Shown here piece by piece: positions 1-64,000 of a stretch of 64,000 nucleotides of DNA. Origin of the DNA: Iphione sp. A-MEVVRFRX5 (Eukaryota); contig OZ320315.1 of the NCBI GenBank assembly GCA_976226885.1, positions 97,526,001 to 97,590,000 on the forward strand, given 5' to 3'. Position numbers and translations under genes: made by a program. The first letter of the stretch is position 1; each line of letters begins with the position of its first letter. The notes under the pieces are model-generated. The model was given only the letters and a program-made list of their open reading frames with translations. It did not search any database and was not told the origin of the DNA.

Positions 1-975
1 GGCACCTGTTTCAAATTGCCTTCCTCTGACTCGATACAGGTGTGCATGCTGAATAGCTGATAGAAAGGTACTTTCACCACCTGAATTGTAGCATGTGTAC
101 CATGTTGTTGCAGTTTGGATGTTGGAGGGTCTCAGGGTGCACAAAGTAAAATGTCTTTGGTTTGACAGGCTGCATGTCCTCACACATATGATCAAGCAAC
201 CTGACAAGAAGAGCTGTGTCTGGTAGATTATCATGACTGTCTGCTTCACTTAACAGCTCACGAATCACACAGGGAGATGGTTTTAGAAGATCAGCAGCAG
301 CTTGGTCCTTCACTTTCTTACAAACTGTTTCTTGTGTTCTAACCCAATATCAGGAGGATGTGTGTGTCCTGCTTTTTCATAATGGAACTCTGACCTATGT
401 TGGAGGACAGCTCTTTGACACTTGGCTGACTTCTTGCTGCATTTCCAGTTGATAGTGTGCTTGCCCGTCACCTGAGATAGTACCCAATGTTATCTGTCAG
501 GAGGTCATTCCCATTTCTCAATGCTCCTTTAAGAATCTCAAACTTTGGCTGTTCAATGGACACAGGAAGCTCTGGGTGGTTGCAGTCAAAATCCACTTTA
601 TCTAGTTGCACATCAGCAGCAACTGAGAATTTAATGGGAACTTGGTCACCTCATGTAGGGAGAGTCATGTCAAACTCATCTTGCCAGCTGAAGTCCCTCG
701 TGGTAAGGTCCTGCTGCTCATCACAGTGTCATTCATCTTCTGCTGGTTCAATTTACATATCACTGGCATTAGTCATATTCTCCACAGAGACACATGAAGC
801 ACTTCCAGTGTTGCAGCTAAACATCTCCCCATTGCAACTGTTGATAGAAGGACCTTGAGATATCAGTGTTGCACACACTGTGCTACCAACCACCACAGAA
901 GTCACAAGCCAATGACAAGAAGTAACTTCTGGAAGTAACTTCTTTTGTGCAGAAAGCACATGTAAACCTTGGTGT
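1..975 (-). mobile_element. Decayed Mutator-like (MULE) transposase with PHD finger, FLYWCH zinc finger and start of the DDE domain; runs off the window edge
   Basis: Minus-strand translation across frameshifts: CAFC..SLACDFCGGW*HSVCNTDISRSFY..WKCFMC (PHD, ~785-960); FEILKGALRNGNDLLTDNIGYY..WKCSKKSAKC..GHTHPPD (FLYWCH, ~345-550); KDQAAADLLKP; then TWY/ATIQVVKVPFYQLFSMH..KQVP (MULE D-G-T-F region, 1-105). Stops and frameshifts present. Confidence 0.85.
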
Positions 976-1089
976 TGTCATCATAAGACCGGTTTTAAGA
1001 CTGATGATAACTTGCTACCCCATGTTTATACCACTGCTGCTCACCATCAAAGAGCCTTTATATTCACTTTGATAATTACAGGTGATGAA

Positions 1090-2010
1090 AGATCATACTA
1101 GGATGAGGGGGTAGCAGACCAGGTGCCCTGAGCCTTTATTTTTTTCATTAGCGCACCCAGTTGTTGTAAATTTGTAGCCCCCCCCCCCTCTTGTCTAAAG
1201 CTATGGATTGAGCCGTGCGACGGATCATAGCCTAGCGATCTATCAATGATTCTGAGGATATCTGAGGATATCTGATATTACTTGCATCTGAAAGGGCCTC
1301 TTTTGTACAGGATCCCTGAATAATGGTTGGGGGTGCTCGTCTACTGGATCTGCATCACACATCTGTTCCAAAAGGGCAGTTGGGCAATACATTTTACCTG
1401 CTATCCTCTGCACGAGAATGAATCTAGCCTGGTTCTGCGAAAATGTTTTTGACAATGCTGTGCTCTCATGACCAAATGCAATGTCCTGCCTAGTCGACTG
1501 CTTATTACAATCGTATTCAATATACCACTTTGTAAATATGTTTGACTGACGAACAGGTGAATAATGCAATACGCTAAATATTGCCTTTAGCACTGTTGCT
1601 AATAGCCCCATCCTATGGCAGAATTCAATGTGTTTTTTAAACGTTCAAATGTAACTGACCACATTCATCATACAACGTGGAGGTATGTTCCTCTTTACCG
1701 ACATTATTGCTGTAGTGACCTTGATACGCTGACACGCCTGGTAGCTATGCTGGTCGACGACGAGCCTCATCATCCTCAGGGCCGATACATGCTGCTCAAC
1801 TACTCACTGGGGAGATGAATTTGTTTAAATACTCAATGTACAAACATATATCATCTGGACAAATCGGTTCCATCAACATATCATAATGTGAAAAGAATCC
1901 TAGGGCTAATTTAAACATACAGAGCCTGGCTCGGTGTGTGGACTGAGTTACCCCCTGCTGCTGTCGTATGGCTGCCTGCTGTGCTAGCTTTGTTAACCAT
2001 GGGTTTGTAA
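1090..2010 (-). pseudogene. Tyrosine recombinase (YR) of a Ngaro/DIRS-type retrotransposon, decayed
   Basis: ORF 1243-1611 reads VLKAIF..SPVRQSN..TRQDIAF..SKT..IAGKMYCPTA..QPLF; downstream across a frameshift LGYDPSHGSIHSFRQEGGGAT..IKAQGTWS..Y; upstream AAIRQQQG..MFKLALGF..ICLYIEYL..SP and VSALR. Matches the R-K-HxxR-W-Y pattern of YR retroelement recombinases. Confidence 0.8.
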
Positions 2011-2718
2011 TTAAAATTGGAGAATATGGTTAATGTCGCCATTTGTTGGAGAGACCCTTCTGATGGTTGGGAATTGATTGAGGAATCTTGTACGGCCTTG
2101 TACTTTGGCAGGTGGTCTAACCTAGAAAGAGCATAATAATAATAATAGATTTTATTGATTCCAACTATCGTCCTATCGGACGGTCTACATTGTGTGGAAT
2201 ACCAATACAAGACAATGTCTGATATTTAAATGACATAGTCGGGGGATAAATGAATATTTACACGTGACAAATGGATGATTGTGATATAATAGTAAGACAT
2301 TCATAGTTACATTCATAGTGTTCAGTAGAGCTTATCAGCCAAGGTATAGCATAAGAGTCCAGTGGTCAAATTGATCAGTCATGTTGCTAAAGAGTGGCTC
2401 AAGTTTATTCCAGTATTTTGCTCCTTGAAAAATAATTCCCTTCCTACAAACTTCATTCTTTGGAAGTATCTGATGTAGTAGTGGTCCATCTGCTCCTCTA
2501 GTGACTGAATCAGGCCTGAGTGGTAATAATCAAATCCGTATTGCTCTGAACATTGTTTTGATAATTATATGAATCCTTCGAACATAGGTGCTCTGGATAC
2601 CCAGATGCATATGCAGGTCCTTATTCTGTAGCTCATAAGCTTTTAGTTTTCTTTTTTGTCTCATGTTGTATATGATCCTCAAAGACCTGTTTTGCAGTGG
2701 CTGTATCTTTGCTTGTGT

Positions 2719-5121
2719 TTAAACAGAGCAGGCTGTGAGATACATGGTACTATAGTCTATCAGTGGCTGTAAAGTTGTTTTGTATAGCATCAGTGCAGTC
2801 TCAGGGGTGACATTACTTTTGATTTTGTTGAATTGGTAAATCTTTGTAGATAGTCTTTTGCAAACACTGTCAGCCTCTGTATTGAAGGACAGTTTATTAT
2901 CAATATTTATACCAAGATATTTGTAATTGTCAACCACTTTGAGATCTTGACCGTACAATTTAATAACAGGTTCATCAGATCCACAAGAGTGCTTTCCAAT
3001 TATTATGATTTGTGATTTGCTATCATTAATGGCCAATTTATGTGAGTTGCACCAGAGTTCTAACTCATCACAAGCCTTGGTCATTTTAGCAGTCAGATCC
3101 TTTGGACTAGACGCTTGAGTGTAAATGACAGTGTCATCAGCAACTAGTATAACAGGTTCACTGATGAACCATGTCAAATCATTGATGTATAGTGAAAATA
3201 GGAGGGGACCTAAGGTTGAACCTTGAGGCACACCACATTTAACCTCTCTGTTGCCAGATACAGCATTGTTACAACAAACTTGTTGCAACCTGTTAGATAG
3301 TCACAGAACCACGATAGTGTGTTCACAGTTGAATTCATTCTTTAAAGTGTCGATCAGTAGATCATGATTAACAGTATCGAAGGCCTTTTTCAGGTCTATG
3401 AATAATAGGCCAGAAATTTTATTATTTATTGCTTTGTATTGGTCATTCAGAAGTTTAAGTACAGCAGAGTGTGTACTTCTGTTATGCCTGAATCCAAACT
3501 GTGTATCTGAGAGAAGTGAGTGCTCTTCTAGATATCCATACAACTGGTTATAAACAAGTTTCTCCAATATCTTTGCAAATACTGATAGTTGAGAAATGGG
3601 CCTGTAATTCGTCGGATCAGAATGAGAACCAGATTTGAAGAGTGGAATCACTGTTGCAGTTTTCCAGTCAACCGGTACTTTGCTGGATTTAATTGAAATA
3701 TTAAGCAAATGTGTCAACTGGTTAACAGACTGTCCAAGAATGATTTTGAGTATTTTTGTACTCAGTCGTGGTACATTTGATGCTTTGCTTGATTTAAGAT
3801 TCAACAATACCTTAGCAACCTCACTTCTTGTAATTTCTCTGAGCGAGAATTCATCATAAGGTGTCACGTTTGAGACTGGACTACCAGAGGTATTTGCTAC
3901 AGGGACATTATTCATGATGTGATATCCACAGTTAGTGAAATGAGCATTGAACATGTCAGCCACACCGGATGGATCCTCACTTGCCCCAGTTAAAGTGATA
4001 TGATTTGACTTCTTAGGTTTCACACCAGTCAGTGATTTAATTGAGTCCCACATCTTTGAGGGGCATTTTCTGTTTCAATCTTAGCTTGTGTATATCGTTC
4101 TTTATGTAGTTTTACATTTTTGATGAGGTCATTTCGTAGCTTTCTTGCTATGTTGATGGTATCCTCATCCTTCCTTTGTTTAGCTTTTTTGAGGTAGTAA
4201 TTTTTTAGCCTAATTTGTTGAAGAAGTTGTTTAGTCATCCAGTGAAGAAATGATCAGCCATCATGAGAATATTTGAGTAATATACTCTCCATGCCTCTTC
4301 AACATCAGTAGTATTATAAAGATGATACCAATTAAGGCTGTCCAGATAGTTTTTTAAGTCTTCTGTGTCATAGTTATCTATTCTACTTCTAATGTAACGA
4401 ACTTGAGGTTGTTCCTTGTCTACCTTGGTTTTCTGTTTTTTCTTTATAATAAATGCAACATAATGGTAGGATAGATGGGCATCAAATGTACCTGCTTTCA
4501 TGATATTTTTGATGTTTGAGAATAACACATCAATCAGGCTGTTTCTATAAATACCTGGCCTAGTCGGTTCATCAATACGTAAGACAAGCCCATATGACAG
4601 AAAGAGTTGTTTGAGATCAGCTGAAGACTTGCAGGATTTATCAAGCATGCTAATGTTAATATCTCCTGCCAATAAGACATCTCTCCTGTTATCGATTGAT
4701 CCTAATATTGACTTGATTTTGGCTGTAAAATTTGGTATGGAACCTGCTGGTGGACAATAGCAGTTGTTTTCTTGTGATTGGCTGGTGTTAACAGTACACA
4801 TTGGATCTCTATTTCAGGGCTACTGATGTTGAGATGTTTATAGTGATTGTCATCAATCATATGCTTGCTGTATATAATAAGCCCACCTCTACTCTTGGAG
4901 GGTTGATCAATGTAGTTTCTATCCAATCTGCTAGCATTGTATCCTTCAAATGATATTAGATTAGAAGTAATGTTTGGCATGAGCCATGTCTCCTGAATAC
5001 AAATTGTATCCATGTTGTTATTAACAAGTATCACATTTAGTAAGGAGGCCTTTCTATAGAGAGATCGTATATTAAGCTGACATAACTTGGCACCCTTTAT
5101 GTCTTTAATGGAGTCAACCAT
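2719..5121 (-). pseudogene. LINE ORF2 remnant: apurinic endonuclease plus reverse transcriptase, broken into at least 5 frames
   Basis: LCQLNIRSL, ICIQETWL, RLDR..SRGG, LAGDIN, PTR..SLIDVLFSN (APE); WKTATVIPLFKSG..PTNYRPIS, QFGFR, FIDLKKAFDTVNH, GVPQGSTLGPLLFSLYINDL, VADDT, YKYLGINID (RT). Confidence 0.95.
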
Positions 5122-5460
5122 GTTAGAACAATTAATATATATCTACATAGACAAAACAGCAAATATAAATGGGCACATAGGCCCACAAACACTTGGAATA
5201 ATATGAATAACCTTGGCTTGAGGGCTAGACAAGAACACAAGTGAATGGTATAGATAGTCGACACTGTGTGATGAAATGATAACATAGTAACAGATGCAAA
5301 TATGGTATCAATATTGACTAAATACATTAGTTAAGTGTTAATGAGAGTTTATTGTGGTAACTTGGTGTGCTTCAAGAAAAGAACAGTATGTTGAACTATA
5401 CATAGATTCAGATAAGTACAAAATGTGAATATGAGCAGAGATTTTGAGGTAAAGTGATTC

Positions 5461-5761
5461 ACCATCATGATCTGACTCGCATATGCAACTAATGCGCAGA
5501 CATGATGCAATGAACGATGAGGTAAATTTATTTACCATCATCCAGTACAACAAGTAGACTGAAGTGCCTTGATGAAATAATATACCATGATATGCCATCA
5601 TGATCTAACTCACATATGCTACTTATGCGCAGACATGATGCAATAAACGATGAGGTAAATTTATTTACCATCATCCAATGCGACAAGTAGCTGAAGGGCC
5701 TTTATGAAATAATACAAAACGTGGTAGTATTAGAGAATGAGGTAAATTAATTTACCATCAT
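5461..5761. repeat. ~133-bp tandem repeat (2 copies plus a partial) in the LINE inter-ORF spacer, each with a palindromic core
   Basis: GATGAGGTAAAT-TT-ATTTACCATCATC at 5516-5542 and 5649-5675; variant at 5737-5761; flanks of the first two copies also align. Confidence 0.85.
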
Positions 5762-5786
5762 GCTGATTGAAAGAGAGACTAATTAA

Positions 5787-6430
5787 TCAGTTTGGGTTGG
5801 TTGATTTGAGGAATTGCTTGGCCCAAAAGGATGTTGTCTCAGATGTCGGGTGTAATCCATCATATAATTTATTGAAAAAGGCATGATACCTATTACTCTT
5901 GCCCTGATATGTATGAACAGGAGCCTCAACCCATGCAGGAGTAACCTCAAGATAAAGATTGCTTTTAATAATTAGGTTATTTATTTTTTTAATCCCCTTA
6001 ATGAAGGCCTTTTGTGTTTCAGGGTCTACTGGGATGAAGAGGTTATCTGAAGATGAGTAGGTGTTATATTTATCAAAATCAATTGCCGTGATGGGACACC
6101 AGACAATTGGAGGTAGATGGCTAATCTCACTCATGCGCGAGACATGCATTCGAAGAAGCCCTGCGAAATAATTTAATAATTCTTCATCAGTGTCAAATCT
6201 GGGAACAGATCTCCCATCTAGAGAATGTCTCTTGATAAGATCACAGATGCCACAAAAGATGTATATAAGACTATAGTTTTTGATATCCATATCTGTGTAG
6301 ATGGATTTGGTGATACGATGGAGATCTCCGCCTGGAAGTATTCGGACTTCATAACAATTATTAACACCATCCACTTCATTGAATTCATCCTGTAGACCTT
6401 TACCACGAGAATCAGAGAGAATCAGTATTC
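5787..6430 (-). CDS. SGNH/GDSL hydrolase (esterase)-like ORF internal to the LINE; probable start codon is frameshifted
   Basis: In frame upstream of the called ORF: ILILSDSRGKGLQ (block I); ILPGG (II); YIFCGICDL (III); LYDGLHPT..W (V). About 214 codons without an internal stop. Confidence 0.75.
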
Positions 6431-6520
6431 ATCATGGAGTGTGTGGTAGATCTAGCTGCTCTCCCTGCAAGAAATTAATATAGGGGATATTGGAGCTTGC
6501 TAGTGAGCATAGAAGTTGAA

Positions 6521-7758
6521 TTAAATTTCACTACAAATTTGCATCCAAATCCTTCCTAAGGTATTTTCACCTTTGTGATTGTTGGATCTAAGGTGTTTGG
6601 ATAGAATACCCACTCCAGATGCGAAGAATGAATCAGAGCTTTTTTCTTTGTGTCCTTAAGGAACTTTTGAGATCTGGGTTGTTTTTCAGCTTGATTAATA
6701 ATTTTTTCAGTTCCTTACCATCTTGCGGCTCAGCTTTAGTTGATTTGGGCAGGGTGTTCCTGATATTGATAATCTTTTCAATCGAATGTGTTTCAGTCAC
6801 AGATTTGGCAAGATTGTTTCGTCCCACTTGTTTCGCCTGGTCATACACAAGCGCATGAGTAACCATTGGTAGCGTTATGCAATCGACCTGAATCGGTGTT
6901 GGATAGTCATTGCACAATGGCGAATGCTTACTTTCAAAATAAACATGCGAGCCTGTTACTACAGTAGTAGCAGATGTTAGGTTCAACTCTTTTGGTAATA
7001 GGTGAATCTGGGTATGGTGATAATTTTTTCCATCAATAATGAAGAAAAGGCCAAAGACGGCCGACTTGAAACCCTTGTGCTTTGCAAGGTTAGCTATCAG
7101 TTTCAAATCCTTTTGAATTCTAACTGCTTCAGTGGGGAGATCCTCACTTATCCAAATATTTGGATGTTCTTTAGCTAGATTAAACCTGTTCTTGAAAATC
7201 ATGTCCCTGTGCTCAATACGTGAGAATTGGACTAGCATAGTGGGGGTCTTGAGCTTGTTAACAGGGTAGGCGTCTCATAGCTTGGAATCGGATAGCTTGG
7301 GTGAAATGTCTCTTAATAGATTGCCTACTTGTTGTTTGACAGTAGTGGAATTGTTGATATTGAAACCATGTATGATTAGGTTTGCCCTTCTATTCTTGAT
7401 CTCTGTGTCAAGATATAGGTTTTTTAACTCATCCACCTGAGCTTTTAGTTTAAGGTTTTCGTTCTTGTGAAAAATAGTTGTGGCGAAGTCTTTTTCCTTA
7501 TTTCCTTCTGTGCTGATTTTAGTTTACCCTTTATGTTAGAGGGAGATTCAATATTTGCAATAGGAGAGGGAATGGAATGATTATTAGTGGTAGTACCATC
7601 AGTTCCCTTGGTGTCGACGTACTCGGCCCGCCGCTGGTTATGTTGACCAGGCTGGAATCAGTGGGTGACCCGTCAGGTTTAGCAGTGACCACGCCTTGAC
7701 CAGTCGTGCTAGGCACCGGACTTCCTTTGTTCCTCGTACTCCTCTCTTTTCCTGCCAT
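6521..7758 (-). pseudogene. LINE ORF1 (coiled coil / RRM-CTD type) with C-terminal NADAR (YbiA-like) domain, frameshifted
   Basis: LVQF..HRDMIF..IWISEDLP..FIIDGKNY (ORF1 RRM/CTD); then YFESKHSPLCNDYPTPIQVD..YDQAK and, after frameshifts, SDSFFASGVG..KGENTLGRIWMQI* ending at 6521. Confidence 0.75.
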
Positions 7759-7942
7759 ACTGCAGTCAATTCCCGTCTCCTGTTTCTCCTGTTATTTTCT
7801 GAGGCGTGTGGAACTTTGATTAATCAAGATTGTGTGGTTAATTAGTAAGTAGACTGTGTATAGAACAAAATACTAGCCTTGACTCAAGAGCGCACCGTGA
7901 ACCACGTCCGTACAGTACGCCACCATTGTAGCACCTAAGCAT

Positions 7943-9700
7943 CTTATCTTTAGCTCTGCGATATGTACAAATATGTACGAGCATCGATTGTTGCATAGAT
8001 ATCAGAGAACTCAATAATTGAATGGTATTTTAGACCTATCATCTTGATTGCGAATGCTACATTGATGTCTTCCAATCCTTACTGGCTGTACCTGCTCTTG
8101 TGTCATGGTTTGGGGCTGTTGGGGTTGAGGTTGGTACACTGGCTGAGCCGCCACCCCCTGTTTTGTCTGGTCAAGCCACTCCTGTGACCCCAACATCTGC
8201 AGTAAAATCCACAGCCCCTGCTCTTGCAGATGAAGCAGCAGCAAATGGTTTCCTCTCTAATTGGCCCAATAAAGCCAAGTTCTCCTTCACCTGCTTCACC
8301 TTCCCTAGAAGATCATTTCCAAACAGGAAGCGGGGTGAAGGAGGACAATCTTCAGACACCAGTCTTTTAAAAGCAGGAGGCAAGGAAGGCTTGACCTCCT
8401 CCCTCCGATGCTTAATCAAGGCCTGGTGTGCAGATTCGCCCAAGAGCAGTGCATCCACAAGTGCATCCTGTGCAACCTTAGCCCAGGCAAGATGCTCTGC
8501 CATGGGAGCCACCTATTGGAAGGCCCTGCCAGCGGCAACCATGGAATCCATGACATCACCCCCAATATGCTGGAGCGTTCATTCTCTAGCTTGGTGCTCC
8601 TTGTCCAGGATGTTGGCAAAGAGTAAATCATTCAGTCTTCACACCTGGAGGTGCTCCGCTCCCTCTGGCATATGGTACATTTGTTGGTATACAGAAAACT
8701 TGTAGCTTTAGTACCAGTCTCGAGTATAAGCCCCTGCGGCCGTGAGTGAGGCATCACAGAACAACTCCGTGTGCTCATATGGAATGCTGATGGGTGTGTA
8801 GCCATTATATTGAATGTTTATGTGACGTATATAAGAAATCTTATAAACCAAGTAAGATCCTCCCAGTATTGACATAATAACCAAGCAACAAACAACCGTG
8901 CTGGTTTGACACATCGAGCCACAAAATTAAGAAGACCCAGTAACTTCTGATTTTTTCTGAATGTGACTCTTTTTCCAACTCAGTGTTTGACGAACATGCG
9001 TGAGTACCGACTCTATTTTTTCAGGAGGACATACATCCTCATTGCATCAATGTCAAATATAATTCCTAACCATTTAATTAACCTTCTTGGAGGAACACTC
9101 TTGTCTGTTGCTAGCACTAAACTCAGGGATTGCACAAATGTTATACAATACTGAAAGTCATGTTGGGCTTTTTCCAGTCCATGGGTATAGAACAGAAAAT
9201 TTTGCAAATAGACAAAACCTCTAATTCGCAACACCTTCTTAAGATGCGATAATATTCTCTGCGTAACCAGTTGTAGGAACATTGAGGAATATCTGGTGCT
9301 GATTTGGAGTTTCTTCTCAAAATAACAATTTTGTTGAACCTAACAGCAGCCAATCTAACGGATCTACTTTGAACAGACAGTACGCTCTCTTTAGATAGAC
9401 CAGACATATAAATCCAATGGATTTTTCGCGATCACTGAAACGAGATGTGGGGTAGAAGGCAACACAACGTTAGCATATGCATCAAAATAATTTTCTGATG
9501 TGTATGTGAGTGTTAACCGCACTAAATGTAACATCTACTATAATTCTCTTATCTACCGGACCTTCCTTCGCTCTCGTCATCATAGGGCTGACCGAATACC
9601 ACAGGTTGAAAGGTGGAGATCTAAATGGACCTAAAAGGGTGTCATATTTCAACTCTGTGCCTGCTGGAAAAGAATTAGATGATTGACTTACAACCCCATA
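7943..9700 (-). mobile_element. Ngaro/DIRS-type reverse transcriptase and RNase H remnant (interrupted by the gag fragment at 8105-8700)
   Basis: TLLGPFRSPPF..SPMMTRAK..KRIIVDVTF; FVYLQNFL..KSVPP..WLGIIFD; LFCDASLTAAGAY (RNase H); LEDINVAFAIKMIG and FVHIA; DALSR can be reconstituted across the LINE insertion. Confidence 0.75.
8105..8700 (-). mobile_element. DIRS1-type gag fragment
   Basis: YHMPEGAEHLQV*RLN..LQHI..DALVDALLLGESAHQALIKHRREEVKPSLPPAFKRL..P..FLFGNDL..KVKQVKE resembles the DIRS gag block DA..LLG....RRE..KP.L..LFG.DL. Confidence 0.7.
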
Positions 9701-10089
9701 TTATATTCCTCCAGCTTGTTCTCCATCCTCTTCCACGCTTCTTCAAAGCAGGCCTCTGTAGCCTGTCTTGCTATGCTTCAGATCTAAATACACTAGCAGT
9801 TGATAATGGATTTCGACCATTTCACTCCCACCAGCTCCTAATGGAACTAATATTGGTGTACATTGGTCTAAATACATACATACATTCTAAATACATTTTG
9901 TCATGGGTTGGCTCCATGATCACCAGTTTCAAAGATAATCTATTTGCCATTGCTTTACATTGAGGTGATTTATCACACCTCTTGAGCCAGTTTACACAAA
10001 CATTCCCACAAATTATCACTGAGATGTCCCCTTTGGAGAAGATCATGCCTACATGTTCCTCTTGATCTTTTTTTCCACTAGTGGTCTGC

Positions 10090-10250
10090 CTTATGTACAT
10101 GTCCTTAAGGTCCTCTGACAAACTGTTTTCCACTCCTGTTCTGCCTTTTTTATATGACAGCAGCTTTGTATCTCATTACCTTACTCCTTATACTGAATGT
10201 CCAGTGTTTTCTTTGTATATTTGTAGCCATGTGAGTCCACGTACATCACT
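10090..10250 (-). pseudogene. Isolated FLYWCH zinc-finger remnant (MULE-related)
   Basis: VDSHGYKYTKK / WTFSIRSKVMRYKAAVI..FVRGP*GHVHKAD across one frameshift. Confidence 0.55.
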
Positions 10251-11629
10251 TCTTCGATTGGTCAACGAATTCCTACTCAGACCTCTTCCTCCTGCAGGGA
10301 TGCTGGTGCATGAAATGAAACTGTCAGGAAGATTGACTGGGCTGTTGCAGTGACTAGCTTTTGGCCTGAAGTAAATGAAAAAATCATTTCAATTTAATGC
10401 AGGGTTATCAGTAATGATACGAAAAATGACCATGTTCTCTTTCAATATCATATCATCTTTACAAGTGATTTTCTGACAAGTTGCCTCCATTACTGCCTCT
10501 GATTGACGTGATGCTATGCTGGTATTATCACAGGGCAATATGTTGCTTACAACGGCCTTAATGAAATAGAAGTAAGTCACACTCCAACTGGAATGTTTCT
10601 GCTGTAAGGAGTTGTAGGTAGCATTCTGTATATGCACACTAGTAATATAAACCTGGTGTCTCTGGTCTCTGTGCTGCCACAGCACACTATTCATTGGTCC
10701 GCTTCATTGTCCTGGCTGGGGTTGGCAGGTCAGGAACTGTCCTTGGCAGAGTCTGCGGTGGTGTCGTTGCTGGGGACAGTGTAGTTGCTTTTGGAGGTAT
10801 CATCGCTTGTCATGGTGGAGTTCCTTTCAAAGCGGGGAGGGGGGCTGCAGTCCTGGTTCTTCTTGCTTGTGATTCAGTCGATGCAGGCTGCCTTGGGTGG
10901 GCCTTACCCCTCCTGGCTGGACCGGGGGGGTGTTTAATCATCCTGCTGTCAGCTGTCCTCGCCCCCCTCTCCTGCAGCTCAGGTGGTACAGGGTGTCTCC
11001 GGGGGGCCTCAGTTCTCCTGGCCGAGGTGGTGTCTCGTTCTTCTTCCTGGGCTCTGCTAGTCCAGGTCAAGGGGGGAGGGCAATTTCTTATAAGTGCTTG
11101 AGTGAATCTTCTACATTCCTATCTATCCCAGATATTAATGGAGCTAAGTGTGCTACCAACATAGAAAAAAAACTTTTTTTCCCCGGAGGATTTATTTTCA
11201 CAGTCCTTAATCATTTGATTATGATATTGTACACAAATTTTTACATGTAAGAGTTTATTCGAAATACTTCTCAAGTTATGACGTTCAATGCTTGATTTTG
11301 CTGATTGGCACACATTCCACTTTAGTTTATTGTAACTCGTTAATAATGCACTCCCTCATGTATTACACCACTTACCCACAACATATTGTAGGACAGACCC
11401 ATCATCAGATCGGTGCCTCGTCGATAATTTCATGAACCTACCACGATGTCTCTGGTGTTGGGTGGCCATCACTGGTGCTGAAATGTTCAACTGTTAGATT
11501 GAAGATAGCTATGTGTCAGTTAATTTTACCGTGAATGGCAATACCAATATGGGTGAGGTCCTGACCAACACTCGGTAAGAAAAAAAAACCTTTGTACTGC
11601 TCCTAGCAAATATTGCTGTGTTAATGTCA

Positions 11630-13300
11630 GTCAGTCCCATTTCAATGGAAAGAGACTGCTGTCATCATCGAAAACCAGCATGGGAGCCCACCTGTGAATT
11701 TGACGATTGCCACAGTTCTTCATTGAGAAAGGAAAAATCACAAAGTACACACAAGGAAACTGGGTCATCAAAGGCCTTTTAATCTGTGGATGGTCAGAGC
11801 TCCTGCAAAGGTGGGTGTGGTTATTTTCCCACTGTGTCCTTTCCCTGTCTCTGGGCTTACCCTTCCTGGTGTTGAGCCTCGGTGAGTGGAGTCCCTCCAC
11901 TCTTGTGTTGTCCTAGATGCTCCTCTCTATCTGGGGTTGGTGGTGTGGCTGTCTCTCTTCGTTCCTTCCTTGCCCTTCTGTGCTCCCCCAAAGGGTCTCT
12001 ATTGATCTTTGCCCTTACAGCTTTCTAGTGGGAGCATGGTTTTGAGCAAGCACGATGTGGACCTAGGCAAATTACACATTCAGGTGGAGCTCTACCTTCA
12101 CAGCATCAGGTGAAATGCCTTGCAGCATAGAGCCCACATTTCCCTCTCTGGAATGCCAGTCCTCTTGCTTATATCTATATATCCTTGGCACCGATAACAT
12201 CATGTTACCATAGAATATGGATGCACTACCAGTCGCCCTAAGGCCATAGATTAATCCTGATGAGGCAGGGTAGCTCAGTCCGGGTCTCTATCACAATAGA
12301 CCATGTGGGTTGTCTCCGGATGAAGATCCTATGTGCCTTGCTGTTTCTGTGTCATCCAATGATCTTGGAGTAATTCCCTTCACCATGTATCATTCCCCCA
12401 GCTGTAGTAGTTCTTTAACTATGTTGAGTCTTTCTACTGTCATGCGGTCTCAAGTGCTAATGTAAATGTGACAGTCCTGTTCTCCAAAAGTTTGGTAGTT
12501 TCCATATGGACAGGTGCCATCAATGGTCCTGTATGGGTTTTGCAGGTGCTTGGGATCATAGTAGACTGCAAGAGCTCTCCTAGTTTTTGTACAATGGGCT
12601 ATCACCGTGGTGAATCCTTCCTCATTGTCCATGGGCTTCTCTTCCTCCACTCTTACAGTCTTCTCCTGATACTCTTTCTCTTTTAGTCCTTGACCCTCGT
12701 GTGTCCAGTTACTTAGACCATTGCTGCCTGGCCCCTGGGCCTTGGTCTTACCTACCTTGTTGTGGTTAGGTTGTCTACCCTCTTGGCTTTGTTCCCCTGA
12801 GTTCTCATGGGTCTTTTATATGGAGTAAAGCATTTGTGTGTATGCTACACGATAGAGGTGTTGCAGCGAGGGAAATGTGGCCAAGTCTGTGGAAGTTGAT
12901 AGAGTATTTAATGATATCTGGGATGGTTAGGATTAGGACTTCCCAAGGGTATGTGGGGTGATGTGGGCAAGTGGCAGGTTAGAATTAAGATAGAGTACAA
13001 ATAAAAATTGATTACAGCAGTTAGGGCACCAATAAAATGTCCAGAGTGGGAATCATGTGAAAGCAGATTGTCAAAGGTTCTCTTGGCCTGCAAAAAGTTG
13101 GTTGTTAGGGGTGTAAGGATGAAATGGGATTGTTGTTCTGGGGTGTGTTGTTACTTCAGCAGGCAGGGTCAGGCAAGTTCGTATAATTCCTAAATTTGGT
13201 GTCCATAACTGGCCACTGGATGCCAGCAGCTAGATAGCGTTACACAGCGCAACACAGACCATAACAACCAGACCACACAACTACTATGATTAAGATAGTG
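11630..13300 (-). mobile_element. I/Jockey-like LINE 5' remnant (gag-like ORF1 with zinc knuckles)
   Basis: RCQGY..; KCGL..RH; PPECVICLGPHRACSKPC at ~12031-12200 (minus strand); boundaries approximate. Confidence 0.5.
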
Positions 13301-16300
13301 GTCATGGTTTCTTCAGGAGTAGCTGAGGGTTTTCCTCTTCCACTTTGTTGCTAGTGTCTCCACAGGCTGTTAGCGTGTAACAGTACTCAAGAGTGCTTAA
13401 GGTTTTCCTCACCCACTATACCTTGCATGAATCCATGTATATGGATGAAGTAGCATCTATCTGGTAGCAAATACTTCATTTATGCAATGTATTATATAGA
13501 GTATAAATACAGCTCTAAAAATAATAATAATCACTCTGACTCACTCACAGAAGCATCCATGACCCTTACTTACTTGCCTATTCATATATTTAAAGTGATA
13601 TGAATGTTATTTAGATAATTCCTCATTCAGTATTTTGTATCGAACTGAGTGTAATTTTCAATTAGATTAGATACTCTGTAACAGTATTGATTGTGCTTAA
13701 TGTTTTACTTACAGACCCTTTCCTATTATATCTTCCACCAATCGATGTATATGGCTAAAGTACCATCTATCTGGTAGCAAAAACCTCCAGCTCCCTCGAA
13801 GAAGCATCCAGCAGGTTCTCAACAACAACAAATCCTCACTATAGTCACTCTCAGACACACTCACCAATTGCACCACTGCCATGTTCTCTCCACTGGTTCC
13901 AACAGATCTAGAAAGTCTAAATCATCAGCGTCCAGCTTCAGCAAAGACACTTCAAAGAACAGGTAAAAAAAATCAATCTAGTCCTCCTTGCCCTCCTCCT
14001 GGACCTCAGAAGAAGAAATCTTTAGTTCTTCAAGAAAATGAGTATTCTCATAATCCTGAGGAATCTGATCTTCCTCACCTGCTCTAATGCACCGGCCTCA
14101 TCACCAGCTTGGGCAACAGGTGGCAGCAGAGTGGGGAAGACCCCCTTTTCCTCCTCTGCAACTTCCTGGCTGTTGCCCCTCACCTGCATAAGGCAAATGA
14201 ACAGCAACAACCACAGGTGGAAGGATGATGACGTTGCCTGCATCAGGCATTGGACAAACTGGTTGCTGTGGCAGAGCAACATCCAGTTGCTCCTCCTCAA
14301 TCTGACACAGGTCCCAACAACATCCTACTAAAATATGCCAAAAACAAGCCATTGCAAACATGTTATATGTTCAATGCAAGCAAATATATATTTTGCCTTT
14401 TTCCATGGTTTGTTGTTTGGTGGCGACATATGGGGTATCTATTATGACATGGGAAGTTTGATGGCCTTCAACCTGCAGAGTGAAGAGTAAAGTGGAAGAG
14501 ATATGAGCCACATCCGTTTTGTCCTCCTCAACCTGACACAGGCCCAAACAACATCCCACTAACTTATGCCCAAAATGAGCCATTTCAAATGTGTTATGTA
14601 CTCAATGCAAGCAAGTATATATTTTGTTTTATTCCATGGTTTGTTGTTCAGGAGAGACATATGGGGTACCTATTATGACATGGGAATGTTTATGGCCCTC
14701 AACCTGCAGAAACATAAACATGGTGGAGTCCAGCTTAGTTTGAATTGGTTATGAAAGTGAAGAGCAAAGTGGAAGTGATATGACTACAAGTCCTGAGATA
14801 AGGAAAACCAGCCCAAGTAATACTCACTTGTCTATTTGGATATTTAAAGTGATGTGAATGTTAATGACTTAGATATTTCCTTGGCTGTTGTACCTCAGCT
14901 GCATAAGACAAATAAATAGCAAGAACCATAGGTGCAAGAATAATGATGTTGCCTGCATCAGGCATTGGACAAACCAGCTGATGTTGCAGAGGCACATACA
15001 TGTGCTGCTCCTCAACCTGACACAGGCCTGAACAACATCCCACTAACCTATGCCCAAAACTAGCCATTACAAATATGCAATGCATTAGATGCAAGCAAAT
15101 ATGTTTTTCACCCTTCACCCTTTCACCTCCATGGTTTGTTTTTTGTGAAGACATATGGGTTACCTATTATCACATGGGAATGTTCCTGGCCCTCAACCTG
15201 CAGAACCATGTAAACATGGTGGAGTTCAGGGTTCTTGGAATTGGTAATCTTAGTGAAGAGCAAAAAAGTCTGAAGTGTAAAAAGAATTCAACCAACGACT
15301 CCTAATCCAATCATCATACTCTGCATAAAGAAAATAAATGACAACAACCACAGGTGCAAGCATGATGACGCTGCCCGCATTAGGCATTGGACAAACTGGT
15401 TAATATTGTGGAGCCACATCCAGTAGCTCCTCCTCAACCTGACACGGGCCTCAGCAACATCCCACTAACCTATGCCAAAAACAAGCCATTGCAAATGTAT
15501 TATGTGTTCAATGCAAGCAAATATATATTTCACCTTTTTACATGGTATGTTCTTTGGTGGAGACATATGGGTTACATATTATGAGATGGGAATATTCATG
15601 GCCCTCAACCTGCCAAACCATGTAAACATGATGGTGCTCAGGGTACTTAGGATTGCTTATCCAAGTGAAGAGCAAAAAGTCTGAAGTGTCAAAAATATCA
15701 ACCAATCCTCCTCACCCAATAATCATACTCTGCATCAGGCAAATTAATGACAAAAACCACAGGCACAATGATGATGATGGTGCTTGCATCAGGCATTGGA
15801 CAAACTGGTTGATGTGGCAGAGCCACATCCACTTACTCCTCCTGAACCTGACATAGGCCTCAACAACATCCCAATGTGTTATGTGCTCAATCCAAGCAAA
15901 TATATATTTTGTTTTTTTTTCCATGGTTTGTTGTTTGGGGAAGACATACGGAATACCTATTATGACATGTGAATGTTCATGGCCTTCAACCTGCAAAACC
16001 ATGTGAAGAAGGTGGAGTTCAGGCTACTTCGAATGTGTTATCCAAGTGAAGAGGACAAAGTGTAAAGTGTAAAAAAATCATCCATATTCTCACTCACACA
16101 ATCATGATCCTTTGCATAAGCTAAATGAATGGTAATAACCACAGGTACAAGGATGATGATGTTGCCTGCATCAGGCATTGGACAAACTGGTTGATGCAAG
16201 CAAATATATATTTCACCCTTTTCCATGGTTTGTGGTTTGGTGAAGACATATGGGTTACCTATTATCACATGAGAATGTTCCTGGCCCTCAACCTTCAGAA

Positions 16301-16329
16301 CAATGTAAACATGGTGGAGTTCAGGGTTC

Positions 16330-19300
16330 TTGGAATCGGTAATCTAAGTGAAGAGCAAAAAAGGCTGAAGTGTAAAAAAAATTCAACCATTCCTCCTAAT
16401 CCAATCATCATACTCTGCATAAAGCAAATAAAGGACAACAACCACAGGTGCAAGCATGATGACGTTGTCCGCATTAGGCATTGGACAAACTGGTTAATAT
16501 TGTGGAGCCACATCCAGTAGCTCCTCCTCAACCTGACACAGGCCTCAGCAACATCCCACTAACCTATGCCAAAAACAAGCTATTGCAAATGTATTATGTG
16601 TTCAATGCAAGGAAATGTATATTTCACCTTTTTACACGGTATGTTCTTTGGTGGAGACATATGGGTTACATATTATGAGATGGGAATGTTCAAGGCCCTC
16701 AACCTGCCAAACCATGTAAACATGGATAACCAATCATCACTACCCTGACCACCACCCATGTTTACATGGGAATGTTCATGGCCCTCAACCTGCAAAACCT
16801 GTTAAACATGGTGGAGTTCAGGGTACTTAGAATTGGTAATCTAAGTGAAGAGCAAAAAAGAAAAAAATTCAACCATTCCTCCTAATCCAAACATCATCCT
16901 CTGCATAAAGCAAATAAATGACAACAACCACAGGTGCAAGCATGAAGATATTACCCGCATTAGGCATTGGACAAACTGGTTAATATGGTGGAGTCACATC
17001 CAGTAGCTCCTCCTCAACTTGACACAGTCCTCAGCAGCATCCCACTAACCTATGCCAAAAACAAGCCATTGCAAATGTATTATGTGTTCAATGCAAGTAA
17101 TTATATATTTCACCTTTTTCCGCAGTATGTTCTTTGGTGGAGACATATGGGGTACCTATTATGACATGAGAATGTTCATGGCCCTGAACCTGCAGATCCA
17201 TGTAAACACAGTGGAGTTCAGGGTTCTTGGAATTGGTAATCTAAGTGAAGAGCAAAAAAGTCTCAAGTGTGAAAAAAATTCAACCAACTAATCCTAATCC
17301 CATCATCATACTCTGCATAAAGAAAATAAATGACAACAACCACAGGTGCAAGCATAATGACGTTGCCTGCATTAGGCATTGGACAAACTGGTTAATATGG
17401 TGGAGCCACATCCACTAGCTCCTCCTCAACCTGACACAGGCCTCAGCAACATCCCACTAACCTATGCCAAAAACAAGCCATTGCAAATGTATTATGTGTT
17501 CAATGCAAGCAAATATATATTTCACTTTTTTACACGGTATGTTCTTTGGTGGAGATATATGGGTTACATATTATGAGATGGGAATGTTCATGGCCCTCAA
17601 CCTGCCAAACCATGTAAACATGGATAACCAATCATCACTACCCTGACCACCACCATGTTTACATGGGAATGTTCATGGCCCTCAACCTGCCAAACCATGT
17701 AAACATGGTGGAGTTCAGGGTACTTAGAATTGGTAATCTAAGTGAAGAGCAAAAAAGAAAAAAATTCAACCATTCCTCCTAATCCAAACATCATCCTCTG
17801 CATAAAGCAAATAAATGACAACAACCACAGGTGCAAGCATGAAGATATTGCCCGCATTAGGCATTGGACAAACTGGTTAATATGGTGGAGTCACATCCAG
17901 TAGCTCCTCCTCAACCTGACACAGTCCTCAGCAGCATCCCACTAACCTATGCCAAAAACAAGCCATTGCAAATTTATTATGTGTTCAATGCAAGCAAATA
18001 TATATTTCACCTTTTTCCGCAGTATGTTCTTTGGTGGAGACATATGGGGGACCTATTATGACATGAGAATGTTTATGGCCCTGAACCTGCAGAACAATGT
18101 AAACATGGTGGAGTTCAGGGTTCTTGGAATCGGTAATCTAAGTGAAGAGCAAAAAAGGCTGAAGTGTAAAAAAAATTCAACCATTCCTCCTAATCCAATC
18201 ATCATACTCTGCATAAAGCAAATAAAGGACAACAACCACAGGTGCAAGCATGATGACGTTGTCCGCATTAGGCATTGGACAAACTGGTTAATATTGTGGA
18301 GCCACATCCAGTAGCTCCTCCTCAACCTGACACAGGCCTCAGCAACATCCCACTAACCTATGCCAAAAACAAGCCATTGCAAATGTATTATGTGTTCAAT
18401 GCAAGGAAATGTATATTTCACCTTTTTACACGGTATGTTCTTTGGTGGAGACATATGGGTTACATATTATGAGATGGGAATGTTCAAGGCCCTCAACCTG
18501 CCAAACCATGTAAACATGGATAACCAATCATCACTACCCTGACCACCACCATGTTTACATGGGAATGTTCATGGCCCTCAACCTGCAAAACCTGTTAAAC
18601 ATGGTGGAGTTCAGGGTACTTAGAATTGGTAATCTAAGTGAAGAGCAAAAAAGAAAAAAATTCAACCATTCCTCCTAATCCAAACATCATCCTCTGCATA
18701 AAGCAAATAAATGACAACAACCACAGGTGCAAGCATGAAGATATTACCCGCATTAGGCATTGGACAAACTGGTTAATATGGTGGAGTCACATCCAGTAGC
18801 TCCTCCTCAACCTGACACAGTCCTCAGCAGCATCCCACTAACCTATGCCAAAAACAAGCCATTGCAAATGTATTATGTGTTCAATGCAAGTAATTATATA
18901 TTTCACCTTTTTCCGCAGTATGTTCTTTGGTGGAGACATATGGGGTACCTATTATGACATGAGAATGTTCATGGCCCTGAACCTGCAGATCCATGTAAAC
19001 ACAGTGGAGTTCAGGGTTCTTGGAATTGGTAATCTAAGTGAAGAGCAAAAAAGTCTCAAGTGTGAAAAAAATTCAACCAACTAATCCTAATCCCATCATC
19101 ATACTCTGCATAAAGAAAATAAATGACAACAACCACAGGTGCAAGCATAATGACGTTGCCTGCATTAGGCATTGGACAAACTGGTTAATATGGTGGAGCC
19201 ACATCCACTAGCTCCTCCTCAACCTGACAAGGGCCTCAGCAACATCCCACTAACCTATTCCAAAAACAAGCCATTGCAAATGTATTATGTGTTGAATGGA

Positions 19301-22300
19301 AGCAAATATAGATTTCACCTTTTTACATGGTATTTTCTTTGGTGGAGACATATGGGGTACCTATTATAAGATGGGAATATTCATGGCCCTCAACCTGCCA
19401 AATCATGTAAACATGGATAACCAATCATCACTACCCTGACCACCACCATGTTTACAAGGAAACATTCATGGCCCTCCACCTGCCTAACCATGTAAACATG
19501 GTGGAGTTCAGGGTACTTGGAATTGGTAATCTAAGTGAAGAGCAAAAAAGGCTGAAGTGTAAAAAAAATTCAACCAACTCCTCCTAATCCAATCATCATC
19601 CTCTGCATAAAGCAAATAAATGACAACAACCACAGGTGCAAGCATGAAGACGTTGCCCGCATTAGGCATTGGACAAACTGGTTAATATAGTGGAGTCATA
19701 TCCAGTAGCTCCTCCTCAACCTGACACAGGCTTCAGCAACATCCCACTAACCTATGCCAAAAACAAGCCATTGCAAATGTATTATGTGTTCAATGCAAGT
19801 AATTATATATTTCACCTTTTTCCGCAGTATGTTCTTTGGTGGAGACATATGGGTTGCATATTATGACATGAGAATGTTCATGGCCCTGAACCTGCAGAAC
19901 CATGTAAACATGGTGGAGTTCAGGGTTCTTGGAATCGGTAATCTAAGTGAAGAGCAAAAAAGTCTCAAGTATGAAAAAAATTCAACCAACTCCTCCTAAT
20001 CCAATCATCATCCTCTGCATAAAGCAAATAAATGATAACAACCACAGGTACAAGCATGATGACGTTGCCCGCATTAGGCATTGGACAAACTGGTTAATAT
20101 TGTGGAGCCACATCCAGTAGCTCCTCCTCAACCTGACACAGGCCTCAGCAACATCCCACTTACCTATGCCAAAAACAAGCCATTGCAAATGTATTATGTG
20201 TTCAATGCAAGGAAATATATATTTCACTTTTTTACACGGTTTGTTCTTTGGTGGAGATATATGGGTTACATATTATGAGATGGGAATGTTCATGGCCCTC
20301 AACCTGCCAAATCATGTAAACATGGATGACCAATCATCACTACCCTGACCACCACCATGTTTACATGGGAATGTTCATGGCCCTCAACCTGCTGAACCAT
20401 GTAAACATGGTGGAGTTCAGGGTACTTAGAATTGGTAATCTAAGTGAAGAGCAAAAAAGTCTGAAGTGTAAAAAAAATTCAACAAACTCCTCCTAATCCA
20501 ATCATCATCCTCTGCATAAAGCAAATAAATGACAACAACCACAGGTGCAAGCATGAAGACATTGCCCGCATTAGGCATTGGAAGAACTGGTTAATATAGT
20601 GAAGCCACATCCAGTAGCTCCTCCTCAACCTGACACAGGCCTCAGCAACATCCCACTAACCTTTGCCAAAAACAAGCCATTGCAAATTTATTATGTGTTC
20701 AATGCAAGCAAATATATATTTCACCTTTTTCCGCAGTATGTTCTTTGGTGGAGACATATGGGGTACCTATTATGACATGAGAATGTTTATGGCCCTGAAC
20801 CTGCAGAACAATGTAAAAATGGTGGAGTTCAGGGTTCTTGGAATCGGTAATCTAAGTGAAGAGCAAAAAAGTCTGAAGTGTAAAAAAAATTCAACCATTC
20901 CTCCTAATCCAATCATCATACTCTGCATAAAGCAAATAAAGGACAACAACCACAGGTGCAAGCATGATGACGTTGTCCGCATTAGGCATTGGACAAACTG
21001 GTTAATATTGTGGAGCCACATCCAGTAGCTCCTCCTCAACCTGACACAGGCCTCAGCAACATCCCACTAACCTATGCCAAAAACAAGCCATTGCAAATGT
21101 ATTAAGTGTTGAATGGAAGGAAATGTATATTTCACCTTTTTACACGGTATGTTCTTTGGTGGAGACATGGGTTACATATTATGAGATGGGAATGTTCATG
21201 GCCCTCAACCTGCCAAACCATGTAAACATGGATAACCAATCATCACTACCCTGACCACCACCATGTTTACATGGGAATGTTCATGGCCCTCAAACTGCAA
21301 AACCTGTTAAACATGGTGGAGTTCAGGGTACTTAGAATTGGTAATCTAAGTGAAGAGCAAAAAAGAAAAAAATTCAACCATTCCTCCTAATCCAAACATC
21401 ATCCTCTGCATAAAGCAAATAAATGACAACAACCACAGGTGCAAGCATGAAGACATTGCCCGCATTAGGCATTGGATAAACGGGTTAATATGGTGGAGTC
21501 ACATCCAGTAGCTCCTCCTCAACCTGACACAGTCCTCAGCAGCATCCCACTAACCTATGCCAAAAACAAGCCATTGCAAATGTATTATGTGTTCAATGCA
21601 AGTAATTATATATTTCAACTTTTTCAGCAGTATGTTCTTTGGTGGAGACATATGGGGTACCTATTATGACATGAGAATGTTCATGGCCCTGAACCTGCAG
21701 ATCCATGTAAACACAGTGGAGTTCAGGGTTCTTGGAATTGGTGATCTAAGTGAAGAGCAAAAAAGTCTCAAGTGTGAAAAAAATTCAACCAACTAATCTT
21801 TATCCCATCATCATACTCTGCATAAAGAAAATAAATGACAACAACCACAGGTGCAAGCATAATGACGTTGCCTGCATTAGGCATTGGACAAACTGGTTAA
21901 TATGATGGAGCCACATCCACTAGCTCCTCCTCAACTTGACACAGGCCTCAGCAACATCCCACTAACCTATTCCAAAAACAAGCCATTGCAAATGTATTAT
22001 GTGTTGAATGGAAGCAAATATAGATTTCACCTTTTTACATGGTATTTTCTTTGGTGGAGACATATGGGGTACCTATTATGAGATGGGAATATTCATGGCC
22101 CTCAACCTGCCAAATCATGTAAACATGGATAACCAATCATCACTACCCTGACCACCACCATGTTTACAAGGAAACATTCATGGCCCTCCACCTGCCTAAC
22201 CATGTAAACATGGTGGAGTTCAGGGTACTTGGAATTGGTAATCTAAGTGAAGAGCAAAAAAGGCTGAAGTGTAAAAAAAATTCAACCAACTCCTCCTAAT

Positions 22301-25300
22301 CCAATCATCATCCTCTGCATAAAGCAAATAAATGACAACAACCACAGGTGCAAGCATGAAGGCGTTGCCCGCATTAGGCATTGGACAAACTGGTTAATAT
22401 AGTGGAGTCATATCCAGTAGCTCCTCCTCAACCTGACACAGGCCTCAGCAACATCCCACTAACCTATGCCAAAAACAAGCCATTGCAAATGTATTATGTG
22501 TTCAATGCAAGTAATTATATATTTCACCTTTTTCCGCAGTATGTTCTTTGGTAGAGACATATGGGTTACATATTATGACATGAGAATGTTCATGGCCCTG
22601 AACCTGCAGAACCATGTAAACATGGTGGAGTTCAGGGTTCTTGGAATCGGTAATCTAAGTGAAGAGCAAAAAAGTCTCAAGTATGAAAAAAATTCAACCA
22701 ACTCCTCCTAATCCAATCATCATCCTCTGCATAAAGCAAATAAATGATAACAACCACAGGTACAAGCATGATGACGTTGCCCGCATTAGGCATTGGACAA
22801 ACTGGTTAATATTGTGGAGCCACATCCAGTAGCTCCTCCTCAACCTGACACAGGCCTCATCAACATCCCATTTACCTATGCCAAAAACAAGCCATTGCAA
22901 ATGTATTATGTGTTCAATGCAAGCAAATATATATTTCACTTTTTTACACGGTATGTTCTTTGGTGGAGATATATGGGTTACATATTATGAGATGGGAATG
23001 TTCATGGCCCTCAACCTGCCAAATCATGTAAACATGGATGACCAATCATCACTACCCTGACCACCACCATGTTTACATGGGAATGTTCATGGCCCTCAAC
23101 CTGCCGAACCATGTAAACATGGTGGAGTTCAGGGTACTTAGAATTGGTAATCTAAGTGAAGAGCAAAAAAGTCTGAAGTGTAAAAAAAATTCAACAAACT
23201 CCTCCTAATCCAATCATCATCCTCTGCATAAAGCAAATAAATGACAACAACCACAGGTGCAAGCATGAAGACATTGCCCGCATTAGGCATTGGACGAACT
23301 GGTTAATATAGTGAAGCCACATCCAGTAGCTCCTCCTCAACCTGACACAGGCCTCAGCAACATCCTACTAACCTTTGCCAAAAACAAGCCATTGCAAATT
23401 TATTATGTGTTCAATGCAAGCAAATATATATTTCACCTTTTTCCGCAGTATGTTCTTTGGTGGAGACATATGGGGGACCTATTATGACATGAGAATGTTT
23501 ATGGCCCTGAACCTGCAGAACAATGTAAACATGGTGGAGTTCAGGGTTCTTGGAATCGGTAATCTAAGTGAAGAGCAAAAAAGTCTGAAGTGTAAAAAAA
23601 ATTCAACCATTCCTCCTAATCCAATCATCATACTCTGCATAAAGCAAATAAAGGACAACAACCACAGGTGCAAGCATGATGACGTTGTCCGCATTAGGCA
23701 TTGGACAAACTGGTTAATATTGTGGAGCCACATCCAGTAGCTCCTCCTCAACCTGACACAGGCCTCAGCAACATCCCACTAACCTATGCCAAAAACAAAC
23801 CATTACAAATGTATTATGTGTTCAATGCACGGAAATGTATATTTCACCTTTTTACACGGTATGTTCTTTGGTGGAGACATATGGGTTACATACTATGAGA
23901 TGGGAATGTTCATGGCCCTCAACCTGCCAAACCATGTAAACATGGATAACCAATCATCACTACCCTGACCACCACCATGTTTACATGGGAATGTTCATGG
24001 CCCTCAAACTGCCAAACCATGTAAACATGGTGGAGTTCAGGGTACTTAGAATTGGTAATCTAAGTGAAGAGCAAAAAAGAAAAAAATTCAACCATTCCTC
24101 CTAATCCAAACATCATCCTCTGCATAAAGCAAATAAATGACAACAACCACAGGTGCAAGCATGAAGATATTGCCCGCATTAGGCATTGGACAAACTGGTT
24201 AATATGGTGGAGTCACATCCAGTAGCTCCTCCTCAACCTGACACAGTCCTCAGCAGCATCCCACTAACCTATGCCAAAAACAAGCCATTGCAAATGTATT
24301 ATGTGTTCAATGCAAGTAATTATATATTTCACCTTTTTCAGCAGTATGTTCTTTGGTGGAGACATATGGGGTACCTATTATGACATGAGAATGTTCATGG
24401 CCCTGAACCTGCAGATCCATGTAAACACAGTGGAGTTCAGGGTTCTTGGAATTGGTAATCTAAGTGAAGAGCAAAAAAGTCTCAAGTGTGAAAAAAATTC
24501 AACCAACTAATCCTAATCCCATCATCATACTCTGCATAAAGAAAATAAATGACAACAACCACAGGTGCAAGCATAATGACGTTGCCTGCATTAGACATTG
24601 GACAAACTGGTTAATATGGTGGAGCCACATCCACTAGCTCCTCCTCAACCTGACACAGGCCTCAGCAACATCCCACTAACCTATTCCAAAAACAAGCCAT
24701 TGCAAATGTATTATGTGTTGAATGGAAGCAAATATAGATTTCACCTTTTTACATGGTATTTTCTTTGGTGGAGACATATGGGGTACCTATTATGAGATGG
24801 GAATATTCATGGCCCTCAACCTGCCAAATCATGTAAACATGGATAACCAATCATCACTACCCTGACCACCACCATGTTTACAAGGAAACATTCATGGCCC
24901 TCCACCTGCCTAACCATGTAAACATGGTGGAGTTCAGGGTACTTGGAATTGGTAATCTAAGTGAAGAGCAAAAAAGGCTGAAGTGTAAAAAAAAAATTCA
25001 ACCAACTAATCCTAATCCAATCATCATCCTCTGCATAAAGCAAATAAATGACAACAACCACAGGTGCAAGCATATAGACGTTGCCCGCATTAGGCATTGG
25101 ACAAACTGGTTAATATAGTGGAGTCATATCCAGTAGCTCCTCCTCAACCTGACACAGGCCTCAGCAACATCCCACTAACCTATGCCAAAAACAAGCCATT
25201 GCAAATGTATTATGTGTTCAATGCAAGGAAATGTATATTTCACCTTTTTACACGGTATGTTCTTTGGTGGAGACATATGGGTTACATATTATGAGATGGG

Positions 25301-28300
25301 AATGTTCAAGGCCCTCAACCTGCCAAACCATGTAAACATGGATAACCAATCATTACTGCCCTGACCACCACCATGTTTACATGGGAATGTTCACGGCCCT
25401 CAACCTGCAAAACCTGTGAAACATGGTGGAGTTCAGGGTACTTAGAATTGGTAATCTAAGTGAAGAGCAAAAAAGAAAAAAATTCAACCATTCCTCCTAA
25501 TCCAAACATCATCCTCTGCATAAAGCAAATAAATGACAAAAACCACAGGTGCAAGCATGAAGATGTTGCCCGCATTAGGCATTGGACAAACTGGTTAATA
25601 TAGTGGAGTCACATCCAGTAGCTCCTCCTCAACCTGACACAGGCCTCAGCAACATCCCACTAACCTATGCCAAAAACAAGCCATTGCAAATGTATTATGT
25701 GTTCAATGCAAGCAATTATATATTTCATTTTTTTCAGCAGTATGTTCTTTGGTGGAGACATATGGGGTACCTTTTATGACATGAGAATGTTCATGGCCCT
25801 GAACCTGCAGATCCATGTAAACACAGTGGAGTTCAGGGTTCTTGGAATTGGTAATCTAAGTGAAGAGCAAAAAAGTCTCAAGTGTGAAAAAAATTCAACC
25901 AACTAATCCTAATCCCATCATCATACTCTGCATAAAGAAAATAAATGACAACAACCACAGGTGCAAGCATTATGACGTTTCCTGCATTAGGCATTGGACA
26001 AACTGGTTAATATGGTGGAGCCATATCCACTAGCTCCTCCTCAACCTGACACAGGCCTCAGCAACATCCCACTAACCTATTCCAAAAACAAGCCATTGCA
26101 AATGTATTATGTGTTGAATGCAAGCAAATATAGATTTCACCTTTTTACATGGTATTTTCTTTGGTGGAGACATATGGGGTACCTATTATGAGATGGGAAT
26201 ATTCATGGCCCTCAAACTGCAAAATCATGTAAACATGGATAACCAATCATCACTACCCTGACCACCACCATGTTTACAAGGAAACATTCATGGCCCTCCA
26301 TCTGCCTAACCATGTAAACATGGTGGAGTTCAGGGTACTTGGAATTGGTAATCTAAGTGAAGAGCAAAAAAGGCTGAAGTGTAAAAAAAAATTCAACCAA
26401 CTCCTCCTAATCCAATCATCATCCTCTGCATAAAGCAAATAAATGACAACAACCACAGGTGCAAGCATGAAGACGTTGCCCGCATTAGGCATTGGACAAA
26501 CTGGTTAATATAGTGGAGTCATATCCAGTAGCTCCTCCTCAACCTGACACAGGCCTCAGCAACATCCCACTAACCTATGCCAAAAGCAAGCCATTGCAAA
26601 TGTATTATGTGTTCAATGCAAGCAAATATATATTTCACTTTTTTACACGGTATGTTCTTTGGTGGAGATATATGGGTTACATATTATGAGATGGGAATGT
26701 TCATGGCCCTCAACCTGCCAAACCATGTAAACATGGATAACCAATCATCACTACCCTGACCACCACCATGTTTACATGGGAATGTTCATGGCCCTCAACC
26801 TGCCAAACCATGTAAACATGATGGAGTTCAGGGTACTTAGAATTGGTAATCTAAGTGAAGAGCAAAAAAGAAAAAAATTCAACCATTCCTCCTAATCCAA
26901 ACATCATCCTCTGCATAAAGCAAATAAATGACAACAACCACAGGTGCAAGCATGAAGATATTGCCCGCATTAGGCATTGGACAAACTGGTTAATATGGTG
27001 GAGTCACATCCAGTAGCTCCTCCTCAACCTGACACAGTCCTCAGCAGCATCCCACTAACCTATGCCAAAAACAAGCCATTGCAAATGTATTATGTGTTCA
27101 ATGCAAGTAATTATATATTTCACCTTTTTCAGCAGTATGTTCTTTGGTGGAGACATATGGGGTACCTATTATGACATGAGAATGTTCATGGCCTTGAACC
27201 TGCAGATCCATGTAAACACAGTGGAGTTCAGGGTTCTTGGAATCGGTAATCTAAGTGAAGAGCAAAAAAGTCTGAAGTGTAAAAAAAAATTCAACCATTC
27301 CTCCTAATCCAATTATCATACTCTGCATAAAGCAAATAAAGGACAACAACCACAGGTGCAAGCATGATGACGTTGTCCACATTAGGCATTGGACAAACTG
27401 GTTAATATTGTGGAGCCACATCCAGTAGCTCCTCCTCAACCTGACACAGGCCTCAGCAACATCCCACTAACCTATGCCAAAAACAAGCCATTGCAAATGT
27501 ATTATGTGTTCAATGCAAGGAAATGTATATTTCACCTTTTTACACGGTATGTTCTTTGGTGGAGACATATGGGTTACATATTATGAGATGGAAATGTTCA
27601 AGGCCCTCAACCTGCCAAACCATGTAAACATGGATAACCAATCATCCCTGCCCTGACCACCACCATGTTTACATGGGAATGTTCACGGCCCTCAACCTGC
27701 CGAACCATGTAAACATGGTGGAGTTCAGGGTACTTAGAATTGGTAATCTAAGTGAAGAGCAAAAAAGAAAAAAATTCAACCATTCCTCTTAATCCAAACA
27801 TCATCCTCTGCATAAAGCAAATAAATGACAATAACCACAGGTGCAAGCATGATGACGTTGCCCACATTAGGCATTGGACAAACTGGTTAATATGGTGGAG
27901 CCACATCCAGTAGCTCCTCCTCAACCTGACACAGTCCTCAGCAACATCCCACTAACCTATGCCAAAAACAAGCCATTGCAAATGTATTATGTGTTCAATG
28001 CTAGCAATTATACATTTCACCTTTTTCAGCAGTATGTTCTTTGGTGGAGACATATGGGGTACCTATTATGACATGAGAATGTTCATGGCCCTGAACCTGC
28101 AGGTCCATGTAAACACGGTGGAGTTCAGGGTTCTTGGAATTGGTAATCTAAGTGAAGAGCAAAAAAGTCTAAAGTGTGAAAAAAATTCAACCAACTAATC
28201 CTAATCGCATCATCATACTCTGCATAAAGAAAATAAATCACAACAACCACAGGTGCAAGCATAATGACGTTGCCTGCATTAGGCATTGGACAAACTGGTT

Positions 28301-29600
28301 AATATGGTGGAGCCACATCCACTAGCTCTTCCTCAACCTGACACAGGCCTCAGCAACATCCCACTAACCTATTCCAAAAACAAGCCATTGCAAATGTATT
28401 ATGTGTTGAATGCAAGCAAATATAGATTTCACCTTTTTACATGGTATTTTCTTTGGTGGAGACATATGGGGTACCTATTATGAGATGGGAATATTCATGG
28501 CCCTCAACCTGCCAAATCATGTAAACATGGATAACCAATCATCACTACCCTGACCACCACCATGTTTACAAGGAAACATTCATGGCCCTCCATCTGCCTA
28601 ACCATGTAAACATGGGGGAGTTCAGGGTACTTGGAATTGGTAATCTAAGTGAAGAGCAAAAAAGGCTGAAGTGTAAAAAAATTCAACCAACTCCTCCTAA
28701 TCCAATCATCATCCTCTGCATAAAGCAAATAAATGACAACAACCACAGGTGCAAGCATGAAGACGTTGCCCGCATTAGGCATTGGACAAACTGGTTAATA
28801 TAGTGGAGTCATATCCAGTAGCTCCTCCTCAACCTGACACAGGCCTCAGCAACATCCCACTAACCTATGCCAAAAACAAGCCATTGCAAATGTATTATGT
28901 GTTCAATGCAAGTAATTATATATTTCACCTTTTTCCGCAGTATGTTCTTTGGTGGAGACATATGGGGTACCTATTATGACATGAGAATGTTCATGGCCCT
29001 CCACCTGCAGAACCATGTAAACATCGTGGAGTCCGAGGTTCTTGGAATTGGTAATCTAAGTGAAGGGCAAAAAAGTCTCAAGTGTGAAAAGAATTGAACT
29101 AACTAATCCTAATCCCATCATCATCCTCTGCATAAAGCAGATGAGTGACAATAACCACAGGTGCAAGCATGATGACGTTGCCCGCATTAGGCATTGGACA
29201 AACTGGTTAATATGGTGGAGCCACATCCAGTAGCTCCTCCTCAACCTGACACAGGCCTCAGCAACATCCCTCTAACCTATGCCAAAAACAAGCCATTGTA
29301 AATGTATTATGTGTTCAATGCAAGCAAATACATATTTCACCTTTTTACATGGTATGTTATTTGGTGCAGACATATGGGGTACCTATTACGAGATGGGAAT
29401 GTTCATGGCCCTCAACCTGCCAAATCATGTAAACATGGATAACCAATCATCAGTACCCTGACCACCACCATGTTTACATGGGAATGTTCATGGTCCCCAA
29501 CCTGCAAAACCAAGTAAACATGGTGGAGTTCAGGCTACTTAGAATGGGTTATCCAAGTGAAGAGGAAAAAGTGTGAAGTGTAAAAAAAATCAACCACATC
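16330..29600. repeat. Homogenised satellite core: 29 monomers (16 long, 485-499 bp; 13 short, 411-412 bp) with a hexameric higher-order repeat
   Basis: Anchor positions 16481, 16967, 17379, 17864, 18275, 18760, 19172, 19669, 20081, 20578, 20989, 21472 ... 28782, 29194; diagnostic variants recur with periods 2714 and 2712 bp (18275, 20989, 23701). Confidence 0.95.
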
Positions 29601-31999
29601 ATCCTCACACAATCATCATCCTTTGCATAAGCCAAATGAATGGTAATGACCACAGGTACAAGGATGATGATGTTGCCTGCATCAGGCATTGAACAAACTG
29701 GTTGATGTTGCACAGCCCCATCCATTTTGTCCTCCTCAACTTGAAACAGGCCCCAACAACATCCTACTAACCTATGTCCAAAATGAGCCATTTCAAATGT
29801 GTTATGTACTCAATGCAAGCAAGTAAATATTTTGATCTTTTGTATGCTTTGTTATTCAGGAGAGACATATGGGGTACTTATTATGACATGGGAATGTTTA
29901 TGGCCCTCAACCTGCAGAAACATATAAACGGCGGAGTCCAGGTTAGGTTGAATTGGTTATGAAATTGAAGAGCAAAGCTAAAGTGATATGACTACAAGTC
30001 CTGAGATAAGGAAAACCAGCCTAAGTAATACTCACTTGCCTATTCGGATATTTAAAGTGATAAGAATGTTAATGACTTAGATATCAGGCATTGGACAAAT
30101 AAGTTGATGTTGCATAAGCAGATACATGTGCTCCTCCTCAACCTGACACAGGCCCAAACAACATTCCACTAACCTATGCCAAAAACTAGCCATTGCAAAT
30201 GTATTATGCGTTAGATGCAAGCAAATATATATTTCAGCCTTCTCCATGGGTTGTTGTTTGGTGAAGACATATGGGTTCCCTATTATCACATGGGAATGTT
30301 CCTGGCCATCAACCTCCAGAACCATGTAAACATGGTGGAGTTCAGGGTTCTTGGAATTGGTAATCTAAGTGAAGAGCAAAAAAGTCTCAAGTGTGAAAAA
30401 ACTTCAACCAACTAATCCTAATCCCATCATCATCCTCTGCATAAAGCAAATAAATGACAACCACAGGTGCAAGCATGATGACGTTGCCCGCATTAGGCAT
30501 TGGACAAACTGGTTAATATGGTGGAGCCACATCCAATAGCTCCTCCTCAACCTGACACAGGCCTCAGCAACATCCCACTAACCTATGCCAAAAACAAGCC
30601 ATTGCAAATGTATTATGTGTTCAATGCAAGCAAATATATATTTCACCTTTTTCCACAGTATGTTCTTTGGTGGAGATATATGGGGTACCTATTATGACAT
30701 GGGAATGCTCATGGCCCTCAACCTGCCGCACCATGTAAACATGGATAACCAATCCTGTGTTATATGCTCAATGCAAGCAAATATTTTTTTTGTTCTCTTC
30801 CGTGTTTTGTTGTTTGGGAGAGACATATGTGATACCTCTTATGACATGGGATTGTTCATGGCCCTCAATCTGCAGACCCATCTTAACATGGTGGAGTTTT
30901 GGGGTACTTAAAATTGGTTAAATAAGTGAAGAGCAGAAATTATAGGATAGTCCAGTTAATGTTTTTCAAGACATTTGGTCAAAACTGCCTGTTACTGACA
31001 GCAATTACAGTTATAAAAAGTTGAAAGCTCTATGGAGGAGGAGGAAACATAAGGTGATCTGGAGTAAATATAGAGTGTCCTGAATAATATCAAAACTGTA
31101 AAAATCTAGATATGAAATGAATAAAATTACCATCTGTCTGGAAGCAAAAACTTTATGTATGCCATGTATTACCAGTATAAATAAAGCTCTAATGATAATA
31201 ATAATCACTTTCTGACTCACTCATAGAAGCATCCAAAACATCCTCATCTTCCCCACTCTCACTCTCTCACCAACCACTGGGCTCCCCCCTCCTCATCCAC
31301 GGGTTCCAAAAAATCTAGATAGTCTAAATCATGGGCGGCCAGCTTCAGCACCAACACTTCAAAGAACAGGTAAAAAAAATTAAAGAAGTCATCTTTGCCC
31401 TCTTCCTGGACCTCAGACCAAGGAAGCTTAGGTTTTTTTGGGATAATGAGCATTCTCATCATCCTGAGAAATCTGATCTTCCTTGCCTGCACTTTCAGCC
31501 GGCACAGGTAGAACAGGGAGGACCTGCTCTACAGTACTGGCCTCATCACCAGCAGGATCAATAGGTGGTGGCAGAGTGGGGAGGACATACTCTACCTCCT
31601 CTCCTGCAGCTTCCTGGGGAACATGATTTGGCTGTTGCCCCTCACCTGCATGAGGCAAATGAATGGTAACAACCACAGGCACAAAGATGATGATGATGCC
31701 TGCATCAGGCATTGGACAAACAGTTGAATGGCAACAACCACAGGCACAAGGATGATGATCTCCTTGTTGTCCTTATAAGGCTGTTGTGTGGTTACCATGG
31801 GTGCATAGGTCTCACACTACTTTTTCTTCTTGGGACTATAGTTTACCACTATATATCACACGGTTTCAACAATGTCTCATCAGGTACTAGATGTCGATAT
31901 ATTTAAAAATGTTTTCTGAGAGGTTTTGAGTGGATTGATTTCATTTCCAACTTGTACCCAACAGAGTATATTTTATTTTGAAAAAATACATGCTAGATA

Positions 32000-34900
32000 C
32001 AGGTGGTAACTAGCAGTATTTTTTTCTGGTATTATAACATGGGAATGTTCATTGCCCTCAATCTGGAGAACCATGTAAACATGTTGGAGTCCTGGGTACT
32101 TTGAATTGGTTATCTAAATGAAAAGAAAGGTGCAAATGATATGAATACAAGTCCTTAAATAATGAATACTAGCCTAAGTAAAAAGAGGAAAATCTGGAAA
32201 GGAAAGTCCTCCTTGCCCTCTTGCTGGACCTCAGATCAACAAAACTCAGGTTCCTTGGAATATGAGCATTCTCAAGAACCTGAGGAATCTGATCTTTCTT
32301 ACATTCAAGTTCAGCCAGCACAGGTTGAACAGGGAGCACCTTCTCACCAGCGGGGCCAACAGGTGCCAGCAGAGTAGGTAGGACCTGCTCTACCTCCTCT
32401 GTAACTTCTTGAGAACGAACAAGATCTGGTTGTTGCCACTCATCTTCTTGAAGGAAATGAATGGTAACAACCACAGTCACAAGGATGATGATGTTGCCTG
32501 CATCAGGCATCAGACAAACCAGTTGATGTGGCAGAGCCACATCTACCTGCTGCTTGTCAACCTGACACAGGCTCCAGCACCATCCCACTTACCTTGTCAA
32601 AATGAGCCACTGCGAAATATATTAGGTATTCAATTCAAGCAAATATATAGTTTGTTTTTTTCTATGTTTTATTATTTGGTGTAGACATATCATGTACCTA
32701 GTATAAAATTGGAATGTTCATTACCCTCAACTTGGAAAACCACCTAAGCATGTTGGAGTCTTGGGTACGTTGAATTGGCTATTTAAATGAAGAGCAAAGT
32801 GGAAGACATGTGCCTACAAGTCCTGAAATAATGAATACTAGCCTGAGTAAAAAGAGGAAAATCTGAAACTTTTGGGCCAGAAAAGAAAGGCATAGGAAAG
32901 ACCTGTTTATGCTCTTCAAGACATTTGGTCAAAACTGACTGTTACTAAAAGCAATTACAACTATAAATTTGTTTAGAACGGTAAAATATAATTAGACCCT
33001 GCCCCCATTATATCTTCCACCAATACATGTATATGGCTGAAGTACTATCTATCTGTTAGCAAATACTTTTTGTATGCAATGTATTATCAGTATAAATTCA
33101 GCTTTGAAGGACAGGTCCAAAAAATCAACTCTTTCTTACATTCAAGTTCAGCCAGCACAGGTCGAACAGGGAGAACCTGCTCTACTCCAAAGTTGTTCAT
33201 CACCAGCGGGGCCAACAGGTGCCAGCAGAGTGGGTAGGACCTGCTCTACCTCCTCTGTAGCTTCTTGGGAACGAACGAGATCTGGTTGTTGCAGCTTATC
33301 TTCTTGAAGGAAATGTATGGTAACAACCACAGGCGCAAGGATGATGATGTTGCCTGCATCAGGCATCAGACAAACCAGTTGATGTGGCAGAGCCACATCT
33401 ACCTGCTGCTTGTCAACCTGACACAAGCTCCAGCACCATCCCACTTACCTTGTCAAAATGAGCCACTGTAAATATATTATGTATTCAATTCAAGCAAATA
33501 CATAGTTTGCTTTTTTCTGTGGTTTATTATTTGGTGTAGACATATGGTGTAACTATTTTGACATGGGAATGTTCATTACCCTCAACTTGGAAAACCACCT
33601 AAGCATGTTGGAGTCGTGGATACTTTTAATTGGTTATTTAAATGAAGAGCAAAGTGGAAGAGATGTGCCTACAAATCCTGAAATAATGAATACCAGCCTA
33701 AGTAAAAAGAGGAAAATCTGAAACTTTTGGGACAGAAAAGAAAGGTATAGGAGAGACCTGTTTATGCTCTTCAATACATTTGGTCAAAACTGACTGTTAC
33801 TAAAAGCAATTACAACTACAACTTTGTTCAGAACTGTAAAATATAATTAGACCCTGCCCCCATTATACCTTCCACCAATACAAGTATATGGCTGAAGTAC
33901 TATCTATCTGTTGGCAAATACTTTTTGTATGCAATGTATTTCCAGTATAAATTCAGCTTTGAAGGACAGGTCCAAAAAATCAACTTAGTCCTCCTTGCCC
34001 TCTTGCTGGACCTCAGATCAACAAAACTCAGGTTCCTTGGAATATGAGCATTCTCAAGAACCTGAGGAATCTTTCTTACATTCAAGCTCAGCCAGCACAG
34101 GTTGAACAGGGAGCACCTGCTCTACTCCAAAGTTGTTCATCACCAGCGGGGCCAACAGGTGCCAGCAGAGTAGGTAGGACCTGCTCTACCTCCTCTGTAA
34201 CTTCTTGGGAATGAACAAGATCTGGTTGTTGCCACTCATCTTCTTGAAGGAAATGAATGGTAACAACCTCAGTCGCAAGGATGATGATGTTGCCTGCATC
34301 AGGCATCAGACAAACCAGTTGATGTTGCAGAGCCACATCTACCTGCTTCTTGTCAACCTGACACAGGCTCCAGCACCATCCCACTTACCTTGTCAAAATG
34401 AGCCACTGCAAATATATTAGGTATTCAATTCAAGCAAATATATAGTTTGTTTTTTTCTATGTTTTATTTTTTGGTGTAGACATATCATGTACGTATTATA
34501 AAATTGGAATGTTCATTACCCTCAACTTGGAAAACCACCTAAGCATGTTGGAGTCCTGGGTACTTTGAATTGGTTATTTAAATGAAGAGCAAAGTGGAAG
34601 AGATGTGCCTACAAGTCCTGAAATAATGAATACTAGCCTAAGTAAAAAGAGGAAAATCTGAAACATTTGGGCCAAAAAAGAAAGGTATAGGAGATACCTG
34701 TTTATGCTCTTCAAGACATTTGGTCAAAACTGACTGTTACTTAAAGCAATTACAACTATAAATTTGTTTAGAACTGTAAAATATAATTAGACCCTGCCCT
34801 CATTATACCTTCCACCAATAAATGTATATGGCTGAAGTACTATCTATCTGTTAGCAAATACTTTTTGTATGCAATGTATTATCAGTATAAATTCAGCTTT

Positions 34901-36100
34901 GAAGGACAGGTCCAAAAAATCAACTCTTTCTTACATTCAAGTTCAGCCAGCACAGGTCGAACAGGGAGAACCTGCTCTACTTCAAAGTTGTTCATCACCA
35001 GCGGGGCCAACAGGTGCCAGCAGAGTGGGTAGGACCTGCTCTACCTCCTCTGTAGCTTCTTGGGAATGAACAAGATCTGCTTGTTGCCACTCATCTTCTT
35101 GAAGGAAATGAATGGTAACAACCACAGGCGCAAGGATGATGATGTTGCCTGCATCAAGCATCAGACAAACCAGTTAATGTGGCAGAGCCACATCTGCCTG
35201 CTGCTTGTCAACCTGACACAGGCTCCAGCACCATCCCACTTACCTTGTCAAAATGAGCCACTGTAAATATATTATGTATTCAATTCAAGCAAATACATAG
35301 TTTGCTTTTTTCTATGTTTTATTATTTGGTGTAGACATATGGTGTACCTATTGTGACATGGGAATGTTCATTACCCTCAACTTGGAAAACCACCTAAGCA
35401 TGTTGGAGTCCTGGGTACTTTGAATTGGTTATTTAAATGAAGAGCAAAGTGGAAGAGATGTGCCTAAAAGTCCTGAAATAATGAATACTAGCCTAAGTAA
35501 AAAGTGGAAAATCTGAAACTTTTGGGCCAGAAAAGAAAGGTATAGGAGAGACCTGTTTATGCTCTTCAAGACATTTGGTCAAAACTGACTGTTGCTAAAA
35601 GCAATTACAACTACAACTTTGTTTAGAACTGTAAAATATAATTAAGACCCTGCCCCCATTATACCTTCCACCAATACATGTATATGGCTGAAGTACTATC
35701 TATCTCTTGGCAAATACTTTTTGTATGCAATGTATTTCCAGTATAAATTCAGCTTTGAAGGACAGGTCCAAAAAATCAACTCTTTCTTACATTCAAGTTC
35801 AGCCAGCACAGGTCGAACAGGGAGAACCTGCTCTACTCCAAAGTTGTTCATCACCAGCGGGGCCAACAGGTGCCAGCAGAGTGGGTAGGACCTGCTCTAC
35901 CTCCTCTGTAGCTTCTTGGGAACGAACAAGATCTGGTTGTTGCCACTCATCTTCTTGAAGGAAATGAAGAGATATGACTACACGTCCTGATAAAAAAAGA
36001 ATACTAACCTAAGTGTACAAAGGAAAATCTGTAACTTTTGGCCCAGAAAAAACAGGTATAGGAGAGACCAGTTTATCCTTTTCAAGACATTTGGTCTGAG
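32000..36100. repeat. Second sub-array of longer units alternating 855 and 940 bp
   Basis: Anchor ACATTTGGTC at 32921, 33776, 34716, 35571 (then 36087); the 855-bp unit lacks the TAGTCCTCC..GAGGAATCT block. Confidence 0.9.
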
Positions 36101-37969
36101 TGTTACAAAAAGCAATTACAACTACTACTGTGTATAGAACTGTAAAATATAATCAGATGGGATACTCCATAACAGTACTTTAATATGTTTTACTTATAGA
36201 CAATCCCCCATTATACCGTCCACTAATACATGTTCATGATGGAAGTTCTATTTGGTAGCAAATACTTTTTGTATGCAATGTTTTACCAGTATACATTAAG
36301 CTCTAATAACAATAATAATCTCTCTCTAACTCACTTACAAAGCATCCCCCACGTCCTCTCCCTTATCCAACAAATGCTCATTCTCCTCATTCTCCTAACC
36401 GCTTAGCTGCCACCTTCTCGCCCACTAGTTCCAACAGATCTAGAAAGTCTAAATTAGTTACGTCTAGCTTCAGCAGTGAGACTTCGGAGGACAGGTCCAA
36501 ATAATCAACTAAGTGCTCCTCACCCTCTTCCTTGACTTCAGACTAACAATGCTTAGGTTCCTTGGGATAATGAGCATTCTTATCAACCTCAGGAATATGA
36601 TCCTCCTCACCTCGCAATTCAGTCAGCACCAGTAGAATAGGGAGCATCTGCTCTACCCCAAAGGCCTCATCACCAGCTGGGGCAACAGGTGGCGGCAGTG
36701 TGGGGAAGACCTGCTCTTCCTCCACTGGAACTTTCTGGAGAACAACATGATTTTGCTGTTGCCCAACACCTACATAAGGCAAATGAATGGCAACAACCAC
36801 AGGCGCAAGGATGATGTTGATATCCTCATCAGGTATTGCACAAACCAATTGATTTGGCAGAGCCACATCCACTTGCTCCTCCTCAAACTGACACAGGCCC
36901 CAATAACATCCCACTAACCTATGCCAAGACTGAGCCATTGCAAATGTATTACGTGTTCAATGCAAACAAATATTTGTTTTGCTCTTTTCTGTGTTTTTTG
37001 TTTGATCGAGACACATGGGGTACTTATTATTTCACTGGAATATTTGTGACCTGCAACCTGGAGAACAATGTAAAGAGGGTGAAGTCCAGGCTGCTCTGGA
37101 TAGGCAAGGTCTGTTTTTTTTGCATTAGGGTTGGCTAAGGTTTCATACTCCTCCAGTACTTCTACCTTTCTCTTGTGCATGGAGGCCACCTGGGTCATTT
37201 CAATTTCCCAATCTTCACCAGGCTGTGTACTACTTCTGCCTGATGCAGAGTGGATGAATTTCATCTCGTCCCTTAAGGACAGCATGATTGTCTTCTCAGG
37301 CATGATTGAAGGGGTGGAATGAAGGGCAGCAGTAGTAGAAGGAAGAACAGTGGGGATAAGGCTGCTCATCCAGTCCCAGGTGTGGGAACTGCACATTTTA
37401 TTACTAGTTAATCTAAACCAGAGAAATCCTCTAGAGCACATTCACCTCAAAGTGAAACATACTTACTGGGAAGGTTTGCTGTAACATGACAAATTAGTTC
37501 AATGACTCACTCAAAATATACATATACATATTGATAATTCTTTCTAGATCATTCTGCTTCCTGTGTTCCTTGTTCATAATATCTCATTACTAGGGAAATA
37601 TGTTACATCAATATATGCACCTGGTTCGACTACTTTGGACAAGAATATAGTGGATTCATATAGATAAATCTAAAAAACAGTCTATAATACAAGTGGAACT
37701 GTGGTGATGAAATCTGATCTGAAAGTTACCAAAAACAGCAAAAACAGCATTTGTCTATTTCCAGAAATAATAGAATGTATCAGTTATTGTCCTTAATCTG
37801 AAAAGTTTGTGCTTAACATTAAGACAATATTTTACATCAAGACAAAACTGTAGGTGTTTGAGCCCTATGGCCATTGTTTGCCCAGTGAATATATGGGAAA
37901 AGGGTATTTTTCAAAGATTCTGAGGGAGCGATACTTGTTAGTATTTACTGTACATACAATTTCCTCCCT

Positions 37970-40317
37970 AGCTGTTGAGAAGATGATGCCACTCCTCAAC
38001 ATCATTATTTGTCCTAATGGAGCTCATGAAAGCCCTCCAAGAGCTAAGTTGCCATGTGGGTAATCCATGTGCTGTTTACATACTGATTGAGATCTCTTAG
38101 GTTCTCTGGAGCTTTCTCTTGAATTTTAGTTAATGCTGTCCTGATATGCTCTTGTGGAAGAAAAGGCAATGCCATGATGTTTCATGACTTTATGCAGATC
38201 ATTATGTTAAGGTATGATGTCTGAAAGAAGAATATAAAAAGTTTAATCTGCTTTGCAATCATCTGTAAGGTAATAAGATTTACTTTACCTATAAATGGAC
38301 TATCATAAACAAATGAAAAAAGGGTGACATATTTACCATAGCATATTGATTTTTCTAAAAGATATACTGTGGATAAGACACTAGGAAATACAGACACTGG
38401 TAGGTGGACATTGTGTATGATTTAGAGTATTTGTCATGCTCTAAATTGGCAACAATATCAGTTAACTCACCTGAAGCCCCAGTTCTTGAATTTTTCTCCA
38501 GACTGCTTGAGTCCAGTGAAATAGGCATTCCTGGATACTTGCCCTAGGAAAACAGGACTGAACTCCCTTCCAGATGGCCATTTCAAAGTCAGTGACAAAA
38601 GCTCCACTGCTGATGGCTCAGGCAGGAGCTCCAGGATAGCTTTGGACACCTTTGGAACAAATGGATACTCAAGATGTTTGAAACAACTCACAAAAAAGCA
38701 TCGTGCTGCTAGTGAAAAGCTTACATGTTCATAAGCTTACATTTCTACATGCTTAATATTATAGAATATGAGTGGTGTCCCTTAGAATAAACCATGGCAC
38801 AAATAAATGATGATAATGATGCAATATGATATCACAAGGCCAATAAATGTAAACTTGTACTTTCTTATAATCTTTCTCCTGTCTCCGGGACTTTAAAACA
38901 AAACCAAGTAGCACTTGCTTCATGTCACCCTCTGCATTCTTCAGGAAGGCATGGATGGTGAATAATTGGTGGAACAGATGTTCGACTGTTTTGAATGTGC
39001 CATCAATGTACTATGTTCTTGCTGTGCAGAGGAAATGCAGTTGCTCTTGGGTTCAAGTTAAGATGACACTGGTCATCTATCTTGATGTTATATTTGAAGA
39101 AACTATCAGGTAATTGGCCTGATCGAGCTAAAGATGGAATTTGACAATTATTCATACTGTATCAACCCATTGTATGAAATTTAAGTAATTACTAATATGT
39201 ATGAATTGCATTAATCCAGAATATATTTTCTAAAATAAGCCTGTGGCAAATTCTGCAAACTTGTGAGAAATATACACAGCACAAAATACCTAAAATTCCA
39301 GATTCTGATGGATGTTTTGGGTGGTACCCCTCCCACAACCTGGTTGCTGCCCCGATGAGACTATTCAGGAGAGGCCGGCTTGCTGACAGGTTATTTGAAT
39401 TTAAATCTGTCACCATCACAGACATTACTATTGGTGGGGTTGGTTACTCTAGATAAGGTCAGTTGCAGCTGCTTTCTCAGGACATGTCTCTTGACCTGTG
39501 AAAAGAACAAATGTATTGTAGCCTTATTATGATAAGCAATATATATGTATTTTCAAAGTTCAGAATAGGGTTAAACAAGAAATGAACTTGTAAGATTCAT
39601 TACCACCTACTATATGGAGGACATGGAATATACATGGCAAAATATGCAGGAAAAAACTGGAAGCATTTCATGATTTGCTTTTTTCACTTTACTTTCAGTT
39701 CTCTATTTCTAATTGTGCTAATATAGTTGCAGTTATCCATACTTTACCTACTGTCTACTGACAGTGCCAGGCTTTGGCTGATGGGTGTGAGAACATCTTC
39801 CAACCCTTATTTCTTCATCATGCTGAAAATGCTTGCCAGGCACTTCATCTGCTTATTTCGGACTATGCAGTAACATGTTTTGCATGTGTTTATCCTCTTC
39901 TGTAAAAACAAATATAGTTTATATTTATATAAGAAAGAGAAGTGTTTATATCCCATGTTCAGTTCAAGGCCGATGGGAGTATATCTGTAAAGGATGTAAA
40001 ATGATATGTATTATGGTAATTATACTTTATGATCATACATGATTTTGATGGTAGAACATGCTGGATTCCACTATATTTGTATGTATAATCTTTCCACCGA
40101 AATGTATAACAAAACAATACATTTATAGAGCATTGTGCAAATTATAAACAAGCCATGAATAACTTTAAGCACCTTCACTGTGTATTCATATCCTTTACTG
40201 TCGGCCAGTTTCTGGGCCTCTTGTTGATCTACCTTGGATGATGTAGGTGACACAGGGTGCACTGGCCTCTGCATTTTCTCTGTGTCTGCCGTTGTCTTTG
40301 AGGACAAACCGATAGTC
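37970..40317 (-). mobile_element. Intron-containing FLYWCH-MULE transposase pseudogene (about 6 exons)
   Basis: Exon-like blocks: YIIQGRSTRG/QKLADSKGYEYTVK (40317-40173); YCIVRNKQMKCLA..HTHQPKPG (39899-39748); AATDL..PKHP (to 39290); YIDGTFKTVEHLFHQLFTIHAFLK..KQVLLGFVLKSRRQEKDYKK (39118-38861); VSKAILELLP..DFEMAIWKG..FP..IQECLFHWTQAVWRKIQELGLQ (38649-38471, GTGAGT donor); MALPFLP..STWI..RTNNDVEEWHHLLN (~38180-37970). Gaps have GT..AG ends. Confidence 0.85.
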
Positions 40318-40918
40318 CTGTTTAAAAATGTCTGAAATTATCATGCATACATAATAAGTTCATGCCATGTATTCTTTGTAACGTCATGTGCATTTTCCAT
40401 ATTTATAAGATGGCACCTCTTCCCTATCCCAGAACATGTCATTGCAAGAGACGGTTTTCAGGTAAGCTTACCGCTGTTTGGTAAATTGATTTTGAAAATT
40501 TCACTTTCTTTGAACGTACATTGGGGCGAGTTCAATGAAATAAAATCACATTTCTAACATCATTTGAATTTATACGATTGGAATGGATAGCGCACCAAAT
40601 CGTTTTGTTTCTGTTTATCAGAGTTTGGATATTTGCATTATTTAAGATTCTGATGTAGATATAATTAAGAACCTATCGACTATTTGGCGGAACATAAGGC
40701 TTACGTATTTTATTAGCTTCAAGCTATAGCACGATGTTTATTGGGTTTATTTTTGCGAATATATATGTGATTTTAACTCCTCTTGAACACTTGTGAAAGC
40801 AAACCAGCCTCCTCTCGCCAAGTGCTCCGCATACTGCATAAATTCAAGTGCTGTGTGCAATTTCATTCGATTTATTAATATTATATGAAGCACAGGAGTC
40901 ATTAGACTTGCCTACCCG

Positions 40919-42100
40919 CTAGATGATCCTCTGATCATCTAGCTTTCCTGATGTAGGCTCCTGGGAGTCACAGGACCCATAATCATCTGCTCTTCCTGTG
41001 TCCTCCCCTTGCTTGTCCTGGAGGTCTTGCAGCAGTGTCCTGAGCTGTGAGAGTGGGCTGTTGTCCTCTTCTTCCTCCGTGGCTGGACCGGTAGTTTCTG
41101 GCAGGATGTCAACATGCTTCCAACACTTGGCAATGGTGGTGCTGGAGACAGCCTGCCAGGCCTCATGGATCATCAGGATGGCCCTCCTGACATCTGTGGT
41201 CTGGGGTTTACCTGACTCATTACAGGTTAGGAAGTGCCTGACCAGCCTCCTCCTGTACTGTGCCTTGACAGAGGCAATGATGCCTCCATCCAAGGGCTGC
41301 AGATGCCTGGTAGTGTTAGGAGGCAGGTTGATGATTTTCAGGTTCTTGTAGTTCTTGGTTGTCTTATGGCTGGCTGCATTATCACAGAGGATGACTTATC
41401 TCCTCTTCTGCCCTCTTGCTCTGTCATCTGACTTCTTCAGGAGATCTTCCCACAGGGTTGAAGTCATCCAGGCTTTGGTGTTGTTTCTGTATGTAACAAA
41501 CATGGAAGGATCAAAGTCCTTCCCAAAACACCTAGGTCTGGCTGACTTGCCAATCACAAAGGGCCTGATCTTCTCAGTCCCTGTGACATTGCAGCACAAC
41601 GCAACAGTCAGCCTGTCCTTGGACTGCTTTTCACCCTTCAATGGCCCTGTTGCAAGAGGAGCTCCTGGTTTCAGTCTGAAGAAGAGCCCTGGCTCATCCA
41701 CATTGAAGATGTCATCAGGATGATAACCTTGTAGGAGATTCTTGATGTCTTGCCTTCCTTCCCCTACAAGCTGGTCAGAGACAGATGCAGCTTCACCATG
41801 GGTCTTGTACACCTTGATGTTGTTCCTCTGTCTGAATCACTGGATCTAGCCCGTGCTGCATCCAAAGCTCTCATCCACCCGGAGGTCTTTCTTAAAGACC
41901 TTGGCCTTGTCCACCAGAACTTTATCTGTCAAGACTGCTCCTCTGGCCTTCACATCATTTGACCAGAGGAGGAGGGCCTTCCCCAGGTCAACCTGTTTGG
42001 GACATCTTGCCCTCACAAGGTTGCCCTCCTCATCAGGCAGGGACAGCCAGTGGTTCTTCTTCTTGAAAATGTCAGTCAGGGTAGCTTTCCCAACTTGAAA
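40919..42100 (-). mobile_element. pogo/Tigger (CENP-B-like HTH plus DDE_1) transposase remnant, 5' truncated
   Basis: FQVGKATLTDIFKKK..LLLW..KAK..G*IQ*FRQRNNIK..HGEAASV; DDIFNVDEPGLFFRL..KQSKDRLTVALCCNVTGTEK..VIGKSARPRCF..Y..NTKAWMT; DGGIIASVKAQYRRRLV. Confidence 0.92.
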
Positions 42101-42109
42101 TCCACATGT

Positions 42110-42600
42110 GATAAAGTTGAAGTCTGTTTTTTAAATAATTCCTAAACCAGTTTATTTCCCATCCGAAACCTATATATTGTAGCTTTTTAGTAACAAAACA
42201 TGATTTACTGAGTCAAATGCCTTTCTGCAATCGACATATATGGCACCGACAATTTTGGCATTTATTTTTTCAGACATGCTAGAGCAGTGCCTGTACTAAA
42301 ACCTGGACAAACCATGCTGACTATGTGATAATTTTGAATTTTGTAATTAAAATTCCACTACCTGATTAAATACATTTCTTACCCTCCCATTAAAATGTGG
42401 GGTTATAGTGGCCTGTTTGCAGTCAGTTGACAATAGAGATTGGTTTAGTATGTTTACTATTTCCTTTTCCATTACTTGTAATATATCTAGACATACCGTT
42501 ATATTTATCCCATTCCTCCTTGTCGGTTTATTTTTTGTTAGTTCTTTTACCAGTTTTCTATATTCTAACCTTGTAATTAGATCATGCTTAAGAAAATATC
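42110..42600 (-). mobile_element. Internal CR1/L2 reverse-transcriptase fragment
   Basis: LTKNKP..GI..LNQSL..KQATITP; SQHG; VGAIYVDCRKAFDSVNHVLLLK; WFRNYLKNR.Q on the minus strand. Confidence 0.75.
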
Positions 42601-43989
42601 ATTGATAATTGTGGATACTGCATCTATTGGGACTATATGATCATTTTCATCTTCAAGATCAATCAGTATCTGTTCTTTGTCCTTCTCATGATGTATGTTA
42701 CTATTCGTTTTCCTAGATTGTTCAAATATTTAATCCTTTATGAAATTGCTAACTGGATGATCATTTCTGTGTATGACATAGAATACCCATGGAGTCGGTA
42801 AATGAGGCTTGGTATTTTCCTACACCAATAAATTCATTGTTCTAATAATAATACTATCTATTGTCTCTTGTTGATTTCCTCACACTGCATGGAAAAACCG
42901 TTTGCAGCATTCAATACATCCATGACCACTCCCCTTATTGGGCACCCCACAAGCGGAACATGAATATGCCACGACATAGTAAATCTCTTGATCAGCTTGA
43001 TTTGAGGGTGAAACCTATAAAATATATCAAATATCCGGGCTGAGCTTGACTTGAATAACCCTGGTCAAAGGCTTAGTTGACCGCAACCACAAGCCACCCA
43101 CAATTCTGGTAGAAACGTACATTAAAATATATCAATATCCTCTATCGGACTATGGATAACTGCGTATTAATGCAAGTCACCTGCCTAATCGACTTCTGAT
43201 ATATATGGCATTGCAAACTCTTAGTACCTTATATAACTCTACCAGCCCAGCCACCTATACGACATGTTGCAAATTCTGAGTACCTGCCTGACCTCTTATA
43301 CCTCATACTGAAAACTCTGAGTACTGACCTTGCCTTAATTATTTAAACTCATTTCAGAGGATCACAGGACCACCTTAGAGAGCTGCTCCTGTAACAATAG
43401 CCATGATATATTTGTTGGGGAATAGGGATCGGACCTGAAATACCCAAAGGTGACAGCAGGGCAGGAGCTGCCTGCTGGGGAACCCTCGTAAGTTCTCAGG
43501 GCATTGCTGCCTTCTCTCTTGGGTCTGTCTTGGGCTGTTGTTGATGCTTCTATGGGACTGCCAGGACATGAGTGCTGGTGATGGGTATCTATAGCCTCCT
43601 AAGGAGCCTCATGCACCTTGATTTATTTGTAGCAGACACACTTGAAGTCATGTGCAGGATTGCCACATAGTTGTACCAAAGACGTTCAGTTTTGCCTTCT
43701 TGAGGTTAATGTAAACAATTATATGGTTTAGCCTGATATTAATTTTCATCCATGCTCTAATGGAATGCAGTTACAGTTAAGTGAGTTTATTTTTACAGTA
43801 TAGGGCAAATGCACTGCCAATGTATGGAAGGGATATTTTTTCTTATTTGTTTATCCTAAAGGACAGAGACCGTATCATCATGAAGTCAGTCCACTGCAAT
43901 CCTACAAGTGGTTAAATAAGATGTTTCTACAATGTGACATCTAACAAGGATGATGTTTTTTGTGAACTCTGATTCTGTAAAAAAACACA

Positions 43990-44270
43990 TGGATGTTGAG
44001 TGAACTCCATCACCAATCTGCCCCTCATCTGCCTCACCTACAGGAACAGGAAGGTCAGGTTGAGGTAGCTGATAAGTAAGCTCATCAACCATCCTCACAT
44101 CCTGCACTAGCAAGGAAAGTAAGGGAACAGGCTTCCCATCTCCTATTGCTAGTGGATGATGCTGCTGTAGTGGCTCAACCGCAGGGATGATGACCCTGGG
44201 GTTGTAGTCCGCTACAGGGAGCACAAGCTGCAGTGCCACAGCCACCCCAGCCTAGTCCTCTAACAGTGAA
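43990..44270. other. Diverged single-copy homolog of the satellite core (coding-like, unknown family)
   Basis: Ungapped 27-codon match of 44180-44260 to 36801-36881 with 21/27 second-position identities; open on the minus strand (ORF 43886-44245). Confidence 0.5.
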
Positions 44271-44949
44271 CAGTAACACACGCACCATCCAATAACCTTT
44301 CCTGGCCATGTTTGAATTCTCATAGTGTATATGACAGAATATCTGTTATTTGAGACAAGGGACAGTCACTCCTGGGTAAATAACGAGAAGGTAATTGCTA
44401 ATGCTGCAACCATTATGTAGATCACTTGATTTAATTACCTTCTTGATACAAACGTTTTCTTTGAAATACCATACTAGCTGCAATCATCAAGTTGACATGA
44501 TTTTAGAGAAATATGATGACCTGGGCAGGGCATGAAAAAACAGCATAGGCATTTTGCCAAACTTTCTTTAGCAGCCCAGTAATAATAAGTACTTCTTTGG
44601 GAGGGCCAATACCAAACTTAGATGCAGGTGAACGGTAGTTTAGGTGGTCATTAACCTTTGTTTAATAGACTATAATAGGTACCAATGCATCTGTCACAGG
44701 CAGGCTGCCATGGGTGTCGGGCCGACAAAGCCTGAACTTTGCACACAGTGTAGCATCCCCCTGCCCATCTAACCTTGTTTATGGTGCTGTGGCAATACAC
44801 AAAGGTATGGCATGGGAAAATATACAATGACATTAAATAAACTCCTCCTCCATTCCCCATTGATCACTTCTCCTCCATTCCCCATTGACCACAAGTTGTC
44901 TTCATCTAAGTTCAGTCCACAGGAAGCTGTGCAGATTACAAGCAACACG

Positions 44950-47790
44950 GTGAACTACATAGCCATGTTTGGGTTCTCGTGGTGCATGCGAGAGAATGTC
45001 TGTTCACTGTCCTGACTAGGAAGCATGAGTGGATGATGAGGATCCTTTCCTTGATGGGTGGTAGTCCTGTCTCTGATTGGAGGTTGGTGATGTGTGTGTA
45101 CCTGGGTGCAGCCAGGAATTTCCTGAGGGTGACATTCGGTTGCTTGTTGAGCCTTTCTAGCAGGGTGTTAGCATTTGTGTTGGCCTTTCGGCTAGTCAGT
45201 GGGTGACCTAGGAGGAGGCTTAGAGCAGGGGCTGCATAATCAACAATTGACAGTACAGCCTATGTGTAGAACTGTCTCAGGACCCTGGTGTTGGCTCCCC
45301 AGGAGAAGCTGGAGAGGACTGTCATGACTTGAGTCCATTTTGGAGGTTCTTGATGATGTGGTCAATGGCTAGACGGAGCGTGAGCCTGTTATCCAGGACT
45401 ACTCCTAGGTATTTGTAGTTGCTGACCCATTCAATCCTGTCTCCATAAAAAATCAACTCCCATCCTGGGTTTGCCTTTGTGAAGTGGATTGCTTTCGTCT
45501 GCGGGAGGGATGCCTTCAGCCCTAGGGTCCGGCATCTGGTGAGGACCTCTTTTAGTGCATTTGTCATTGTTTTCCAGGCATCACTTTGGTCTGTGCGTAC
45601 TATAGTGACATCATCTGCATAGGAAAGCATGGTTGTGCCTGGGATATCTTTTGCGATTCCTGTTAGCTTCAAGGGTATTCAGTGTCGCTCTGTGTCCTTC
45701 TGGTAGATTGCTTGGTTTGGTCCTGTTTGTAAAAAGGCTCTACTAGCTCTTCTGATCTGCCTTGTGGTGGGGCTCAGGAGGGGACCTGCCTTTTACTATC
45801 CTGATTTTGTCCCAGAGCTCCTTGGTAGTCATCCTCTCATTGAATGAGTTGCGCCATTCTTCCCATGCTTTTGTCTATTCCTCTGTGTAGACCTGTTTTG
45901 CCCATTCCTGTGCCTTCTTGAGGGCAGCTAGGGCAGTAGGGGTATGATTGTTGTAGTAGTGTTTGGCAAGCTTGTTTACTGCGGCTGTGGCATTGCAGCA
46001 TCTAGTGGTATTGTACCACCAGTGGCGGATGTGGGTCTTCCTAATTGGCGGGATATGTTTCTCCATGGCAGATTGCAGGGCAGCTGTGAAAGTGTCTGGG
46101 GAGATTAGGGACCCAAGGCCTTCTAGTTTGGTCATGAGCTCCTCATTGATTTTATGGAAATCAGCTTTCCGGAAGTTGAGTCTTGAGCTGTTTGGTGGAG
46201 GGGGGGTTTTGGGGTAGACCGGTGTAGACCAGCTGGGCAAAGTGATCTGAGAAGAGTTCTGGTATGATTTTCCAGTTGACTTTGGTGGCCACTTGTAGTG
46301 TGGCTAGAGCCATGTCTATTGAGGAGCCTGATTGGTGGGTTGGTGTGCCAGTGTTTAGGATGGCAAGTGCTGTGGTTTCCGAAAGCTCTTGGAGAAACTT
46401 AATTCCATTGTAGGAGTCCCTGTTCTTGTTCAAAAGGGGTGCCCAGGTGATGGTAAAAGTTGGAGATCATCAGAGCCTTTTGCCCTCTTAAGTGAATGGT
46501 TACTTGGGCAGAGTTAGCCCTCTAAGGGCTTATAGCAGTTATTAAAATTACAGTTATTCTGCACTTGAGGTACGTTTGAATTACCTACTAATTTTAATCC
46601 TCTATAAGCCCTCTAGAGGGCAGCACCCTGAGAATGCAGAATTTCCTCAGTGGTGGGATGGGGTTTATAGTTGGGGCTTTGGTGAGTAAATGGAAAGGTG
46701 TTCTTCATGAAGGTTGCTAATCCTTGTGTTCCTTTCCCAGACAGGGCCTCGATGGTTTGATAGCCTGGCAGGGTGAGCCCAGTGGATTGGGCCATGGTTT
46801 CTTGGAGGAGGAGAACTTCCAGGGCATGCCTCCCTGTGTACTGAAAGATCATTTCTTTCTGCTTTCTAAAGCTTGGGATGTTCCAGGATACTAATGTGAG
46901 GCTTTGTTCCTGCTCTTGTTTGTTGGATCCATGATAAGGTTTGACTTTGTCACTACAGATGTCTGGAGGGAATGGGGGCTTCTTTGTTCTTCACTGTGAA
47001 ATGGGTCCATGGTGGAAACTTGGTTCATTATTTCTGTATTCAGAGAGACTGGCAAGTTTTTTTAAAATTCCTTGTAGCCACTCCTCTGGGTCATTGTGTT
47101 TCAGAGAATGTTGATTAATTCAGCAAAGAAGGTCAGGGCCTGCCCTTTGGTTGCGACTCTGTTCTACATGTAGTCGCAGTCGGCACCATGTGGAAGTCTG
47201 TTTCCACAGCCTGAGCATAGGTCCTTGCTCTTTTGTGGCTAGGTTCCCGGGTTTCCATAAGTTGCATTCTGGTTGGCTCCTAGTTTATTCTGTCGGTGGT
47301 GTGCCTGTGTCCCCTGTTTTGCTGGGTTGGGTTTTGATAGGTCTTTTAAGGTGTCGTACCTGGTCCCGGTTGGATTCTGTTGAGAGTTCCCGGGCACGTT
47401 GTATCCTTTGCCTTTGAGAGCTTGGAGAATGGTGTGCTAGGATTCTGGGATCCATGTGGGTGGCTGGTTGCACTGGTGTTGTTGGTGGGTTGAGGAGATT
47501 TCAGATTTCAGATTTTTATTCAACGTCTCCAAATACGGATCAGAGCTATCATTGTCGAACACATTGAAACATATAGTGTGACATATAGGAACATAGTGTG
47601 TGACAAGAATTGATAAAGTAAAAAAGATGAAGAAATAGTCGTTGATAGTTGTACAGGGAGCAAAAATGAATACAGTTGTAGTTAACTGAGGAAAATAATA
47701 TACACGAGTCACATCTTCTCAGTATGGGCATAGACTAGCTGAGTTCGGCAAGCAGAGCAAACGCAAAGTGGTTACTGGGCAAACATGAAT
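44950..47790 (-). mobile_element. I/Jockey-clade-like LINE, internally deleted (ORF1, APE, partial RT)
   Basis: LTLVSWNIPSF, LLLQET..LPGY..G..GLATF, LNTGTPTHQSGSSIDMALAT (APE); RLNFRKADF; MLSYADDVT..YKYLGVVLDNRLT (RT); LQSETGLPPIKERI downstream. Confidence 0.8.
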
Positions 47791-48249
47791 AGTTGGCCAA
47801 CACTAGAAATTACAATGACATCTACAGTCCCCCAGCCATGTTATCCTGGGAAACAGCATTTGGGGCTCATCCTACTGCTAATGCCTTAAGTAGGTTATGG
47901 AGGATCAAAGACAATGGTTAAATCACATGTGGTTACCAACACATACATCGTGCCAAAGGTCATAAGCTGGTAAATACTACACTGAACGAGAAACAATCAA
48001 TCATAGTGAGCCTCTGAAGGAGATCTTCTCTTATCAAACTAATTCAAATATTAGTTGACGAACATTCTTAACTTGGGAGAGGCATGAAGTGCCCGAAACC
48101 TTCTACTCCCAATAGCCGTTACATACAGATGAAGGACTCAGACAGCAAAGGATTGCCCACCGGTTGTTTGGTAGGTCAAGAGATGAGTGGTAGAATGCCA
48201 ACTGCCTATCCAAGTAAATGACTAGGTCTTGGCAGGTGCATTATGGTCT

Positions 48250-49770
48250 TCTTGGTAGCAGTGATTGCGAGAAGATTGTATTCATGAGGTTTGTTATGTG
48301 GTAGACCAGATAATAGTCTTCACCTACAGACTATTTGTCTACCCGCAGCCCCTCCTTTCTTGGCTACCCGCAGCCCCTCCTTTCTGAGATGTGATAGTTT
48401 GTTTGCTGTCAGCTGCTCTGGTGCTTCTACTTTTCATTGGAAGAGTGCCCATTTCCTCTTGGGGGTAGACCCTCTTATCTGTTGTAGTTGCTGCCCTTGG
48501 CTCTTCAGTGAGTGTGGTGTTGTTCCAGCAGTGTGGGACCTCCTGCCAGTGAGTGTGCCATGCCTCCTTCCACCTAGGGCAGGCCTTGCTGATTGCCACC
48601 AACACATCTTCCACATCTTGGTGATGATGCGGGACATTCCCTTGTCGTTACCCGTATGTGTGGCACTTGAAGCACCTGATTACAGCACTGTGGGGTGGTT
48701 CAATCCTGCATACACCGTAACCTCCAAAGTCAACTTTTCCTGGTTCCCTTCATATCTTGTAGAGTTTCAATCCTCACCATCCAAGTGGGGCTTCCATGGT
48801 GGTACATCTGCTCTGCTTTAGTGATGGTTAGTTTCCCTACCAGGTCTTTTGAATTGATGTTTGGGTGGACTCCTTTAAGATGTGCTTGTTTTTTATAGCT
48901 GTGAACTGGTCAGAGGTGGCCAAGGCTCGTGCAGTATCCTTATCTTGAGCTTCTACATAAACTGTTTTGTTTTTCCCATGGGAAAAGAAGTAGCTCCCAT
49001 TAGGGCAGCACTTGTCTGTAATGGGGAAGGGGTAGTCTGGCTTCTCTGTTGCAAAGAAGACTGCTACTGCTCGGTGGGGGTTCCTTTTCCTCTTTTTCCT
49101 GGTGATTGTGATGAACCCTTCTTCTTCATGGTTGTCTGGTTTCTGAACAGATTCCTCCAGCCTCTGGGCCGGCCCCTCACATACCTTCTCCTCAGCCTGT
49201 ATGAGATTCTCCGGCCTGCTGCAGAGCTTATCTCTTGGGTGGACTCTTTGGTGACACTTGGGGATCTATATGGAGGGAAGGAGGCCTTGTCCTTGTCCTG
49301 GGGCCTTGGACCCTCACTGGGGGATGAGAGGTGTACAATATTACCGGCTGGGGGGGACACACTGTCCTTCTCTGTGTCAAACATAGCCTTAACAGGGAAA
49401 GACGGTGCTTCCAGCCCCTCCTCAGGACTGGGTGTCTTGGGGGCTGGTGAAGAGGTGATACTTCTTGTCTCTTCCATCCTGTTGTCAAACTAGTCCAGGT
49501 TATTCTTTGGCTTCATGTGCTGTCACAGAGTGAGTCCAGCCTTCTCTAGGGAGATGTCTAGGTCTTGCTTTGTACTGCTTTGTGTCTTCATACCTAGGCA
49601 GTAAGGGATTTTGAGGAGGAGGAGGGGGGAGGAGGCGGAGGAGGAGGAGGGAGAGGAGAGGGGGAGAAGAGGGAGGAGGAGAGAGACAACAAGAGGGAGG
49701 AAGAGGAGGAGAGGGGAGGAGTAGAGGGAGGAGAAGGGAGAGTAATGGAGCACCTAACGGAACAGTCACA
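48250..49770 (-). mobile_element. I/Jockey-like ORF1 (gag) remnant with zinc knuckles and an S/P-rich N-terminus
   Basis: VIRCFKCHTYG*.. / RECPASSPRCGRCVGG at ~48590-48690; low-complexity K/R/S/P-rich ORF 49064-49477. Confidence 0.55.
49613..49742. repeat. Homopurine (GGA/GAG-rich) low-complexity tract
   Basis: About 130 nt almost entirely G/A on the plus strand. Confidence 0.9.
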
Positions 49771-50299
49771 TGTTCTGGTATGCAAAACTGTACTCTTACA
49801 AACCTGCTTACACTCCTAATAAATTGACTTCTGACTAATCCATGTTATTTTATTAGTACTCCCTCACTTCTCTGTGAATAGTTTGCTGTCAGTAGCCTCT
49901 CTGATAAGGGACAACTTTGAAACACAAAGTAGGACAAATATAAGTGGAATAATATTCATTTTCCTTCACACACCTTAATCCTTCTTTGACTGGCCATACT
50001 GCTTATAAAAAACTTAATGATCAGTTTTTGTGACCGCCTCAATAATACATTCTCAGAATTGGTTTCTGAAACCGATTGCTATTAGCTACTAGCAAACGCA
50101 TCCAGTAAGTCAGATATTCAGTGCATCTGTAGATAACAAGGCTAATGAACAGCAAATCAGATACAAAAGGGGTACGGTATAATGACAGGTCTGTGAATAA
50201 AGTCCAGTGATTGACGTCAGGAGCAGGTAGATAATTCGTTTGAGCTGCAAATCAAACAATTCTTCGACACACAGACAATCTCAGTAGATGAAATAGATT

Positions 50300-50860
50300 A
50301 CTCGATTTCTTTGTACCATAGATTAATGGCAAAACCAGGGATTTCGTCATCCTGATTAAGCAGTCAATCCCTATAAAAAAAGTGTCCAACCGCTTCATTG
50401 ATAGGGTATGTTTCTTGAGTTCCTTGCCGTGGCAAGATTATTGACTATAGCAACATAAAGATTGAGATTGCATTGATTTTGTGTAAATGGGCCATCAATC
50501 TGAATGCAATGGATAGGCAAGAAAACAACAGTATGTGAGTGGGATTTAAACAGCATACTATTTATGGTAGACTTGGACTCCAAGGTATCATAGTCTAGTG
50601 CAAGTGAAGTAGTGTACATGGCCCTAGGTCGACCCTGGTAGTACTCGACAAGATCGTAGAAGCCTAGGTAGAAGGTCGTCACATCAATTTCCTGAGGGTG
50701 GGGGATATTATCAAGCAGACCTGTGACCTCCTTGTACTTGGTTTCAGGAGGAATTGCCATGGTCCAGTCAAACCTGTCTCCCAGGGGGTGCTACAGTATT
50801 CCTCCAAACTTCTGCTCTTGATTGTCAGTAATGAAATTCACCCACACAGCCATGGTGGTA
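50300..50860 (-). pseudogene. Decayed copy of the SGNH-like LINE accessory ORF (family of 53911-54522)
   Basis: VNFITDNQ..G..GDRFDWT..IPPE..IDVTTFYLGFYDL..PRAMYTT..QDDEIP..W...I aligns by eye along its length with ORF 53911-54522. Confidence 0.7.
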
Positions 50861-51063
50861 AGTGCAAATGACATACATGTGGTCATAAGGGGCAGAAGTA
50901 ATCAGCTTTGATCCAACAATAACTCCCGCCTGATAATCATCAGGGCTTCACCCACGTAATTTCTTCCTGGATGATTCCCTATTGGTATAGATATATCATT
51001 GAATTGAATTGAATCAGTTTTTATTGTCTCAAACAATCTCCATCAGGAGCTCTTCAGCGTGGG

Positions 51064-51375
51064 ACATCTGTACATCTAGATTCAAGTCCCTTGTGTTTTG
51101 TACATGGTGTTAAGACATTTTGTGAACATTTGTATATTCTTACATTTCTTTATATGTGCTGGTAGAGCATCCCATTCTTTACATCCTTTCTCAAACATTG
51201 TCCCTCGGATGAGTTTATACATCTGTACATCTAGATTCAAGTCCCTTGTGTTTTGTACATGGTGTTAAGACATTTTGTGAACATTTGTATATTCTTACAT
51301 TTCTTTATATGTGCTGGTAGAGCATCCCATTCTTTACATCCTTTCTCAAACATTGTCCCTCGGATGAGTTTATAC
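51064..51375. repeat. Apparently perfect 155-bp tandem duplication in the LINE 3' region
   Basis: ACATCTGTACATCTAGA..GAGTTTATAC starts at 51064 and 51219; I saw no mismatches. Confidence 0.9.
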
Positions 51376-53910
51376 CATTAAAGAGTTTTATGTTATCACA
51401 TTAATGTGTGGTTGTAGACCATCTGATGTACTAGCTGTAATGTATATGGATCTCGACATTACAGCTAGTACAAGTGTATCAATGGAGTACTTCACCATTG
51501 GGTGCTCTTGTAGGGCATCCTACAATACATCTTGCACATTTATTATAGACTTTCCTGAGTTTCATTATCTTTCCTTTAGGTAAGCCACAGAAAACAGGTC
51601 CTATATAATCTATACAAGGATAGATGTACATTTTAATTAAATTCCCCCTAAGATGGACAGGAAAGTAAGATTTCAGTTTGCTTAGATTATTAGCAGACAT
51701 CCACATTTTCGAGACTGTTGCATTTAGAGATTCTGACCATGATAATTTCTCATTGATAGTGTAGCCTAATACTTTAACAGAACTTGACCGTTTGAGTGTA
51801 TTACCATCATGACAGATATCAGATAGATTAGGGCGGTGTTTCCCTATAATGCAGTAACTGCTTTTTTCATGACTTAGGGAGAGGCTGTTTTCGAGGCACC
51901 AATTTATGATATATTTGTATGTTATGCACATATTTTCTTCAAGATTTTTGGTATTTTCCCCTCTTACTACACAGGTGATGTCATCTGCATACAACATTAT
52001 GTTTGTGCATGGGGGTGGATGACAGCAGACGTCATTTATAGCCATTGCGAATCCCAGGGAACCGAAGGTGCTGCCTTGAGGAATCTCATTCTGTTGTTTG
52101 AGTTTGGATGAATACAATTTACATGTACATACTGTTCCCTACCTTCAAAATAATGATTTACTAGTCCTATTACATTGGGTTCAGCCCCTTCTGCCTGAAG
52201 TACTTTAATGATAATGTCATGATTTAGTAGGTCAAAAGCCTTCGTAATGTCAAAGGCAATGACTGCTATTAATTTTTTTTGATTCTGATACCACTGCATA
52301 TATTGTGTAATATTTCCCCAATAGCTGTTTTGGTGGACCGTTCTTTCAAGAAACCATGCTGGTGCCTGGACCAGAACCCTATACGGAATAGCTCTTCACA
52401 TTTTTCAGACACTTTTCCTGGGAGGGGGAGGGTGCTAATTGGTCTATAGTTACTAATTGGTCTATAGTTAAGTCTTGTTTGCCTCTCTTGTGTACAGGTA
52501 TTACTCAAGCGACCTTCCAATCCTTAACGTACGTTCCAGTCTGTAACATACTATTAAACAAAGTAGCCAGGTAGGGCGCTAGGATAGATAGAGCATCTTT
52601 CAGGACTGTAGTGGTCAGTTGAGGGATATTACTATTTTGCTTACAGTCAATGGTACTTACTATTTTTACGTCGTCTGCCGTATTGATCCTCCTGATTCGG
52701 ATGTCATCACTCCCTTGTCTGGTTCGGTGGTAAGGCTTAGTTGCCATTTATTTGAGATGCTCTCAATAGTATTTATGAAGTAGGAGTTAAATTTGTCCGG
52801 GAGCTTCATTATTTCCTTGTATGGTAATTAATGGACTAGTGTTACTATTACCTGTTAAGTCATTGATTGTTTTCCAAAGTAATTTTGGATTTATTGAGTG
52901 TTGTTGCAGTCTACTGTAGAAATAACTTTGGTAGACTCTTTTCAGTTCTGATTTAACTGTTTTGTCGAGAAATTTATAAATATTGTGAGCATCAACATCC
53001 TTGAACTGTTTTGCCTTGTTGAAGAAGTACCTCCTGTCTTTGAATAGTTCTACCCTATTTTTGCCTAATTTTACTCTTCTTCTACCTTTTTTTCTTTTAC
53101 TCATATGCTTCTCGGGACATAGTTCATCGTATGACAGAGCAGGTCTGGAGATTCAGGGAGAACAGTATTCAACCTTTTTTCAATTAGCTCCCTTAATCTT
53201 GAATACGAGTAATTTATCTTGTCACGCGTTACCTGCTTAGGGTTTGACTGATAGATGATACGTTTACCAGTTTTATAGTCTATGGCAACCCCTAAATGAT
53301 CACTTTATGATGTATTAATTACTCTTGCGTTGTTGAGGGCATAACTGTTAGTGAACATTAGATCGTTAATTTTATGGCTATCAACCATTGCACTACATGT
53401 GATCTGCTGTACCAGGTTGTACTTACTCATCTTACTGATGAGTCTCTTAATTTGAGGGTGGCTGTGGCTGCCATCTATCCAATAATTCAGTGAACTCTGA
53501 AATGAACCTGGTAATAGAGCAATCTGGTGGACGATACAGTAACATTAATGTGAGGGGTTTGAGTTTGCCACAGGAGATTTTCACAGTCAATAGTTCAAAC
53601 AAATCAGTATTATGACAAGCATCAACAACCATTTCACATATGCAGTTATCTTTGACATACATCAATAGACCACCCCCTCTACATTTTTTATTTGAGTCTC
53701 TATCCTGTCTTACGGTGGTGTATCCATTGATGTTAATATTGCGATCAGGGGTTTTACTACTTGACCATGTTTCTGTGAGACATGTTATAAATGCAGATAT
53801 GAGAATATCATCTTTAATAATTTGAATTTTTTTTATAGATTCTATGAACATTGAACATATATACACAATACTTCATGATTAGTCAATACAATTGATATGG
53901 ATGTATGCGT

Positions 53911-54522
53911 TTAAAAGAAGCGAAGATAATATTCCACAAGGAATTCATCAATATTTTCGATCCATTGATGAGTGATATCAGGGGGGAGCTCATCTTCCAG
54001 ACCAATCAGTTCATTTCTAAACACAGTTTGATAACCTAAGGTCTCATTGATCAGCGTGAAGGTGTCAGGTGTGTAGAAGCCATTCCGATTGTTTATTATT
54101 TCCACCTGACCGTTGAGAGTTGCTAAGTGAGCATTCAGGCATCTCTGCTGTTTCCAGTCTTTCTCACCAATCTGGATACCATGAACATGTAGGAAAACAA
54201 TATCATGGAGAGGCAGCTTGTGTATAGCCTTGACAATGTAGGACATCTGTTCACATAAGTCAATCTGAAGAGAGATGTGCGTGGGGTACCTGATTCTAGG
54301 TCCTGCATTTGTCTGATCCAGTAACGTGTGGAGACCCAGGTAGATGAAGGTAATATCAGCACTTGGGAGGTGAGCGTCTCTCAGGTGTTCACACAAATCC
54401 CCGAATGCTGCCTCAGGGATAATGACATTCGTCCAGGTGAATCGATCCCCAAAGAAATTATCTGCCATCCAACCCAGTTCATGGCCATGGTTGTCAGTCG
54501 CAAGATTCACCTTCAATTTCAT
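53911..54522 (-). CDS. Intact 203-aa ORF between ORF1 and ORF2; SGNH-fold-like, catalytic motifs substituted
   Basis: LATDNHG (in place of DS), FIYLGLHTL (in place of GxND), EDELPP..W (in place of DGLHP..W); same position in the element as the SGNH ORF at 5787-6430. Confidence 0.55.
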   Translation of the reverse strand: MKLKVNLATDNHGHELGWMADNFFGDRFTWTNVIIPEAAFGDLCEHLRDAHLPSADITFIYLGLHTLLDQTNAGPRIRYPTHISLQIDLCEQMSYIVKAIHKLPLHDIVFLHVHGIQIGEKDWKQQRCLNAHLATLNGQVEIINNRNGFYTPDTFTLINETLGYQTVFRNELIGLEDELPPDITHQWIENIDEFLVEYYLRFF

Positions 54523-56270
54523 GTTGACTCTAAAGGAAATACAAGTTGATAGGCGAGAAATTTGTACTATTTCAGTGAAAAACTAGATTGGGATGGATTA
54601 TGACAGTTAGGCCCTTAACGACTGCCTTTTTTCCTTTCCTCCTAGCCAGGCTTGCTAACTCTTGTAAATTTTGGTAAATGTCTTTAGCCTCCTTTGGGAT
54701 GTCCTCTTTCAGGAAAATGTAGGCATATTCCTCGATATGCTTTAGTTTGAACCTGCTTCAATAGGTTTTGCTCCTTGCCTCAATAGTAGCAAATTCAATT
54801 TTGACTGGTCTCTCTTTTCCTTTCTGAGGTTTGCCCAGCCTTACAACACTTTTGATGTCATTGTCACTAGCACTATTGTTAATCGATGTGACTATGTCTT
54901 GTATGGCCTCATAAATGTTAAATTCCTGACTGTCAGGTAGGCCATAGACTATTAGGTTTTTCATCCTATCATGTGTCTCCTTCACTAGCTTGTTCTCATC
55001 TTGATCTTCCCCTTGGTATATTTCTTGCTGGTTGGAGGTATCGGACTTGATCAGGGTGTTGACGGGGATTTTACTTTGGGTATCCCTTTCAAGTTCTCCA
55101 ATCCTATGTTCTAGGTTATTCATCCTGCTGTTAGCATGCTCTAAGAGTTTGATGAGTTTGGCATTGTCCAATACTAATTTTGGGATAAATATTTCCTGAT
55201 TTTTTTTATTTTTCTTCAGCTAGATCGTTAATCTTTTTTACCTCATGCAGTATGTACTGCTCATTCTCTAATATAGTTAATATAATGGTAGAATGAAGAG
55301 GATAGTCACCCTTACCCAGTAGCATGTTGTTGTTGGTGTGGTCACCCTTGTGTGGTCGCCCAGGGTTGCTGTCAGTAGGGTCCGTATGGGTGGATGATGA
55401 TAGAGGAATCCGAACGGTCGTTTTCACCATTGTGTGCGTCAGGCCAGTGGTTATATTGGATTTTTCTTTTTTGGATCTGATATTCCTTACATGGGACTGC
55501 AAGGAGCCAGCTCTGTGTGCTCGTTCCCTTTGTCTTGATAGTGTAGTTTTACCCGATTTTAGTTTTGCCATAATGCCATTTTAATTGTTGTTTATAGCAT
55601 TATTAGTGTAGAACCCCCTCGCAGATACGTCCGGTCCCTCCGGAGCAATCATATGACACCGTATATAGACCACAGGCACTCCCATAGGTGTTATGTGATG
55701 AAAGCCTAATACGTTTCTTACCTCGGGTGCTCAGCAGATGTTCAATAGTGTCAGGATTTTGTTTGATTCTGCCTCTCGAAATATTCTAGATAGTACCCTT
55801 CTCAATGTTCTTCCGATGCTCAGATGTGAGAAAAGAGACATCCAGTCATTTTGCCTGTGCAGGGTCCTGTGTCAGTTTGATTTTCCTTTCTGTTTAAATA
55901 TCATGAAACACACATGCCTTGGCAGTTTGCAGCGCATGCTCGGCTGTTCTGTGTGTTACCACATTGAGGGTGATGGGTGTGGCGTGGAGAGGAGACAGCT
56001 TGCAAATAGGGTATTAGCTCTTTCCATTGTTAATCCATGCTTGATTGTTGATTGTGCTGCAGGTATCCTGTCTAAAAGAAGTAGATCTATACAGATTTTG
56101 CAGTGTTTTATAAAAGTAGTATAATTAGGTCTCATGTTTAGAATCAATGTCAAATGATCATGAAAGTCCAAATGTCAAATATGGAGTAGACACTCACAAA
56201 TGTAGACAGTAGTAGTACACACCGTGTCTAGTTTCTATTAGTTAAACTATAATTTTACAACACAATAAGT

Positions 56271-56400
56271 TGACTCACCTGAAGCCATAATTCTTTGTTT
56301 CTAGACTGCTTGGGTCTAGTGGAATGTACATCCTTGGATACTTGCCCCAGGAAAACAGCGTTGATTCCCTTCTAGGTTGCCATTTCAAAGCTTACCACTG
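56271..56400 (-). pseudogene. Single exon of a second intron-containing MULE copy
   Basis: SFEMAT*KGINAVF..ASIQGCTFH*TQAV ending CTTCAG|GTGAGT, the same donor context as 38471. Confidence 0.75.
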
Positions 56401-56604
56401 AAGACATCCTAGTGTACTCAAAATCACCAGGACACAAAAACGATCCAAAACATTTTAGTTGTAACAGCGAAGTCAAAAATGTCACTATTGGAAATTATAG
56501 GTCAGAGTAGCATATGAAAATGAGAAGCTCAAATTATAGCATCTAGGTCTATTTTCACATGCTTCATATGTTGCACTTTTGTCAGTGCTTGGTATTTATG
56601 ATAA

Positions 56605-56790
56605 TTACACATCATAGTCTAGTGCAAGGGAAGTAGTGTACCTGGCCCTAGGTCCACCCTGGTAGTACTTCACAGGATCGTAGAAGCCTAGGCAGAAGGT
56701 CGTGACATCAATTCCCAGAAGGGGGGGGGGGGCATTATCAAGCAGACCTGTGCCCTCTGTGTACTTGGTTTTTAGGAGAAATTGTCTTTC
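56605..56790 (-). pseudogene. Third fragment of the SGNH-like LINE accessory ORF family
   Basis: TKYTEGTGLLDNAP..IDVTTFCLGFYDPVKYYQGGPRARYTTSLALDYD, nearly collinear with 50395-50760. Confidence 0.75.
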
Positions 56791-57482
56791 TTCTGTCTCC
56801 TTAACATCAGAACAAAGGCGAGTGGCATTTGATTGAAGTCTTCCACTGAATTCCTCAAGAAACCACTGCAGTAATGCCAAGCAATCAAGAGAAATCTTTA
56901 CCTAAATCATGTAATCGCATTTATTAGGGAAAAATCTGGTGAACATGATATAACATAGTTTTCTACTGGCATGTGTGCCCAAAGGTATGTAGTATTTTTC
57001 TTAGGGTACAGATGGCAAATTCAGTGCTGTATTAAAGTACATTTCAAATCAGGAACGGTGATTCTTGTCCAAACCCCAGATGTACATTCCAAAACGGGAA
57101 CTTTGATTGAGTGGCCAAGTTCAGACAGAACAGGGCTGTCTTCTCTTGTGAAACTGTTGGGTATTCTTGTACTCTCCAAGACAGGACCTCGGACAGAGAA
57201 GATGGCATCAGCGATATTAGGATCTCCATCTCTTGTAGGATTATCACAGGTCCATGTGCTTTCCAGGAAAGCAACTCTCACAGAGTATTGGCTAGAGTTT
57301 TGCCTTGGCTGGACAGCTTTCTTGCGTGCAACATTTGTCCATTTTGTTCAACCTGACAACTTTGAATATACCCATTTGATTCTTTTTTGGCGTGTATATT
57401 CATCATTATTACATACAAATTAAGTGTTTATTTTCCGAATATTTTGAAATTTTCTAGGATGGCTCTGGATGAAAAAAAGTAC

Positions 57483-57790
57483 CTTGACTCCAATGAACAG
57501 TGCAATCAGGTATTGAGATATTTAGAAGAGTGACATAGGACAGACCATATAAATCTACTGCCACCTCCTTCACTGGTGGTTGAGCAGGAAGTAATTTCAA
57601 GATAGCATCTTAGACTGTCCTACAGTCCCTCCTCTTGCATTTTGATATCACAGTATAGCAAAGCGGTACACGCTTCATGACATCTTGTATTCTGATGAAG
57701 CTGTGTATGCTGACTGTCTGTGCAAGTGGCTCACTCAACCCATCAACCAGACTTTTGTGCTTTGTAAGTGTTGAGCTGTACAGGTGTTGC
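57483..57790 (-). pseudogene. Intronless MULE DDE-domain fragment
   Basis: VDG..QTVSIHSFIRIQDVMKRVPLCYTVISK..RDCRTV*DAILKLLPAQPPVKEVAVD..IPDCTVHWSQ in one frame. Confidence 0.75.
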
Positions 57791-57979
57791 AAAGATCAGA
57801 TATGGCCAAGTGTGCGAATATGTCATGTAAAGTAATTGTTTGGATTAACAGAATAACCTATTGTTTGCAATCAGTTCGCACTTACCCGTGGGCCGCAGAG
57901 GATTTGTAAACGACATATTACATAACACGGGTTAACATCACATACAGATTATTTAGAAACGCATTTTGAAAAATGACAG

Positions 57980-58240
57980 AAATGTTACATCCTTCTGTGT
58001 TGATACCTGCTGCTGGAAACATTGACTGCACGTAGGAGCTAAGCTTATTGATCCCCACATTTTGTCAACTGAGATTAGGTAATGGTCTTGTATAGACGCA
58101 ACTGTTACTTGGTACATACCTGAGATACTCTCGAACAGTTTGATCACGAAATGAGGATTGGAAAATTATGAGCATAATGATCTACTTCCCTCCACATTTC
58201 AGATGTAGCCGGTTTGTAGATTGTTAGAAAACACATACAG
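57980..58240 (-). mobile_element. Crypton-like tyrosine-recombinase (DUF3504-type) fragment
   Basis: PHFVIKLFE/EYLRYVPSNSCVYTRPLPNLS*QNVGINKLSSYVQSMFPAAGINTEG resembles C.VKLF..YL..VP..FY.RPL..VG.N.L..M...AGI. Confidence 0.6.
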
Positions 58241-58405
58241 AGGCTTGAAATCCTATCCTTTGAGGGTATCTCAGGCCTTAAAGCCTACCGAAATTTGCGC
58301 GAAAACATGTACAGAGGCTTAAAATCCTACCTTTTGAGAGTGTCAGGGGGTCTTAGAGGCCCCGAATTCATGCAACGACAGGGTCTGCAGAGAGACGCTT
58401 CTCCA

Positions 58406-58600
58406 ATTGATTGATTGATTGATTTTTATTAATTCTCAAAATATACATCAAGATATTAACGTGGCAGGTTTACAAGAGCACTTTAACAGTTAACAAGACT
58501 TCTAAGACTATTACCTAATTGACGTGGTGACGGTTAGCATGTTTTAAATTAATAGGTAGGGAATCTCACATCTTAATGTCTTTCTCTACAAAACTATCAG
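58406..58600 (-). mobile_element. Short 3' end of a LINE-like element
   Basis: Minus-strand AATAAA followed by (ATCA)n at 58406-58430; 5' extent uncertain. Confidence 0.45.
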
Positions 58601-58616
58601 CTTCAGAGACAGTATG

Positions 58617-60880
58617 TTTGAATTTGAATTTGAATACTTTTATTTCTGGAGGTGATTTAAATACATATGTACAATTCCAGATTTTTGTGCAGCATGTTGG
58701 ATGATAATGAACAGGACTCCATACATTACATCTTAAACACCATATTAGAGAGCTAAATAAACACAATGAGCATCTTTGTTTTGTAACATAATCAGTATGT
58801 TCATAATGCTCATGGCAGGGGAATAAGATGGGGAGAGAACCAGACAACGTTGGCAACTTGCAAGCCAACCTCCACCAAGATACGTGCTCTTCATATACCC
58901 ACGTGTCAAGTAGCAATAGATATGAAGAGACCTCAACCAAGATCCATACATTTCATGCTCCTAGTGGTTAATAAGGTACTGCTATTTGGCCACAGTAAAC
59001 CATAGTTAGGGATGGCAGAGACATCAACCGAGATCCACTATTAACCACATCTCTGAGATGAATTTACCTCAACCAAGATCCACACATCTACTTAACCATC
59101 TAATTCTCCCTGCCATACTTGTTGTAATGTTGCCTAATTGGTAAGATATAAGTTTTAATGATGCAGATCATTATTTTTCGTGGAATCATGCATTTCACCT
59201 TATTTAAGTACCACAGTTTTCCACACATCAATGAGAACTTTCCTTTGAGGAATTGGTCTAGACACAGGCTAGAATCTAGAAATACACCCAGGTATTTATA
59301 GCCTTCAGCTTGCTTTCATTCATCACCACCCATTATACATTTCAACTTTTGCAACTCTTGCCGCTACTGAAGCAACACTATTTCAGTTTTTTTGACATTG
59401 ATACAAAGTTTGTTCTCACTGAACCATCTTTGGAGGTCCTCACAGATACATTGCAATTGGTAACTTAGTCCCTCGATATTAGCACTAGGGCTATAAACCA
59501 CTGTATCATCAGCATAGAGAATAGTAGATCCTCCCTCAAAACACTGAACAATAGGGCCCCCAGAGTAGAACCCTGGGGTACCCCACAAGTCACCTGTAAC
59601 TCACTGCTGACTTTGCCATTCACAAAAGTCCTGACTCTTCTTCCTCTTAGATAACTATTAAACCATTCAATGTTTTTCCTGACACCTTTCAGATATAGCT
59701 TATTGAGAATCAAAGTATGATTTGCACTATCAAATGCCTTGTGGCAGTCTACGAACACAGCACCAACCACTTGTTTTTGATTCAAAAAAGTGTAAATATC
59801 ATTTATTATGTGGGTAACTGCTGAATGTGTGCTTCGTCCCTTACGAAAACCATGTTGACTTCTAGAAATTAGGTCATTTTCATGTAGGTAACTACTTAAT
59901 TGAGTGTACACCACCTTTTCTAAGATTTTTGACAGAACCGGCAACAGACATATCGGCCTGTAATTATTTACCATTTCCTTTTCTCCACCCTTAAACAATG
60001 GCTTTATCAGACCAACTTTAAACTTGGAAGGGACCTCGTTTGTTGAGATGGAGAGGTTTATTAGCCTATGTAATTGTTCCAGCAGCTCAAATAGTATCAT
60101 TTTAATAGCCCTCATACTTACATTAAACATAGCTGTTTTCTTTGACCCTTGACCTGCTTCAAGATCTCTAACATGGACACATGCTTCAATTCAAATTCTT
60201 CATGTGGTAAACCCTCCCTTTTGCTCGGTCTCTCCAAAGGTTTTACTTAAATTAGCTCCTATCCCAACAAAATATTCATTAACAAAATCAGCAGTTAACT
60301 CTGTTGGGATATATATACCATTGCTCACCAATTGAATATTTTCGTGATCCCTTTGTTTGTCCTCAACTACTGTATTTTTCAACCCATTCCAGAATTTTCT
60401 TGGAGTTTCCTTGTTTTGGTCAAGCAGTTATTCAGTTTTTTCTTATGCAACTCAGAAAGATACATCTTTAGGCTGTGCTGAGCAAGACGTAGCTGCAGCT
60501 TATCGTCCGGACTATTCAACTGCATATACATAGCATATTTCAATTTCTTGCTTTTTATTAATTCTTTAAGTTTATGGTCAGGTGTACAGTGCTTTGGATA
60601 TGTTTGTTTTCTTTGAACAGGGCAGAGAGTATCTACCATATCTTCTACTACTGCGAGAAAAAATTCCGCTGCCGTGTTACAATCCGCCATTGTAGAGGGA
60701 CCAAGCCTAACCACGTTTTGAACATATAACAATCCGTACAATCGGTACAATTCTGTGTTAACATCATAGATGGCCATATTACTAAAAAACGTATCAATAC
60801 ATGACCCACCATGTTTATGCTCACGAGTAGGCATCCACACGTACTGCCTAAGTCCATAGATCAATGCTGTTTCATCTAAT
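58617..60880 (-). mobile_element. 5'-truncated CR1/L2-like LINE (end of APE, RT, 3' UTR)
   Basis: PTR..CIDTFFSN; KGGEKEMVNNYRPICLLPVLSKILEK; QHGFR; FVDCHKAFD; GVPQGS; LYADDT; tail AATAAA plus (TTCAAA)n at 58617-58644. Confidence 0.92.
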
Positions 60881-62315
60881 TCTGTATAGCTTTTCTTACT
60901 GGCTGCAGCAAATAAAGTTACATCATCTGTGTGTGATATCATTTATCATGATTGTAAACAGCAAAGGGCCTAGGATACTGCCCTGTGGCACCCCCTGGCT
61001 TACCGGTTCTATGGTTGATTGTGTTGAGTTACATTCAACATATTTTTTCCTGTTAGCTAGATAGGACCGTACTAGGTCAATATATCCCCTGCCTAGACTA
61101 AGACGTTCCATTTTATCTAGAAGCAGTTCGTGATGTACCACATCAAATGCTTTACTAAAATCTATTAGTATGGCACCAAAGTGTCTATTACTATGGAGAG
61201 CATGATATGCATTAATCAGAAATAGCCCTGTAGTAGTTTCAGTCCCTCTTCCGACCCTAAAACCATGTTGCTGACTTTTAAGTATGGGCCTTGTTTCTAA
61301 GAGTTCAACTAGTTGCCTATGGATTAGTCTCTCAAGTATTTTCCCAATAAGCGGAGGTATTGCTATTTGGGTGATAATTTGACTTACACATTTAATCCCC
61401 TTTTTTCGGTATAGGAAGTCTCTGATACCTTCTGCCACTAATATTAAGGAGTCACGCAGAACACGTATTAGGATTCCCTTTTAACCCCTTGGTTTTCCTA
61501 ATTTAATGGCTTTAATTTCCTTTTGTAGCTCCACCAAGGTGATGGATTTGAGCGATCCATCGACCTGGTGTTTGGTAAAGCTAATTGAAGGTGTATTTGT
61601 TGAAATTTTCTTAGCGGCAGACAGAAAATAGCTACTCAATACATTTGGTACCTCATCGTCCAGCACCCAGGCTTTTGCTTCTTTAATCCTTCTAGTATTT
61701 TTGACTTCACATAACCCAAGTGATGAGCAAAGAGAGGCCCAATAATCTTTAGGATTACGACTCAGATCAGATTATATCTGGACCAAATGCACCTCTAACA
61801 GGTGTTCATACTATTCGATGGGAAAGATTCGTTATTCAGTTTATCAATAAAATACATAGAGAAACTTATGTAGGTACACATGGTTCCACTCCTATAGATG
61901 TGTTTAATGTTAGTGATAATGAGATGAAGGGTGGCAGTCGAGGTTTTATGCATAATTGTTGTTTCCGCTGTTAATTGTGTTACTCCATATTCTTCTAGCA
62001 GGCAGCATAACTTTTCTTTAATAGACGATTCAACACTCCAATCAATATTTAGGTCACCTGCTAGGATAACGTCCAACTTATCTAGTTTTGGGATAGAGTA
62101 GAGAGTATTTCCTAAATAATCTAAAAAATGCAAGAAGTTACCATTTAGTGGCCTATAAATCAATGCTAACAATGATACTATTTAAGCCACACACATTCAG
62201 CAAATTGGGCACAAATGTTGAAATTTGGTATCTGCTCGTATTTAACTGTTGTATTAAAATATAATAGGATGCCACCACCCTTTGATTTATCCATACCAAT
62301 TCTGTCTTGCCTTAC
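60880..62315 (-). mobile_element. Another CR1/L2-like ORF2 fragment (APE to the RT YADD region), cut at 5' by Tigger
   Basis: RQDR..KGGGILLY; IYRP; LAGDLNID; QHGFR; LIDFSKAFDVVHH; GVPQGSILGPLLFTIMINDI; TDDVTLF. Confidence 0.88.
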
Positions 62316-62317
62316 TA

Positions 62318-62743
62318 CAGGAGACTCCGCCTAAAGTGACCACCTAAGGGACTGAGCCTAAGTGGTCGCCTAAGGCATTGATTGGGGTGGGGGGGTCAGA
62401 CCTGAACTGAACGTGAAATGAAGGAATAAAACTGAAATCAAGAAGAACATTCAGAGACATTTATGGCAATAAGAAATGGCTAGGCAGAATATATTAATCT
62501 TATAGACAGACTGTAAAATATCATAGATCATAGTTCCATAGTCACTCTTTCTTAAAAACTGGTGGAGTGTTGGCTGCACTTTGTTTCTTTTGGGCATGGT
62601 TCTTTTCAGGGATGTTGATGATGTCCATGACAGGATCCAAGGCAGGGCAATACCCTTGGGCAGGCAGTACATCCTAACATGATCCAGCATATTTAGGATC
62701 TCATGATGCTTGTGCTGGCTTCCTGGGATGGGATTCTCATCAG

Positions 62744-62781
<38 letters not shown>

Positions 62782-64000
62782 CTGGATTCTACATCTTGCA
62801 CCTGTAGGCCAGCCTTCTCCTTGACCTCTTCAATGAGATGTTGTTCCCACCCCAAGTCATGGGGATCATGAGACAGGCAGTTGGTCCTTTCCTCATAGTC
62901 CTCCCTGGTCAAAGCTGTCCCTGGGAGGTGAAGTCCTTCATGTCTCCATCTCCTCATCATCTTCCTCCTCTGGCTGTGACTGGCTGAGATCAGCATCACC
63001 TGGATCAGATCGGGGGATACTCCTGCCTTCTTGAAGCACTTTAAGACTTTGCTGGCTGGTGCAACCTTCACAGCTGCCTTCATGCAGGTGATGGCCATGT
63101 GGACATCCACACTCTTGATGATCTGCTGGGGGCCTTCTCCACTATCCAACTTGGCCAGCACATGCCTGAGGACAGCCTTGTGATAGTGACTCTTCACACA
63201 TTTGATGATCCCCTGGTCAAGGGGCTCCAGCAGGAAAGGGGTGTTGGCAGGGAGGAATACCAACTTTACATTGGACACCCTCAGGTGATGGGGGTGTAAA
63301 GGGGCATTGTCCAGGATCAATGCCACCTTCCTGCCGTGGGCCTACATCTTCTTGTTGAAGGCCTGGAGCCACTTCTCAAAGATTGAAGAGACCATCCAGC
63401 CTTCTTGTTGGACCTCCATATCACTAGTAAACCTTTCAGGTCCAAATTCCTGAAGGCCTGGGTCTTGCAGCTTTCCCAATGACCAGGAGCTTTTCAAACT
63501 GTCCAGCCATGGATTCACAGGGAGCAAAAGTCAGCCTTTCCTTACTCCTCTTACCCCCAGCTGTGTCACTGCCCTTGACAGCAAGGGTCTTTTCTGGGAG
63601 GACCCAGAAGAAGATACCAGTCTCATCCATGTTGAAGATGTCTTCTTTCTTGTATCCCTCAAAGAGGGTGGGCAGCCTCTCCTGCCACTGCCACACTGCC
63701 CCCTCAGGGACACGGGCCCTCTCTCAAGACACCTTCACCCCTGAGATGCAGTGCCTCTTCATAAATCTTGAGAGCCATTCCTCTCCTTTCCCCAGTTCTT
63801 TGCTGAAATGCATGACTTTCTCCCTGATCAATAATCCAGAGACAGGGACCTGCAAATCCCTGGCCTCCTGAAACCAGGCAAAGACTGTCTCATCCATGGT
63901 GGTGAGGTCAGGGGATAGATGTCTTCTTTTAGTCCTCCATGATGGATGCCTTCCTCTTCAAGATGTTTTGGACTTGTGTCTTGCCTATGTTGAATTCGCT
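62318..64000 (-). mobile_element. pogo/Tigger DNA transposon (3' TIR plus decayed transposase), continues beyond the window
   Basis: TA at 62316-62317 then TIR-like CAGGAGACTCCGCCTAAAGTGACCACCTAAGGGAC; SEFNIGKTQVQNILKRK (HTH), DIFNMDETGIFF..PEKTL..KRSKERLT, ALILDNAPLH..FLPANT..EPLDQGIIKCVKSHY; (GAT)n poly-Asp tract near 62745-62780. Confidence 0.93.

What the first reader, a model, noticed from the sequence alone, without database searches (positions are those of the whole stretch)
1..64000. All assignable transposon fragments lie on one strand: candidate flamenco-like uni-strand piRNA cluster
Seen: 21 of 21 TE fragments with an assignable coding strand or 3' tail are on the minus strand. They span about 7 unrelated groups (CR1/L2, I/Jockey, Ngaro, DIRS, MULE, pogo/Tigger, Crypton) and include nested insertions and DNA transposons. 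If independent, the two-sided chance is 2x0.5^21, about 1e-6, although some fragments may share an origin. Established: uni-strand piRNA clusters such as Drosophila flamenco are diverse, nested TE fragments co-oriented antisense to one long precursor. Inference: a plus-strand precursor here would be antisense to every family, so this may be a master silencing locus in an invertebrate where none is described. Caveats: a giant plus-strand intron can also create antisense bias, and the satellite monomers carry plus-strand AATAAA, which could hinder read-through.
Basis: partly seen in the sequence, partly recalled or inferred. Interest (0 to 1): 0.9.

Follow-up and report, generated by a model that had tools for sequence, protein, structure and literature searches.

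The report
One-strand transposon graveyard, candidate piRNA cluster
Every jumping-gene remnant in this 64-kb stretch whose direction can be read points the same way, which fits a long transcript that makes antisense silencing RNAs (a piRNA cluster), but no RNA data exist here to show it.

Summary
Unbiased six-frame tests found transposon protein domains only on the minus strand. None of 62 plus-strand ORFs hit a TE domain. Among 105 minus-strand ORFs, 18 did (RT, AP-endonuclease, DDE_1, Tc5 HTH). All 61 paralogue matches inside the window at E<=0.01 are co-oriented. I count 11 well-supported separate loci, or 14 with weaker ones. They are at least five divergent LINE lineages, two divergent pogo copies and one DIRS/Ngaro-type ORF1 fragment. 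That gives a two-sided p of about 1e-3 to 1e-4, not 1e-6. MULE, Crypton and 3' tails were not confirmed, and no Gypsy/LTR domain is present. A 23-kb satellite complex fills the middle of the window. Whether the region makes piRNAs cannot be tested with these tools. This scan's first readers separately flagged eight further windows from 556 kb to 60 kb upstream for the same bias, five of them explicitly minus-strand. These notes are unchecked. If they hold, the co-oriented domain spans at least 620 kb, which would argue against chance and against an ordinary intron. Best reading (about 0.42): part of a plus-strand precursor unit of a uni-strand piRNA cluster. Rivals are a giant intron or lncRNA, chance, and an insertion-mechanism bias.

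The parts
2401..7274 (-). Nearly intact multi-ORF LINE. RT at 2401-4074, AP-endonuclease at 4238-5142, then two upstream 213-aa ORFs at 5790-6428 and 6636-7274.
   Evidence: RVT_1 at E 3e-15 and 4e-17, Exo_endo_phos_2 at 9e-7, Exo_endo_phos at 3.5e-5. A 541-aa tblastn HSP to an external LINE RT at E 6e-73. The two upstream ORFs have no Pfam hit. Their SGNH and NADAR labels come from earlier notes and were not tested here.
8174..8698 (-). Fragment of the ORF1 (gag-like) protein of a DIRS/Ngaro-type tyrosine-recombinase retroelement.
   Evidence: 29 homologues in the representative library, best E 4.5e-11. The best homologue, P0006, lies in L001 directly upstream of an RVT_1 gene and a weak Phage_integrase gene. 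All tblastn hits are on minus. jackhmmer E 2e-44.
9016..9339 (-). Weak, eroded RT C-terminal fragment.
   Evidence: RVT_1 at E 0.019, profile positions 125-204. This is a weak hit and counts only in the upper estimate of loci.
12453..12815 (-). ORF sharing a 59-aa motif with 48840-49265(-). Family unknown.
   Evidence: BLASTP 39% identity, pairwise E 8e-7. Local blastp E 9e-5.
13876..37104 (.). Satellite complex. Alternating 412-bp and 485/497-bp units span 14.3-30.75 kb, the longer unit carrying an 85-bp fold-back. Units of about 855-940 bp span 32.2-36.0 kb. The array is bracketed by related direct segments. Its orientation relative to the TEs cannot be assigned.
   Evidence: TRF, self-blastn, anchor spacing. 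AATAAA occurs 34 times on plus and 9 times on minus.
40922..42130 (-). pogo/Tigger-type DNA transposon copy 1 (DDE_1 plus Tc5 HTH), degraded, with no detectable TIRs.
   Evidence: DDE_1 at E 2e-19 and 3e-15. HTH_Tnp_Tc5 at E 0.0017. A 389-aa tblastn HSP to P0001 at E 1e-55. No convincing TIR was found.
42173..42598 (-). Short LINE RT fragment next to pogo copy 1.
   Evidence: tblastn from window RT ORFs at E 9e-9 and 1.5e-8. jackhmmer E 9e-9.
44939..46990 (-). Eroded LINE with an RT C-terminal part at 45325-45678 and a weak AP-endonuclease N-terminus at 46616-46990.
   Evidence: RVT_1 at E 9e-7. Exo_endo_phos at E 0.018. jackhmmer E 4e-35.
48840..49265 (-). ORF related to 12453-12815(-). The overlapping plus ORFs 48288-48818 and 48879-49490 show no coding evidence.
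   Evidence: for the relation. The plus ORFs gave no Pfam hit and nothing in the atlas. No database homologues were found for the minus ORF.
50380..50886 (-). Isolated fragment of the LINE accessory ORF family, the 'SGNH-like' ORF of earlier notes.
   Evidence: tblastn 34% identity to 53914-54582 at E 3e-22, and 76% to 56608-56901.
51482..55580 (-). LINE with several frameshifts. RT at 51482-52888, APE at 53450-53872, accessory ORF at 53914-54582, upstream ORFs at 54761-55580.
   Evidence: RVT_1 at E 2e-10 and 2e-4. Four collinear HSPs to an external RT at E 2e-30. APE paralogy at E 2e-4.
56608..56901 (-). Second isolated fragment of the accessory-ORF family.
   Evidence: 76% amino-acid and 87% nucleotide identity to 50587-50756.
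59103..60942 (-). LINE truncated at its 5' end inside APE, inserted into or against the next LINE in the same orientation.
   Evidence: RVT_1 at E 1e-22. External RT residues 21-483 align over 59136-60427. APE C-terminal similarity of 60382-60942 at E 0.002.
60926..62181 (-). LINE with the RT N-terminal half and APE. Its 3' half is missing.
   Evidence: RVT_1 at E 3e-19 and Exo_endo_phos_2 at E 0.009. External RT residues 64-346 align. APE paralogy at E 1e-6.
62454..63957 (-). pogo/Tigger-type DNA transposon copy 2, only 35-43% identical to copy 1.
   Evidence: DDE_1 at E 2e-14. HTH_Tnp_Tc5 at E 2e-9 in set A3. tblastn to P0001 at E 6e-60. Paralogy to copy 1.

Best explanation
The window lies inside a large TE-rich domain that behaves as one long plus-strand transcription unit, most likely the precursor of a uni-strand piRNA cluster. 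Transposons of unrelated kinds inserted here over a long period. Only copies antisense to the plus-strand transcript survived. Sense copies would bring terminators and splice sites that truncate the precursor. Antisense copies would give the host antisense piRNAs against that family. What is shown: complete co-orientation of independent insertions from several families and ages, including one same-orientation nested insertion. What is inferred: plus-strand transcription, processing into piRNAs, and selection on orientation.
For: - There are no plus-strand and only minus-strand TE domains in symmetric six-frame tests.
- The loci are independent. RT identities between copies are 25-45% and the two pogo copies are 35-43% identical. 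Almost no nucleotide-level self-similarity exists outside the satellite.
- Three mechanistically unrelated classes share the orientation: TPRT LINEs, a cut-and-paste DDE transposon and a tyrosine-recombinase retroelement.
- Ages are mixed. One LINE's RT is broken by a single stop (2722-4074), while other RTs survive only as 40-120-aa remnants. The bias therefore persisted over time.
- No plus-strand exon-like ORF was found.
- Lead only, unchecked: first-reader notes flag eight further windows between -556 kb and -60 kb, five of them explicitly for minus-strand bias. The size implied, at least 620 kb, falls within the 227-1085 kb range of flam-syntenic clusters (PMC10643416).
Against: - There are no small-RNA or transcript data.
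- No promoter lies in the window.
- No Gypsy/ERV content is present, unlike flamenco.
- With 11-14 independent loci the window alone gives p of about 1e-3 to 1e-4, which is not decisive after scanning hundreds of windows.
- The central satellite carries 34 plus-strand AATAAA hexamers, about 1.4 per kb. That is denser than the minus strand of the TE parts. Including the satellite, the two strands carry about equal numbers of AATAAA (52 plus, 49 minus).
- No strand asymmetry of substitutions was seen among 33 satellite monomers (low power).
- In the one annelid profiled, the largest piRNA loci were about 10 kb (PMC8915122).
Confidence: 0.42

Rival explanations
1. The window lies in a giant intron of a plus-strand host gene, or in the body of a long non-coding RNA. 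Purifying selection removes sense-oriented TEs that would terminate or mis-splice the transcript. The region is not a dedicated piRNA source.
For: Antisense bias of LINEs and LTR elements in introns is well established in mammals (PMC3088655, PMC3517506). The TE orientation here is exactly what a plus-strand gene would produce. Outside the satellite the minus strand carries 40 AATAAA against 18 on plus, so sense copies would indeed import signals.
Against: No plus-strand exon candidate was found in 64 kb. From my own knowledge, intronic bias is partial, roughly 55-80% antisense, not 100% over 11-14 loci. DNA transposons usually show little intronic bias, yet both pogo copies conform. The AATAAA excess on minus is fully explained by base composition, with 36 expected. 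The satellite adds many plus-strand AATAAA. If the unchecked neighbouring notes hold, the intron would have to exceed 620 kb.
Confidence: 0.2
2. The co-orientation is chance in a TE-rich, satellite-bearing (possibly pericentromeric) region, picked out because many windows were read. A few locally dependent events, such as nested or adjacent LINE insertions, add to it.
For: Only 11-14 independent loci exist, giving p of 1e-3 to 1e-4 per window. More than 700 windows of this genome have been read, so about one such window is expected by chance. Two LINEs are physically nested or adjacent (59.1-60.9 and 60.9-62.2 kb) and two accessory-ORF fragments are 87% identical, so some loci may not be fully independent. 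Nine of the 12 domain- or homologue-supported loci are LINE-derived.
Against: Symmetric tests found not a single plus-strand fragment, even at E<=0.01. Same-strand hits still outnumber opposite-strand hits in the twilight zone, 19 versus 7 at E 0.01-0.1. The non-LINE elements agree. Eight nearby windows were independently flagged, though those notes are unchecked.
Confidence: 0.2
3. A mechanistic insertion bias sets the orientation at integration rather than selection afterwards. One route is target-primed reverse transcription favouring one strand relative to a unidirectionally moving replication fork. Another is LINEs integrating into sequences of resident LINEs in a fixed orientation.
For: Most oriented loci are LINEs, and one LINE sits inside another in the same orientation. 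From my own knowledge, a modest lagging-strand preference has been reported for human L1.
Against: The reported replication-linked bias is small. It cannot explain the cut-and-paste pogo copies or the tyrosine-recombinase element. The LINE-in-LINE junction lies in the middle of an RT, not in a 3' tail. The LINE copies belong to at least 5 divergent lineages. No tails or microsatellites are present to mediate tail-homology targeting.
Confidence: 0.1

Closest known systems
Drosophila flamenco and flam-like uni-strand piRNA clusters (PMC10643416; FlaHMM, PMC11400887)
   Same: A long TE-rich region in which fragments of many families, some nested, lie almost exclusively on one strand. The possible size of hundreds of kilobases matches the published 227-1085 kb range. 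The setting is heterochromatin-like, with satellite DNA.
   Different: In flam-like loci the strand bias and enrichment are driven specifically by env-bearing Gypsy elements. Here no LTR-retrotransposon domain is found, and the content is LINEs, pogo and a YR-element fragment. No piRNA, promoter or splicing evidence is available. The host appears to be a lophotrochozoan according to earlier notes, which I did not verify.
piRNA clusters annotated from small RNA in molluscs (PMC6128900) and the annelid Capitella teleta (PMC8915122)
   Same: These are probably the nearest host lineages. The clusters are TE-enriched, and uni-strand loci exist.
   Different: The published loci are small. In Lymnaea 307 clusters cover 0.27% of the genome, and in Capitella the largest is about 10 kb with no massive cluster. 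They were defined by small RNA reads, not by TE orientation. No co-oriented TE array of this size is described in those papers.
Antisense orientation bias of TEs in introns of host genes (PMC3088655, PMC3517506)
   Same: The logic is the same: TEs survive preferentially antisense to a transcript whose integrity matters.
   Different: No exon or host gene is detectable in the window. The bias here is complete rather than partial and includes DNA transposons.

Membership tests
Uni-strand piRNA cluster (general) | TE fragments of several unrelated families, co-oriented antisense to one putative precursor | tested here: met
   Zero plus-strand and 11-14 minus-strand loci from LINE, pogo and DIRS/Ngaro-type elements.
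Uni-strand piRNA cluster (general) | Abundant 24-32-nt, 1U-biased, 2'-O-methylated small RNAs mapping to one strand | not testable with these tools
   No small-RNA data are available.
Uni-strand piRNA cluster (general) | A single long Pol II precursor transcript from a defined promoter | not testable with these tools
   No transcript data exist. Any promoter would lie upstream of the window, more than 556 kb upstream if the earlier notes hold.
flamenco-like cluster in the strict sense (PMC10643416, PMC11400887) | Enrichment and antisense bias of LTR/Gypsy (ERV) elements | tested here: not met
   No rve, RNase H, protease, gag or env domain appeared among 167 ORFs scanned on both strands. All RTs with neighbours are LINE-type, adjacent to an AP-endonuclease.
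flamenco-like cluster in the strict sense | Extent of hundreds of kilobases | tested here: inconclusive
   The bias runs from 2.4 kb to 64.0 kb, reaching the 3' edge of the window (the first 2.4 kb has no oriented element). Flanks could not be fetched because the window's ORFs are not in the protein collection. Unchecked notes suggest at least 620 kb.
Intron of a plus-strand host gene | Flanking or internal plus-strand exons, or a spliced transcript spanning the region | tested here: inconclusive
   No plus-strand ORF has a Pfam hit or a homologue. Exons outside the window cannot be seen.
Intron of a plus-strand host gene | Depletion of plus-strand polyadenylation hexamers beyond what composition predicts | tested here: not met
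   Outside the satellite, AATAAA occurs 18 times against 17.3 expected, and TTTATT 40 times against 36.4 expected. The satellite adds 34 plus-strand AATAAA.

The most novel reading that the evidence does not exclude
This window is the distal part of a uni-strand piRNA master locus of at least 0.6 Mb in a lophotrochozoan. It would be flamenco-scale but built from LINEs, DNA transposons and tyrosine-recombinase retroelements instead of Gypsy ERVs. That would show that very large orientation-selected TE traps evolved outside arthropods and vertebrates and are not tied to ERV control in follicle cells.
Probability: 0.35. Interest if true: 0.75.

Novelty: new member of a known kind. Interest (0 to 1): 0.55.

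Why it matters
Large uni-strand clusters with orientation-selected TE content are understood mechanistically almost only in Drosophila. In spiralians the described piRNA loci are small. A verified co-oriented TE domain of hundreds of kilobases that produces piRNAs would give that clade its first tractable 'master locus'. It would also test whether the trap model (capture in antisense, then silencing) holds generally for LINEs and DNA transposons. If the region instead proves to be a giant intron, or reflects an insertion-mechanism bias, a near-100% orientation purity over hundreds of kilobases would itself be unusual and worth explaining.

Tried and rejected
1. Plus-strand coding. All 16 plus ORFs of >=100 aa and 46 of 70-99 aa had no TE domain. 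ORF 8034-8702(+) had no homologue and is the antisense shadow of the minus ORF1 fragment. ORF 48879-49490(+) found nothing in the atlas. ORF 56959-57420(+) found nothing in PDB.
2. Crypton and MULE. No Pfam signal appeared on either strand, even at E<=5 for the candidate ORFs. Atlas and PDB searches for 1246-1644(-) were empty. A DIRS-type YR and RT from L001/L002 used as probes hit nothing.
3. SINE or tRNA heads and structured RNAs. ARAGORN and Rfam found none.
4. 3' tails. There are no A or T runs of >=11 and no terminal microsatellites.
5. TIRs of the pogo copies. No convincing pair was found.
6. Segmental duplication as the cause of co-orientation. This is rejected, because outside the satellite only 19 short direct nucleotide matches exist.
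7. Orientation of the satellite. The similarity of ORF 36917-37441(-) to the monomers is only DNA-level repetition, with no homologues, so the satellite was not counted.
8. Transcription- or replication-linked substitution asymmetry in 33 satellite monomers. None was found, with all complementary pairs at p>0.19. Power was low.
9. Poly(A)-hexamer depletion. Counts are explained by base composition.
10. Walking into the flanks. Ten ATG-started window ORFs are absent from the protein collection, so the neighbouring DNA could not be examined.
Full report
**What the window is.** The window is eukaryotic, has no Ns, and has 35-48% G+C. The middle 23 kb (13.9-37.1 kb) is a satellite complex. Units of 412 bp and 485/497 bp alternate from 14.3 to 30.75 kb, and the longer unit carries an extra 85-bp fold-back. 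A second family with units of about 855-940 bp spans 32.2-36.0 kb. The array is bracketed by related direct segments. The remaining 40 kb or so is made of decayed transposons.

**Checking the observation without choosing a strand in advance.**
- Stop-to-stop ORFs outside the satellite are strongly asymmetric. At >=100 aa there are 46 on minus and 16 on plus. At >=150 aa there are 14 and 5.
- Pfam was run on 62 plus ORFs: all 16 of >=100 aa and 46 of 70-99 aa. No TE domain was found.
- Pfam on 105 minus ORFs gave RVT_1 in 9, Exo_endo_phos(_2) in 4, DDE_1 in 3 and HTH_Tnp_Tc5 in 2. Two more weak hits appeared.
- tblastn of every window ORF of >=60 aa from both strands against the window needs no intact ORF in the target. 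Outside the satellite it gave 61 same-strand and 0 opposite-strand paralogue matches at E<=0.01. Between E 0.01 and 0.1 the count was still 19 versus 7.
- The four plus-plus matches lie exactly over minus-minus homologies, so they are antisense shadows.
- jackhmmer profiles seeded with those proteins, run against all 2,049 six-frame pieces of >=20 aa, found 13 RT pieces, 5 pogo pieces and one ORF1 piece. All were on minus.
- The longest plus ORF, 8034-8702, has no homologue. It overlaps the minus ORF 8174-8512, which has 29 homologues. Plus ORFs at 48.3-49.5 kb and 57 kb gave nothing.

The core observation therefore holds.

**How many independent events.** The pieces group into the following loci, all on minus.
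- A nearly intact LINE at 2.4-7.3 kb.
- A DIRS/Ngaro-type ORF1 fragment at 8.17-8.70 kb. Its best homologue sits directly upstream of an RT gene and a weak tyrosine-recombinase gene.
- pogo copy 1 at 40.9-42.1 kb.
- A LINE RT scrap at 42.2-42.6 kb.
- An eroded LINE at 44.9-47.0 kb.
- A LINE accessory-ORF fragment at 50.4-50.9 kb.
- A LINE at 51.5-55.6 kb.
- A second accessory-ORF fragment at 56.6-56.9 kb.
- A LINE at 59.1-60.9 kb, truncated at its 5' end inside the endonuclease. It abuts the middle of the RT of another LINE at 60.9-62.2 kb.
- pogo copy 2 at 62.45-63.96 kb.

Weaker additions are an RT remnant at 9.0-9.3 kb (E 0.019) and two ORFs sharing a motif, at 12.45-12.8 and 48.8-49.3 kb.

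RT identities between copies are 25-45%, and the two pogo copies are 35-43% identical. Outside the satellite there is almost no nucleotide self-similarity. The loci are therefore separate insertions of different lineages and not duplicates.

With 11 loci the two-sided probability is about 1e-3. With 14 it is about 1.2e-4.

MULE and Crypton were not found. There are no A-tails or terminal microsatellites. No LTR-retrotransposon domain is present.

**Significance in context.** More than 700 windows of this genome have been read. One window at p of about 1e-3 could therefore be chance. However, the scan's index lists first-reader notes of the same kind at -556, -494, -432, -370, -246, -184 and -60 kb on the same piece. 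The notes at -556, -494, -370 and -246 kb explicitly name the minus strand. That is eight of the ten consecutive 62-kb windows from -556 kb to 0, this window included. Three further notes lie elsewhere in the genome.

These are unchecked AI notes, and I could not fetch the flanks. I treat them as a lead only. If correct, the co-oriented domain is at least 620 kb, and both chance and an ordinary intron become poor explanations. No plus-biased window is noted anywhere, which might hint at a reader habit. For this window the symmetric tool tests exclude that.

**What it most likely is.** A bias shared by TPRT LINEs, a cut-and-paste DDE transposon and a tyrosine-recombinase retroelement points to selection on orientation rather than to an integration mechanism. 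So does persistence across ages, from an RT broken by a single stop to 40-aa scraps. The known source of such selection is a long transcript on the opposite (plus) strand. That could be a uni-strand piRNA precursor, where antisense copies are useful and sense copies disruptive. It could also be a giant intron or lncRNA, where sense copies are disruptive.

I favour the piRNA-cluster reading at about 0.42, for these reasons:
- The bias is complete.
- It includes DNA transposons.
- No exon-like plus ORF exists in 64 kb.
- The region is satellite-bearing and TE-saturated.
- The suggested size matches flam-syntenic clusters of 227-1085 kb (PMC10643416).

**Against this reading.**
- There are no RNA data.
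- The region lacks the Gypsy content on which the strict flam-like definition rests (PMC10643416, PMC11400887).
- The satellite carries 34 AATAAA on plus against 9 on minus. Outside the satellite the hexamer counts are explained by base composition.
- No substitution strand asymmetry was seen among the satellite monomers (low power).
- In Capitella the largest piRNA loci were about 10 kb (PMC8915122). Mollusc clusters are also small on average (PMC6128900).

**Rivals.**
- Giant intron or lncRNA, 0.2. Intronic antisense bias is established (PMC3088655, PMC3517506).
- Chance plus local dependence, 0.2.
- Insertion-mechanism bias, 0.1.

**Verdict.** The direction and completeness of the bias hold, but the count, class diversity and p-value were overstated. 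If true, this is a new member of a known kind of system in a clade where no locus of this size is described.

Noticed in passing
window 14291-30750: The satellite has strictly alternating 412-bp and 485/497-bp units. The longer unit equals the shorter plus an 85-bp segment that forms a fold-back, and this fold-back is the only source of inverted self-matches in the window. The plus strand is A-rich and carries 34 AATAAA.
   Followed up: partly
window 32205-35968, 13876-14479 and 36407-37104: A second tandem family with units of about 855-940 bp at 92-96% identity. The whole satellite complex is bracketed by two related direct segments about 73% identical, as if it expanded from one progenitor sequence.
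   Followed up: no
window 51064-51375: A perfect (100%) tandem duplication of a 155-bp unit just 3' of the LINE at 51.5-55.6 kb. It must be a very recent event in an otherwise decayed region.
   Followed up: no
window 59103-62181: A LINE truncated at its 5' end inside the endonuclease abuts the middle of another LINE's RT in the same orientation. The expected 3' half of the interrupted LINE is not found downstream.
   Followed up: partly
window 12453-12815 and 48840-49265 (minus): Two ORFs share a 59-aa motif (39% identity) but have no Pfam hit and no homologue in the large protein database. They may represent an undescribed TE protein family.
   Followed up: partly
window 8174-8698 (minus); L001 6001-9984: The ORF1 protein family of DIRS/Ngaro-type elements has 29 representatives of about 100-540 aa and no Pfam model. 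In L001 it directly precedes RT and tyrosine-recombinase genes.
   Followed up: partly
window 38370-38588 and 56182-56390: A direct repeat of about 215 bp at 73% identity, from an unknown, probably non-coding, repeat family. The two copies are co-oriented like everything else.
   Followed up: no
window 62737-62780 and 49613-49740: A (TCA)n microsatellite of 14.7 units lies inside the pogo copy 2 ORF region. A GAG-rich low-complexity tract lies at 49.6-49.7 kb.
   Followed up: no
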